DNA of 33,224 bases from positions 25,023 to 58,246 of the forward strand of contig JBBDZS010000023.1 in assembly GCA_040900015.1 (NCBI GenBank), read 5' to 3'. Below, piece after piece: positions 1-33,224 of this stretch (position 1 is the first letter of the stretch; every line of letters starts with the position of its first letter). The translations under genes and the position numbers were made by a program. The notes beneath the pieces were generated by a model. The model did not search any database, had not been told where the DNA came from, and worked only from the letters and a program-made list of their open reading frames with translations. The DNA comes from Minisyncoccota bacterium. GTDB taxonomy: Bacteria > Patescibacteriota > Minisyncoccia > Phycocordibacterales > UBA9973.

Positions 1-1
1 A

Positions 2-157
2 CCAACACCTACACCAACCGAGCCTACAGTTGCTTCCCCGACCTTTCCTCAGACCGGAGGTTCGGCATTCCTTGGGATGGATTTCCTTATGTCCCTTACT
101 GTTCTAGTGGCTTTGGTCGGTTCGCTTGCGATTGTAATGAGAAAGAAAACGACCTAG
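2..157 (+). CDS. 3' end (partial) of surface protein with LPXTG-like (FPQTG) C-terminal sorting signal
   Basis: Manual translation of frame 2, not in the ORF track: PTPTPTEPTVASPTFPQTGGSAFLGMDFLMSLTVLVALVGSLAIVMRKKTT*. Pro/Thr linker, FPQTG, hydrophobic helix, RKK tail, TAG at 155-157. Confidence 0.75.
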   Translation, partial: PTPTPTEPTVASPTFPQTGGSAFLGMDFLMSLTVLVALVGSLAIVMRKKTT

Positions 158-165
158 GATTAGGA

Positions 166-918
166 TTGAAAAAAATTATTCTAATAAACAAAAAGGAAGG
201 GGAGACGCCGCTTGAGGCGCTGGGCAGATTTCGCGAAAAGAATAAAAAGTATAAAGATGTGAAGATGACTTATGCCGGTCGGCTGGATCCGATGGCCTCT
301 GGACTTTTACTTGTGCTTGCCGGGGAAGAAACTAAAAATAAAGACAAATACAACCAATTTGATAAGGAGTACGAATTTGAAGTTCTGTTCGGTTTTGCCA
401 CGGACACTTACGACATCTTAGGCAAGATTGAACATTCTAACATTCTTGAGAATGTTAGAATGTCAGAACTGGCGAAAGATATAAAAAAGAGTTTGAAATA
501 CTTTACGGGTAAATTTAGGCAAAAGTATCCCATCTATTCTTCTAAGACAGTGGGGGGTAAGCAGCTTTTCCAGTACGCTAGAGACGGAGAGGAGGTGGGT
601 CTGCCAGAGAGAGAGGTGAATGTAAGGAATTTGCAATTTATCAAATTAAGAAAAGTCAGCAATAAAAATTTATTGAAAAATATAAAAAAGAGAATAAGTA
701 AAGTAAAAGGAGATTTCCGACAAGAAGAGATAATGGATATTTGGAGTAAAGAACTTAAGAAAGATAATGTCTTTTATATTGGAAGCTTTCACATTCGATG
801 CACCTCAGGCACCTATGTGAGAGGTATTGCTAATTCTCTGGGAGATAAAATCGGTATACCCGCACTAGCATTTTCGATCCAAAGGACAAAAGTAGGCAAG
901 TGGATAAAAGAGGAGTAG
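166..918 (+). CDS. truB: tRNA pseudouridine(55) synthase TruB-like, without C-terminal PUA domain
   Basis: Motifs YAGRLDPMASGLL (catalytic Asp), KEY, TDTYD, P-YS..V.GK.L..YAR.G and CTSGTYVR. TTG start. Confidence 0.85.
   Translation: MKKIILINKKEGETPLEALGRFREKNKKYKDVKMTYAGRLDPMASGLLLVLAGEETKNKDKYNQFDKEYEFEVLFGFATDTYDILGKIEHSNILENVRMSELAKDIKKSLKYFTGKFRQKYPIYSSKTVGGKQLFQYARDGEEVGLPEREVNVRNLQFIKLRKVSNKNLLKNIKKRISKVKGDFRQEEIMDIWSKELKKDNVFYIGSFHIRCTSGTYVRGIANSLGDKIGIPALAFSIQRTKVGKWIKEE
432..463. repeat. Perfect 15-bp inverted repeat inside truB
   Basis: ACATTCTAACATTCT-TG-AGAATGTTAGAATGT; each arm contains ACATTCT twice. Encodes (E)HSNILENVRM(S). Confidence 0.9.
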
Positions 919-927
919 AATTAATTC

Positions 928-3897
928 ATGAGTTCTGTTTTCAAGGAGGAGTATAAAAAGCTAAATAGTGCCCAGAAGGACGCCGTCAATTCTTTAGAGG
1001 GCCCGATAATGGTGGTGGCTGGTCCCGGCACGGGTAAAACCCAAGTGCTCGCTCTCCGTATTGCCAATATTCTAGAGAAGACCGATATAAAAGTAGACGG
1101 AATTTTATGTCTCACTTTTACTAATTCCGGCGTGGAAGCGATGAAAGATCGCTTGCGTTGTTATATAGGCGAAGCAGGGAACGAAGTAAATGTTTTTACC
1201 TTTCACGGTTTCGGGATGAAAATCATCGGAGAGCACTATAAAGTCCTAGGTCTTAATGAAGCACCGGAACTTTTGGAGGATACTGACCGAGCGATATTTT
1301 TTGATCAAATAATTAATGAAAATGATTGGCAGCACTTGCGTCCGCGTGGTAACAACATGCGATATTTTCAAGATCTCAAATCTCTAATTTCTCTTTTGAA
1401 GCGGGAGAGAATTTCCATAGAGGATTTTGAAGCGGGAATAGAAAAAGAAATAAATTATTTGGAGCGAGACGAAAGTAGCCGTTCGACCAGAGGAGCGAGC
1501 AAGGGCCAGCTGAAAAAAGAAGCACTAAATGCCATAGATGGGCTAAAACGAAGCAGGGAGATAATAAAATTTCTGAGGCTTTATGAAGACACAAAAAAAG
1601 AAAGGAATCTTATGGATTATGATGATGTTTTGGAGTCGTTGGTCTATATTGTGGAAAATTCCGACGATGCCGTTTCCTCGGTCCGTGAGAGATACCTATA
1701 TGTTCTTATAGACGAACACCAAGATTCTTCGCGCGTGCAGAACGAATTCCTGACCCGAGTGTGGGCCTCTGTAGAGCGGCCGGATATTTTCGTGGTCGGA
1801 GACGATCGGCAGCTTATATATGGTTTTTCTGGAGCTTCCATTGAGTATTTTGCAGGTTTCAAAAAAACCTTCCCGGATGCCAAGCTTATAACTCTTACTG
1901 ACAATTATCGTTCGACGCAGGTAATTTTAGATGCTTCTCATGCATTATTGGAGAGCGTATTAACCAAAGATAAACTAGTTAGCCAAAACAAAGAAAAGCA
2001 CCCCATAGAACTAGTAGATACAGAAACGCCGGAAGAAGAAATTGTTGCTGCTGCGCAAGATATTAAGTTGAAAATTTCCGCCAAAGGCGGATCCGCCTCT
2101 GGCGGAGAAAAATCCCTGAATCCAAACGACATCGCCATACTTGTGCCCAAAAATCGTCAGGTGCGCACGGCTATGGAGATATTACACAATGAAGGCGTGC
2201 CGGTCGGAGGGCTAGAGGCTCTTAGTCTTTTCGATCAAGATGAAACCTTAGCACTAATGCGGGTATTAAAAGTTATTAATAACGGAGATGTCGCCTCATT
2301 AGCGATGTCTTTTTTTGATAAAACCTCAGGTATAACACCTCTAGAAGCACACCAGTTTATAAGCAAAGAAAACATGCGTCAATTCTCTATTGAGAAAATT
2401 AGCGGAAAGTCTCTGACTCTTTTCCCTTCGGACAATAACGCAGAAAAATGGATTGCAAAACTTTTAAAATGGAAAAGTGATTTTGAAAATAATAATATGC
2501 AAAAGGACTTGAAATCCTTAATCCAGATGGTCGGTAAAGAATTACTTGAAGGGAAGGAAATAGAAAAAAAACTTGTTTCCGGAAAAATAATTTTGGACAC
2601 CGTGACTGATCTTTTCTCAAAGCAAGAAGAAAAAAATCCAGACATTACCATCGGTTGGTTTTTGGAATATTTAGAGAGGCTGGTTTCTTCGAATGAGTAT
2701 ATACCACTACTTGCCCCTTCTGGTGAAGGCGTCAAAGTGCTTACCATGCATTCTTCCAAGGGATTGGAATTCGATTATGTCTGGATAGCCCATATGGACG
2801 AGAAGTCCCTCTCAGGTGGTAGGCGTATGGGCCTGACCTTACCTGAGAGCATCGCGGAGAAGGTGGAAGAGCGCGACATTGATGCTATTAAGCGCAAGCT
2901 ATATGTGGCCATAACCCGGGCCAAAAAGTTTTGCAGGCTATCTTATTCCCGCGAGTCAGTCAAAGGGAGCGAACAGGAGCTCGCTAAGATAATTGCGGAA
3001 TTGCCGTCCGAAGTTTTCGAGAAGGTGAGCATAAGTGCCGGTAAGAAAAGAATTATTAAAAATACAAATTTACCTAAGCTACTAAAGTTGGTCGCAGATA
3101 AGTATAAAGATAGGTATGTCTCGGTATCACTTCTTAATAATTTTTTCGAATGTCCCTGGAAATGGTATTTTGAAAATTTACTACAGATGCCCAAGGATAA
3201 AATCGAAGTTCTCGAGTTTGGCATTGTAGTCCACGCGTCGATTGATAGAATATTAAAAATGAAAGATATTCCATCCGAGGAAAAAGTCGAGGATATAGTC
3301 ACGGAAGAAGTTTTAAGGCGGGAGTTTGGAGATGCCAGGGGTCGAGTGCGGATGGGTAGAGAAATTATAAATATTGTTTCATCCTGGGTTGAGAATCGTC
3401 TTCCAGAAATAAAGCTTAGCCGTAAGACCGAGGAGAGTATAACTGTAAATAATTCCGATTATCCCCATCTCAAAATTTATGGCAAGATTGACTTGATTGA
3501 AAACTTAACTGGAAAAGAAGCCAGAGAAGTAAGAGTGACAGACTTCAAAACCGGGAGCGTGCGAAGAAAGTCCGAAGTTGAGAAACTGGATGAGGAGGGC
3601 AGAATGAGTGGAAACTTAAGACAGCTGGCTATGTATTCGTATCTCCTGCGAGAGAATCCTAAATGGCGAGTGGATGCGAGAGAGAGCCGACTAGAATTTC
3701 TGGAAGAGAAGGATTTTGATAAGCGTATTTATAACACGGTGATAACGGTGAGAGAAATAGAGTTACTTAAGAAGGATATTAAGGACTACGATGAACTGGT
3801 AAAAAGCGAGGATTGGATAAATAGAGAGTGTCACTACAATTCCTACGGCAGAGGCACCGAATGCGAGTATTGCCAACTCGCAGAGATTTATAAATAA
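928..3897 (+). CDS. UvrD/PcrA-family SF1A helicase with C-terminal PD-(D/E)XK nuclease domain
   Basis: AGPGTGKT, LTFTN, LIDEHQD, VGDDRQLIYGF, NYRS, TMHSSKGLEFD and LYVAITRAK. C-terminal SVS..FECP, GKIDLIE, TDFKTG, QLAMY and a Cys cluster. Confidence 0.9.
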   Translation: MSSVFKEEYKKLNSAQKDAVNSLEGPIMVVAGPGTGKTQVLALRIANILEKTDIKVDGILCLTFTNSGVEAMKDRLRCYIGEAGNEVNVFTFHGFGMKIIGEHYKVLGLNEAPELLEDTDRAIFFDQIINENDWQHLRPRGNNMRYFQDLKSLISLLKRERISIEDFEAGIEKEINYLERDESSRSTRGASKGQLKKEALNAIDGLKRSREIIKFLRLYEDTKKERNLMDYDDVLESLVYIVENSDDAVSSVRERYLYVLIDEHQDSSRVQNEFLTRVWASVERPDIFVVGDDRQLIYGFSGASIEYFAGFKKTFPDAKLITLTDNYRSTQVILDASHALLESVLTKDKLVSQNKEKHPIELVDTETPEEEIVAAAQDIKLKISAKGGSASGGEKSLNPNDIAILVPKNRQVRTAMEILHNEGVPVGGLEALSLFDQDETLALMRVLKVINNGDVASLAMSFFDKTSGITPLEAHQFISKENMRQFSIEKISGKSLTLFPSDNNAEKWIAKLLKWKSDFENNNMQKDLKSLIQMVGKELLEGKEIEKKLVSGKIILDTVTDLFSKQEEKNPDITIGWFLEYLERLVSSNEYIPLLAPSGEGVKVLTMHSSKGLEFDYVWIAHMDEKSLSGGRRMGLTLPESIAEKVEERDIDAIKRKLYVAITRAKKFCRLSYSRESVKGSEQELAKIIAELPSEVFEKVSISAGKKRIIKNTNLPKLLKLVADKYKDRYVSVSLLNNFFECPWKWYFENLLQMPKDKIEVLEFGIVVHASIDRILKMKDIPSEEKVEDIVTEEVLRREFGDARGRVRMGREIINIVSSWVENRLPEIKLSRKTEESITVNNSDYPHLKIYGKIDLIENLTGKEAREVRVTDFKTGSVRRKSEVEKLDEEGRMSGNLRQLAMYSYLLRENPKWRVDARESRLEFLEEKDFDKRIYNTVITVREIELLKKDIKDYDELVKSEDWINRECHYNSYGRGTECEYCQLAEIYK
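2077..2106. repeat. 30-nt double-hairpin element, copy 1 (in frame, SAKGGSASGG)
   Basis: TCCGCC-AAA-GGCGGA-TCCGCC-TCT-GGCGGA; identical to 6769-6798. Confidence 0.95.
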
Positions 3898-3900
3898 CTC

Positions 3901-3929
3901 TTGTAATTTAATTTTTTTATATATAAGAT
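3901..3929 (+). promoter_or_regulatory. Sigma70-type promoter of trhO (leaderless type)
   Basis: TTGTAA (3901-3906), 17 nt, TAAGAT (3924-3929), 6 nt, ATG at 3936. Confidence 0.55.
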
Positions 3930-3935
3930 AGCTTT

Positions 3936-4979
3936 ATGTACAAGAAGGTAAACAAAAAGTCGAAAGTTGAGCTTTTGAAGGATTTGGAGATGGAGAACTT
4001 CAAGAGGAAAACTATTTCTTTCTATAAATATGTGAAGATAGAGGATCCGAAAGTAATGCGGGACTTTTTGTTTGATAAATTATCCGAGCTGAAGTGCCTC
4101 GGTAGGATATATGTAGCGAGCGAAGGCATAAACGCGCAGATGAACGTGCCGGAACATAACTGGGAGGCGTTTGATTCTTTTATTCAATCAATGCCCGAGT
4201 TTACAGGAGTGTCATATAAGCTGGCAGTAGAAGAGAGAGAAAAGTCCAGCTTTATAAAATTGATCGTGAAGGTACGACAAAAAATCGTGGCCGACGGGCT
4301 CGAAGATAATACTTTTGATCCGTCGAATACCGGAGAATATGCTACAGCCGAGGATGTAAACTCCATGATAGAGCGAGGGGCGACGGTAATAGACATGCGC
4401 AACATGTACGAGGCGGCCATCGGACATTTTGAGAACGCGAAGATAATGAACGTGGATACTTTTCGCGAACAGCTTAAGAAAGTTCATGATATGTTCAAAG
4501 ACAAGAAAGATGAGGAAGTGCTACTGTACTGCACAGGAGGGATCCGCTGCGAGAAAGCGTCCGCCTGGATGAAGCACACCGGTTTTAAAAATGTGAAGCA
4601 CATTAAGGGAGGTATTATCGAATATGCCCATAGGGCGAAGGAGAAAGGGTTGGAGAACAAATTCAAAGGTAAGAACTTCGTCTTCGACGAGAGAATGGGA
4701 GAGAAGGTGGGGGATGAGGTCATAGCATACTGTCAGGCTTGCGAAAAGGTGAAGTGCGACAATTATATCCACTGCAAGAACGAGTCCTGTCATGTGCTCT
4801 TCATATGCTGTCAGACCTGCGAAAAGAGACAGAAGGGTTACTGTGGGAAAGTATGCATGATTTGTGACAAGTTTCCTAAAAAACTAAATCAGGTTTTGGT
4901 TGGCTCCGACCGTCAGAGGCACGAAAATCAATACCGAAAGAACTACAAAAGAGTTAAAGCCTTAAACTATTTGAAATAA
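3936..4979 (+). CDS. trhO: Rhodanese-domain tRNA uridine(34) hydroxylase (YceA/TrhO, UPF0176)
   Basis: SFYKY, GRIYVASEGINAQ, IDMRNMYE..IGHF, YCTGGIRCEKAS, GKNFVFDER and a Cys-rich C terminus. Confidence 0.88.
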   Translation: MYKKVNKKSKVELLKDLEMENFKRKTISFYKYVKIEDPKVMRDFLFDKLSELKCLGRIYVASEGINAQMNVPEHNWEAFDSFIQSMPEFTGVSYKLAVEEREKSSFIKLIVKVRQKIVADGLEDNTFDPSNTGEYATAEDVNSMIERGATVIDMRNMYEAAIGHFENAKIMNVDTFREQLKKVHDMFKDKKDEEVLLYCTGGIRCEKASAWMKHTGFKNVKHIKGGIIEYAHRAKEKGLENKFKGKNFVFDERMGEKVGDEVIAYCQACEKVKCDNYIHCKNESCHVLFICCQTCEKRQKGYCGKVCMICDKFPKKLNQVLVGSDRQRHENQYRKNYKRVKALNYLK

Positions 4980-4985
4980 AGGCGT

Positions 4986-6116
4986 CTAGCGTATGACACC
5001 GTCGAAATTTTTTGTGGTTTCTGTTTCGAGTTTTTTGTGCACTTGGTCTATCTCTTCCGCAGTCAGCGTCCGCTCGAGCGAGCGATAGGTGATGCGGTAT
5101 GCGTAGCTAAGTTTATCTTCTCCGAATTTTTCCGCGTTTTCATATTTATCAAGGAGTGCCACCTCTTCTACGATTCCAGGCGCTGTTTCCCTTACAAAGT
5201 CGAAATAGTCATTCGGTATGAACTCCTTGCTGACTATGAAAGAAATATCTCTCATAACAGGTGGATATTTACTGACTTCGACAAATTTATGCCCCAGCTT
5301 GAGTTGTTTTTTTACTCTCTCATCTTCGGACCATAGAAGCCGGATGTCGGGCAATTGCATACTGGCAATAGCCAAGCGTTCCAAGCCGAAGCCGAAGGCC
5401 CAACCATGATAGCCTTCGAGACCCAAATTAGATAGTACGCTTTTCCTTACTATTCCAGAGCCAAGCATTTCGATCCACTGTCCGTTGATTTCTGCTTCCA
5501 TCTCGAAACTTGGATCCGTATAAGGAAAGTTGTGGTCGTAAAATCGGAAATTAATATCACCAAAGATGCTAGTCGCGATTTCTGTCAGCGCTTTTTTGAG
5601 ATCTTCGGGAGTTATTGTCTTTTTATCATCTGGGGCAATGAGCCACCCTCCGAATTGATGGAAAACATTCATATGTCGAGCATCGATTTCGTCTTTGCGG
5701 TAAACCTTGCCATAACATATTGCCCCCAATGTCTCTTTATTTTCAATTCGCTTTTTTATGTCTGGATGATTAAGATAGTAGTACCAAAATACAGTATCAT
5801 GCGTGCGAAGCACATTTTTTTTATCCACATAATAAGTATCCGATTCACTACGAGCGGGGTGCCCTTCCGGCATATTGAATAAATCAAATAAAATATTGGT
5901 AGGCACGATCTCCGGTATTTTTATATCATCGAAATCTTTGAGGGAGGAAACTTCTTTGGCTTTTTTGACGATTTCTGCAAGGGGACTACTGGAAGTCCGG
6001 GCTAGGTCCGGCATAGAAAGATACCTTTTTAATCTCATAGAATGGACATCGGTCTTTTCTTCGAGTTCCTTTCTAAAAGAAGCTTCTTCGGGAGATATTA
6101 TGTCGTAATTTGCCAT
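4986..6116 (-). CDS. pheS: Phenylalanyl-tRNA synthetase catalytic domain fused to a C-terminal FDX-ACB anticodon-binding domain (single-chain type)
   Basis: FDLFNMPEGHPARSESDTYY, LRTHD, YRKDEIDARH..FHQ, FPYTDPSFE and AFGFGLERLA..PDIRLLWS, followed by YPPVMRDISF...YRITYRSLERTLT. Confidence 0.9.
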   Translation of the reverse strand: MANYDIISPEEASFRKELEEKTDVHSMRLKRYLSMPDLARTSSSPLAEIVKKAKEVSSLKDFDDIKIPEIVPTNILFDLFNMPEGHPARSESDTYYVDKKNVLRTHDTVFWYYYLNHPDIKKRIENKETLGAICYGKVYRKDEIDARHMNVFHQFGGWLIAPDDKKTITPEDLKKALTEIATSIFGDINFRFYDHNFPYTDPSFEMEAEINGQWIEMLGSGIVRKSVLSNLGLEGYHGWAFGFGLERLAIASMQLPDIRLLWSEDERVKKQLKLGHKFVEVSKYPPVMRDISFIVSKEFIPNDYFDFVRETAPGIVEEVALLDKYENAEKFGEDKLSYAYRITYRSLERTLTAEEIDQVHKKLETETTKNFDGVIR

Positions 6117-6202
6117 TCTTTTAGTTTAAATAAAAATGGCTAAAAAGTAAAGGTTTATCAACATATTTTGCTCAATTTACACTAGCAAACACTATCTATT
6201 TT

Positions 6203-6211
6203 TGCTATAAT
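6203..6211 (+). promoter_or_regulatory. Extended -10 promoter of gyrB
   Basis: TGcTATAAT, 8 nt before ATG 6220; no SD. Confidence 0.6.
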
Positions 6212-6219
6212 ACCCCCAC

Positions 6220-8328
6220 ATGGCAAAAGATAAAGAAGGCAAAGGCGGGCATCAATATGACGCATCGGATATATCGGTTTTAGAGGGCCTGGAACCCGTC
6301 AGGAAGCGTCCTGGGATGTATATTGGTACGACGGGCCCGGAAGGTCTGCACCACCTTGTTTGGGAGATTTTCGACAACTCACGCGACGAAGCAATGGGTG
6401 GTTTTTGTGATGATATTGAGGTGGTGTTATTGCCTGGCAATAGGGTTCGGGTAGCGGACAATGGCCGAGGTATCCCCGTAGATATGCACAAGAAGACCAA
6501 GGTCTCAGCGCTCGAGACGGTGATGACGACTCTCCATGCCGGAGGAAAATTCGGCGGTGAAGGATATAAAGTTTCTGGAGGTCTGCACGGAGTAGGTGCT
6601 TCGGTGGTCAACGCACTTTCTATTTATTGTCGGGCCGAAGTGCATCGAGATGGTGGCAGGTATGTGCAGGAATATTCTCAAGGTAAGAAGAAATTCGCAG
6701 TCAAGAAAGTCGCTGCATCCAAGAATCACGGAACAATAATAACTTTCGAACCTGACCAGGAAATTTTTTCCGCCAAAGGCGGATCCGCCTCTGGCGGAAA
6801 AGATGATGGGATCAAGTTTGATTGGAACACTATCGTCGCTCACATCCGCCAGCAGGCGTATCTGGTAAAAGGATTACGCATTTCTATAATCGACGCCCGC
6901 GAGTGGCAAAGCGGAAAAGGTTTGACCGAGGAGGATGTATTTTATTTCCGGGAGCTCGGGCTCGAAGTTCCATCAGTATCTTTCTATTTCGAAGGCGGAC
7001 TGATATCCCTCGTGAAGTATTACAATAAGTTCCAAAAGCCTATACAAGATCATATTTTTTATGTGGAAAAAGAAATGGATGGAGTGGGGGTTGAGATAGC
7101 GCTCCAATATGTGGACGATATTGTAGATAGGATATTTCCTTTTGCAAACAATATTTTTACCGCAGAGGGTGGCACTCATGTGACTGGATTTAAAACCGCG
7201 CTCACTCGAACCCTCAATACTTATTGTAAGAAGAATGAAATGATGAAGGAGTCCGAAGGGGGATTTACTGGCGACGATGTGCTCGAGGGTCTTACCGCCG
7301 TTATCTCGGTCAAGCTTCAGGAAATACAATTCGAAGGCCAGACCAAGGGCAAACTCGGCTCTATGGAGGCGCAGGGTGCAGTGGCGACCATCTTCGGTGA
7401 GGCCTTTACTAGTTTTCTAGAGGAGAACCCCGACGAGGCGAAATCTATAATAAACAAATCAATACTAGCTCTTAAGGCGAGAAAGGCAGCCAAGGCAGCT
7501 AAGGATTCCGTGCTTAGGAAGGGCGCACTCGAAGGTATGACTCTCCCGGGCAAACTGGCAGATTGTCAGTCGAAAAGTGCAGAAGAATCCGAATTATTCC
7601 TTGTAGAGGGAGACTCCGCAGGAGGCTCCGCCAAACAAGGCAGAGATAGGAGAACCCAAGCGATACTTCCGCTCCGCGGAAAGATATTGAATGTGGAGAG
7701 AGCTCGCATCGACAAGATGCTCGCATCGAAAGAAGTACGGTCTTTGGTTATAGCTATGGGAACATCGATCGGAGACACCTTCGATATTTCCAAGGTTCGC
7801 TATCATAAGATAATAATCGCCACGGATGCGGATGTGGACGGTTCGCATATCCGTACGCTTTTACTTACTCTTTTTTATAGATACTTCCGTGAAGTTATCG
7901 ATGCAGGATATATTTACATCGCCCAGCCACCGCTATATAAGATTAAGAAGGGCAAGGAGATATCTTATGCATATACTGACGAAGAAAAGGTAAAGATCAT
8001 CGGCAAGGGCGCGGATGTGAGTGAGATTCAGGAAGCTGAAAGTCCCGAACAAAGTGAGGGATTAGAAACCGAAAGAGAGGAGGCGCCTGAAGAAGTCGCA
8101 AAAAAGGCAAACAAAATACACATCCAGCGCTTCAAAGGTCTCGGAGAAATGAATCCGGAAGAATTGTGGGAGACGACCATGGATCCTGCGCACAGAGTGC
8201 TTAAGAAAGTAAATATTGATGATGCCGAAGAGGCGAATAAAGTTTTCGATATTCTCATGGGCTCCGAAGTTCCTCCTCGAAAGTCCTTTATTCAATCAAA
8301 CGCTAAATTGGCGGAAATTGATATCTAG
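6220..8328 (+). CDS. gyrB: DNA gyrase subunit B
   Basis: LEGLEPVRKRPGMYIG, DNGRGIP, LHAGGKF, SGGLHGVG, LVEGDSAGGSAK, PLRGKILN, TDADVDG and QRFKGLGEMNP. Confidence 0.97.
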   Translation: MAKDKEGKGGHQYDASDISVLEGLEPVRKRPGMYIGTTGPEGLHHLVWEIFDNSRDEAMGGFCDDIEVVLLPGNRVRVADNGRGIPVDMHKKTKVSALETVMTTLHAGGKFGGEGYKVSGGLHGVGASVVNALSIYCRAEVHRDGGRYVQEYSQGKKKFAVKKVAASKNHGTIITFEPDQEIFSAKGGSASGGKDDGIKFDWNTIVAHIRQQAYLVKGLRISIIDAREWQSGKGLTEEDVFYFRELGLEVPSVSFYFEGGLISLVKYYNKFQKPIQDHIFYVEKEMDGVGVEIALQYVDDIVDRIFPFANNIFTAEGGTHVTGFKTALTRTLNTYCKKNEMMKESEGGFTGDDVLEGLTAVISVKLQEIQFEGQTKGKLGSMEAQGAVATIFGEAFTSFLEENPDEAKSIINKSILALKARKAAKAAKDSVLRKGALEGMTLPGKLADCQSKSAEESELFLVEGDSAGGSAKQGRDRRTQAILPLRGKILNVERARIDKMLASKEVRSLVIAMGTSIGDTFDISKVRYHKIIIATDADVDGSHIRTLLLTLFYRYFREVIDAGYIYIAQPPLYKIKKGKEISYAYTDEEKVKIIGKGADVSEIQEAESPEQSEGLETEREEAPEEVAKKANKIHIQRFKGLGEMNPEELWETTMDPAHRVLKKVNIDDAEEANKVFDILMGSEVPPRKSFIQSNAKLAEIDI
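6769..6798. repeat. 30-nt double-hairpin element, copy 2 (in frame, SAKGGSASGG)
   Basis: Identical to 2077-2106; the flanking T-run and A-run extend the outer stem. Confidence 0.95.
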
Positions 8329-8330
8329 TT

Positions 8331-8864
8331 ATGAAAATTAACGTTGGGTCAAAAAATATCACTAAAATTGAGGCTGTTAAAGAAGCATTCAATGAATTTC
8401 CTAATTTTACTAATTCAACTGTTGTGGGTGTAGAAGTAGATTCTGGGGTTCATAAACAACCAAAAAGTATTGATGAAACAGTACAAGGCGCAATGAATAG
8501 AGCTAAAAGTGCTTTTAATGATTGCGACTTGTCTGTGGGATTAGAAAGTGGGCTTATCGTAGTTCCTAATACTAAAAGTGGTTATATGGATATAACCATG
8601 TGCGCTATTTATGATGGTAAGGTTTTTCATTTAGGTGGCTCTTCGGCTTTTGAATATCCAAAATCAATGATTGATCTAGTTTTCAGTAAAGATTATGACA
8701 TTAGTGAAGCAGCTAAAGCCGTCGGTTTCTCTCATGATGACAATCTTGGCGAAAGAGAAGGGATGATAGGTGTTTTAACAAAGGGAAAATTAAACAGACA
8801 AGGGTACAGCAAGCAAGCAGTTATTACAGCACTTATTCATTTACTAAACCCTGAACATTACTGA
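8331..8864 (+). CDS. yjjX: Non-canonical purine NTP (ITP/XTP) phosphatase, YjjX/DUF84 family
   Basis: VGSKN..KIEAV, SGVHKQP...ET.QGAMNRA, VGLESG and G.IG.LT.G...R. AT-rich codon usage. Confidence 0.85.
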   Translation: MKINVGSKNITKIEAVKEAFNEFPNFTNSTVVGVEVDSGVHKQPKSIDETVQGAMNRAKSAFNDCDLSVGLESGLIVVPNTKSGYMDITMCAIYDGKVFHLGGSSAFEYPKSMIDLVFSKDYDISEAAKAVGFSHDDNLGEREGMIGVLTKGKLNRQGYSKQAVITALIHLLNPEHY

Positions 8865-8899
8865 GAATGATTAGATTATTTCTTAGCCTCACATCAATT

Positions 8900-8923
8900 T
8901 ATACTATGATATATCGTAGTATA
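8900..8923. repeat. 24-bp palindrome downstream of the TrpR-like gene
   Basis: TATACTATGATATATCGTAGTATA; one mismatch from perfect dyad TATACTACGATATATCGTAGTATA. Confidence 0.9.
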
Positions 8924-8939
8924 AGATTATTTACTTTAT

Positions 8940-9353
8940 TTACTCAAAATCTTTAAATATTTTCTTCCAACGACCTCGTCCTGCTTTAGGGTGTAATGTT
9001 CCACCAGCTGTAAGTAGAAATTCAATTAAATCTAAAACCCCTTTTTGCTTTTTGTTTGCAATTTTTAGAATTATATTGTATTTACCATTCTCAATATTTA
9101 GTGACGTCTTTGCCACCGTTGAAGGGCTTACGCGTAATATATCAACAATACGGTGCTGTGGGATCTCTTTACTTAGGAGAAGTATTATTGCAAGTCGCTT
9201 AGATAGCATTATCTTTTCAGTATAGGTAAAAAGCTCTTGAAACAGAGGATATAAATCGTTGTCTTCTGAGGCCTGCCCGAAAGTGGAAAGTAGCTTTTTG
9301 TTTAATTTATTAAGAGTTTCTTTCTTAAGTTTTTTACTAGAAACGTGAGGCAT
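8940..9353 (-). CDS. TrpR/YerC/YecD-like helix-turn-helix protein
   Basis: LFTYTEKIMLSKRLAIILLL...HRIVDILRVSPSTVAK matches the TrpR/YerC pattern LxTxxE...xxRL.I...L + HTH (S.ST..R/K). Confidence 0.7.
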   Translation of the reverse strand: MPHVSSKKLKKETLNKLNKKLLSTFGQASEDNDLYPLFQELFTYTEKIMLSKRLAIILLLSKEIPQHRIVDILRVSPSTVAKTSLNIENGKYNIILKIANKKQKGVLDLIEFLLTAGGTLHPKAGRGRWKKIFKDFE

Positions 9354-9362
9354 ATATTATAT

Positions 9363-9386
9363 TATACTACAATATATCGTAGTATA
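9363..9386. repeat. 24-bp palindrome overlapping the TrpR-like gene promoter (putative operator)
   Basis: TATACTACAATATATCGTAGTATA; overlaps minus-strand TATAAT (9361-9366), which lies 7 nt from ATG 9353. Extra half-site ATATCGTAGTA at 9391-9401. Confidence 0.9.
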
Positions 9387-9415
9387 GTAAATATCGTAGT
9401 ACAGTAAATTGTGAC

Positions 9416-11158
9416 TTATTTCCGATTTTTTATTTCTTCAGTTAGTTTAGTTATCAATTCTTCTTTAGACATCTGCCCAAGCTGGCCAGCATCTCTGGAC
9501 TCAAGAGTTACTTTTCCTGCTTCTATTTCTTTGTCTCCAATAACTATCCAATACGGGAGCTTGTTGTTCTTAGCATCTCTAACTTTACCTCCGAGGTTGC
9601 CGTCTTTGTCATCGAGCTCGGCGCGGATGCCTGCATTAGTGAGCATTTCAAAAACCTCTTTTGCATATTCATTATGATTTTCACGAACAGGGATTACTTT
9701 TACTTGTACCGGAGCAAGCCAGAGGGGAAAGTTTCCGGCTGTGTGCTCGATTAAGATGGAAAGGAACCTGTCTATGGAGCCCATAATAGCGGCGTGGAGC
9801 ATCACGATTCTTTCTTGTTCACCTTTTTCGTTTATACAAAAAAGATCAAATCGTTCCGGCTGATTCATATCCATTTGGATGGTTGCCACTTGCCACTCTC
9901 TTCCGATTGCGTCTTTGGCCATGAAGTCTAGCTTCGGCCCGTAGAAGGCCGCCTCGCCAACTCCCTCGAACCAGTCCACGTTCTTAGAGGTGACTATTTC
10001 TCTAAGTGTCGTCTCCGCATGTTCCCATTTATCCGCTCCACCTAAATACTTTTCAGGCTCTTTTGGGTCGCGGATGGACAGGCGGACTCTTAAAGAAAAA
10101 CCGAAAGCATTATAAAAATCCTGCACTATGTCCCAGACTTTTAGGAATTCTTCCTTTACCTGCGACATTCGGCAGAACACGTGCGCATCGTCTTGGGTAA
10201 AGCTTCTTACTCGGGAAAGTCCGGAGAGTTCACCTGACTGTTCGTCGCGGTAGCAGGTGGTGCTGTTGCAGTATCTTTGTGGGAGTTCTTTGTAGCTCCA
10301 CTGTTTACGGTCGTATATCTGGGTGTGGTGCGGACAGTTCATTGGCTTCATTGCGAACTCGTGTCCTTCGCGGGTTGTGATCCGAAACAGCTCGTCTTTA
10401 AACTTATCCCAGTGTCCGCTTTTTTCGTAAAGGTCTTTTTTGGTTATATGAGGTATTTCTACTTTGACATAACCTCTCTTTTCGCGGAGCTCCCAGACGA
10501 AATCATCAAGAAGATTCCTCAGAATCGTACCTTTCGGCGTCCAGAGAGGAAGGCCGCTTCCTACCAATTCGGAGAATACGAAAAGGTCGAGCTCCTTACC
10601 TAATTTTTTATGATCTCTTTTTTCTGCCTCTTCTCTTTGTGTTAAATACGCATCTAGCTCTTCCTTCGTTTCAAAAGCTAGTCCGTAAACACGGGTAAGC
10701 ATTTTATTCTTCTCGTCTCCGCGCCAGTAGGCTCCGGCCACGCGGTCGAGCTTGAAGGCATCTGCCTTAATCTCGCTCATATCTTCCGTATGTCCGCCCT
10801 TACACAAGTCCCAATAATTTCCAGACTTGTAAAAAGATACTTTTGATCCATCCTTGGTAAATTCATCAATCAATTCGTGTTTGTACGGATTGTCAGGATA
10901 TTCTTTCTTGGCCTCGTCGGCAGATAGCTCTGACCGTTCGAAGGTTTTCCAAGAAGGAAGTATTTTACGCATCGTCTTTTCGATTTTAGGTAAGTCAGTG
11001 TCAGAGATAGGGGAAGAGAACTCAAAGTCGAAATAAAAGCCGTTGTCTATGGCTGGTCCGATGGTGCGTTTGGTGTCCGGATAAAGCTCCATCACAGCCG
11101 CCGCCAGCAGATGGGCAAGCGAGTGTCTAAGATTGGCCAATTTCTCTGTCTTTTCCAT
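9416..11158 (-). CDS. thrS: Threonyl-tRNA synthetase lacking the N-terminal TGS domain
   Basis: RHSLAH, DLCKGGH, RDHKKLG, KPMNCPHH, RVRSFTQDDAH and AFYGPKLD. Start moved to ATG 11158, which follows TATAAT at 11165-11170 by 6 nt. Confidence 0.95.
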   Translation of the reverse strand: MEKTEKLANLRHSLAHLLAAAVMELYPDTKRTIGPAIDNGFYFDFEFSSPISDTDLPKIEKTMRKILPSWKTFERSELSADEAKKEYPDNPYKHELIDEFTKDGSKVSFYKSGNYWDLCKGGHTEDMSEIKADAFKLDRVAGAYWRGDEKNKMLTRVYGLAFETKEELDAYLTQREEAEKRDHKKLGKELDLFVFSELVGSGLPLWTPKGTILRNLLDDFVWELREKRGYVKVEIPHITKKDLYEKSGHWDKFKDELFRITTREGHEFAMKPMNCPHHTQIYDRKQWSYKELPQRYCNSTTCYRDEQSGELSGLSRVRSFTQDDAHVFCRMSQVKEEFLKVWDIVQDFYNAFGFSLRVRLSIRDPKEPEKYLGGADKWEHAETTLREIVTSKNVDWFEGVGEAAFYGPKLDFMAKDAIGREWQVATIQMDMNQPERFDLFCINEKGEQERIVMLHAAIMGSIDRFLSILIEHTAGNFPLWLAPVQVKVIPVRENHNEYAKEVFEMLTNAGIRAELDDKDGNLGGKVRDAKNNKLPYWIVIGDKEIEAGKVTLESRDAGQLGQMSKEELITKLTEEIKNRK

Positions 11159-11233
11159 ATAAGAATTATAATAGCACACTTTTCCCTATGCAAAAATTGC
11201 TTTTCGAACGCAATATGCTAGTATATGGACATT

Positions 11234-11458
11234 ATGGTAGTACGAATGAGGCACACAAAATCGCATACGAAAAACAGGCGCTCCCACCACGCTCTTAAAA
11301 GCACCTCTTTTGCCAAGTGCGAAAACTGCAAAGGGCTCAAGCGACGCCACACAGTATGTGCGTCCTGTGGCTTTTATCGTGGTAAGAAAATCCTAGATTT
11401 AGTAAAAAAAGCGGAAAAGAAACAAAAGAAGGCGAAAGCGAAAGCAGCAAGTAAATAA
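11234..11458 (+). CDS. rpmF: 50S ribosomal protein L32 (Zn-ribbon type)
   Basis: RRSHHAL, CENC...RHTVCASCGFYRG. Start at 11234 preferred because TTGCTT-16-TAGTAT ends at 11224. Confidence 0.9.
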   Translation: MVVRMRHTKSHTKNRRSHHALKSTSFAKCENCKGLKRRHTVCASCGFYRGKKILDLVKKAEKKQKKAKAKAASK

Positions 11459-11537
11459 TTATTGCACCCCTCGCGCCGAGCGCTAAAAGGATGCACTTAA
11501 ATTATTCTTAAGTTAAACTTGCTTCGCTCATTAATTT

Positions 11538-12437
11538 ATGGCAAACAGGCACCTTTCTAGATCAATAGTTCTCCAGACTCTATTCGAATTAGATTTTAAT
11601 AAATCGGAAGGTATAGATGTGCGTCAGGCAGTCAGTCGCAATATCAAAGAGTTCGCCCTCGGATTGGAGGACGATACTTTCGTATTCACGCTGGCGGATA
11701 TGGTCATCAAAAAGAAGGGGGTTATCGACGAAATAATAGAAAAAGCCGCGCCGGACTGGCCCATAGAAAAGATCTCTGTCGTAGATCGCAATATTTTGCG
11801 AATTGGGCTCACCGAGCTTCTTTTTGGTGACCGCAAGGAAGTGCCGCCGAAAGTGGCCATCAACGAAGCCATTGAGCTTGCCAAGACATTCGGTGGAGAG
11901 AATTCTGGCAAGTTTGTAAACGGAGTTTTGGGCGCGGTTTACAAAGAAATGGGTGAACCAGGCAAGAGTGAGACCAGCAAGCGGAAAAAATCTGACGAGA
12001 AGATAGACATAACAAAATTACCAGTTGAGACCTTGGGTGGAGCCCTAGTCTATACTAAGAAGAATAATGAAATTTATTTCGCTTTAGTTCATGATGTCTT
12101 CGGATATTGGACTTTATCTAAGGGTAAACTCGAAAATGGTGAGGATTTGTCTGTAGGTATTCTGCGCTCGCTCAAAAAAGAAATTGGTTTAGATATTACC
12201 CTCAAGGAGAAGCTTGGGGAAAATGAATATGTGGCCACTCATCCCGAAAAAGGCAAAACTCTAAAAAAGGTGGCGTACTTTTTGGCTGAAAGTGAATATA
12301 AGGACCTTGAGCTTGAGAAGTCTGGAGGCCTAGATAAGGCGGAGTGGTTTCCGCTCTCGCGTATACCTGAGCTTCGGATATATAATGACATTATTCCGCT
12401 TATTGCCAAGGCTGTAGAAATTATTAGTAAAAAATAA
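11538..12437 (+). CDS. nusB: Transcription antitermination factor NusB fused to a C-terminal Nudix-like domain
   Basis: [27 protein letters not shown] and FVNGVLG. C-terminal [13 protein letters not shown]...RSLKKEIGL and A.WF. Confidence 0.88.
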
Positions 12438-12440
12438 TTT

Positions 12441-13136
12441 ATGATTAATTTTTCAGATTTTGAGAAGAAGACAAAAATAATTTTTAAAGACAAGGATTTG
12501 CTTCGTCAGGCTTTTGTTCATCGCTCATATATCAATGAGAATCCCTCCGCGGGAATCGCGCACAACGAACGCTTAGAATTCCTAGGCGACGCGGTGCTCG
12601 AGCTTGTGGTGACGGATTATCTATATAAAAAATATAAGAGCTACACAGAGGGGGAGCTCACGGCTGTGCGCTCCGCCTTGGTAAACGCCATCATCATCTC
12701 AGAAGCAGCATCCATAGCCGGCATGAACGATTACCTACTTCTTTCCAAGGGAGAGTCCAAAGACAATGGCAAAGCTAGGCAGTACATTCTTGCAAACACA
12801 TATGAAGCATATGTTGGTGCTGTGTTTTTGGATCAAGGACTCAAAGCAGCCGAGAAATTCATCACCACTTCGCTTCTTCATAAAACAGAAGAAATAGTAA
12901 ACAAGAAGCTTTGGCGCGACGCTAAGAGCTTAGTACAAGAGAAGGCTCAGGAATTCGCTTCGGTTACTCCAGCTTACAAGGTAATGCGTGAGTCTGGACC
13001 AGATCACGATAAACATTTTACAGTGGGTATTTATTTTGGAAATGCGTTGATTGCCGAAGGTAAAGGCAAGAGCAAACAAGAGGCCGAGCAAAAAGCGGCA
13101 GAAGCAGCTTTGAAAGCGAAGCACTGGCTCGACTAA
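12441..13136 (+). CDS. rnc: Ribonuclease III
   Basis: HRSY, HNERLEFLGDAVL, EGELT, EAYVGA and dsRBD KS..QE...GPDHDKHF...GKGKSKQEAEQ.AA. Confidence 0.97.
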   Translation: MINFSDFEKKTKIIFKDKDLLRQAFVHRSYINENPSAGIAHNERLEFLGDAVLELVVTDYLYKKYKSYTEGELTAVRSALVNAIIISEAASIAGMNDYLLLSKGESKDNGKARQYILANTYEAYVGAVFLDQGLKAAEKFITTSLLHKTEEIVNKKLWRDAKSLVQEKAQEFASVTPAYKVMRESGPDHDKHFTVGIYFGNALIAEGKGKSKQEAEQKAAEAALKAKHWLD

Positions 13137-13145
13137 ATTAAAATT

Positions 13146-15263
13146 ATGCGACTTAAGACCATAGAATTAAACGGTTTCAAATCTTTTGCTCAAAAAACCG
13201 CTTTGGAGTTCGATAGTCCGATAGTAGCAGTAGTAGGCCCAAATGGGTCTGGCAAGTCCAATGTAGTCGAAGCTATTCGCTTTGTGTTGGGCGAACAGTC
13301 GATGAAGTCAATGCGCGGAAAGGGTGGATCGGATCTTATTTTCAAAGGATCGAAAAATTTATCAAAAGGCACCAAGGCCACTACGACGATACATTTCCAT
13401 AACAAGGACAAGGTTTTTAAGCTGGGAAATGACTTTGGCGAGAACATAAACCTCAATTACGATCTTATTTCTATTTCCCGTGAAGTTCATTCCGACGGAA
13501 TGAACAAGTACATCCTAAACGGCACGGAAGTAAGGCTGAAAGACATCAATCAACTGCTTTCCTCGGTAAACATCGGTGCTTCTGGGCACCACATAATTTC
13601 TCAAGGTGAGGCCGATCGGATACTGAATGCCAATTCTAAAGAACGCAGAGAAATGATAGAGGACGCACTAGGGTTAAAGATTTACCAGTATAAGATAAAG
13701 GAAAGTTCTCGTAAACTTGAACGAACCAACGAGAATATGAAAGAAGTCAGTATGCTTCGCCGAGAAAATGCCCCGCATCTTAATTTTCTCCGCAAACAAG
13801 TGGATAAATTTGAGAAGACGAAAGAAATCGAAGCGGAACTTCTCGCCCTATACAGAGAATATCTAAAAAAAGAAAGCTTATATCTAGAAGAAGAGAAAGA
13901 ACGGCTCTTGGTGGAAAAAAACAAACTAAGTCGAGAGATCGAAATACTTGCCGGTAAAATTTCTCAAACCGAAGATGGAGGCGCAAAGGAAGGCAATAAA
14001 AAAATCGAGGAGCTCCGGGTGGTGGAAGCTAGAATGAATGAAATACGGAGTGGTAAGGGAGAACTCGAACGCAAACTCGGCCGTATTGAGGGCATACTGG
14101 AATCCAAAGAGTTAAAGATCAAACTATCTGGCAGATGCCCGACTTGCGGAAGCGAGATTAGGGAAGTGGGGGCGGAACAGATTGAGAGCAGGCAGAACAA
14201 CGAAAAGGAAGTAGCGGAACTGAAGACTTCGCAAACTACTATTACAAGAGAGATGGAAAAGCTAGTGGAAGAAGAAGGTAAACTTTCCTTGTCGATAGCA
14301 ACCTTAAAGGAAGAGATAAATAAAGAAATGGAATCTTTGCGCGATAAAGAACGCGAGAAATTTAGTCTGAAGGTTCGACATCAGGAGTTGTCCTCAGCTA
14401 TGTCTCTTATAAATGTACGCTTGGAAAATTTGGAAAGAGAAGAAAATCAGTTTGAAACAGAAATAAAAGAAGGAACAGTGCTCGTCGGGGCAGGGATATT
14501 ATCATACAAGGAATTTCAAATAGAAGACGAGCTGGACAGATTACATCAGGAAGAAGCCAAGAAGAAGATCGACCGTTTGAAGATCAAACTTGAGGACGCT
14601 GGCCTCGGCAACGGCGCAGAAATAATGAAAGAGTTTAAAGAAGTCTCCGAGCGCGATCAATTTCTCGCTAAAGAAATGGAAGATTTGGCTAAAAGTATTG
14701 AGTCCTTAAATCAGCTGATGGCGGAACTCAAAGAAAAGATAGATTTTGAATTCAAGGAGGGCGTGAAGAAAATAAATGTGGAATTTCAGGAATTCTTTTC
14801 TCTTATGTTCGGCGGTGGTACAGGCACTCTCAATATTGTAGTAGAAAGCAAGCGCCGAAAATCTGACGATGAACTCGAAGGAGTAGATGAGAGAGAGATA
14901 GCCTTTGAGCAGGGTATTGAGATAAATGTGTCTTTACCGCACAAAAAAGTCAAAGAATTGCATGCATTGTCGGGTGGAGAACGATCGCTAACTTCTATCG
15001 CTCTTCTTTTCGCGATGTCTCAAGTGAATCCGCCGCCTTTCCTAGTCTTAGATGAAACGGATGCCGCATTGGACGAAGCGAACTCCAGAAAATACGGAAA
15101 CATGCTTGAAAAGCTTTCGAAGCATTCTCAACTGATAGTAGTCACTCACAATCGAGAGACGATGTCCCGCGCCGGAATGCTTTACGGAGTCACTATTGGC
15201 TCCGACGGTGCGTCTAAGCTCCTCTCCGTCAAATTTGACGACGCTGTGCAGATAGCGAAATAA
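13146..15263 (+). CDS. smc: Short Smc-family chromosome segregation ATPase
   Basis: GFKSFA, GPNGSGKSN, LGEQSMKSMRG, Q-loop ISQG, LSGGERSL, LDETDAALDEAN and VVTH. Follows rnc. Only 705 aa, with a central CPTC. Confidence 0.85.
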   Translation: MRLKTIELNGFKSFAQKTALEFDSPIVAVVGPNGSGKSNVVEAIRFVLGEQSMKSMRGKGGSDLIFKGSKNLSKGTKATTTIHFHNKDKVFKLGNDFGENINLNYDLISISREVHSDGMNKYILNGTEVRLKDINQLLSSVNIGASGHHIISQGEADRILNANSKERREMIEDALGLKIYQYKIKESSRKLERTNENMKEVSMLRRENAPHLNFLRKQVDKFEKTKEIEAELLALYREYLKKESLYLEEEKERLLVEKNKLSREIEILAGKISQTEDGGAKEGNKKIEELRVVEARMNEIRSGKGELERKLGRIEGILESKELKIKLSGRCPTCGSEIREVGAEQIESRQNNEKEVAELKTSQTTITREMEKLVEEEGKLSLSIATLKEEINKEMESLRDKEREKFSLKVRHQELSSAMSLINVRLENLEREENQFETEIKEGTVLVGAGILSYKEFQIEDELDRLHQEEAKKKIDRLKIKLEDAGLGNGAEIMKEFKEVSERDQFLAKEMEDLAKSIESLNQLMAELKEKIDFEFKEGVKKINVEFQEFFSLMFGGGTGTLNIVVESKRRKSDDELEGVDEREIAFEQGIEINVSLPHKKVKELHALSGGERSLTSIALLFAMSQVNPPPFLVLDETDAALDEANSRKYGNMLEKLSKHSQLIVVTHNRETMSRAGMLYGVTIGSDGASKLLSVKFDDAVQIAK

Positions 15264-15265
15264 AT

Positions 15266-16315
15266 TTAAATAACTTCTTCGAAGATTATTTCTTCCTCTA
15301 CGCCTTCGGTGGCTATGGCAGGCTGGAAGAATTTATTTATTTGGGTGATATTTTTCTTAACTGACATACTACCATCCTCGCGGAGCCTGATTTCGAGCAA
15401 CATCCCGATCATCGTCGGTTCACTCCAAGATTGGTCAAAGATGAAGTTCCCCAAGGAGTAGGCGATATATGCGTCTTTATAGACTTCAGTATCTTGCACC
15501 ACATGTGGATGGTGCCCGATTATAATCTTCGCTCCGTGATCAACAGCCCGGTGTGCCAGGTATTCCTGTCGATTATTGTGAATAGGTTTGTATTCGTCTC
15601 CGAAATGAAAGGATACGATTAGGAAATTTACTTGCGCCGCCGCCGCTTCGACTATTTCTGCGAACCTAGGATCATTTGCGAGAAGCAATCCAGCATTGTC
15701 TTCCTGTACTTCCATCCAGCTTGGGCCGACATCTGAGAAGGCAAGAAAGCCTAGCTTTATCCCATTTTTTTCTATAATGGTTGGAGCTTCCGCTTCTGCT
15801 CTAGTCATACCTCCTCCAGTAAAAGGTATGTTTGCCTGGTTGAGGCGGGTCATAGTATCTTCATAGGCTTCTTTTTTCCAGTCACCTACATGGTTGTTGG
15901 CTAGCGAAAGTATATTTATACCCGCATTTTTAAGCGCGTCTATCACACTTATATCCATCCTGAAGGAATATAAATTTCTTAAATCTGTGCCTTTGTCTGA
16001 GGCTGGGCCTTCCAAGTTGGCAAAAACGACGTCAAAAGTTTTCAGAAATCCAAGGAATTCAAAAAGCTTATTGTAGTCGCTTCCTAAATTTTTATTGACC
16101 GAAGCCCTGACCCCTCGTGCGGCCATAATATCTCCGCCGAAAATCATATTTACAGATTGAAGACCCTCTGGTTCTTTTTCGGTAGGGGTTAGTTCTCCGA
16201 CAGTAAGTGGGTTTTGATTGACCGCCTCAGGTCTACGCTCAACCAACCACCAAGCAAATACCCCGATGAGGATTAACAATAATATTCCCGCAAATAATTT
16301 TATTTTTGAATTCAT
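15266..16315 (-). CDS. CapA/PgsA-family metallophosphoesterase-fold membrane-anchored protein
   Basis: N-terminal TM, GGDIM, NLEGP, LANNH..D, SFHFGDEY, GHHPHV and YSLGNFIFDQ. Confidence 0.88.
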   Translation of the reverse strand: MNSKIKLFAGILLLILIGVFAWWLVERRPEAVNQNPLTVGELTPTEKEPEGLQSVNMIFGGDIMAARGVRASVNKNLGSDYNKLFEFLGFLKTFDVVFANLEGPASDKGTDLRNLYSFRMDISVIDALKNAGINILSLANNHVGDWKKEAYEDTMTRLNQANIPFTGGGMTRAEAEAPTIIEKNGIKLGFLAFSDVGPSWMEVQEDNAGLLLANDPRFAEIVEAAAAQVNFLIVSFHFGDEYKPIHNNRQEYLAHRAVDHGAKIIIGHHPHVVQDTEVYKDAYIAYSLGNFIFDQSWSEPTMIGMLLEIRLREDGSMSVKKNITQINKFFQPAIATEGVEEEIIFEEVI

Positions 16316-16319
16316 ATTT

Positions 16320-18314
16320 TTATATTAATGAATAATCTATTGTTTTTCTCTCCAAATCAGCGGCTTTTACTTTTATTTTTACCTTATCTCCGAGGCGATA
16401 TCTCTTTTTCTTTTTCTGTCCCACCAGTTCTAGCTTCTTTTCGTTGAAGACATAAAAGTCATCAGTGAGATCTCGCACTCGCACCATACCTTCACATTTG
16501 GTTTCAATTTCTTCTACATACATACCCCATTCGGTAATACCAGAGATGATGCCATTGAAAGTTTCGCCTAGGCGCTTGCTCATATATTCCACCTGCTTAT
16601 ATTTAATGGAAGCCCGTTCTGCGTCGGCAGCTCGTTTTTCTTGTTCAGAAGAAATTTTCGCCACTTCCTCGAGCGCCAACCAATTAGCTCGGAGTTTTTG
16701 CTTTGGAGTTTTTTTATTTAATAAGTGATCTGTAAGTAGGCGGTGCACGATGATGTCTGGATATCTGCGGATTGGGGAAGTGAAGTGTGTATAGTATTGG
16801 AAAGCGAGGCCGTAGTGACCGATATTTTGAGTGGAGTAAACAGCTTTGGCCATACTCCGCACCACCGCTCTCTGAACAGTATCTCTGATAGTCTCATCTG
16901 CCGCTTTACCAGAAAGATTTTTGAGCAGGTTGTTTATTTCATGAGTAGGTATGATGCCTTCACGCAAAGAAACCCTGTGGCCTAAGCTTCGCAAGAAGAA
17001 AGAAAGATCAAGCATCTTTTCTTTATTTGGCAAATCGTGTATACGGTAGATGAATGCTTCGTCTGCTCTAAGGTCGGGTTTCTTCGTCTTGTTCCTACCG
17101 TGTGCATCTTTCGGCGAGAGGGCTTCGGCCACCTGACGGTTGGCAAGCAACATGAACTCTTCGATGAGTTTATTGGAGTCACCACGAACTTTCTTGATGA
17201 CCTTAACGGGTGTGCCGTTTTTATCGAGCACAAACTTCACTTCTTCCTGTTCTAGAGAAATAGCGCCCTTGCTGAATCTTTCTTTGGTCAGTTTCTTTGC
17301 TAAGGTATTTAACATTGAGAGTTCTTTGTGAAGCGGCGCTCCCACTTTCTTAATGGAAATTTCAGCTTCCTCATAACTAAATCTTTTTTGAGAATGAATG
17401 ACGCTTTTACCAAACCAGGCTTTCTTTACTCTAGTTCCGTCATCAATTATGAAGACGGCGCTCATAGTCAAGCGGTCTTTATTGGGCACTAGACTGCATA
17501 GATCGTTGGACAACACTTCAGGAAGCATGGGAATGGTACGATCCACCAGATATACCGATGTTCCACGCTCCTTGGCCTCAGCATCCAATCCGCTTCCACT
17601 CTTAACATAATGCGACACATCTGCGATATGGATTCCTATTTCATACTCGTTTTTGTCGAGTTCTCGGAAGGACAGGGCATCATCGAAATCTTTTGCATCG
17701 GATGGGTCAATGGTGAAAGTGAGAATTTTTCGGAAATCGCGCCTACCGACATAATCACTTGCTTGTATGCCCCGGCGCTTTATTTCAGTTGCTTCGCGTT
17801 CTGCTTCTTCTGAAAGTTCCGCCTCGAATCCTTTCTCGATTGCGATAGAATACATTTCCGTATCATTGTCTCCTGGGCGACCGAGTATTTTTATTACTTT
17901 GCCTTCTGGTGCTTTGCGCGCATCTTTCCAAGCGATAATCTTTACGAATACTTTCTCACCTGGTTTAGCGTTGCCAAGCGATTGCTCGGGAATAAGTATA
18001 TCGGTGTACATTCGGATATCGTCTGGCTTCAGAAAAAAAGCATTATTTTCTTTTTCCAGTACCCCAGCGAAGCTTGCTTTGTGGCGTCTTATTATTTCGA
18101 GCACTTCCGCTTTCTGTCTGCTTTGAGATTTACCAAGTGGCGCTATTTTTACCCAGTCCCCATGAAGCGCGGTATTGAGGTCGTGCGGACTAATTTCAAA
18201 ATCTTCCCCGATTCCTTCAACTGATACATAGCCTGTGCCCTTAGATGAGATTGATATGCTGCCTTCGTGCCGATTGCCGTTTTTGGTCTTTGCGGGCTTA
18301 TTCTGATGTTTCAT
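16320..18314 (-). CDS. rnr: Ribonuclease R (RNB family)
   Basis: TIDPSDAKDFDDA, HIADVSHYV, RGTSVYL, IEEFMLLAN, HFTSPIRRYPD and a C-terminal S1 domain. Confidence 0.95.
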   Translation of the reverse strand: MKHQNKPAKTKNGNRHEGSISISSKGTGYVSVEGIGEDFEISPHDLNTALHGDWVKIAPLGKSQSRQKAEVLEIIRRHKASFAGVLEKENNAFFLKPDDIRMYTDILIPEQSLGNAKPGEKVFVKIIAWKDARKAPEGKVIKILGRPGDNDTEMYSIAIEKGFEAELSEEAEREATEIKRRGIQASDYVGRRDFRKILTFTIDPSDAKDFDDALSFRELDKNEYEIGIHIADVSHYVKSGSGLDAEAKERGTSVYLVDRTIPMLPEVLSNDLCSLVPNKDRLTMSAVFIIDDGTRVKKAWFGKSVIHSQKRFSYEEAEISIKKVGAPLHKELSMLNTLAKKLTKERFSKGAISLEQEEVKFVLDKNGTPVKVIKKVRGDSNKLIEEFMLLANRQVAEALSPKDAHGRNKTKKPDLRADEAFIYRIHDLPNKEKMLDLSFFLRSLGHRVSLREGIIPTHEINNLLKNLSGKAADETIRDTVQRAVVRSMAKAVYSTQNIGHYGLAFQYYTHFTSPIRRYPDIIVHRLLTDHLLNKKTPKQKLRANWLALEEVAKISSEQEKRAADAERASIKYKQVEYMSKRLGETFNGIISGITEWGMYVEEIETKCEGMVRVRDLTDDFYVFNEKKLELVGQKKKKRYRLGDKVKIKVKAADLERKTIDYSLI

Positions 18315-18320
18315 TCTGTC

Positions 18321-18374
18321 ATTATAACATAAAAACTAAGGCGGTATTGCAATTTTCCATCTTTGTGTTAAGCT
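18321..18374. promoter_or_regulatory. Divergent leaderless-type promoters for rnr and rpsP
   Basis: Minus: TGtTATAAT (18321-18329), 6 nt from ATG 18314. Plus: TTGCAA (18347-18352), 16 nt, TAAGCT (18369-18374, preceded by TG), 6 nt from ATG 18381. Confidence 0.6.
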
Positions 18375-18380
18375 GACTTT

Positions 18381-18701
18381 ATGTTAAAAATACGATTACA
18401 GAGAATAGGCAGAAAGAACGACCCGGCGTTTCGCGCTGTATTGACTGATTCTAGGAACAGCACAAAGAGCGGTAGATTTCTAGAAATATTAGGCACTTAT
18501 AATCCTAAAGCTAAGGAAAAGACAGAGGAGACTAATTTCAACACGGAGAGAATAAATCACTGGGTTAGCAAGGGAGCCAAACTGTCTGACACGATGCATA
18601 ATTTTCTTGTTTCTCAGGGCGTCATCAAAGGTAAGAAAATAAATGTTCTTCCGAAGAGAAAGCCGACGGTCAAGCGTAAGGAGTTGAAAGCTAAGAAATA
18701 A
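18381..18701 (+). CDS. rpsP: 30S ribosomal protein S16
   Basis: MLKIRLQRIGRKNDPAFR, GRFLEILGTYNP and W..KGA..SDT. Confidence 0.96.
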   Translation: MLKIRLQRIGRKNDPAFRAVLTDSRNSTKSGRFLEILGTYNPKAKEKTEETNFNTERINHWVSKGAKLSDTMHNFLVSQGVIKGKKINVLPKRKPTVKRKELKAKK

Positions 18702-18786
18702 TTTTGTATACTGAAAGCAGGTAGAAATTATAGTGAATAGTCAGCACTATTAAAATTTATTAAGAAAAGTAATTCAGAAAAACAAT

Positions 18787-19176
18787 ATGGAATCAGAAGC
18801 AGATAAGATATTTCTAGAATATGTAGTCAAGGCTCTCGTAGACAATCCCAACGATGTAAAGATCGAGCGTACTGTGGACGAAATGGGTGTGCTCATTACT
18901 CTTACTGTAAATCCTGCCGATATGGGTAAAATAATCGGACGAATGGGCAATACTGCGAAGGCTATTCGTACACTGCTCCGCATTATCGGAATGAAGAATA
19001 ATGCTCGCGTTAATTTGAAAATCAACGAACCAGAAGGCGGTACAGGAGGTATGAGGCACGAGTCTCACGAATCGCACATCAGCCCGACTGGCAACAACAC
19101 CAACAGCGGTATGGGCAAGGCCCCAAGCACTCTTAAGTCTGTGGATGAGGCAATGGATGAACTGAAAGGAATTTAA
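18787..19176 (+). CDS. khpA: KH-domain RNA-binding protein KhpA/YlqC with C-terminal extension
   Basis: LVDNPNDV, DMGKIIGRMGNTAKAIRTLL; position directly after rpsP. Confidence 0.9.
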   Translation: MESEADKIFLEYVVKALVDNPNDVKIERTVDEMGVLITLTVNPADMGKIIGRMGNTAKAIRTLLRIIGMKNNARVNLKINEPEGGTGGMRHESHESHISPTGNNTNSGMGKAPSTLKSVDEAMDELKGI

Positions 19177-19180
19177 TTTA

Positions 19181-19206
19181 AAAAATCCCCCGAAAGGGGG
19201 ATTTTT
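19181..19206. terminator. Symmetric intrinsic terminator after khpA
   Basis: AAAAATCCCCC-GAAA-GGGGGATTTTT. Confidence 0.8.
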
Positions 19207-19221
19207 GATATAATGCCAAAA

Positions 19222-19881
19222 ATGCGTTTTCATATAATTACAATCTTTCCAGATATTTTCGATTCATATTTAAATGAGTCTATTGTAGGGCGAGCAATCA
19301 AGAATAAACATATCTCAATAAAATTTTACAATCCTCGTGATTTTATTAAGGCACCCAAAAATAATTATCGGCCGGTGGACGACCGTCCTTACGGCGGCGG
19401 TCCGGGAATGGTTATGCGCGCGGAGCCCGTAGTCCACGCAGTAGCGAAGGCCCTGAGCACAGTGAAGGGCAAGAATAAGAAAATCAAAATAATAAATTTT
19501 TCGCCATCTGGTAAAAAATTTATAACTGACTATGCCAAAAATTCTGTGAAAAAATACACCGATATTATTTTAATTTGTGGTCGTTACGAAGGTGTAGACG
19601 CTAGAGTAAAGAAAATTTTTAAAGCAGAGGATGTTTCTGTAGGAGATTATGTCCTTACTGGAGGCGAGCTACCAGCTATGATCTTGATAGACAGTATTTC
19701 CCGTCAGATAAAAGGTGTGCTAGGTAAATATGAGTCGTTGGAAGAAGAAAGAGTTTCAACTGGGGAGGTTTATACCCGCCCAGAAATTCTTAAATATAAG
19801 AATAAAAATTACAAAGTTCCGAAAGTACTGCTTTCAGGCGACCATAAAAAGATAGAAGAATGGAAGAAAAACAATAAATAA
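19222..19881 (+). CDS. trmD: tRNA (guanine37-N1)-methyltransferase
   Basis: FHIITIFP, VDDRPYGGGPGMVM, CGRYEGVDAR, SVGDYVLTGGE and VP.VLLSGDH. ATG 19222 preferred over 19213 because TGaTATAAT occupies 19206-19214. Confidence 0.95.
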   Translation: MRFHIITIFPDIFDSYLNESIVGRAIKNKHISIKFYNPRDFIKAPKNNYRPVDDRPYGGGPGMVMRAEPVVHAVAKALSTVKGKNKKIKIINFSPSGKKFITDYAKNSVKKYTDIILICGRYEGVDARVKKIFKAEDVSVGDYVLTGGELPAMILIDSISRQIKGVLGKYESLEEERVSTGEVYTRPEILKYKNKNYKVPKVLLSGDHKKIEEWKKNNK

Positions 19882-19936
19882 GATAATTTTAAGAAACTTG
19901 GATTTCGAGGTATAATTATCAAAGGGAGGCGTTCTT

Positions 19937-20272
19937 ATGAATGAGCATCGGGATTTTCCGGACTCGAGCAATGCCAACGTGTTGATTTTTCGGCAAAGGA
20001 TCAGAGAGGCGGTGGAAAAAGTCGAGGAGCGGCTGCCCAACAGTATGCATTTTGGAATCTATTTCCAAACTGCTTTCTGCATCGAGGCAGTTCGATGGGT
20101 GCGGGACAACCTGAGTGATTATGCGATCAAAGAGAAAGTCATGGGCAAAGTCGATCAATCGATCGGCTGGAATGTGCTTACGCAGTCGGAGCGATCATCC
20201 TTGGTCGACGAGCTGCACGAAGCAGTCATCAAGTGCCGAGACGCATATCATTCCTTACCCGCAGGCAAGTGA
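19937..20272 (+). CDS. Hypothetical protein (111 aa)
   Basis: TATAAT at 19911-19916, strong SD GGGAGG at 19924-19929, downstream hairpin; no recognised motif. Confidence 0.6.
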   Translation: MNEHRDFPDSSNANVLIFRQRIREAVEKVEERLPNSMHFGIYFQTAFCIEAVRWVRDNLSDYAIKEKVMGKVDQSIGWNVLTQSERSSLVDELHEAVIKCRDAYHSLPAGK

Positions 20273-20300
20273 GTATCCTTAGGGTTTTAAAAAATCATCC

Positions 20301-20345
20301 GTCCGCCGGCAGTCGAACCGCAAAGTTCGCCCCGGCGGACTTTGT
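20301..20345 (+). terminator. GC-rich hairpin after the orphan ORF
   Basis: GTCCGCCGG..CGAAC-CGCAAA-GTTCG..CCGGCGGAC followed by TTTGT. Confidence 0.55.
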
Positions 20346-20365
20346 CTTGGGTAAATATTGCCCAT

Positions 20366-20394
20366 TTGACAATTATTACAAAAAAGAGTAAGCT
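20366..20394 (+). promoter_or_regulatory. Sigma70 promoter of rpoB
   Basis: TTGACA (20366-20371), 17 nt, TAAGCT (20389-20394). Confidence 0.7.
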
Positions 20395-20466
20395 ATTATA
20401 GATTCATTGATTGAGTATCGGATGCAATCTCCTTATTAATAAGCCTTTAAAGGCGTTTTTTAATTT

Positions 20467-23400
20467 ATGCATACGATAAAAGCTCGTCCCAAGAAGTATT
20501 TTTCTAGGTATAAGAAACCGCTAGCCCCGTTTCCGAATCTGATAGAAGCTCAGGTTAAGAGCTTCAAATGGATGGCGGAAAAAGGCATCAGCGAGGTCTT
20601 CAAAGAATTTTCTCCGATTCAGGATTATTCCGGGAAGAAATTTCAGCTCGAGTTCACATCTTTTTCTCTTGGGGAATCTAAGACCAGCGAGAATGATTCT
20701 AAAGTCAACAAGCTCTCTTACCAAGGGCTTTTGAAGGCACGAGTAAAACTCACAAACAAGATATTGGGTACAGTTAAGGAGCAGGAAATATTTATGTCTG
20801 AGCTTCCTTTGATGACACCTCATGGTACTTTCATAATAAACGGAGTAGAGCGGGTGATAGTTCCCCAGCTTGCTCGCAGCTTCGGAGTATTCTTTACAGA
20901 CTCAGAAATTAAAGGTAAGCGATTTTTTGGGGCGAAGATAATCCCGGCTCGAGGTGTTTGGATCGAAGTTGAGTCTGATCCAGACGGAGCCATATACATA
21001 AGAATAGATAAGAAACGAAAATTCCCAGCTACAGCGCTACTTCGCGCAATGGGTTATGAGACCAACGAAATGATGCTAAGTGCAGTCAGTAAAAATCCCA
21101 AGGCAGAGGAGGCATTGAACATTTGCTTGGCCAAAGATTCAGCAAAGACTCAAAATGATGCATACATCGATATATACAAAAGACTTCGTGATGGAGATAT
21201 GGCTACCGCAGAGAATGCTAAAGAATTTATAAACTCCCTTTTCACTAGTGAGCGATATGATCTTTCGCCAGTTGGGCGCTTTAGGTTCAACCAGCGCTTT
21301 GGTAAGCCTATGGATGGAGGAGAGATGGGTCGTCGAACTATTTCTAAGGAGGACTTAATGACGGTCATCACTCACATCATTGCCTTAAATGGTACTCCCG
21401 GAGCGCAGTCTGACGACATAGACCACTTGGGTCAAAGGCGTGTACGGTTCGTCGGCGAGATTCTGCAGCAAAAGATCCGCACGGGTATGATGCAAATCAA
21501 AAGAAATATTCAGGACCGTATGTCCATCATCGATGTGGACACAGCGATGCCGATTCAGATCATTAACCAAAGACCACTCCAAGCGCGCATTAAGGAATTT
21601 TTTACGACCAACCAGCTGTCTCAATTTATGGCGCAGGAAAATGTGCTGTATGAGATGGAGCACTTACGCACTCTCTCCGCACTCGGACCAGGCGGGCTCA
21701 CCCGTGAGCGAGCAGGACTCGAAGTTCGAGATGTGCACCCTTCCCACTATGGACGAGTATGTCCTATCCATACGCCTGAAGGTCCGAACATCGGTCTTAT
21801 TTTGCACTTATCCACTTATGCTAAGATCAACGAATTCGGAATAATCGAGACTCCTTATATCAAAGTAAAAAACGGTAAGATAACCAATGAAATGGTTTAT
21901 TTGAATGCACTCGAGGAGGAAAAATATAACATAGCCCATGCAGGCATCCCGTATGACGAGGATGGTAAGATAACCGAACCGAAAGTCGCAGCAAGAGTCA
22001 AGACCGAACCGGGAACAATAGCTCGAGAAGAAGTGGATTTCATAGATGTCGCTGCAAATCAAGCATTCTCATTGGCTACTTCTATGATTCCTTTTCTCGA
22101 GCATAACGATGCTAACCGAGCACTGATGGGATCAAATATGCAGAAGCAAGCAGTGCCTTGCGTATTACCCGAAGCTCCTTTGGTGGCAACAGGCATAGAA
22201 GAGCTCGCATCCCGTGATTCCGGACGCTTGGTGATTGCTGAAGAAGACGGTGTGGTGTCTTATGTGGATGCGAAAAAAGTAGTAGTTTCCGGAAAGAGCG
22301 AAAAGACCTACACGCTTGTAAATTTTCTCCGCAACAACAACTTTTCGACCTTTCATCAGCGCGGAGCAGTAAATGTCGGACAGAAGGTTAAGAAAGGCGA
22401 TGTGCTTGCGGATACTTCGAGTACCGTGGGTGGACAGATCTCAATCGGGCAGAATATATTTATTGCTTTCTTGTCATGGTCCGGAGCAAACTACGAAGAC
22501 GCAATCATTGTATCTGAAAGACTAGTAAAGAAAAGTAAATTTACATCGGTGTATGTAGAAGAGTTCGTCTGCACTGTTCGCGATACCAAACTCGGACCCG
22601 AAATTACCACACGCGATATTCCTAATGTTGGTGAACTCAAGTTAAAAGATTTAGATGAAGACGGCATAGTACGCATCGGTGCTGAAGTCAGAGAAAATGA
22701 TATCCTTGTGGGTAAAATAACTCCAAAGGGCGAGACAGAGCTCACGCCTGAAGAAAGATTGCTTCGTTCTATTTTCGCTGAGAAGGCTCGCGATGTAAAA
22801 GACACCTCGCTCCGAATGGAGCACGGTAAGCGCGGAAGAATCATAGGAGTTAAAATTTTCTCTCGCGATTTGGGTCATTCGCTCGAAGCGGGTATCATCA
22901 AGAAGATTGTGATAGAAGTAGCTCAGATCAGAAATATATCTGTCGGGGACAAGCTCTCTGGACGCCATGGAAACAAGGGAGTCATCTCTACGATTTTGCC
23001 GGAAGAAGATATGCCTTACACTGCAGATGGAACTCCAATAGATATTATTCTTTCTCCGCTAGGTGTGCCTTCTCGTATGAATCTAGGTCAAATTCTCGAG
23101 ATGCACCTAGGTATGGCCGCTAATTCTCTGGGGTATCAGGCCATCGTGCCGCCATTTTTGGGTGCTAAGCATGACGAAATCAGAGAAGAATTAAAGAAAG
23201 CCGGATTGCCGGAAACTGGCAAGCTAAAGCTCTACGATGGGCGTACAGGAGAGCCTTTCGAGCAAGATGTGGCGGTGGGTTATATGTACATGCTCAAATT
23301 ACACCACATGGTGGAAGACAAAATTCATATGCGTTCTATCGGACCCTACTCGCTCATCACTCAACAGCCTCTCGGTGGTAAAGCCCAAGGTGGCGGGCAG

Positions 23401-23652
23401 AGATTCGGAGAAATGGAAGTCTGGGCTTTGGAAGGATACGGCGCAGCCTATACTCTTCGGGAAATGTTGACCATCAAGTCAGACGATATAAGTGGCCGAT
23501 CTGCGACATTCGATTCGATTATTAAAAACGAAATTATTAGACCGCCTAACTCTCCGGCCTCCTTTAATGTCCTCTTGAATTATTTGCGTGGACTGGCCTT
23601 GGATGTGAATTTGAAAAAATCAGGCGACAGAGGTTTAGAGACAGATAATTAA
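20467..23652 (+). CDS. rpoB: RNA polymerase beta subunit
   Basis: FIINGVERV, DDIDHLG, HYGRVCPIHTPEGPNIGL, RALMGSNMQKQ, GDKLSGRHGNKG and GGQRFGEME. Confidence 0.98.
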   Translation: MHTIKARPKKYFSRYKKPLAPFPNLIEAQVKSFKWMAEKGISEVFKEFSPIQDYSGKKFQLEFTSFSLGESKTSENDSKVNKLSYQGLLKARVKLTNKILGTVKEQEIFMSELPLMTPHGTFIINGVERVIVPQLARSFGVFFTDSEIKGKRFFGAKIIPARGVWIEVESDPDGAIYIRIDKKRKFPATALLRAMGYETNEMMLSAVSKNPKAEEALNICLAKDSAKTQNDAYIDIYKRLRDGDMATAENAKEFINSLFTSERYDLSPVGRFRFNQRFGKPMDGGEMGRRTISKEDLMTVITHIIALNGTPGAQSDDIDHLGQRRVRFVGEILQQKIRTGMMQIKRNIQDRMSIIDVDTAMPIQIINQRPLQARIKEFFTTNQLSQFMAQENVLYEMEHLRTLSALGPGGLTRERAGLEVRDVHPSHYGRVCPIHTPEGPNIGLILHLSTYAKINEFGIIETPYIKVKNGKITNEMVYLNALEEEKYNIAHAGIPYDEDGKITEPKVAARVKTEPGTIAREEVDFIDVAANQAFSLATSMIPFLEHNDANRALMGSNMQKQAVPCVLPEAPLVATGIEELASRDSGRLVIAEEDGVVSYVDAKKVVVSGKSEKTYTLVNFLRNNNFSTFHQRGAVNVGQKVKKGDVLADTSSTVGGQISIGQNIFIAFLSWSGANYEDAIIVSERLVKKSKFTSVYVEEFVCTVRDTKLGPEITTRDIPNVGELKLKDLDEDGIVRIGAEVRENDILVGKITPKGETELTPEERLLRSIFAEKARDVKDTSLRMEHGKRGRIIGVKIFSRDLGHSLEAGIIKKIVIEVAQIRNISVGDKLSGRHGNKGVISTILPEEDMPYTADGTPIDIILSPLGVPSRMNLGQILEMHLGMAANSLGYQAIVPPFLGAKHDEIREELKKAGLPETGKLKLYDGRTGEPFEQDVAVGYMYMLKLHHMVEDKIHMRSIGPYSLITQQPLGGKAQGGGQRFGEMEVWALEGYGAAYTLREMLTIKSDDISGRSATFDSIIKNEIIRPPNSPASFNVLLNYLRGLALDVNLKKSGDRGLETDN

Positions 23653-23669
23653 AAAATAAAAATAATAAT

Positions 23670-26600
23670 ATGAAAACTCTAAATACAACTGAATTTGATC
23701 ACATCACGCTTAGGCTGGCGAGTCCGGAGCAAATAAAAGAATGGTCCTTCGGAGAAGTGACCAAGCCTGAGACGATAAACTACCGTACCGGACGAAGCGA
23801 GCGAGGAGGTCTTTTCGACGAGAAGATATTCGGGCCGGAAAAGGATTACGAATGTTACTGCGGAAAGTACCGCCGCATCCGTTATAAGGACATTATCTGC
23901 GAAAAGTGCGGAGTCGAAGTTACTCGATCGATCGTTCGTCGGGAACGCATGGGGCATATCGAGCTTTCCACACCTGTATCCCACATCTGGTTTCTAAGAG
24001 GTGTTCCGTCTCGAATGAGCATACTCCTAAACATTTCCGTATCTGATCTGGAGAAGGTCATTTATTTTGCTGGTTATATAATTACGAAAGTTCACGAAGA
24101 TGAGAAGAAGACTGTCGTCGAAAATTTGGATAGGGAATACAAGGCGAAGTTGAAAAATTCTGCCGACGATGAAACTCGTGAAAAGCTAAAGTCCCTACTT
24201 TCGATCACCAAAAAAGAAATAGGTGAAATTTACGAAGGCAAGGTGCTAAATGAAATTTCATTCCACCACTATTCTCTGAAATACGGGACTTGCTTTGAGG
24301 CAAACATAGGCGCGGAAGCTATCTATTCAATTTTCAAGAATCTAGATTTGAACAAACTGAAAACCCACACCGAAACGATGATAGAGAAGGCGAGCGTCGT
24401 TGAAAAAGAAAAATTACAAAAACGGCTTTCTCTTATCCGGGCGATGACTTATGCAGATATTCGTCCAGAATGGATGTTCTTGACGGTAATTCCTGTGATT
24501 CCTCCTGTGCTTCGGCCTATGGTGGCGCTCGATGGTGGCCGTCATGCTACTTCGGACTTAAACGACCTTTATCGTCGGGTGATAAACCGAAACAACCGTT
24601 TGAAGAAACTGAAGGAAATCAATGCTCCAGATGTAATTTTGCGTAACGAAAAAAGAATTATTCAGGAGGCTGTAGACGCACTTATAGACAATTCTATCGC
24701 CAAACAAAACGACGGCGCTGCTATGAGTCAATCTCAGAAGCGACCCCTAAAATCTCTTTCTGACAACCTAAAATCCAAGCAAGGTCTTTTCCGCCAGAAC
24801 CTGCTCGGTAAGCGCGTAGACTATTCTGGCCGATCTGTGATCGTCGTCGGTCCACAGCTGAAATTGAATCAGTGTGGACTGCCGAAACATATGGCGCTGG
24901 AGCTATTTCGCCCCTTTGTCATTTCCAAGATACTTCAAGCTGAACTTGCTTTCAACATCCGAGGGGCCAATAAATTGATCGAGGAGCGAACCAGCGAAGT
25001 GTGGGCGATGCTTGAAGAGGTGATAGCTGGCAAGTATGTGCTCCTAAACCGTGCGCCTACCCTGCACCGTCTCGGTATTCAGGCTTTCAACCCTATACTT
25101 ATCGAAGGCAATGCGATTCAAGTGCATCCGCTTGTCTGTCAGGCTTTCAACGCTGACTTCGATGGTGACCAAATGGCAGTATATGTTCCTTTACTTGAGG
25201 AGGCACAGTGGGAAGCTAAGGAATTAATGGCGGCTAATAAGAATTTACTCAAGCCTCAAAACGGTGACCCGATCGTGCATCCATCCAAGGATATGGTGCT
25301 TGGAAGCTATTGGATGACTAAGAATTCTGACGGAGAGGCGGGCGAAGGAAAATATTTTTCCAGCCCAAACACAGCGATAACCGCTTATGAGTATGGCGTT
25401 GTTTCTCTTCGTGCTAAAATAAAAGTACTCGCGACAGATACTCCAAAATATAAGAAATTCGACGGAGGGATTTTCGACACTTCGGTCGGCAAATTGCTTT
25501 TCAATAGCATTCTTCCGAACGACTTCTCTTATATAAACGATGAGATGACCCAAAAGCGTATTTCTGCGCTAGTAGACGAGCTCATAATGCACTACGGAGT
25601 AGATGCTACACCACCAATACTAGACAAAATAAAAGCTTTCGGATTCAAATACTCCACGGTTTCTGGCACCACTTGGGGACTGGACAATGTTAAAGTGCCG
25701 GTAGACAAGCCAAATATAATTGCTAAAGGTAGGAAGCTCGAAGACGAGGTGGTCGCGCAGTGGCGGGATGGACTTCTTTCCGAAGATGAAAGATATCAGA
25801 AGATTATTGAAATTTGGACCCATGTCAAGAAAGATTTGGAAAAGATTCTTCCGATTACTCTAGATAAAAACGGTTCGACTTACGACTTGTTCACCTCAGG
25901 AGCACGAGGCACTATGACTTCCTTGGTGCAAATGACCGGAATGAAGGGCCTTATCCAAAACAACCAGGGTAAGACGCTCGAATTCCCAATCATACCTTCT
26001 TATCAGGAAGGTCTTTCACCGATCGAATATTTCGTCACCACGCACGGAGCCCGAAAAGGAGCATCGGATACTGCGCTTAACACAGCTAAGGCGGGATATT
26101 TGACGCGCCGACTCGTTGATGTCGCTCAGGATGTGGTCATTACTGAGGAGGATTGCGGTACCAAAGAAGGCAAAATGGTTTCCAAAGAAAATATCTCCGG
26201 AATCGAAATACCACTGTCAAAAAATATCCGTGGGCGCGTACTCGCAAGCGACTTGAAGAAAAAAGATGGGACCGTAGCTTACAAAAAAGGATTTTTGGTC
26301 ACCAAGGAGGATGCTTACGATATCGAGGGAGCTGGATTCGAAGAAGTGTTCGTGCGTTCTCCTCTTACTTGCAAGACTGTCCACGGGCTATGCCAGATGT
26401 GCTATGGGCTGGACCTCGGACGCAATCATTTGGTTGACTTAGGCGAAGCGGTAGGCATTATCGCAGCGCAGGCTATCGGTGAGCCGGGAACCCAGCTGAC
26501 ACTCCGCACATTCCACGCTGGAGGCGTGGCAGGTACGGACATCACCACTGGTCTGCCTCGTATTGAAGAAATCTTTGAAAGGAGAATTCCTAAGAACCCC

Positions 26601-27296
26601 GCCATTGTATCTGAAACAGACGGTGAAGTGATGGCGATAGAGGATAAGGATGGCAAAGAAAAAATAATCAAGGTGCTTTCGGACCTGTCTGCGCAGGCAG
26701 GCTCCAAAGAAGACGGCAAGAAAAACGAAATGGAGTATGTAGTCCAGTTCCGACGAACACCGATCGTGAAGGTCGGAGACAAGGTAAAGAAAGGCGAACT
26801 TCTGACTGACGGTTCTGCGGATATTGCCGAGATATTCAAATTTGGTAGCAAGGAAATGGTAGAGGAATATATTATCCGAGAAATCAACAAAGTGTACGAA
26901 TTACAGAGTGCTTCGATTTCTCGAAAACATACAGAAATAATAATTCGTCAGATGTTCTCTCGTCGCAAGATTAAGGATGCGGGTGAAACTAATTTCTCCG
27001 CCGGAGATATAGTCGAAAATACCGCTTTCATAGAAGAAAATGCCCGGGTGGCAGGATTGGGAGCTAAGGAGTCTAAAGCAGAAATAGTCGCTCTGGGAAT
27101 CACCGAAGTTTCTCTTCGCACTAAGAGCTGGCTTTCCGCAGCTTCATTCCAGAATACTAACCGTGTCTTGATTGAGAACGCTGTAAAGGGCGGAGTAGAT
27201 AATCTACGAGGACTAAAAGAGAATGTAATCATCGGCCGACTCATCCCAGCTGGAACTGGATTTAAGGCGAAAGTTAAAGAAGCTAAGGAGGAATAA
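23670..27296 (+). CDS. rpoC: RNA polymerase beta' subunit
   Basis: Zn-finger [47 protein letters not shown] and [17 protein letters not shown]. Confidence 0.98.
26684..26701. repeat. 18-nt GC-rich palindrome inside rpoC
   Basis: CCTGTCTGC|GCAGGCAGG, one mismatch; encodes (D)LSAQAG. Confidence 0.6.
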
Positions 27297-27302
27297 AAAC
27301 AT

Positions 27303-29084
27303 ATGAACTCTCCCGTTCAAAAAATTAAGGAGAGGCTTTCAATCGAAGAAGTGGTCTCTTCTTATGTAAAGTTGGAGAAAATGGGTCAGAACCTCAAGGC
27401 TCGTTGCCCGTTCCATAATGAGAAGACCCCTTCGTTCTTCCTTTCGCCTGCGCGGGGTAGCTATTATTGTTTTGGTTGTGGCGCAAAGGGCGACATATTT
27501 ACTTTCGTAGAAGAATTCGAGGGTCTAGATTTCAAAGGCGCTTTGAAGCTCCTAGCAGAGCGTGCTGGTGTGCCGCTTGAAGCATATACCAAAGAATCAA
27601 AAGAAGCTGAAAATGAAAAGGAAAAGCTATATAGGGCGATGGAAGAGGCGACTTTGTTCTTTGAGAAGAATTTGAAAGAGAATCAGGAAGTATTGGAATA
27701 TTTAAAGTTACGCGGATTAAATGAGAAAAGTATAGAAGATTTTAGGTTAGGTTTTGCTGTTTTAGATTGGCGCAAGCTATACGATTTCTTGAAGTCGAAA
27801 AATTTTACTGACTCTGAAATTGAAGGAGCAGGTTTGGCCAAAAAACCCGAGGATAGGAACAAGGCAATGTATGATAGGTTTCGTGGAAGAATAATGTTTC
27901 CGATTATGGATACGAGTGGCCGGGTGATAGCTTTCTCCGGGCGTATTTTCGAAGATGACGGTAAGAGCGCAAAATATTTGAACTCACCAGAGACGCCGAT
28001 TTTTAGTAAGCATGCAGTGCTTTATGGGATGGATAAAGCGAAAGAGTCCATTAGGAAGAATAATTTCTCGATATTGGTGGAAGGGCAGATGGATTTGGTT
28101 TTGTCTCATCAAGCAGGCTTCAAGAATACTGTTGCGACTTCGGGGACTGCTCTATCTGAATCTACCATTAATAAGGAGAACGCAGTCAGCAATCTTGGTC
28201 TGCTTCGCCGTCTTTCTGGAAATATTGTTCTGGCATTTGATGCGGACAAGGCGGGGATAAATGCCACTCTCCGCGCAGGCAAAATAGCCCTATCGCTCGG
28301 CATGGATGTAAAGGTTGCTGACCTTCCGGAAGAGACCGACCCTGCCGACCTTATTCAAAAGGAAGGAGGGGGGGCATGGAAGGAGGCAATCCGTGGATCG
28401 AAACATTTGATCGAATTTATGCTTTCCAAAATTATAAAACAGACAGGCGGCGAAGAGCGAAAACTGGGACGAGAAATTAAGGAAAAAATATTACCTTATG
28501 TGGATTCGCTCGGTAGTTCGATAGAACAGATGTATTTTTTGAAAAAGATCAGCGAGTCCTCCAGCATACCCTTAGATGCGCTTAAGGAAGATCTGAAAAA
28601 AGTGGAGCAGGAATTAAAGTACGAAAAGAAGGAAAATGCCAGCGGTGGAGCAGACTTGCTTACGATTAAAAGAAAGGATTATATTTTACGCAGATTACTA
28701 GGTATTGTGCTCTGGCAAGAAGGTAAAACCGAGAAAGACATAGACATCGAAGCAGTTTTGTCTTCATTGGCTGAGATATTAAACATCGAAAAGGGGGAAG
28801 TATTGCGGGGCGCAGAAGAGAACAAGAATGATTTGATATTCGAAGCCGAAGTTTTTTACGGAGAAGGCGTAGACCTAAAAAAAGATTTATCAGAAATGCT
28901 TGGGAACCTGGGCGAAGAATATTTGAAAGAAGGGCTCCTCCGGAAAATGATGGAATTACAAGTAGTTGAAGAAAAAGGAGATTCGGTCGAATCTTCCAGA
29001 ATCTTGAAAGAGATAAGTGAAATTAACAATAAAATACAAGAGATTAAAAACGGTCGCTTTTCCGCCAAAGGCGGATTAGCCTAG
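27303..29084 (+). CDS. dnaG: DNA primase
   Basis: CPFHNEKTPSF..CFGC, DRFRGRIMFPI, KYLNSPET, VEGQMD and FDADKAG. Confidence 0.96.
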   Translation: MNSPVQKIKERLSIEEVVSSYVKLEKMGQNLKARCPFHNEKTPSFFLSPARGSYYCFGCGAKGDIFTFVEEFEGLDFKGALKLLAERAGVPLEAYTKESKEAENEKEKLYRAMEEATLFFEKNLKENQEVLEYLKLRGLNEKSIEDFRLGFAVLDWRKLYDFLKSKNFTDSEIEGAGLAKKPEDRNKAMYDRFRGRIMFPIMDTSGRVIAFSGRIFEDDGKSAKYLNSPETPIFSKHAVLYGMDKAKESIRKNNFSILVEGQMDLVLSHQAGFKNTVATSGTALSESTINKENAVSNLGLLRRLSGNIVLAFDADKAGINATLRAGKIALSLGMDVKVADLPEETDPADLIQKEGGGAWKEAIRGSKHLIEFMLSKIIKQTGGEERKLGREIKEKILPYVDSLGSSIEQMYFLKKISESSSIPLDALKEDLKKVEQELKYEKKENASGGADLLTIKRKDYILRRLLGIVLWQEGKTEKDIDIEAVLSSLAEILNIEKGEVLRGAEENKNDLIFEAEVFYGEGVDLKKDLSEMLGNLGEEYLKEGLLRKMMELQVVEEKGDSVESSRILKEISEINNKIQEIKNGRFSAKGGLA

Positions 29085-29090
29085 GGTTGA
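29061..29090. repeat. 30-nt double-hairpin element, degenerate copy 3, containing the dnaG stop codon
   Basis: TCCGCC-AAA-GGCGGA-TTAGCC-TAG-GGTTGA; first 16 nt identical to copies 1 and 2. Confidence 0.8.
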
Positions 29091-29117
29091 AAAAATTATC
29101 ATAATAATTTAAAATAT

Positions 29118-30374
29118 ATGAAAAAGAAAACAAAAGACAAAAAAAGGAATAAAAAGAAGATTATAAGTAAGTCCCGACGCCCAAAGGGGTCGGGGTCCCG
29201 ACTGAAAACGTCGGGGAAAAAATCAATCAAAAAGGTTGTAAAAAAGAAGGTTGCCCCGAAGAAAAAAATTAAAAAAGAAAAAGCCAAAAAGATTTCTACA
29301 AACCAAAAAAGAGCTGAGGCTCTAGCAATGACCTCTGATACTCTGATCGAGAAGGGTCGTAAGCGGGGATTTATAACTTATGACGAGATACTGAAGACTT
29401 TTCCTGACATCGAGAATAACATCCTTTTCTTAGATGAGCTTTACGAGAAGTTCGCGATTGCCGGCATCGATGTACTCGAAGGTGGCAATTTGCTTAACCT
29501 AGATACCGAGCTTTCAGACAAGGATCTTAATAAATCTATAATCAATGACTCCATCCAGATGTACCTCAAGGAGATAGGGCAGTACCCCCTCATTCACGCA
29601 AGCGAGGAGAAGGATTTGGCCAAGCGCATCGAAGCAGGCGACCTGGAAGCCAAGAATTTACTGGCCCGTGCCAACCTCCGCCTCGTAGTATCTATTGCCA
29701 AGAAATATGTAGGACGCAGTGCTAATCTGACGCTACTCGATCTAATTCAGGAGGGCAACCTGGGTCTCTTTAAGGCTGTAGAGAAATTCGATTGGACTAA
29801 AGGTTATAAGTTTTCAACTTATGCTACTTGGTGGATCAGGCAGTCTATTACTAGGGCTCTGGCGGATCAGTCGAGGACTATTCGTATTCCAGTGCACATG
29901 GTGGAAACTATTTCCAAATACAAGCAGACTCATCGTAGACTTTCTCAAGACCTAGGCCGCGAGCCTTTGGCTGAAGAGATTGCGACCGAAATGGGAATTC
30001 CCGTAGAGAAAATACATGTGATAGAAAATATTTCTCAAGAAACAGTTTCCTTAGAACAGCCAGTAGGTGACGATGACGACAAGTCGACCCTTGAGAATTT
30101 CATTCCAGACGACAAGATACTCCGCCCCGATCAGGAGTCTTCCCGTCGCATTCTCTCTGATCAGATTCGCGAGGTACTCGATGAGTTGAATCCAAAAGAA
30201 AGAAAGATACTCGAGATGCGTTATGGTCTGCTCGATGGTATTCAACACACCCTGGAGCGAGTAGGGGAAGAATTCGGAGTCACTCGTGAACGCATCCGTC
30301 AGATCGAAGCGAAAGTACACGAAAAGCTCCGCCAGCACGAAAAAATTTCGAGACTCAAGAATTACTTTGATTAA
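29118..30374 (+). CDS. rpoD: Primary sigma factor RpoD/SigA with Lys-rich N-terminal extension
   Basis: Region 1.1-like [56 protein letters not shown] and TRERIRQIE. Confidence 0.96.
29172..29216. repeat. 45-nt double-hairpin element in the rpoD 5' region (in frame, [15 protein letters not shown])
   Basis: TCCCGAC-GCCCAAAGGG-GTCGGGG-TCCCGAC-TGAAAAC-GTCGGGG. Confidence 0.8.
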
Positions 30375-30378
30375 ATTC

Positions 30379-31047
30379 CTATCTTATTTCCTTCAGTCTC
30401 TCGTTTACAATATTTAACGGTTGGGCACCAGGAATAGTATCCACTACTTTACCGTCAACTACGATGAAGGAGGAAGGAGTGCCGCTTACTCCGGCGAGAT
30501 TACCACCATCGATATCCGCTTGGATTTTTGCCGCATATTTACCGGAAGATAAACAGGTGTTAAATGTATTTACATTGAGACCTAAAGACTGCGCCAGATT
30601 AGGCAACTCGGATAGAGAATAAGTTTCCTCAAATAATTTATCTGTGTAGGCCCAGAAAGCGTCATTGCCTCCTTGTTCCCAAGCACACTCAGTGGCTTCC
30701 GCTTTCTTAAAAGCATCAGGATGAAGAGCAGGAATGGGGTAGTGTCGATAGACCCAAGCTACATTCTGGTTGCTTGCTACTACTTGTTGCATCGTCTGGT
30801 GGAAAACTTTACAGTAAGGACAATCTAGATCTGAATACTCGACTATTATTATTTTTGCATTGGGATTGCCCACTATGTGGTCATCCTTGTTTATCGGGCT
30901 CATTTCCACAGATATATTCCCGTTATTGTTCGCATCTGAGGGTTCTCCTGACGGCGGCTGGCTGTCTTTAAGTAAGATTGCTCCCGATATCATTACTCCA
31001 GCTATCAATAATGCCGCGGCTATCTGATTTTGGTTGTTATTTTGCAT
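30379..31047 (-). CDS. DsbA-family thiol-disulfide oxidoreductase, membrane anchored
   Basis: N-terminal TM, GNPNA.IIIVEYSDLDCPYC, YRHYP, GVSGTPS and GAQP. Confidence 0.9.
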   Translation of the reverse strand: MQNNNQNQIAAALLIAGVMISGAILLKDSQPPSGEPSDANNNGNISVEMSPINKDDHIVGNPNAKIIIVEYSDLDCPYCKVFHQTMQQVVASNQNVAWVYRHYPIPALHPDAFKKAEATECAWEQGGNDAFWAYTDKLFEETYSLSELPNLAQSLGLNVNTFNTCLSSGKYAAKIQADIDGGNLAGVSGTPSSFIVVDGKVVDTIPGAQPLNIVNERLKEIR

Positions 31048-31174
31048 GCTAAATTTATTTACGGTTAATGTTGCAATTATAGCACTTTTCGTCTTCCTGT
31101 CATATTTATGGCTAGGAATAAAATAAGGTTATATTTTACTTTTTTGAACATAAATGCTATAGTATTAAGAAGCT

Positions 31175-32419
31175 ATGGTCTCAATTTCCAGCTTAACTTT
31201 ATATGTGCTGATTTTTCTATCTGTCTATGTGCAGGTGTTTTTTCTGATTACCTTACTTGAGAACCGCAAGAAAATAATTATCAGAAAGAACCAGATAAAG
31301 CTCGCAAAATATCCTGGCGTGACCATAATAGTGCCTTGTTGGAATGAGGAGAAGACTGTATATAAGACAGTCCGCTCTCTGTTTAATCTGAATTATCCCA
31401 AGAACAAGCTTCATATATTTTTGATCGATGACGGATCGACTGACAACACCTACGGGGTTATTTCTTCTTTTGCAAAGTTTCCCAATGTGAGAGTTTTTAA
31501 GAAAGAAAACGGAGGCAAGCACACTGCCCTTAACTTGGGGCTCGCCAGCGTAGAAACCGAATTTCTGGGATGTTTGGATGCAGACTCATTTGCCCATCCA
31601 GAATCTTTGGTGCGCATAATGAGCTATTTCGAAAACGACCCGAGGGCTATGGCAGTAGTGCCTTCTGTAAATGTTTTTGGGGCCAAGAATATTATCCAGA
31701 AAGCGCAAAAAGCCGAATATCATATGGGCGTATTTATGAAAAAGATGCTGGATTTTCTTGGTGCCATAAACGTCACTCCGGGCCCCCTTACTATTTTTCG
31801 TAAAAAGGTTTTTACAGACTTAGGACCATACCGGCATGCCCACAACACAGAGGATATGGAAATTGCCTATCGCATGCAAGAGCATGATTATAAGATAGTC
31901 CACTGTAATGACGCCTATGTGTTCACCGGCTCTCCAGGAACGATTCCAAAGCTCTACAAACAGAGGCTTCGTTGGATATACGGATTCATAAATAATACCC
32001 TGGACTATCGTCATATTTGGCTGAAAAAAAAATACGGCAATTTCGCTCTTTTCACTTTACCTACTGGAATAGTTTCCATATTGGCCGTGGGGTATGTATT
32101 CACTAAGATGGTTTACGAAATAGGCGGTTTTCTTTATGATAAATTTATTCAGATTCAAACAGTGGGATTTGACTTAAATAACAGCGCTTCCTCGTTTGAT
32201 CCTTTTTATATAGAAACAAATATGTCTCTATTTCTGGTTATGATAATTTATGGAAGCGTCATGTTGGCAATATTGATCGGTGGTAAAATGTCAGAAGGTA
32301 AATTCAAATTTTCTTTGGATATGATTTATTTCTTGGTTTTGTTTCGACTGATAGCTCCATTTTGGATAATGAAGGCTGTATATAAGACAGTGGTGGGCAG
32401 GGCTCCGGATTGGAGATAA
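31175..32419 (+). CDS. Processive GT2 glycosyltransferase (PgaC/IcaA/HasA-like)
   Basis: N-terminal TM, VPCWNEE, DDGSTD, GK..ALN, DADS, TED, QRLRW and C-terminal TMs. Confidence 0.88.
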   Translation: MVSISSLTLYVLIFLSVYVQVFFLITLLENRKKIIIRKNQIKLAKYPGVTIIVPCWNEEKTVYKTVRSLFNLNYPKNKLHIFLIDDGSTDNTYGVISSFAKFPNVRVFKKENGGKHTALNLGLASVETEFLGCLDADSFAHPESLVRIMSYFENDPRAMAVVPSVNVFGAKNIIQKAQKAEYHMGVFMKKMLDFLGAINVTPGPLTIFRKKVFTDLGPYRHAHNTEDMEIAYRMQEHDYKIVHCNDAYVFTGSPGTIPKLYKQRLRWIYGFINNTLDYRHIWLKKKYGNFALFTLPTGIVSILAVGYVFTKMVYEIGGFLYDKFIQIQTVGFDLNNSASSFDPFYIETNMSLFLVMIIYGSVMLAILIGGKMSEGKFKFSLDMIYFLVLFRLIAPFWIMKAVYKTVVGRAPDWR

Positions 32420-32422
32420 GCT

Positions 32423-33112
32423 ATGGAAAACAGAGTAGATTGGAAAAAATATTTGCTGGTTCTGCTTATCACAGTAGGGTTATTTTTTACCGCAAGTTAC
32501 ATAAGTAATTATTTTGGAAACAAGAAAATAAACGAGCTTAAGTCTATTCAGGACAAGATATCTCTAGATATACTTTCCTCCGAAACACAATTTTCCCTTC
32601 TTTCAGAACTCTCTTGCAAGAATATTTCGGACTCAGTATTCTCTGACGAGCTCAGTGAGCTCGGGGGTAAATTAGAATGGGGGCAAGAGAATTTGGGTGC
32701 CAACAGTGATGAGGTTACTTACTTGAAGAAGTATTACTCGCTTCTTCAGATCAAGGACTATCTCTTGGCTAAGAGAATTGCCGAGCGTTGCAAAATCAAA
32801 TCTGCATTTATATTATATTTCTATACGACTGCTCAGAACTGTAGTGAATGTGAACGCCAAAGCTTGGTATTAAGTGCGCTTCGGAATAAATATCCAGAAC
32901 TTCGGGTGTATTCTTTTGATTATTCGACTGATCTCTCCGCGGTAGAATCTATGCTTAGTATATATAAGATTGAGGACACCAAACTCCCAGCGCTTGTCAT
33001 CGACGGAGATGTGCTTACCGGTTTTCGGGGAGTAGAGGAACTTGATATTAAAATACAGAAATCATTCGACCTACAAGCACCCCAACAGAAAGATGTTGAA
33101 GCATTGGAGTAA
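32423..33112 (+). CDS. Membrane-anchored hypothetical protein with C-terminal thioredoxin-like CxxC domain
   Basis: N-terminal TM; YFYTTAQNCSEC, VYSFD and LPALVIDG..L.GF. Confidence 0.65.
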   Translation: MENRVDWKKYLLVLLITVGLFFTASYISNYFGNKKINELKSIQDKISLDILSSETQFSLLSELSCKNISDSVFSDELSELGGKLEWGQENLGANSDEVTYLKKYYSLLQIKDYLLAKRIAERCKIKSAFILYFYTTAQNCSECERQSLVLSALRNKYPELRVYSFDYSTDLSAVESMLSIYKIEDTKLPALVIDGDVLTGFRGVEELDIKIQKSFDLQAPQQKDVEALE

Positions 33113-33224
33113 AAATAGCTAAAAATAACCTTTAGGTATAATAACTGAGTGTCTTTTAAAATCAGCTAGAACCCATTTTCAGAACAATTAATAATCTTAC
33201 GCTCGACGTTTTTCTTAATTTTAA

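Follow-up and report, generated by a model that had tools for sequence, protein, structure and literature searches.

The palindromic sequences that lie within core genes of this Minisyncoccota genome are probably several families of ultra-short (18–45 nt) palindromic mobile DNA. That they are mobile and translated is the part of this explanation that we hold with high confidence; the part that brings in GIY-YIG nucleases is tentative, with the balance somewhat against it. Our starting point was a window of 33,224 nt, the whole stretch of DNA analysed here, in which six such palindromes occupy six protein-coding genes.

Palindromic elements in core genes of the window

Positions refer to the window unless a contig is given (C-numbers); G000 denotes the genome carrying the window, and host genes were named by Pfam.

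1..918, + strand: truB (Pfam TruB_N), with its 5' end beyond the window edge
432..463: family C palindrome, 32 nt, in truB, reading EHSNILENVRMS
928..3897, + strand: UvrD-like helicase with a PD-(D/E)XK nuclease domain (Pfam)
2077..2106: family A double hairpin, 30 nt, in the UvrD-like helicase, reading SAKGGSASGG
6220..8328, + strand: gyrB (Pfam)
6769..6798: family A double hairpin, 30 nt, in gyrB
23670..27296, + strand: rpoC (Pfam)
26684..26701: family B palindrome, 18 nt, in rpoC, reading LSAQAG
27303..29084, + strand: dnaG (Pfam)
29061..29090: family A element at the 3' end of dnaG
29118..30374, + strand: rpoD (Pfam)
29172..29216: family D double hairpin, 45 nt, in the lysine-rich N-terminus of rpoD, reading 15 residues

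The initial annotation had reported at least six palindromic elements in frame within these genes; all six were found at their positions with the host frame intact, and the tandem-hairpin layout that it described for two families is that of A and D. Family A is built as TCCGCCnnnGGCGGA followed by TCCGCCnnnGGCGGA, and family D is a CCCGAC..GTCGGGG hairpin, twice. Family B in rpoC is CCTGTCTGCGCAGGCAGG, and family C in truB is ACATTCTAACATTCT-TG-AGAATGTTAGAATGT, with two ACATTCT repeats, a 2-nt spacer and two AGAATGT repeats. The gyrB and helicase copies of family A are identical at 30/30 nucleotides and lie in the same reading frame, with an extra GATGGG (6805–6810) after the gyrB copy. In the dnaG copy the first hairpin is intact and the second is degenerate; the dnaG stop codon, TAG at 29082–29084, is the loop of that degenerate hairpin, so the C-terminus is altered and no loop is added. 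Pfam domains run on to either side of the inserts. An AlphaFold2 model of GyrB residues 1–420, built on a 10-row same-genus alignment, placed residues 185–198 in low-confidence coil, with a mean pLDDT of 44 that is too poor for loop placement.

Alignment of the six proteins to same-genus orthologues identifies five of the elements, all but that in truB, as lineage-specific insertions with clean empty sites. For gyrB, the empty site GAAATTTT(T/C)|AAAGAT is present in 26 of 27 orthologues, G021 carries a degenerate 18+6 nt at the family A site, and solved GyrB/ParE chains have a gap at the insert position. The ten helicase residues are absent from 23/23 orthologues, and family B is absent from all 29 rpoC orthologues, 21 of which show a clean 6-residue gap. 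All 28 dnaG orthologues end ..IKNGR(L/F/Y)x(K)*, none with SAKGG. The rpoD element recurs in two of 29 orthologues (G020 and G009) and is absent from the other 27. The truB orthologues, by contrast, show no indel: length is unchanged at the family C palindrome, and G014, G024 and G001 retain a partly symmetric ATTCTnnnATTCT..AGAATnnnAGAAT. This comparison marks the truB palindrome as old, shared and diverging within a variable loop, and not as a fresh insertion; family C may be older than the others, or of another nature.

Copy number, target site and reading frame

Genome-wide counts against a codon-shuffled background (20 shuffles of all ORFs, with intergenic DNA left as is) revealed an excess for families A and B and for GC-rich hairpins. 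Family A units numbered 28 against a shuffle mean of 8.1, the latter being the retained intergenic copies; family B gave 4 against 0, and GC-rich 6-bp hairpins 202 against 109 +/- 8. No match to the reversed pattern, used as a control, was found in any genome scanned, the 401-genome phylum sample included. Each of families A–D is multi-copy in the genome. Across the 504 kb, family A occupies 16 loci, of which 11 are within ORFs and 5 intergenic, and family B six loci at ≤1 mismatch, with all five examined (the C15 copy was left out) lying in ORFs; the perfect stems of these two families span 6–9 bp. Family C recurs in a uvrC-like gene (G000:C14:12803-12838), read there as GHSDILKNVGMS in the frame that it has in truB, and its further copies on C5 and C22 are intergenic, filling short spacers beside start codons. 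A second copy of family D is inverted and intergenic (G000:C21:10013-10055). The identical family A pairs in G000 (n=2) are separated by 4.7 kb and 5.6 kb, which points to recent local copying.

Beyond this genome, family A is present in 6/24 same-genus genomes and in 49/401 sampled phylum genomes, representing 47 of 319 genera, and family B in 18/151 genomes of the class. The identical 30-mer turned up in many classes, at intergenic positions, within tRNA fragments and in unrelated proteins. Hosts are often DNA-handling enzymes (FtsK, PolA, GyrA, GyrB, helicase, DnaG, TopA and RpoC). The proposal in the initial annotation, that this lineage carries multiple miniature non-autonomous elements adding peptide to core proteins, is thus borne out by multi-copy families, empty sites and patchy spread; it does not extend to truB, where there is no new insertion, or to dnaG, where the copy replaces the C-terminus.

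At the DNA level, exactly 30 nt are added to gyrB between TTTTT and AAAGAT, with no target duplication. The family A target is TTY|RAA, a T-rich flank followed by an A-rich flank: across 96 sites in low-GC loci, position -2 is T in 81, position -1 is T or C in 82, and the 3' flank mirrors the 5' flank. Loops and centre vary (GGATCC, GGACCC or TGATCA), and pairing is kept in the stem variants CCGCC/GGCGG, CAGCC/GGCTG and CCAGCC/GGCTGG, compensatory changes that mark family A stems as under constraint.

Reading frame follows stem type. In G000, all eight in-ORF family A copies whose first (or only read) hairpin is of the CCGCC type lie in the SAxGG frame, and three copies lie in a Q/P-P-x-A-D frame, two of them pure CAGCC type and one mixed (on C5), all ending in GGCTGA. 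In other genomes, the SAxGG frame is used by 44 of 60 in-ORF family A sites, whereas the phase of TTY|RAA sites would predict 53%. Where GGCTGA would put TGA in frame, the copy reads CCAGCC..GGCTGG instead. Variant and frame thus covary so that no stop arises, and by this frame logic the elements are taken to be translated.

Several other identities were considered and rejected. Intrinsic terminators do not fit hairpins that have a T-run before and an A-run after on both strands; no CRISPR-like arrays are present; and restriction sites are countered by the variable centre. An intein or intron is disfavoured by insert lengths in multiples of 3 and because variants with a stop are missing from the one frame where that stop would end translation.

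Candidate enzymes and rival readings

With ~92% of the genome in ORFs by a crude ORF call, most insertions would hit genes, and survivors would be those that keep frame, lack stops and encode small flexible peptides; family A survivors would mostly take the S-A-x-G-G-S/P-A-x-G-G/W frame. Because surviving in-gene insertions keep frame, core enzymes would come to carry translated loops. The elements are without coding capacity, so an enzyme would have to act on them, and we infer mobilisation in trans. In keeping with the initial annotation, no mobilising enzyme is visible in the window; Y1 and GIY-YIG genes were found only elsewhere in the genome. The best candidate would be a small GIY-YIG nuclease of a single domain (~80–100 aa), the product of cassettes that adjoin tRNA genes; beside these cassettes, a duplicated tRNA fragment would bear family A, a B-like or another palindrome within the D-loop or the anticodon loop. 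On this view, solo palindromes may be enzyme-less miniature cassettes, or plugs remaining at nuclease cut sites.

Of the gene classes that the initial annotation had named as possible neighbours of clustered copies, small GIY-YIG genes next to tRNA genes do adjoin A, B-like and other palindromes, within ~70 nt, whereas the hairpins around Y1 genes are of other kinds. G000 has three small GIY-YIG genes, all outside the window, and among its Y1 and GIY-YIG genes only the latter adjoin members of these palindrome families. A tRNA fragment immediately upstream of a GIY-YIG gene carries B' on G000:C16, the double hairpin F on G000:C17 and family A on G007:C2. A small GIY-YIG domain occurs in 10 of 120 family A loci, at 13, 14, 25, 38, 46, 54, 69, 131, 234 and 948 nt from the element (nine of the 120 within 234 nt); the chance of at least seven occurrences within 70 nt of a family A element is 5.6e-8. 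Among 29 GIY-YIG loci of the class that were sampled without bias, palindromes adjoin the gene in seven, and family-like palindromes are 8.3x denser ≤200 nt from the gene (8 in 11.4 kb vs 6 in 71 kb, p = 1.8e-4). Inverted family A copies flank the GIY-YIG ORF at one locus (L126); most cassettes have one copy, within the tRNA fragment, and the palindrome is often inside that fragment and not at the cassette boundary. No GIY-YIG gene lies beside any family A copy in G000 (a genome 88% complete) or beside any window element, and for 110 of the 120 family A loci the 8 kb examined contain none. Among 21 family A elements ≤400 nt from a tRNA, 12 adjoin an intact tRNA gene with no GIY-YIG; tRNA genes could be a common target of two independent things. 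The C16 cassette locus is not colinear with that of five relatives, and G001 has a ~195-nt insert in its tRNA-Thr anticodon loop. No TNB domain (PF07282, TnpB/Cas12f-like) was matched in G000, G007, G009, G001 or G014.

The furthest extension of this scheme, which we hold more loosely still, is that Patescibacteria, phylum-wide, and some other uncultivated lineages harbour 'nano-transposons', 18–45-nt hairpin modules of small GIY-YIG cassettes for which tRNA genes are the homing site. In this scheme the nuclease would cleave DNA at a hairpin or next to it, and the module, once released or copied, would go into TTY|RAA sites genome-wide.

A different enzyme is conceivable, although we consider it unlikely: the palindromes could be REP/REPIN-like elements moved by the genome's Y1 (HUH) RAYT/IS200-like transposases, which would take hairpins in single-stranded DNA at the replication fork as their substrate and insert them without target duplication. 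Genes of this type (PF01797) number 2 in G000, 10 in G007, 11 in G014, 4 in G001 and 1 in G009, and all those examined (both in G000 and seven from relatives) are flanked by their own hairpins, mostly inverted as around RAYTs. The best NCBIfam match of the G000 Y1 gene is a REP-associated tyrosine transposase (40 bits vs a cut-off of 80), and for REPINs it has been proposed that a RAYT dimer acts on a doublet of hairpins (PMC3116915). In G007, moreover, four of ten family A loci lie ≤5 kb from a Y1 gene, with ~17% expected for each. Yet the Y1-flanking hairpins (for example, TGAGCAAGG-5-CCTTGCTCA) belong to none of families A–D and in G000 occur only at the Y1 gene; G014 and G001, with their 11 and 4 Y1 genes, have no family A match; and a Y1 gene is found in only two of 120 family A loci, 3.7 and 2.1 kb away, one of these two loci being a GC-rich non-CPR record. 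A conserved unpaired tetranucleotide precedes the hairpin in REPs, and the hairpins here have none in front.

It is improbable that the sequences are immobile, created or maintained in place by selection as a flexible peptide linker, RNA or DNA structure, protein-binding site or DNA-uptake signal and spread by recombination. The truB palindrome, without an indel and partly symmetric in three relatives, would fit such a reading, as would intergenic A and C copies ~10–25 nt from start codons and the many DNA-handling hosts, reminiscent of the way in which uptake sequences favour genome-maintenance genes. This reading is nonetheless disfavoured by 30/30 nucleotide identity between unrelated genes (helicase and gyrB), by clean indels against close relatives, and by the identical 30-mer in intergenic DNA, tRNA fragments and unrelated proteins of many classes. 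The density, at 16 copies per genome, is far lower than that of uptake signals, and, being palindromic, the elements cannot be polar. An assembly or sequencing artefact (adaptor or linker, or chimeric reads) has a negligible probability: the metagenome-assembled genome is a draft in 23 contigs that contains N runs, and the family A centre contains GGATCC, but the element occurs in records from many projects that are independent of each other and differ in method, single-cell and long-read assemblies among them, and shows loop variation, compensatory stem variants and in-frame stop avoidance.

Implications and relation to known systems

If confirmed, these elements would be among the smallest mobile DNA units known, and they occupy the most strongly conserved genes in cellular genomes that are themselves among the smallest. 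Genome reduction would then not have purged selfish DNA but forced it into coding sequence, as raw material for protein loops. Lineage-specific indels in the marker proteins GyrB, RpoC and RpoD would be recognizable as such insertions; alignments and phylogenies can be led astray by them, and they could be put to use in marking strains. The association of these elements with tRNA genes and small GIY-YIG genes offers a concrete, testable candidate answer to a long-standing question, that of how palindromic repeats without an enzyme move. Were the nano-transposon proposal true, it would mean a new transposition route without an HUH or DDE enzyme and a continual rewriting of surface loops in gyrase, RNA polymerase, primase, Pol I, FtsK and ATP synthase.

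The literature searched describes neither in-frame palindromic insertions in CPR/Patescibacteria nor a link between GIY-YIG, tRNA and palindromes. CPR rRNA genes hold GIY-YIG proteins in non-intron insertions and many short (<200 bp) uncharacterized insertions (PMC11270868); 'palindrom', 'hairpin' and 'tRNA' do not occur in that article. The cassettes resemble GIY-YIG homing endonucleases as small genes that are multi-copy and variably placed in stable-RNA genes; the target of homing, however, is a homologous empty site that receives a copy of the element, which does not explain insertion of the 30-mer into unrelated genes. The SDR of heterocystous cyanobacteria are mobile repeats of ~21–27 nt, smaller than MITEs; no transposase is known for them, and we know of no in-frame occupation of core genes or GIY-YIG/tRNA link for them. 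They are alike, going by general description, in being very small mobile repeats, and are named in PMC3116915. MITEs carry terminal inverted repeats and generate a target-site duplication, of which there is none at the gyrB family A insertion. Ribosomes skip the translational bypass elements of Magnusiomyces, whereas frame and stop avoidance here argue for translation. Fungal mitochondrial GC clusters and double-hairpin elements, likened here by description, are also tiny GC-rich palindromic mobile elements of an AT-rich compact genome, some in coding regions (for example, PMC4478555), but are organellar.

REP/REPIN elements share short GC-rich hairpins, often as doublets, with several families per genome and stem covariation (PMC3116915), and hairpin-flanked Y1 genes occur in this genus too. 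REPs are, however, extragenic by definition, whereas 11 of 16 family A loci lie in ORFs, and each REP family adjoins its own RAYT, whereas here other hairpins flank the Y1 genes. Rickettsia palindromic elements likewise insert in frame into unrelated genes and add peptide segments: according to PMC10969869, they form several palindromic families of ~150 bp, in frame in housekeeping genes of a reduced genome, with no transposase known. They encode their own conserved peptide and belong to one genus; the elements described here, at 18–45 nt, are ~3–8x shorter, extend across a phylum and beyond, and are linked to tRNA and small GIY-YIG genes.

Palindromic elements in core genes and across the genome

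Pfam agrees with the initial annotation in naming truB, a UvrD-like helicase with a PD-(D/E)XK domain, gyrB, rpoB, rpoC, dnaG and rpoD, and we re-read in the sequence, in place, all six palindromic elements it had described.

Palindromic elements in the window
Family A, general form: 30-nt double hairpin, TCCGCC-nnn-GGCGGA twice
2077-2106: family A in the UvrD-like helicase, peptide SAKGGSASGG
6769-6798: family A in gyrB, peptide SAKGGSASGG
29061-29090: family A at the dnaG end, second hairpin degenerate, loop TAG forming the dnaG stop
26684-26701: family B in rpoC, 18-nt palindrome CCTGTCTGCGCAGGCAGG, peptide LSAQAG
432-463: family C in truB, 32-nt palindrome, each arm two ACATTCT repeats
29172-29216: family D in rpoD, 45-nt double hairpin, 15-residue peptide

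The finding of palindromic elements within these genes is real, and the annotation's reading of them as miniature non-autonomous elements lying in frame in essential genes is essentially right: they are miniature palindromic mobile DNA with in-frame insertion, unusual in their small size, phylum-wide spread and tie to small GIY-YIG/tRNA cassettes. The genome, probably that of a CPR-like bacterium, comprises 503,951 bases in 23 contigs (~43% G+C, estimated completeness 88%), ~92% of it ORFs by our own crude ORF call, and the window is G000:C23:25023-58246; same-phylum relatives have genomes of 0.4-2 Mb. Family A occupies 16 loci, 5 intergenic and 11 in ORFs (FtsK, PurD at the N-terminus, AtpD, TP-methylase, Pol I, PNPase, an Ig-like surface protein, GyrA, helicase, GyrB and DnaG). 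Family B has 6 loci at no more than one mismatch, with RpoC, AtpD, pseudouridine synthase, TopA and TypA as hosts, and its 20-nt variant B' lies in FtsK. Family C has 5 loci, including a UvrC-like protein read in the same frame as TruB, and family D one further copy, inverted and intergenic.

Codon shuffling of all ORFs in the genome (20 shuffles) left a mean of 8.1 family A units against 28 observed, the survivors being the intergenic ones only; family B gave 4 observed versus 0 shuffled, and GC-rich hairpins 202 versus 109 +/- 8. A reversed-pattern control returned 0 matches across every genome searched. The helicase and gyrB copies of family A are identical at 30/30 bases. In the genome only two family A pairs are identical; each pair shares a contig, with 4.7 kb between the copies of one and 5.6 kb between those of the other, a closeness that suggests local copying.

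Other palindromes were also noticed. Near-identical 25-26-nt AT-rich palindromes (TTATACTAnnATATATCGTAGTATA) at 8899-8924 and 9360-9389 stand one on each side of a minus-strand ORF (8940-9353, 137 aa, matching Trp_repressor/HTH); they resemble the operators of an autoregulated repressor and stand outside the GC-rich families. An additional family, ACTTGGACATC-G-GATGTCCAAGT, occurs at G000:C16:9779-9801, C16:12568-12590, C7:8827-8853 and C10:1561-1579; GatB and a 488-aa ORF with no Pfam hit contain one copy each, and the remaining two stand ahead of 515-aa ORFs that are duplicated in a ~2.8-kb direct repeat and likewise have no Pfam hit.

Empty sites, target preference and reading frame

Alignment with same-genus orthologues (80-92% GyrB protein identity) indicates that the family A, B and D elements of the window are insertions rather than ancient sequence. 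The gyrB insert is missing from 26/27 orthologues, whose DNA reads GAAATTTT(T/C)|AAAGAT, so that our genome gained exactly 30 nt without duplication; at this point one relative, G021, carries 18+6 nt in degenerate form. The ten helicase residues occur in 0/23 orthologues (G042 has SAQSR at that position), and LSAQAG of RpoC in 0/29, with a clean 6-residue gap in 21/29. At dnaG, 28 orthologues end in ..IKNGR(L/F/Y)x(K)-stop, where ours instead ends in ..GRF-SAKGGLA-stop, and the 15 residues of family D appear, with changes, in only 2/29 RpoD orthologues (G020 and G009). Family C differs, and its proposed insertion into truB was not borne out: orthologues show no length difference, in three of them (G014, G024 and G001) the sequence has changed on both arms but remains partly symmetric, and other species carry an unrelated sequence of similar length, palindromic in some.

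Several relatives have different short in-frame inserts close to the rpoC site, among them G042 (L186), G020 (L173), G005 (L193) and G003 (L181). That of G042 is 39 nt long and partly palindromic at the DNA level, encoding 13 aa (PVRSAFSTADAGG), and the G011 helicase (L197) contains a 10-aa insert, PARPDGRSGG. GyrB of G024 (G024:C3:30738-34130, L033) has a ~1.27-kb interruption within a single open frame of 1133 aa that looks like an intein, and in GyrB of G015 (G015:C3:68440-70557, L032) ~70 nt separate two aligned pieces.

In 120 public loci, which together hold 123 family A sites, stem sequence hardly varies and the loops differ, with a preference for NNA (AGA 47, AAA 46, GGA 28, CAA 26). 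Stems covary (CCGCC/GGCGG, CAGCC/GGCTG, CCAGCC/GGCTGG), so constraint acts on the hairpin itself. At 96 sites in loci below 52% G+C, position -2 of the 5' flank is T in 81/96 and position -1 a pyrimidine in 82/96, and the 3' flank mirrors it. These flanks are already in place where orthologues lack the gyrB, helicase and dnaG inserts, so TTY|RAA is a target preference lying outside the insert.

The elements appear to be translated. Their lengths are multiples of three, Pfam domains run on past the inserts on both sides, and the chains of solved GyrB and ParE structures leave a gap where the GyrB insert stands. All 8 in-ORF family A copies of our genome with a CCGCC-type first (or sole read) hairpin are read in the frame S-A-x-G-G. 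Three others, a mixed copy (C5) and two that are purely CAGCC, are read Q/P-P-x-A-D, and all three end in GGCTGA, an in-frame TGA if read as S-A-x-G-G; where a CAGCC-type second hairpin does stand in that frame, it reads CCAGCC..GGCTGG, with the stop gone and the pairing kept. Other genomes use S-A-x-G-G at 44/60 in-ORF sites, and the excess of this frame has a binomial p of 4e-4 against 0.5. Since 53% of TTY|RAA sites within ORFs of our genome fall at a codon boundary, target choice accounts for part of the bias, the rest probably reflecting selection on the peptide.

Candidate enzymes acting in trans

The initial annotation had pointed to Y1/RAYT transposases and GIY-YIG nucleases as possible neighbours; of the two, only small GIY-YIG genes lie beside members of these palindrome families in our genome. 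Y1 (PF01797) genes number 2 in our genome (G000:C14:6614-7366 and G000:C12:18225-18905), 10 in G007, 11 in G014, 4 in G001 and 1 in G009. Every one examined has its own flanking hairpins, RAYT- or IS200-fashion, also in relatives, where a genome of 0.7 Mb may contain as many as 11; inverted copies of TGAGCAAGG-5-CCTTGCTCA flank the C14 gene in a RAYT-like arrangement. These hairpins belong to none of families A-D and are not dispersed in our genome. Family A is absent from G014 and G001 despite their Y1 genes, and a Y1 gene occurs in only 2/120 listed family A loci, kilobases from the element. We found no TnpB-like domain (PF07282) in our genome, G007, G009, G001 or G014.

Of 41 class genomes, 36 have small GIY-YIG genes, with as many as 8 matches in one genome; in 13/29 such loci of the class a tRNA on the same strand lies no more than 400 nt away. 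Our genome has three (80-89 aa), all adjoining tRNA genes and each preceded by a tRNA 5' fragment whose D-loop bears a palindromic or GC-rich insert.

D-loop inserts upstream of small GIY-YIG ORFs
C16: B' (CCTGCCTGCCGGCAGGCAGG) in a tRNA-Thr fragment
C17: 34-nt double hairpin F in tRNA-Gln fragments
C1: irregular GC-rich insert

Double hairpin F (CCCGCC-5-GGCGGG + TCGCC-5-GGCGA) occurs three times: twice in G000:C17:1-540 (L290/L294), in tRNA-Gln fragments surrounding the GIY-YIG ORF and an intact tRNA-Gln, and once at G000:C21:10142-10175, between the second family D copy (~90-130 nt upstream of it) and the 16S rRNA gene (30 nt downstream).

In G007 it is family A that lies at the corresponding tRNA-fragment position. 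A small GIY-YIG gene is present in 10/120 listed family A loci, its domain 13, 14, 25, 38, 46, 54, 69, 131, 234 and 948 nt from the element; the chance of at least 7 lying within 70 nt is 5.6e-8. Layouts are consistent and mostly involve tRNA-Ser, running either from a tRNA fragment whose D-loop or anticodon loop holds the element through GIY-YIG to an intact tRNA, or from an intact tRNA through GIY-YIG to a tRNA copy carrying the element; one locus has inverted family A copies, one on each side. Family-like palindromes are 8.3x denser within 200 nt of the GIY-YIG gene than further out (p = 1.8e-4; 29 loci). Yet of the 21 family A elements that have an intact tRNA no more than 400 nt away, 12 are at loci lacking a GIY-YIG, and tRNA genes may be a common target of two independent agents. 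Statistically, the tie between palindromes and GIY-YIG/tRNA cassettes is strong. Separately, a tRNA-Thr(GGT) of G001 (C33, L335, reverse strand, ~2430-2690), for which ARAGORN makes no call, has a ~195-nt anticodon-loop insert containing a family A-like hairpin, TCCGCC-GACT-GGCGGA.

Distribution and known systems

Searched as an exact degenerate pattern, family A occurs in 6/24 same-genus genomes, 2/16 from other families in the order, and 49/401 genomes (47/319 genera) of the phylum, with roughly a dozen loci at most in any one genome; family B occurs in 18/151 class genomes. A one-genome-per-species scan found family A in at least 120 stretches; among the matches listed, these came mostly from many Patescibacteria classes, with named records mostly Patescibacteria/CPR and further carriers in Kiritimatiellae, Omnitrophota, Planctomycetes, Ignavibacteria and MAGs labelled Gammaproteobacteria. 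One Kiritimatiellae record (L049, 4569-4752 and 6390-6572) has family A inside a ~185-nt intergenic composite repeat, in two copies 1.8 kb apart at 99-100% identity.

Functional analogues include mitochondrial GC clusters, double-hairpin elements and cyanobacterial small dispersed repeats, and our literature search found no description of in-frame palindromic elements of this kind. CPR rRNA genes contain GIY-YIG genes in non-intron insertions, plus many short uncharacterised insertions (PMC11270868), and that study makes no mention of palindromes, hairpins or tRNA. REP/REPIN-RAYT systems (PMC3116915) share hairpin doublets and covariation with the families here, whereas REPs are 'extragenic' and RAYT-adjacent, neither of which holds here. 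The nearest bacterial precedent is the Rickettsia palindromic element, which has several families and no transposase (PMC10969869); in-frame, multi-family insertion is common to both, but the Rickettsia element is ~150 bp long.

What the first reader, a model, noticed from the sequence alone, without database searches (positions are those of the whole stretch)
2077..6798. Identical 30-nt double hairpin (SAKGGSASGG) in two unrelated genes
Seen: TCCGCCAAAGGCGGATCCGCCTCTGGCGGA occurs at 2077-2106 (helicase) and 6769-6798 (gyrB), 30/30 identical, in the same frame and orientation. It is two 15-nt hairpins, and the whole is also a near-dyad around GGATCC, so two folds are possible. Removing it leaves family-typical sequence: GyrB FEPDQEIF|KDDGIKFDW and helicase DIKLKI|EKSLNPNDIAIL. 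Both copies sit between a T-run and an A-rich run with no obvious target-site duplication. Inference: recent insertion at TT^RAA-like junctions, tolerated because it encodes a Gly/Ser linker in surface loops.
Basis: partly seen in the sequence, partly recalled or inferred. Interest (0 to 1): 0.85.

Follow-up and report, generated by a model that had tools for sequence, protein, structure and literature searches.

The report
Tiny double-hairpin mobile repeat inside genes
The two identical 30-base inserts are copies of a very small palindromic repeat that is scattered through this tiny genome and through many bacterial phyla, sits inside essential genes where it is mostly read as a harmless Ser-Ala-x-Gly-Gly loop, and has no transposase that I could identify.

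Summary
The 30-mer occurs 30/30 identical at 2077-2106 (UvrD/AddA-type helicase-nuclease) and 6769-6798 (gyrB). A third, half-decayed copy forms the end of dnaG (29061-29090).

It is not a two-gene curiosity. The 504-kb genome holds 11 exact and about 5 decayed doublets. The consensus is T-CCGCC-NNA-GGCGG-A / T-CCGCC-TNN-GGCGG-A.

- **Distribution:** the pattern occurs in 50 of 401 sampled genomes of the phylum, with 0 hits for the reversed control. A scan of species genomes gave at least 120 stretches carrying more than 25 phylum labels.
- **Structure:** each 15-nt unit keeps its own stem through compensatory changes (136/136 and 136/136 paired). The long dyad is not conserved (75/136).
- **Insertion:** copies lie at TTY^RAA sites, with no target duplication.
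- **Orthologues:** they show clean 10-residue gaps, different sites in different species, and in-frame decayed remnants at the same sites.
- **Reading frame:** frame 0 (S-A-x-G-G) dominates, 32 of 43. The target motif explains only part of this.

The three Y1/IS200-like genes of the genome carry their own private palindromes and are not linked to the element.

Verdict: a selfish, REP-like double-hairpin element. It is a new, minimal and unusually widespread variant of intragenic REPs and RPEs. How it is mobilised is unknown.

The parts
2077..2106 (.). Intact double-hairpin element (unit 1 at 2077-2091 with loop AAA; unit 2 at 2092-2106 with loop TCT). It lies in frame 0 of the helicase-nuclease gene and reads SAKGGSASGG.
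   Evidence: Orthologues lack it. The empty site in G020, G011 and G014 is ATT|GAA-like.
6769..6798 (.). Intact double-hairpin element, 30/30 identical to the copy at 2077-2106. It lies in frame 0 of gyrB between codons TTT (F183) and AAA (K194).
29061..29090 (.). Third copy. Unit 1 (29061-29075) is perfect. Unit 2 (29076-29090, TTAGCCTAGGGTTGA) is decayed. It lies in frame 0 at the 3' end of dnaG, and the TAG in loop 2 (29082-29084) is now the stop codon (...GRF|SAKGGLA*).
   Evidence: The sister species G001 ends ...KNGRYK* without it.
928..3897 (+). Host gene 1: UvrD/AddA-type helicase with a C-terminal PD-(D/E)XK nuclease (989 aa).
6220..8328 (+). Host gene 2: gyrB (702 aa).
27303..29084 (+). 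Host gene 3: dnaG primase (593 aa), whose C-terminal 7 residues and stop come from the element.
6766..6801 (.). Element plus its flanking target trinucleotides, TTT | element | AAA. The empty site in 27 relatives is TTY|AAA.

Best explanation
The two identical 30-mers are copies of a dispersed, selfish, REP-like miniature palindromic element.

**Anatomy.** The unit is a 15-nt DNA hairpin, T-CCGCC-NNA-GGCGG-A, with a 6-bp stem and a 3-nt loop ending in A. The usual form is two such units in inverted orientation with no spacer, 30 nt in all, with loops NNA then TNN.

**Shown.**
- Copies are inserted between TTY and RAA, without target-site duplication and in exact multiples of 15 nt.
- Insertion sites differ between congeneric species.
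- Old copies decay in frame, by loss of a unit and by point changes.
- Intact copies keep each stem through compensatory changes.
- The family is spread patchily over many phyla.

**Inferred.**
- Copies inside genes persist mainly when the element is read TCC GCC NNA GGC GGA, which gives a small flexible S-A-x-G-G(S/P)-A-x-G-G/W loop. The other two frames (PPxADPPxA and RQRRIRLWR) are selected against. TCAGCC-type units read TGA in frame 0 and survive only outside genes or at gene ends.
- The gyrB copy probably arose by a short-range copy event from the older helicase copy 4.7 kb away.
- Propagation probably goes through single-stranded hairpin DNA. The enzyme is not identified. The genome's own Y1/IS200-like transposases were tested as candidates and are not supported.
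For: **Family in this genome.** There are 16 perfect TCCGCC-N3-GGCGGA units and 0 for the reversed control. There are 74 perfect 6-bp/3-nt GC-rich hairpins against 19-23 in Markov shuffles, of which 24 have a TCCGCC or TCAGCC stem. There are 11 exact doublets plus decayed ones.

**Distribution.**
- 9 of 41 relatives' genomes including G000; 5 of 24 other genomes of the genus.
- 50 of 401 genomes of the phylum sample, with the reversed control giving 0 in all 401.
NCBI phylum labels for these: 38 CPR-type, 57 non-CPR, 25 unknown.
- 15 viral contigs.

**Structure.** The search pattern allowed unpaired combinations. Even so, positions 3/13 pair in 136/136 sites and positions 18/28 in 136/136. Positions 16/30 are Watson-Crick in 127/136, with 6 T-G and 3 C-A. 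The cross-unit partners of the long dyad pair in only 75/136.

**Target.** Pooled flanks at positions -3..-1 are T, T, Y. In the far set these are T 52%, T 78% and T+C 81%. Empty sites read TTY|AAA (gyrB), ATT|GAA (helicase), ATG|AAA and TTC|GAC.

**Mobility.**
- GyrB: 27 of 28 rows are empty. G000 is sister to the empty G001 with support 97.
- Elements of G007, G009, G022 and G024 sit in other genes (topA, argS, a Mg-chelatase-like gene, a purQ-like gene, gatA, gatB). G000 shows clean gaps at those places.

**Decay and re-use of sites.**
- G021 gyrB has an 18-nt remnant at the same codon boundary, and the tree needs 2 events.
- At the helicase site G042 has a 15-nt decayed unit. G001 has GCCTCTGGGG, a 9/10 match with chance about 3e-5 per offset.

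**Shared old copy.** The rsmI-like gene of G000 and G009 carries the element at the same site. Unit 2 differs by a compensatory T..A to C..G change.

**Frame.**
- In the far set, ORFs of at least 300 aa give frame 0 = 32, frame 2 = 8, frame 1 = 3.
- The share expected from TTY^RAA sites in G000 ORFs is 0.516, giving P = 0.0019.
- In G000, 8 of 10 intragenic copies are in frame 0.

**Local copying.** Both identical pairs in G000 are among the only 3 pairs less than 6 kb apart, out of 55 pairs (P = 0.002).

**Not an artefact.** Unitig-like contigs of the probable source run join each flank to the element at depth about 15. More than 20 other contigs of that metagenome carry similar elements.
Against: - No transposase, nickase or other mobilising gene could be tied to the element, so 'mobile' rests on comparative patterns alone.
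- No excised or empty allele was seen. Only contigs were available, no raw reads.
- Perfect stem conservation with variable loops, and retention at orthologous sites, would also fit a host-selected function. Examples are the rsmI-like gene and the poly(A)/CCA polymerases of L107 and L161.
- My search pattern demanded most stem bases, so decayed copies are under-counted and stem conservation is partly an ascertainment effect. The covariation test used only the positions left free.
- Same-site occurrences could be ancient insertions with repeated loss rather than re-insertion.
- About half of the frame-0 excess is expected from the target motif alone. Within G000 the excess is not significant (P = 0.067).
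- Phylum labels come from MAG record titles, and mis-binning cannot be excluded.
Confidence: 0.75

Rival explanations
1. REP/RAYT or IS200-type system: the element is a non-autonomous hairpin substrate mobilised in trans by one of the genome's Y1 (HUH) tyrosine transposases. The route would be single-strand 'peel and paste', which needs hairpin ends, a short 5' target word and no target duplication.
For: - G000 encodes three Y1_Tnp-like proteins (C14, C12, C16). Pfam PF01797 scores are 39 and 24.6 bits for two of them. NCBIfam REP_Tyr_transpos scores are 27-40 bits, below its cut-off of 80.
- The element has hairpins, no TSD, a TTY word on its 5' side and an inverted-dimer layout like REPINs.
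- One palindrome inside the Y1c gene has the same outer stem, TCCGCC...GGCGGA.
- In the Y1 tree, the clade of G000 Y1c plus one G007 gene, and a G007/G009 clade, contain only element-bearing genomes.
Against: - Y1 genes are present in 32 of 41 relatives' genomes, counting G000. Element-free G003 and G014 have 11 each and G008 has 8.
- G428 (6-7 elements, 98% complete) and G025 have no Y1 match.
- Each of the 12 Y1 genes whose flanks I listed is flanked by its own, different, roughly 25-nt palindromes. For the two G000 genes checked genome-wide, these palindromes are not dispersed.
- None of the 63 Y1 loci in the genus has an exact hairpin unit; 4 have a one-mismatch single unit, none adjacent to the gene. 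None of 17 Y1 loci in the five richest genomes has a unit within about 1.5 kb.
- Only 1 of 120 far element loci (861 kb) holds a Y1 gene.
- Labelling the Y1 tree by element presence shows no clustering: 95 of 500 shuffles do as well.
- There is no GTAG or CGTC tag.
Confidence: 0.12
2. Propagation without any dedicated enzyme. The very stable triloop hairpins would be copied by template switching, or by short-patch repair at TTY/RAA microhomology. Alternatively they would survive as nuclease-resistant single strands after DNA uptake and be built in at replication forks. The latter would also carry them between phyla that share a habitat.
For: - No linked gene was found.
- Every copy keeps TTY and RAA at its edges, which could serve as microhomology.
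- Identical copies are neighbours.
- The distribution across phyla is patchy, mostly in sediment, groundwater and freshwater MAGs by record title.
- Many other contexts in the same metagenome carry the element.
- That d(C-NNA-G)-type triloop hairpins are unusually stable and nuclease-resistant is recalled knowledge, not tested here.
Against: - Three bases of microhomology are very little for so regular a product.
- There is no experimental precedent in bacteria that I could find or cite.
- This route does not explain why the stem sequence itself is so constant across phyla.
Confidence: 0.15
3. Host-selected module. The hairpins, as DNA or as mRNA structure, or the S-A-x-G-G peptide, would be kept because they do something useful. 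Candidates are a protein-binding site, a pause or stability signal, or a flexible linker.
For: - Stems are kept by compensatory changes.
- Some copies are retained at orthologous sites in diverged genomes.
- Folding is strong: z = -4.4 as DNA and -5.8 as RNA.
Against: - Sister species and most of the genus do without the inserts in the same essential genes.
- The sites are unrelated proteins and intergenic DNA.
- Copies decay and are deleted.
- Presence across the phylum is patchy, 50 of 401 genomes.
- The codons never vary synonymously except through paired changes, so the protein sequence is not what is conserved.
Confidence: 0.08
4. Assembly, adapter or chimera artefact at both sites.
For: Contigs of the probable source run break inside the element, because it is a repeat about as long as the assembler's word. 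No contig spans it with at least 31 nt on both sides.
Against: - Each flank is joined to the element in contigs at the local depth.
- Reading frames and orthologue alignments are continuous on both sides.
- In G003 the helicase and gyrB matches lie a few kilobases apart on the same contig, C10.
- The same family occurs in hundreds of independent assemblies, including an isolate genome and a single-cell genome.
- In-frame decayed remnants exist in relatives.
Confidence: 0.01

Closest known systems
Intragenic REPs: GTAG- and CGTC-tagged palindromic repeats (Di Nocera et al. 2013, PMC3733652; I read section 15 and passages)
   Same: - Short dispersed palindromic units, often as inverted dimers only 1-2 bp apart in some species.
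- Some lie inside ORFs of known proteins, notably DNA synthesis and repair genes (UvrD/Rep helicase, Pol I, UvrA/B) and tRNA synthetases.
- REP ends can supply stop codons.
- Here the hosts are gyrA, gyrB, dnaG, polA, ftsK, a UvrD-type helicase and pnp. In far genomes they are DnaG, UvrA, UvrB, PolA and aaRSs. The dnaG stop comes from the element.
   Different: - No GTAG or CGTC tag.
- The unit is only 15 nt (6-bp stem, 3-nt loop), against stems of 5-13 bp and total lengths of 20-40 nt.
- The dimer has no spacer.
- No REP-flanked RAYT gene.
- The same stem sequence recurs across many phyla, whereas REP families are lineage-specific.
- About half of the copies in G000 are intragenic.
Rickettsia palindromic elements (RPE; Ogata et al. 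2000, as summarised in PMC10969869, passages read)
   Same: Selfish palindromic DNA inserted in frame in unrelated housekeeping genes of a reduced genome. It adds a peptide that the protein tolerates.
   Different: RPEs are about 100-150 bp, encode 30-50 residues and are confined to Rickettsia. The present element is 30 nt (10 residues) and is found across phyla.
Mitochondrial GC clusters and double-hairpin elements: yeast GC42 (PMC4478555, passages read); Allomyces DHEs (Paquin et al. 2000, seen only as a citation in that paper, otherwise recalled)
   Same: - Tiny GC-rich hairpin elements (about 30-80 nt) in AT-richer genomes.
- Substitutions concentrate in loops while stems are conserved.
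- Insertion polymorphism between close relatives.
- Units merge and shuffle.
- No known transposase.
   Different: They are organellar. GC42 has a putative AG target-site duplication, whereas this element has none. The sequences are unrelated.
IS200/IS605 'peel-and-paste' elements and their miniature derivatives
   Same: Hairpin ends, insertion next to a short specific word, no target duplication, seamless presence or absence.
   Different: No tnpA with matching hairpins was found. The element is symmetric, with no spacing between the hairpin foot and its end. The genome's IS200-like units carry other palindromes.

Membership tests
REP / REPIN (RAYT-mobilised repetitive extragenic palindromes) | Short imperfect palindrome, dispersed in many copies | tested here: met
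   There are 16 perfect units and 11 exact doublets in 504 kb. The unit is 15 nt, below the usual 20-40 nt.
REP / REPIN (RAYT-mobilised repetitive extragenic palindromes) | Two units in inverted orientation form the common (mobile) form | tested here: met
   Loops are NNA then TNN in nearly all of 145 doublets, which means inverted units.
REP / REPIN (RAYT-mobilised repetitive extragenic palindromes) | Conserved GTAG (or CGTC) tetranucleotide at one end of the unit | tested here: not met
   The flanks are TTY and RAA. No GTAG or CGTC is present. The definition is taken from PMC3733652.
REP / REPIN (RAYT-mobilised repetitive extragenic palindromes) | A RAYT (Y1) gene flanked by the same REP sequence | tested here: not met
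   The 12 Y1 genes whose flanks I listed are flanked by other, private palindromes. No exact unit occurs in 63 + 17 Y1 loci.
REP / REPIN (RAYT-mobilised repetitive extragenic palindromes) | Predominantly extragenic | tested here: not met
   In G000, about 10 of about 17 places lie inside genes.
Classical MITE | Terminal inverted repeats plus a target-site duplication | tested here: not met
   The element is itself an inverted repeat, but filled and empty sites show no duplication.
IS200/IS605-derived miniature element | Hairpin ends, no TSD, insertion 3' of a fixed short word | tested here: inconclusive
   Hairpins are present, there is no TSD, and there is a TTY preference. The preference is mirrored on both sides, and the cleavage chemistry cannot be tested here.
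IS200/IS605-derived miniature element | A cognate tnpA whose element ends carry the same hairpins | tested here: not met
Rickettsia palindromic elements | Palindromic element of about 100-150 bp of an RPE family, in Rickettsia | tested here: not met
   The length is 30 nt and the sequence is different. Only the behaviour is alike (PMC10969869, passages read).
Known RNA family (Rfam) | Match at the family's gathering score | tested here: not met
   There are 0 matches at gathering score in the whole window. Around 6769-6798 there are only chance hairpin hits of 9-17 bits, against thresholds of 38-171.

The most novel reading that the evidence does not exclude
The 30-nt double hairpin is the smallest self-propagating DNA element yet seen in bacteria. 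On this reading it is a pan-bacterial 'dumbbell' parasite that encodes nothing and has no dedicated transposase. It would be copied by host replication or repair, or picked up as nuclease-resistant hairpin DNA. It would move between phyla that share a habitat, seeding new 10-residue loops in essential proteins, mainly housekeeping and DNA-metabolism proteins.
Probability: 0.2. Interest if true: 0.85.

Novelty: new variant of a known kind. Interest (0 to 1): 0.62.

Why it matters
- **Reduced genomes are still colonised.** Even the most reduced bacterial genomes (0.5 Mb, almost all coding) carry selfish DNA, and it sits inside their most essential genes.
- **A very small, sharply defined case.** The element is 15-nt units, a TTY^RAA target and no duplication, and it recurs with the same stem in dozens of phyla. 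That makes the open question of how REP-like hairpins spread testable with a simple substrate.
- **A source of new protein loops.** It continually adds 10-residue loops and can rewrite gene ends, as in dnaG.
- **A practical hazard.** Short-read assembly graphs break at the element. It also adds spurious-looking 10-residue indels to marker genes such as gyrB that are used for phylogeny.

Tried and rejected
- **Y1/RAYT link.** Searched in G000, 40 relatives and the five element-richest genomes. I fetched 60 Y1 loci, built a tree and inspected flanking palindromes. No association was found. It is kept only as a minor rival.
- **Rfam.** Nothing.
- **Sequencing runs.** One DNA holder, the probable source, kept only as contigs; no RNA holder listed. 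Laying those contigs showed no joint that skips the element. Contigs drop rare variants, so excised alleles could not be assessed.
- **Literature.** Six full-text searches, including the literal hairpin strings. None found a description of this bacterial element. The strings matched only cloning primers.
- **The search of earlier findings.** Closed.
- **Long-dyad fold.** It is the minimum-energy structure of these copies, but I rejected it as the conserved structure on covariation.
- **Bias towards DNA-metabolism hosts.** This is striking in G000, where I named 6 of 9 hosts from motifs. Only gyrB, dnaG and the helicase were checked with Pfam. Among far hosts it is only 4 of the 18 that have a Pfam assignment. 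I do not claim it as a property of the element.
- **Organism name.** I did not determine it.
- **Not run.** The metagenome-contig scan, complex prediction, the protein atlas and the protein-database searches, because they were not needed for the question.
- **First submission.** I resent it with that field filled in and nothing else changed.


Full report
**1. Observation**

The 30-mer TCCGCCAAAGGCGGATCCGCCTCTGGCGGA is present at window 2077-2106 and 6769-6798, both on the + strand, with no mismatch. None of 100 dinucleotide-preserving shuffles gave any match.

Both copies lie in frame 0 of long ORFs and read SAKGGSASGG. ORF 928-3897 is a UvrD-type helicase with a C-terminal PD-(D/E)XK nuclease. 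ORF 6220-8328 is GyrB (Pfam).

A scan for the half-unit found a third copy at 29061-29075. It is followed by a decayed second unit, TTAGCCTAGGGTTGA. Together they form the last seven codons and the stop of dnaG.

**2. A family, not a pair**

The window is part of a 503,951-bp, 23-contig, 88%-complete genome, G000.
- It holds 16 perfect TCCGCC-N3-GGCGGA units and none of the reversed control.
- Of 74 perfect GC-rich 6-bp/3-nt hairpins, 16 have the stem TCCGCC and 8 have TCAGCC. Markov shuffles give 19-23 such hairpins.
- There are 11 exact doublets, about 5 decayed ones and one solo unit.

From 145 doublets in G000, relatives and distant genomes, the consensus is T-CCGCC-NNA-GGCGG-A followed directly by T-CCGCC-TNN-GGCGG-A. 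These are two units in inverted orientation, flanked by T-T-Y on the 5' side and R-A-A on the 3' side.

**3. Which structure is conserved**

The minimum-energy fold of the two window copies is one long dyad. The values are -13.2 kcal/mol as DNA (z = -4.4) and -28.4 kcal/mol as RNA with flanks (z = -5.8).

Covariation points to a different fold. The pattern used for the collection scans left positions 3, 13, 16, 18, 28 and 30 free to mispair. Among 136 distinct sites:
- The within-unit partners 3/13 and 18/28 are complementary in 136/136 each (C-G or A-T).
- Partners 16/30 are Watson-Crick in 127/136.
- The cross-unit partners of the long dyad are complementary in only 75/136.

The conserved structure is therefore two independent 15-nt hairpins. 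Stems occur as TCCGCC, TCAGCC, CCAGCC and CCCGCC, always with the matching 3' half.

**4. Insertions, target and history**

*GyrB.*
- 27 of the 28 relatives' rows that cover the site have a clean gap. The nucleotide alignment shows TTY|AAA in the empty sites and TTT|30 nt|AAA in G000.
- In a GyrB tree G000 is sister to the empty G001 (support 97).
- The one exception, G021, lies in another subclade. It carries an 18-nt in-frame remnant at the same codon boundary: ATCGCTAAAGATGGA plus ACA, reading IAKDGT.
- The tree needs two events for this distribution.

*Helicase.*
- None of 27 rows has the peptide.
- The empty site in G020, G011 and G014 is ATT/ATA/GTT | GAA/AAA.
- G042 has a decayed 15-nt unit, TCCGCCCAAAGCAGG, at the same boundary.
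- The sister G001 has GCCTCTGGGG there, a 9/10 match to unit 2 with chance about 3e-5 per offset.
- The helicase copy is therefore probably older than the G000/G001 split, or the site is re-used.

*dnaG.* G001 ends ...KNGRYK*. G000 reads ...KNGRF|SAKGGLA*, with the stop inside loop 2.

*Elements in relatives.*
- Elements of G007, G009, G022 and G024 lie in other genes: topA, argS, a Mg-chelatase-like gene, a purQ-like gene, gatA and gatB. G000 shows clean gaps at those places, for example ATG|AAA and TTC|GAC.
- One site is shared by G000 and G009, in an rsmI-like gene in frame 2. There unit 2 differs by a compensatory T..A to C..G pair.

No filled site shows a target duplication.

Within G000 the only two identical pairs are C23:27099/31791 (the two window copies) and C7:15464/21098. 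Both are among the only three pairs less than 6 kb apart, out of 55 pairs (P = 0.002). This suggests short-range copying or local homogenisation.

**5. Reading frame**

All three frames on both strands of the TCCGCC-type element are open.

In 120 distant loci (126 sites), sites inside ORFs of at least 300 aa split as follows: frame 0 = 32, frame 2 = 8, frame 1 = 3. At a cut-off of at least 200 aa the split is 40, 10 and 7.

The target motif is itself frame-biased. TTY^RAA junctions in G000 ORFs fall 427, 311 and 89 in frames 0, 2 and 1, a frame-0 share of 0.516. The excess over that share is still significant in the far set (P = 0.0019). It is not significant in G000 alone, where 8 of 10 copies are in frame 0 (P = 0.067).

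- Frame 0 gives S/P-A-x-G-G-S/P-A-x-G-G/W.
- The other frames give PPxADPPxA or RQRRIRLWR.
- TCAGCC units give TGA in frame 0. In G000 they sit between genes, at gene ends or in frame 2.

Against a solved GyrB (6zt3_A) the insert is a gap right after the GHKL fold. An AlphaFold2 model built on 14 sequences has mean pLDDT 67.6, which is moderate. It places residues 185-201 in coil, with pLDDT below 50 at 186-196.

**6. Distribution**

- The exact doublet pattern occurs in 9 of 41 relatives' genomes including G000. In the genus it is found in G007 (about 12 copies), G009, G018, G022 and G024.
- It occurs in 50 of 401 genomes sampled across the phylum, or 45 of 338 high-quality genomes. Counts reach 22 forward matches (G232). 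The reversed control gave 0 in all 401.
My estimate of the chance expectation for a 42-bit pattern in about 1.2e12 positions is well below 1.
- NCBI phylum labels of those 120 loci are 38 CPR-type candidate phyla, 25 unknown and 57 others. The others include Pseudomonadota 13, Omnitrophota 10, Ignavibacteriota 6, Bacteroidota 6 (among them the isolate Marivirga aurantiaca) and Planctomycetota 5.
- Fifteen viral contigs also match.
- In a Kiritimatiellae MAG the doublet is the core of a longer repeat.
- Pfam was run on 20 of the 36 distant frame-0 hosts of at least 250 aa. 18 of the 20 have an assignment:
  - DNA metabolism: DnaG, UvrA, UvrB, Pol I.
  - tRNA-related: four tRNA synthetases, two poly(A)/CCA polymerases, TGT, TsaD.
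  - Metabolic and other: PurA, PGK, transketolase, FemAB, an amylase, a metallo-beta-lactamase-fold protein.
- The two poly(A)/CCA polymerases, from two Patescibacteria MAGs, carry the element at the same site.

**7. Who moves it**

The natural candidate was a Y1 (HUH) transposase. G000 has three, with weak RAYT similarity. The tests went against it.
- Y1 genes are in 32 of 41 genomes, counting G000. There are up to 11 copies in element-free G003 and G014.
- G428 and G025 have elements but no Y1 match.
- Each of the 12 Y1 genes whose flanks I listed is bracketed by its own different palindromes of about 25 nt, an IS200-like layout. For the two G000 genes checked genome-wide, these palindromes are not dispersed.
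- No exact hairpin unit lies in 63 Y1 loci of the genus or in 17 Y1 loci of the five richest genomes.
- Only 1 of 120 distant element loci holds a Y1 gene.
- A Y1 tree shows no clustering by element presence: 95 of 500 shuffles do as well.

Two small clades restricted to element-bearing genomes, and one Y1c-internal palindrome with the same outer stem, remain weak leads.

**8. Artefact check**

- The only run that holds the stretch is the probable source, and it is kept as contigs.
- Its contigs break inside the element: 1700-2104, 2079-6796 and 6769-7200. That is expected for a 30-nt repeat.
- Each flank is joined to the element at depth about 15.
- No joint skipping the element was reported.
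- More than 20 other contigs of that metagenome carry similar elements.

Together with the independent assemblies and the decayed in-frame remnants, an artefact is excluded for practical purposes.

**9. Comparison with what is known**

The nearest precedent is the survey of GTAG- and CGTC-tagged REPs (PMC3733652; section 15 and passages read). It reports:
- intragenic REP singletons and dimers, some only 1-2 bp apart;
- a notable share in DNA synthesis and repair genes and in tRNA synthetases;
- REP ends that supply stop codons.

RPEs of Rickettsia (passages in PMC10969869) and the mitochondrial GC clusters and double-hairpin elements (passages in PMC4478555) behave alike.

The present family differs in several ways. 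It has no tag, a minimal 15-nt unit, a spacer-less dimer, no REP-flanked RAYT gene, a TTY^RAA target without duplication, and the same stem across many phyla. Six literature searches found no description of it.

I therefore file it as a new variant of a known kind. Confidence is 0.75 that it is a selfish, mobile REP-like element. The mechanism of movement remains open.

Noticed in passing
L069:1588-1617 (G011, helicase orthologue): The same helicase gene carries a different 30-nt GC-rich palindromic in-frame insert in another species. The insert is CCTGCCCGACCAGACGGTCGTTCGGGCGGG, reading PARPDGRSGG, and lies about 40 residues upstream of the G000 site. A second family of 30-nt inserts may exist.
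   Followed up: partly
L064:1291-1319 and 2021-2045; L066:1265-1289, 1668-1696, 1969-1991; L238:789-813, 1502-1526: The 12 Y1 (IS200-like) genes whose flanks I listed are bracketed by their own private palindromes of about 25 nt. G000's Y1c gene also has such palindromes inside its reading frame, reading LVRDKA and LVPDKA. G007 has two identical Y1 copies 2.2 kb apart.
   Followed up: partly
G024:C3:30738-34130 and G015:C3:69849-69919: GyrB of G024 is interrupted in one open frame of 1133 aa by about 1.27 kb between residues about 470 and 463 of the query. That looks like an intein. GyrB of G015 has an extra stretch of about 23 residues near residue 228.
   Followed up: no
L108:4563-4752 and 6384-6572: In a Kiritimatiellae MAG the double hairpin is the core of a longer repeat of roughly 190 nt, present at least twice 1.8 kb apart. 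Related flanks (cataggaattt...caatccgt) recur in a Verrucomicrobia MAG (L167).
   Followed up: partly
window 2077-2106 and 6769-6798: Unitig-like contigs of the source run end exactly inside the element. Such 30-nt repeats are break points and possible mis-join points in short-read MAG assemblies.
   Followed up: partly
L139:4444-6939 (Campbellbacteria MAG): One pheT-like ORF of 832 aa carries two separate double-hairpin inserts. It also has an NlpC/P60 domain match inside the synthetase (residues 385-454).
   Followed up: no
G000 C2:636-686: An intergenic cluster of four partly decayed units, two doublets 6 nt apart. It resembles the clustered arrays described for REPs.
   Followed up: no

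Follow-up and report, generated by a model that had tools for sequence, protein, structure and literature searches.

In Escherichia coli, the regulon controlled by the TrpR repressor lies elsewhere in the genome. Operator pairs which act by looping are well known from other repressors, such as lambda CI with OR and OL, lac with O1, O2 and O3, and gal with OE and OI; tetramer or octamer formation is documented in looping systems of this type, and in lambda the repressor gene itself lies between two operator clusters. Flanking palindromes also belong to another world, that of RAYT/REP elements, in which a Y1/HUH transposase is flanked by genome-abundant REPs, and of pdif-type sites, which are common to all the modules of a host and are read by a single host recombinase. 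To our knowledge, almost nothing is known about gene regulation in the ultra-small-genome (candidate phyla radiation) bacteria. The closest described system is that of HisR, a histidine repressor of the TrpR family known from Firmicutes and other phyla (YerC in Bacillus subtilis). The study concerned presents its operators as 20-bp palindromes with a lineage-dependent consensus, and reports that HisR is autoregulated in 183 genomes through a site upstream of hisR (PMC9413887).

The locus described here belongs to a Minisyncoccota bacterium, and was found within a stretch of 33,224 nucleotides (contig JBBDZS010000023.1), hereafter referred to as “the window.” It consists of a small TrpR-like gene with a copy of the same palindrome on each side, and we propose that it probably encodes an autoregulated repressor of the TrpR/HisR superfamily provided with two predicted operators, one upstream (U) and one downstream (D). 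The features of the locus are collected in Table 1.

Table 1. Features of the TrpR-like locus, in window coordinates
Feature	Position	Strand	Basis or remark
yjjX-type ITP/XTPase gene (NTPase_I-T), convergent neighbour	8331..8864	+	PF01931, E 3.8e-43
Downstream operator copy D, predicted	8900..8923	.	24-nt near-palindrome past stop codon, TATACTATGATATATCGTAGTATA
TrpR/HisR-superfamily HTH gene, 137 aa, ATG start	8940..9353	-	Pfam, profile, AF2, Foldseek
-10-like hexamer TATAAT	9361..9366	-	Read from sequence; promoter role inferred
Upstream operator copy U, predicted	9363..9386	.	24-nt near-palindrome on -10-like TATAAT, TATACTACAATATATCGTAGTATA
Extra half-site ATATCGTAGTA	9391..9401	.	Exact sequence match
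thrS, co-directional, directly upstream of TrpR-like gene	9416..11179	-	ORF list

The U and D copies are identical at 22 of 24 positions, and each carries one mismatch to the same perfect dyad. When this 24-nt dyad is searched for with up to three mismatches, the two copies are its sole matches in the window, and 100 dinucleotide shuffles return 0.00. The initial annotation, made from the letters alone, had already described two 24-bp palindromes each one base away from a common dyad, 16 nt past the stop codon and 9 nt before the start; direct reading and the window scan bear out both the palindromes and their spacing. The centre of U is 21 nt before the ATG and that of D 28 nt past the stop codon, which places them 463 bp apart. 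The D copy, which extends to 26 nt if taken as 8899-8924, is located in a 75-nt convergent intergenic region, while 29 nt separate U from the thrS stop codon. In the orientation of the gene the sequence reads ...gtagTATAATataatatATG, the final four nucleotides of the U palindrome being the first four of TATAAT, an overlap that had also been seen correctly. This hexamer ends 7 nt before the ATG, a distance that would imply a leaderless or very short-leader mRNA. It can only be called a putative promoter element, because a promoter consensus scan yields promoter-like matches at chance level (4 against 3.9 expected). The additional half-site is exact, as first reported, and is found at a distance of 17 nt from the corresponding half of the complete operator; with at most one mismatch, the 11-mer has 6 matches against 0.38 expected. 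It may be the site for a further, cooperatively bound dimer, and several relatives (L063, L071, L072) carry two to three full palindrome copies per side.

What kind of protein is encoded between these palindromes? The name “TrpR-like” given to it at first sight is upheld by Pfam, since residues 20-97 match Trp_repressor (PF01371) with 37.6 bits for a cut-off of 27, and the gene is indeed AT-rich (GC 34.3%, compared with 42.7% for the window). In a genome-wide search with the same model, this gene and a paralogue (C4) are above the cut-off. A profile built from 74 relatives finds the YerC/HisR-type structures 3FRW, 3KOR, and 3G1C with E-values of 5e-8 to 6e-7, and E. coli TrpR with 0.05-0.1. 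The AF2 model (mean pLDDT 82.6) has eight helices, and the top Foldseek matches to it are all TrpR or TrpR-like (6F7F, 1TRR, 1TRO, 3G1C, 3FRW, 3KOR), with probabilities of 0.97-1.0, TM-scores (target) of 0.64-0.75, and E-values of at least 0.1. As modelled, the protein thus has the fold of the TrpR superfamily, all-helical with the helix-turn-helix (HTH) formed by helices D and E. Its MPHVS N-terminus is conserved, its recognition helix begins with S76-P77-S78-T79, and its C-terminus is extended by about 30 residues that include a GRGRW motif. This low-pLDDT tail was considered as an AT-hook reading the AT-rich centre of the palindrome, an idea discarded because relatives devoid of the motif (e.g., L072-L077, L087) keep the ATATAT centre. 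Searches of PHROGs and PADLOC gave no match to the protein, and neither did Rfam (E <= 1).

The protein is assigned to neither of the two characterized branches of the superfamily. It scores 23.2 bits with TIGR01321 (trp operon repressor; equivalog cut-off 67.25) and 19.2 bits with TIGR02531 (YerC/YecD; family cut-off 42.2). The absence of trp genes from the window, remarked upon from the beginning, is confirmed, and the 88% complete genome also lacks any match to IGPS (trpC), just as it lacks one to His_biosynth. Both TrpR proper, with control of trp, and HisR/YerC-YecD, with control of his, were rejected on these grounds. We propose instead a subfamily of the TrpR/HisR superfamily specific to ultra-small-genome (Patescibacteria-type) bacteria, a family that comprises 1,752 clusters at 50% identity (E <= 1e-10). 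In the hhalign alignment, T43, R53, T79, and K82 are opposite TrpR T44, R54, T81, and R84, the residues that hold the corepressor, and T43, R53, T79, and K/R82 are at least 90% conserved or invariant in the 74 relatives. These conserved positions make a small amino-acid-like corepressor likely. Members of the superfamily are intertwined homodimers that bind palindromic operators of about 20 bp and commonly regulate their own genes. The dyad symmetry of the sites, together with these habits of the family, suggests that the protein acts as a dimer.

The bracket is not peculiar to the window: it is a trait of the family. Among 77 loci collected, three (L058, L079, L088) were dropped for want of a recognisable start, and two (L068 and L069) are duplicates of each other. 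Paired palindromes agreeing at 18 or more of 24 positions are present in 67/72 loci, and at 20 or more in 54/72; three loci (L021, L050, L051) give no candidate pair under the pairing thresholds, yet their flanks share 18-19 of 20 nucleotides. In the 67 loci the median centres lie at -25 relative to the ATG and +32 relative to the stop codon; centre-to-centre distances extend from 419 to 774 bp (median 474). A simpler measure, a 20-mer common to the 150 nt upstream and the 200 nt downstream at 18/20 or better, is satisfied by 62/73 loci as against 17/219 mismatched locus pairs. Homologues thus carry their own pairs, a point that the initial annotation had proposed to check. This is true within a single genome, where the C4 paralogue (45% identical) has an own, different pair, CTACGATATATCGTAG in one unit corresponding to TATCATATATGATA in the other. 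Gene conversion, instead of a common binding protein, could also cause U and D to be alike. A search of the literature found no paper describing such a palindrome bracket.

The two copies of a locus change in concert, and they do so in association with the recognition helix, which is the second thing that had been proposed as a check. Residues 78 and 82, the counterparts in the alignment of TrpR Ala80 and Arg84 where recognition helix E begins, were compared with half-site positions 4-5: T..K goes with TG in 11/11 cases, A..R with GA in 10/11, Q..R with CA in 4/5, and S..R with CG in 19/29. The last correspondence is not one-to-one, as S..R goes with GA in 8/29, all of them in the “MSYST” clade. 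The table excludes L041, whose two copies are of different types, and the half-sites of L021, L023, L032, L034, L050, and L051 were assigned by hand. The pairing of T..K with TG is found in two separate clades; a tree-aware test, underpowered, counts 3-4 independent concordant pairs and no discordant one (p = 0.125-0.25). As far as these alignments go, the palindrome thus appears to change in step with helix residues 77/78/82.

Bracket and association together argue that the palindromes are very probably the protein's own binding sites, and there is a good probability that both copies are functional. In the mechanism that we favour, a dimeric HTH repressor would recognise a 24-26-bp palindrome at each end of its own gene. 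Bound to U, over the putative -10 box, it would shut off its own promoter and could also stop read-through from thrS. The D copy would be a second operator closing the unit at its 3' end, where a protein roadblock aided by the RNA hairpin of the palindrome would form a boundary; outside transcription would be excluded and the gene's own transcription contained, so that the level of the protein would be set by its own feedback alone. Cooperative looping between U and D may strengthen repression. For the D copy we lean tentatively towards the boundary or roadblock, at somewhat less than an even chance; an anchoring role in a loop is rather doubtful, and some other role equally so. The loop gets no specific support, because operator distances show no helical phasing for periods of 10.0-11.2 bp (Rayleigh p >= 0.1), a test that is uninformative for loops this long. 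The autoregulatory operators proposed in the initial annotation are sustained by the family-wide bracket and the helix co-variation.

The D copy has properties of its own. Across loci, the identity between U and D ends at ±13, while the dyad symmetry of D runs on to ±18 (0.49-0.67, for a background of about 0.3), that of U being lower (0.37-0.48); the arms have a median length of 12 in D compared with 10 in U (Wilcoxon p = 0.015). Within 10-nt arms, D copies are not significantly more perfect than U copies (26 against 14, with 27 ties, p = 0.08). Read as + strand RNA, D folds into a hairpin of 11 bp (-10.4 kcal/mol, z = -3.7) with a U-rich tract after it, whereas on the gene's own strand the hairpin is weaker (-8.0 kcal/mol, z = -1.4). 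Could the palindromes then be structural hairpins only, terminators or mRNA-end hairpins of thrS, the gene, and yjjX that resemble each other by duplication or gene conversion, the protein binding elsewhere or nowhere specific? The + strand fold and the dyad symmetry of D, longer than the 26-bp core common to both copies, speak for this, as do the 20/27 convergent spacers after the gene that have no other terminator-like hairpin and the copy of the paralogue's palindrome at C14:1243, embedded in a long hairpin with a T run. The stems are however AT-rich and weak, and a canonical terminator scan finds none at the D site; canonical terminators occur in 7/27 convergent spacers after the gene as against 10/23 in other convergent spacers of the same loci, and so are not significantly rarer there. 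Termination thus gets no more specific support than looping. A terminator needs no match to a promoter-side sequence, yet 67/72 pairs match; the U copy covers the putative -10 box with an unvarying spacing to the ATG, and the palindromes track the recognition helix. Two other genes have a copy of the paralogue's site about 21 nt upstream of their ATG, in the manner of an operator. Hairpins alone are thus a very unlikely explanation.

The initial annotation had also offered a palindrome-delimited single-gene cassette, analogous to RAYT genes and their REPs. In a mobile cassette the palindromes would be excision and integration ends, like the REPs of RAYTs or the pdif sites of Xer-dependent modules, and the unit would move as a whole. 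There are signs of movement. The gene is patchy in the genus (7/24 relatives with this protein as query) rather than stably syntenic across the clade, neighbours vary widely between loci, and members of one or the other of two paralogue clades occupy the variable thrS-gyrB interval in 6/26 genomes of the genus, the gene being missing there from the four relatives nearest in ThrS identity (G020, G004, G014, G013). GC3 is 23-28% in the TrpR-like gene and the adjacent yjjX-like gene (23% in the latter), compared with 48% in thrS and gyrB, and in one relative (G041) an extended palindrome stands alone after thrS, the gene itself being elsewhere. Nevertheless, the protein has no catalytic domain, only the TrpR-type HTH (transposase matches reach E 0.06-0.07, and the phage and defence searches mentioned above are empty), and four palindrome copies in a genome do not make a REP-like population. 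Paralogous units have different palindromes which track the helix of the cargo protein, in poor agreement with a single host recombinase. In the same four closest relatives, neither a solo palindrome after thrS (at least 10/11 arm positions) nor a clean empty site is seen. The low-GC islet takes in yjjX, which is outside the bracket, and low GC was dismissed as a family-wide sign of mobility: the GC3 deficit, -0.068 over 65 loci, is on a par with the -0.065 of other small ORFs nearby (n = 24), only the window copy deviating strongly. Finally, recurrent contexts among the 72 loci (thrS in 8, as the upstream neighbour, GAPDH in 7, gyrB in 6, rpiB in 5) point to vertical descent with rearrangement. 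A cassette of the RAYT/REP type is thus highly improbable. Movement of the unit between genomes by ordinary recombination is likely, given the patchy occurrence of the gene in the genus and the low-GC islet around this copy.

The sites might also belong to another factor (a regulator, a nucleoid protein, or an enzyme of restriction-modification or recombination), in which case the TrpR-like gene would simply lie between two of them. An unrelated Cas2-like/PaaX_M family of the same genome is palindrome-flanked too, which shows that bracketing is not peculiar to TrpR-like proteins, and one relative (G014, 92% complete) has palindromes with a CGATATATCG core inside two genes but no family member by profile. 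Against this, the bracket travels with the gene family through many contexts, each paralogue with its own sequence, the association with the encoded helix is hard to attribute to a foreign factor, and the palindrome of the Cas2-like genes is different (centre CTATAG) and private to them; such a factor is scarcely believable. Equally remote is the idea that D serves as operator for an adjacent transcription unit belonging to the regulon, its position past the stop being incidental: the next gene is co-directional in 36/72 loci, often 20-120 nt beyond the palindrome (argS is 34-48 nt away in four), but it is convergent in 33/72 (and absent in 3/72), the window among them, where D cannot serve a neighbouring promoter for that reason, and D stays near the regulator's own stop codon whatever the neighbour.

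Do the predicted operators occur beyond their own gene? In the whole 504-kb genome, the 24-mer has four matches with up to five mismatches, while 60 order-5 Markov genomes contain none with up to four. The two further copies are situated inside genes, one encoding a reverse transcriptase of the type found in diversity-generating retroelements (DGR) and the other an M24 peptidase, where they replace codons and leave gene length unchanged. The copy in the reverse transcriptase occupies the same codons in 4/10 genus orthologues, where the peptide otherwise varies; this suggests that selection acts on the DNA, not on the protein. The initial annotation had suggested a link between the bracket and a wider “palindrome phenomenon” of the window. 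This link is doubtful: the GC-rich 30-mer of gyrB is unrelated, and it adds codons instead of replacing them. Nearly all the clear sites surround the regulator's own gene, which leaves it without an obvious output. A more ambitious version of the mechanism makes operator-gene-operator a self-insulating module whose protein would also act through intragenic roadblock sites in the DGR reverse transcriptase and the M24 peptidase genes; we consider it unlikely. Were it true, an amino-acid-like signal would be tied to these two genes in this genome, and these organisms would regularly control genes through operators embedded in their codons.

An autoregulated repressor with two operators would have several consequences. 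If each family member has its cognate site written twice beside its gene, the family offers predicted repressor/operator pairs by the dozen and a recognition code that can be read, in which helix residues 77/78/82 face half-site positions 4-5. These many mutually different pairs are possible orthogonal parts for synthetic circuits. The 3' operator may illustrate the way in which a feedback loop is insulated in compact genomes whose terminators are weak, and the in-gene copies suggest further targets, among them a diversity-generating retroelement.

How does this locus compare with known systems? HisR/YerC is the nearest by sequence, its structures 3FRW, 3KOR, and 3G1C being the closest solved relatives, and like it the window protein is a small stand-alone TrpR-type HTH. 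It differs by falling under the TIGR02531 cut-off, by its MPHVS N-terminus and C-terminal extension, and by an operator core of 24-26 bp instead of 20 bp; the second copy past the stop codon, which is the rule in the present family, has no counterpart in the passages of the HisR study that were compared (PMC9413887).

With E. coli TrpR, the protein shares the fold (profile alignment E 6e-5) and the conserved equivalents of the pocket, and the two genes have in common a palindromic operator upstream, over their own promoter (both putative in our case). In K-12, the gene after trpR is also a convergent yjjX, coincidence or not. Unlike here, the spacer after trpR holds no second trp operator, but a repeated GC-rich inverted-repeat sequence taken to be of the REP type, and TrpR differs further by its equivalog score and by the trpC gene that the present genome appears to lack.

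The looping systems of lambda, lac, and gal are similar in that one repressor has two sites hundreds of base pairs apart, one of them on the promoter. Their protein families are unrelated, their auxiliary sites vary in position and are not regularly found past a stop codon, and helical phasing is missing from the operators of the TrpR-like family. RAYT/REP and pdif modules resemble the locus as single genes between two short imperfect palindromes, from which it differs in having no HUH/Y1 or recombinase domain and only four copies per genome, and in palindromes that are private to each paralogue and track the encoded HTH. Closer at hand, the Cas2-like/PaaX_M loci of the same genome (C3:2541-2982, with palindromes at 2541 and 2959, and C1:32041-32473, with one at 32041) consist of a gene of about 128 codons immediately preceded and, at C3, also immediately followed by a private 24-nt palindrome; the fold is unrelated and the palindrome centre different in the two loci compared. 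The second site past the stop codon, present as a rule, puts this family outside the textbook picture of TrpR-type repressors.

Two 24-nt palindromes enclose the TrpR-like gene of the window, each departing by a single base from the perfect dyad TATACTACGATATATCGTAGTATA and the two agreeing with each other at 22/24 positions. As the initial annotation had described, the downstream copy begins 16 nt after the stop codon and the upstream copy lies 9 nt before the ATG, where it has 4 nt in common with a TATAAT ending 7 nt before the ATG and is accompanied by an additional half-site. The window holds no further match to the 24-mer at ≤3 mismatches, nor did 100 shuffles yield one. The whole genome to which the window belongs (504 kb in 23 contigs, estimated 88% complete) contains four matches at ≤5 mismatches, while none of 60 order-5 Markov genomes gave a match at ≤4.

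Features of the TrpR-like locus and of related palindromes. C numbers are contigs of the window's own genome, L numbers individual loci; bare coordinates are those of the window.
Feature	Position	Remarks
TrpR-like gene	8940-9353	minus strand, 137 aa
Upstream copy	9363-9386
Downstream copy	8900-8923
Additional half-site	9391-9401	exact
Low-GC islet	8331-9400	yjjX-like and TrpR-like genes
Operator copy	C10:13578-13601 (L126)	22/24, 2 mismatches; inside RVT_1 reverse transcriptase adjoining bAvd gene, DGR-like
Operator copy	C7:29078-29101 (L127)	20/24, 4 mismatches; near start of M24 peptidase gene
Paralogue palindromes, TATCATATATGATA-type pair	C4:5975-6476	around gene C4:6044-6439
Further copies of paralogue operator	C17:10453-10476, C22:18221-18244, C14:1243-1266
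Solo 36-nt extended palindrome, relative G041	L097 1490-1527	after thrS
AGGCGATATATCGCC palindrome, relative G014	L149 957-978, L132	in reverse transcriptase and inside 486-aa ORF
GC-rich 30-nt palindrome	6769-6798, 2077-2106	in gyrB; in 989-aa ORF 928-3897
24-nt palindromes, core ATTCTnnAGAAT	436-459, C14:12807, C22:45872, C5:1967	variable arms
PaaX_M/Cas2-like gene	C3:2541-2982	128 aa, palindrome on both sides
PaaX_M/Cas2-like paralogue	C1:32041-32473	after rpsG, palindrome in front
trpR/yjjX pairing	8331-9353; L150 4761-5746	window; E. coli K-12

The bracket recurs across the gene family. Each of the seven genus- or order-level relatives with complete flanks, which were fetched first, has a palindrome of its own on either side of the gene, ahead of the start and beyond the stop, with a sequence that varies from genome to genome, and a paralogue in the window's genome (45% identical) likewise has its own pair. 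The homologous set comprises 77 loci, one genome per species being scanned, from Paceibacterota/Parcubacteria-group and similar MAGs. The upstream flank (150 nt) and the downstream flank (200 nt) have a 20-mer in common at no less than 18/20 in 62/73 loci, against 17/219 mismatched locus pairs used as a control. When the best palindromes are paired, 67 of the 72 loci reach at least 18/24 and 54 reach at least 20/24, and the earlier idea that homologues carry palindrome pairs of their own is thereby borne out. The palindrome centres have median positions of -25 relative to the ATG and +32 relative to the stop, with 474 bp between them, and some loci (L063, L071, L072) have two or three copies per side. 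The shared element spans ~26 bp, copy-to-copy identity being at least 0.7 out to ±13 and at background beyond; its centre is mostly ATATAT or GTATAC, and its arms are variable.

The 137-aa protein is indeed TrpR-like (Pfam Trp_repressor, 37.6 bits vs a threshold of 27), and falls below the NCBI thresholds for both TrpR proper and YerC/YecD. Its predicted fold is confident for residues 1-110 (pLDDT 82.6) with top structural matches that are all TrpR or YerC-type proteins, and its closest solved relatives by sequence are the YerC/HisR-type proteins 3FRW, 3KOR, and 3G1C. The family is a large one: 1,752 clusters reach E ≤ 1e-10 when 1.84 billion cluster representatives are searched with its profile. 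When profiles are aligned, E. coli TrpR (probability 65%, E 6e-5) has Ile79, Ala80, Thr81, and Arg84 opposite residues 77, 78, 79, and 82, at the start of the recognition helix. In TrpR, the corepressor is contacted by T44, R54, T81, and R84; because the equivalents of these residues are conserved in the TrpR-like family, a small ligand is likely. Neither trpC nor hisA/F was found in the window's genome (88% complete), so this ligand is not necessarily tryptophan or histidine.

Half-site positions 4-5 associate with protein residues 78 and 82. Loci with T..K at these residues have TG (11/11), those with A..R mostly GA (10/11), those with Q..R CA (4/5), and those with S..R CG (19/29), GA being present in eight other S..R loci, all from a clade whose residue 77 is Tyr. 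The T..K/TG pairing occurs in the window's clade and, separately, within the large “FRMSLKYDIGKY” clade. A tree-aware test gave 3-4 independent concordant contrasts and 0 discordant, with p = 0.125-0.25 from these few contrasts. Because the tree-aware test is weak, the co-variation of palindrome and recognition helix that had been proposed is consistent with the data and not proven.

What, then, does the copy beyond the stop codon do? In downstream copies, dyad symmetry reaches past the portion that both copies share: the fraction with complementary bases at positions 14-18 is 0.49-0.67 downstream, against 0.37-0.48 upstream and a background of ~0.3, and the median arm length is 12 downstream vs 10 upstream (p = 0.015). 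This longer symmetry speaks for an additional role of the 3′ copy as a hairpin, in RNA or DNA. The window's own downstream copy folds into a hairpin of modest stability (-10.4 kcal/mol on the + strand, -8.0 on that of the gene), and no canonical terminator was found there. Across loci there is no helical phasing of operator distances, no significant difference in core perfection between upstream and downstream copies, and no significant lack of ordinary terminators in the spacers. Since these three comparisons do not separate a loop from a boundary, the locus is best described as a predicted two-operator autoregulatory unit, in which the protein would bind both palindromes and the downstream copy would mark and guard the 3′ boundary, with looping between the copies as a possible addition. 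A boundary function is put forward tentatively as the likeliest option; a role as loop anchor and some function other than these two are each somewhat less likely, to the same degree.

Further copies of the operator in the window's genome number two, both within coding regions. At the same reverse-transcriptase codons, 4/10 genus orthologues carry a CGATATATCG-type palindrome with length unchanged (three with window-like arms, one with GGC/GCC arms), and the remaining six have unrelated peptides of equal length, a pattern that suggests selection on DNA. Three relatives sharing the window's operator type have the bracket only, plus, in one, a solo copy after thrS. In G041, the solo palindrome follows thrS and a 64-aa ORF, beside a canonical terminator, and the TrpR-like gene, of the same operator type, is on another contig. 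In the genus relative G014 (92% complete), where the 486-aa ORF reads as typA/bipA-like, a profile search detected no family member. Two other genes have the paralogue's operator ~21 nt ahead of their ATG, and a small regulon of the paralogue is suggested. By their sequences, these genes read as a 427-aa ORF whose N-terminus is HTH-like and a Cys-rich ORF of 426 aa; one copy of the operator lies within a long hairpin that has a run of T.

The initial annotation had also tentatively tied the operator to the window's other palindromes, a link that is doubtful: the GC-rich 30-mer (TCCGCC...GGCGGA) of gyrB is a different phenomenon. It codes for part of SAKGGSASGGKDDG, in a stretch that exceeds its counterpart in the GyrB of a relative (L037 neighbour) by 12 aa, and looks like an in-frame palindromic insertion. 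Among the ATTCTnnAGAAT-core palindromes, the window's lies inside the 5′-open ORF 1-918, and that of C5 in a spacer before a gene. The PaaX_M/Cas2-like gene has its own 24-nt palindrome, centred on CTATAG as is that of its paralogue; its bracket architecture is that of the TrpR-like gene, but the protein is unrelated.

With the window protein as query, homologues were found in 7/24 genus relatives; the family profile, run on five apparently negative genomes, gave clear distant members in two (E 5.6e-11 and 7e-10) and marginal matches only in two more (E about 0.004-0.01). Of 26 genus genomes, six have a TrpR-like gene, belonging to one or other of two clades, no more than 1.1 kb after thrS. 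Because GC3 is 23% in the yjjX-like gene and 27.5% in the TrpR-like gene, vs 48% in the neighbouring thrS and gyrB, this 1.1-kb islet was probably acquired recently. The gene's location is not stably syntenic and the thrS-gyrB interval is variable within the genus, as would suit a palindrome-delimited unit that moves itself, but the islet boundaries are not set by the palindromes, and the family-wide GC3 deficit is the same as in other small genes. Further arguments against the RAYT/REP-like cassette once envisaged are a protein devoid of catalytic domain, four genome copies of the palindrome as opposed to a REP-like population, and a private palindrome for each paralogue. Nor were solo palindromes found at empty sites: the four closest relatives have neither a TrpR-like gene nor a solo palindrome after thrS. 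Recurring contexts (thrS, gyrB, GAPDH, rpiB, dapF, argS) are in keeping with descent with rearrangement; inheritance and movement involve the whole unit, with no sign of self-movement. The gene downstream is convergent in 33/72 loci, like the window's yjjX-like gene, co-directional in 36, and absent in 3, and the downstream copy stays near the regulator's own stop codon irrespective of this neighbour. The downstream copy is not in general the next gene's operator.

In relatives, the slot adjoining gyrB holds a 184-189-aa ORF (MKPKL...VTGS...), read from its sequence as a HAM1-type ITPase; if this is right, the YjjX-type enzyme may have taken its place recently by non-orthologous replacement. 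E. coli K-12 shows the window's convergent arrangement too, between trpR and yjjX; this may be coincidence, since the other 71 related loci have no NTPase_I-T neighbour. Aminoacyl-tRNA synthetases, assigned by reading cluster representatives' sequences, are immediate neighbours in the 72 loci (thrS 8, argS 4, glyS-like 2), exceeding the ~6% expected at random, although the loci are non-independent.

A full-text literature search, judged from its search results, returned no paper on the bracket or on the TrpR-like proteins of these bacteria. In mechanism, the protein is a predicted autoregulated repressor of the TrpR/HisR type. HisR has lineage-specific 20-bp palindromes and is frequently autoregulated (PMC9413887). 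Compared with HisR as presented in the available text of that paper, the TrpR-like proteins form a subfamily of their own, extended at both the N and the C terminus, and their predicted operator is longer; the chief difference is the regular second palindrome just past the stop codon of the TrpR-like gene.
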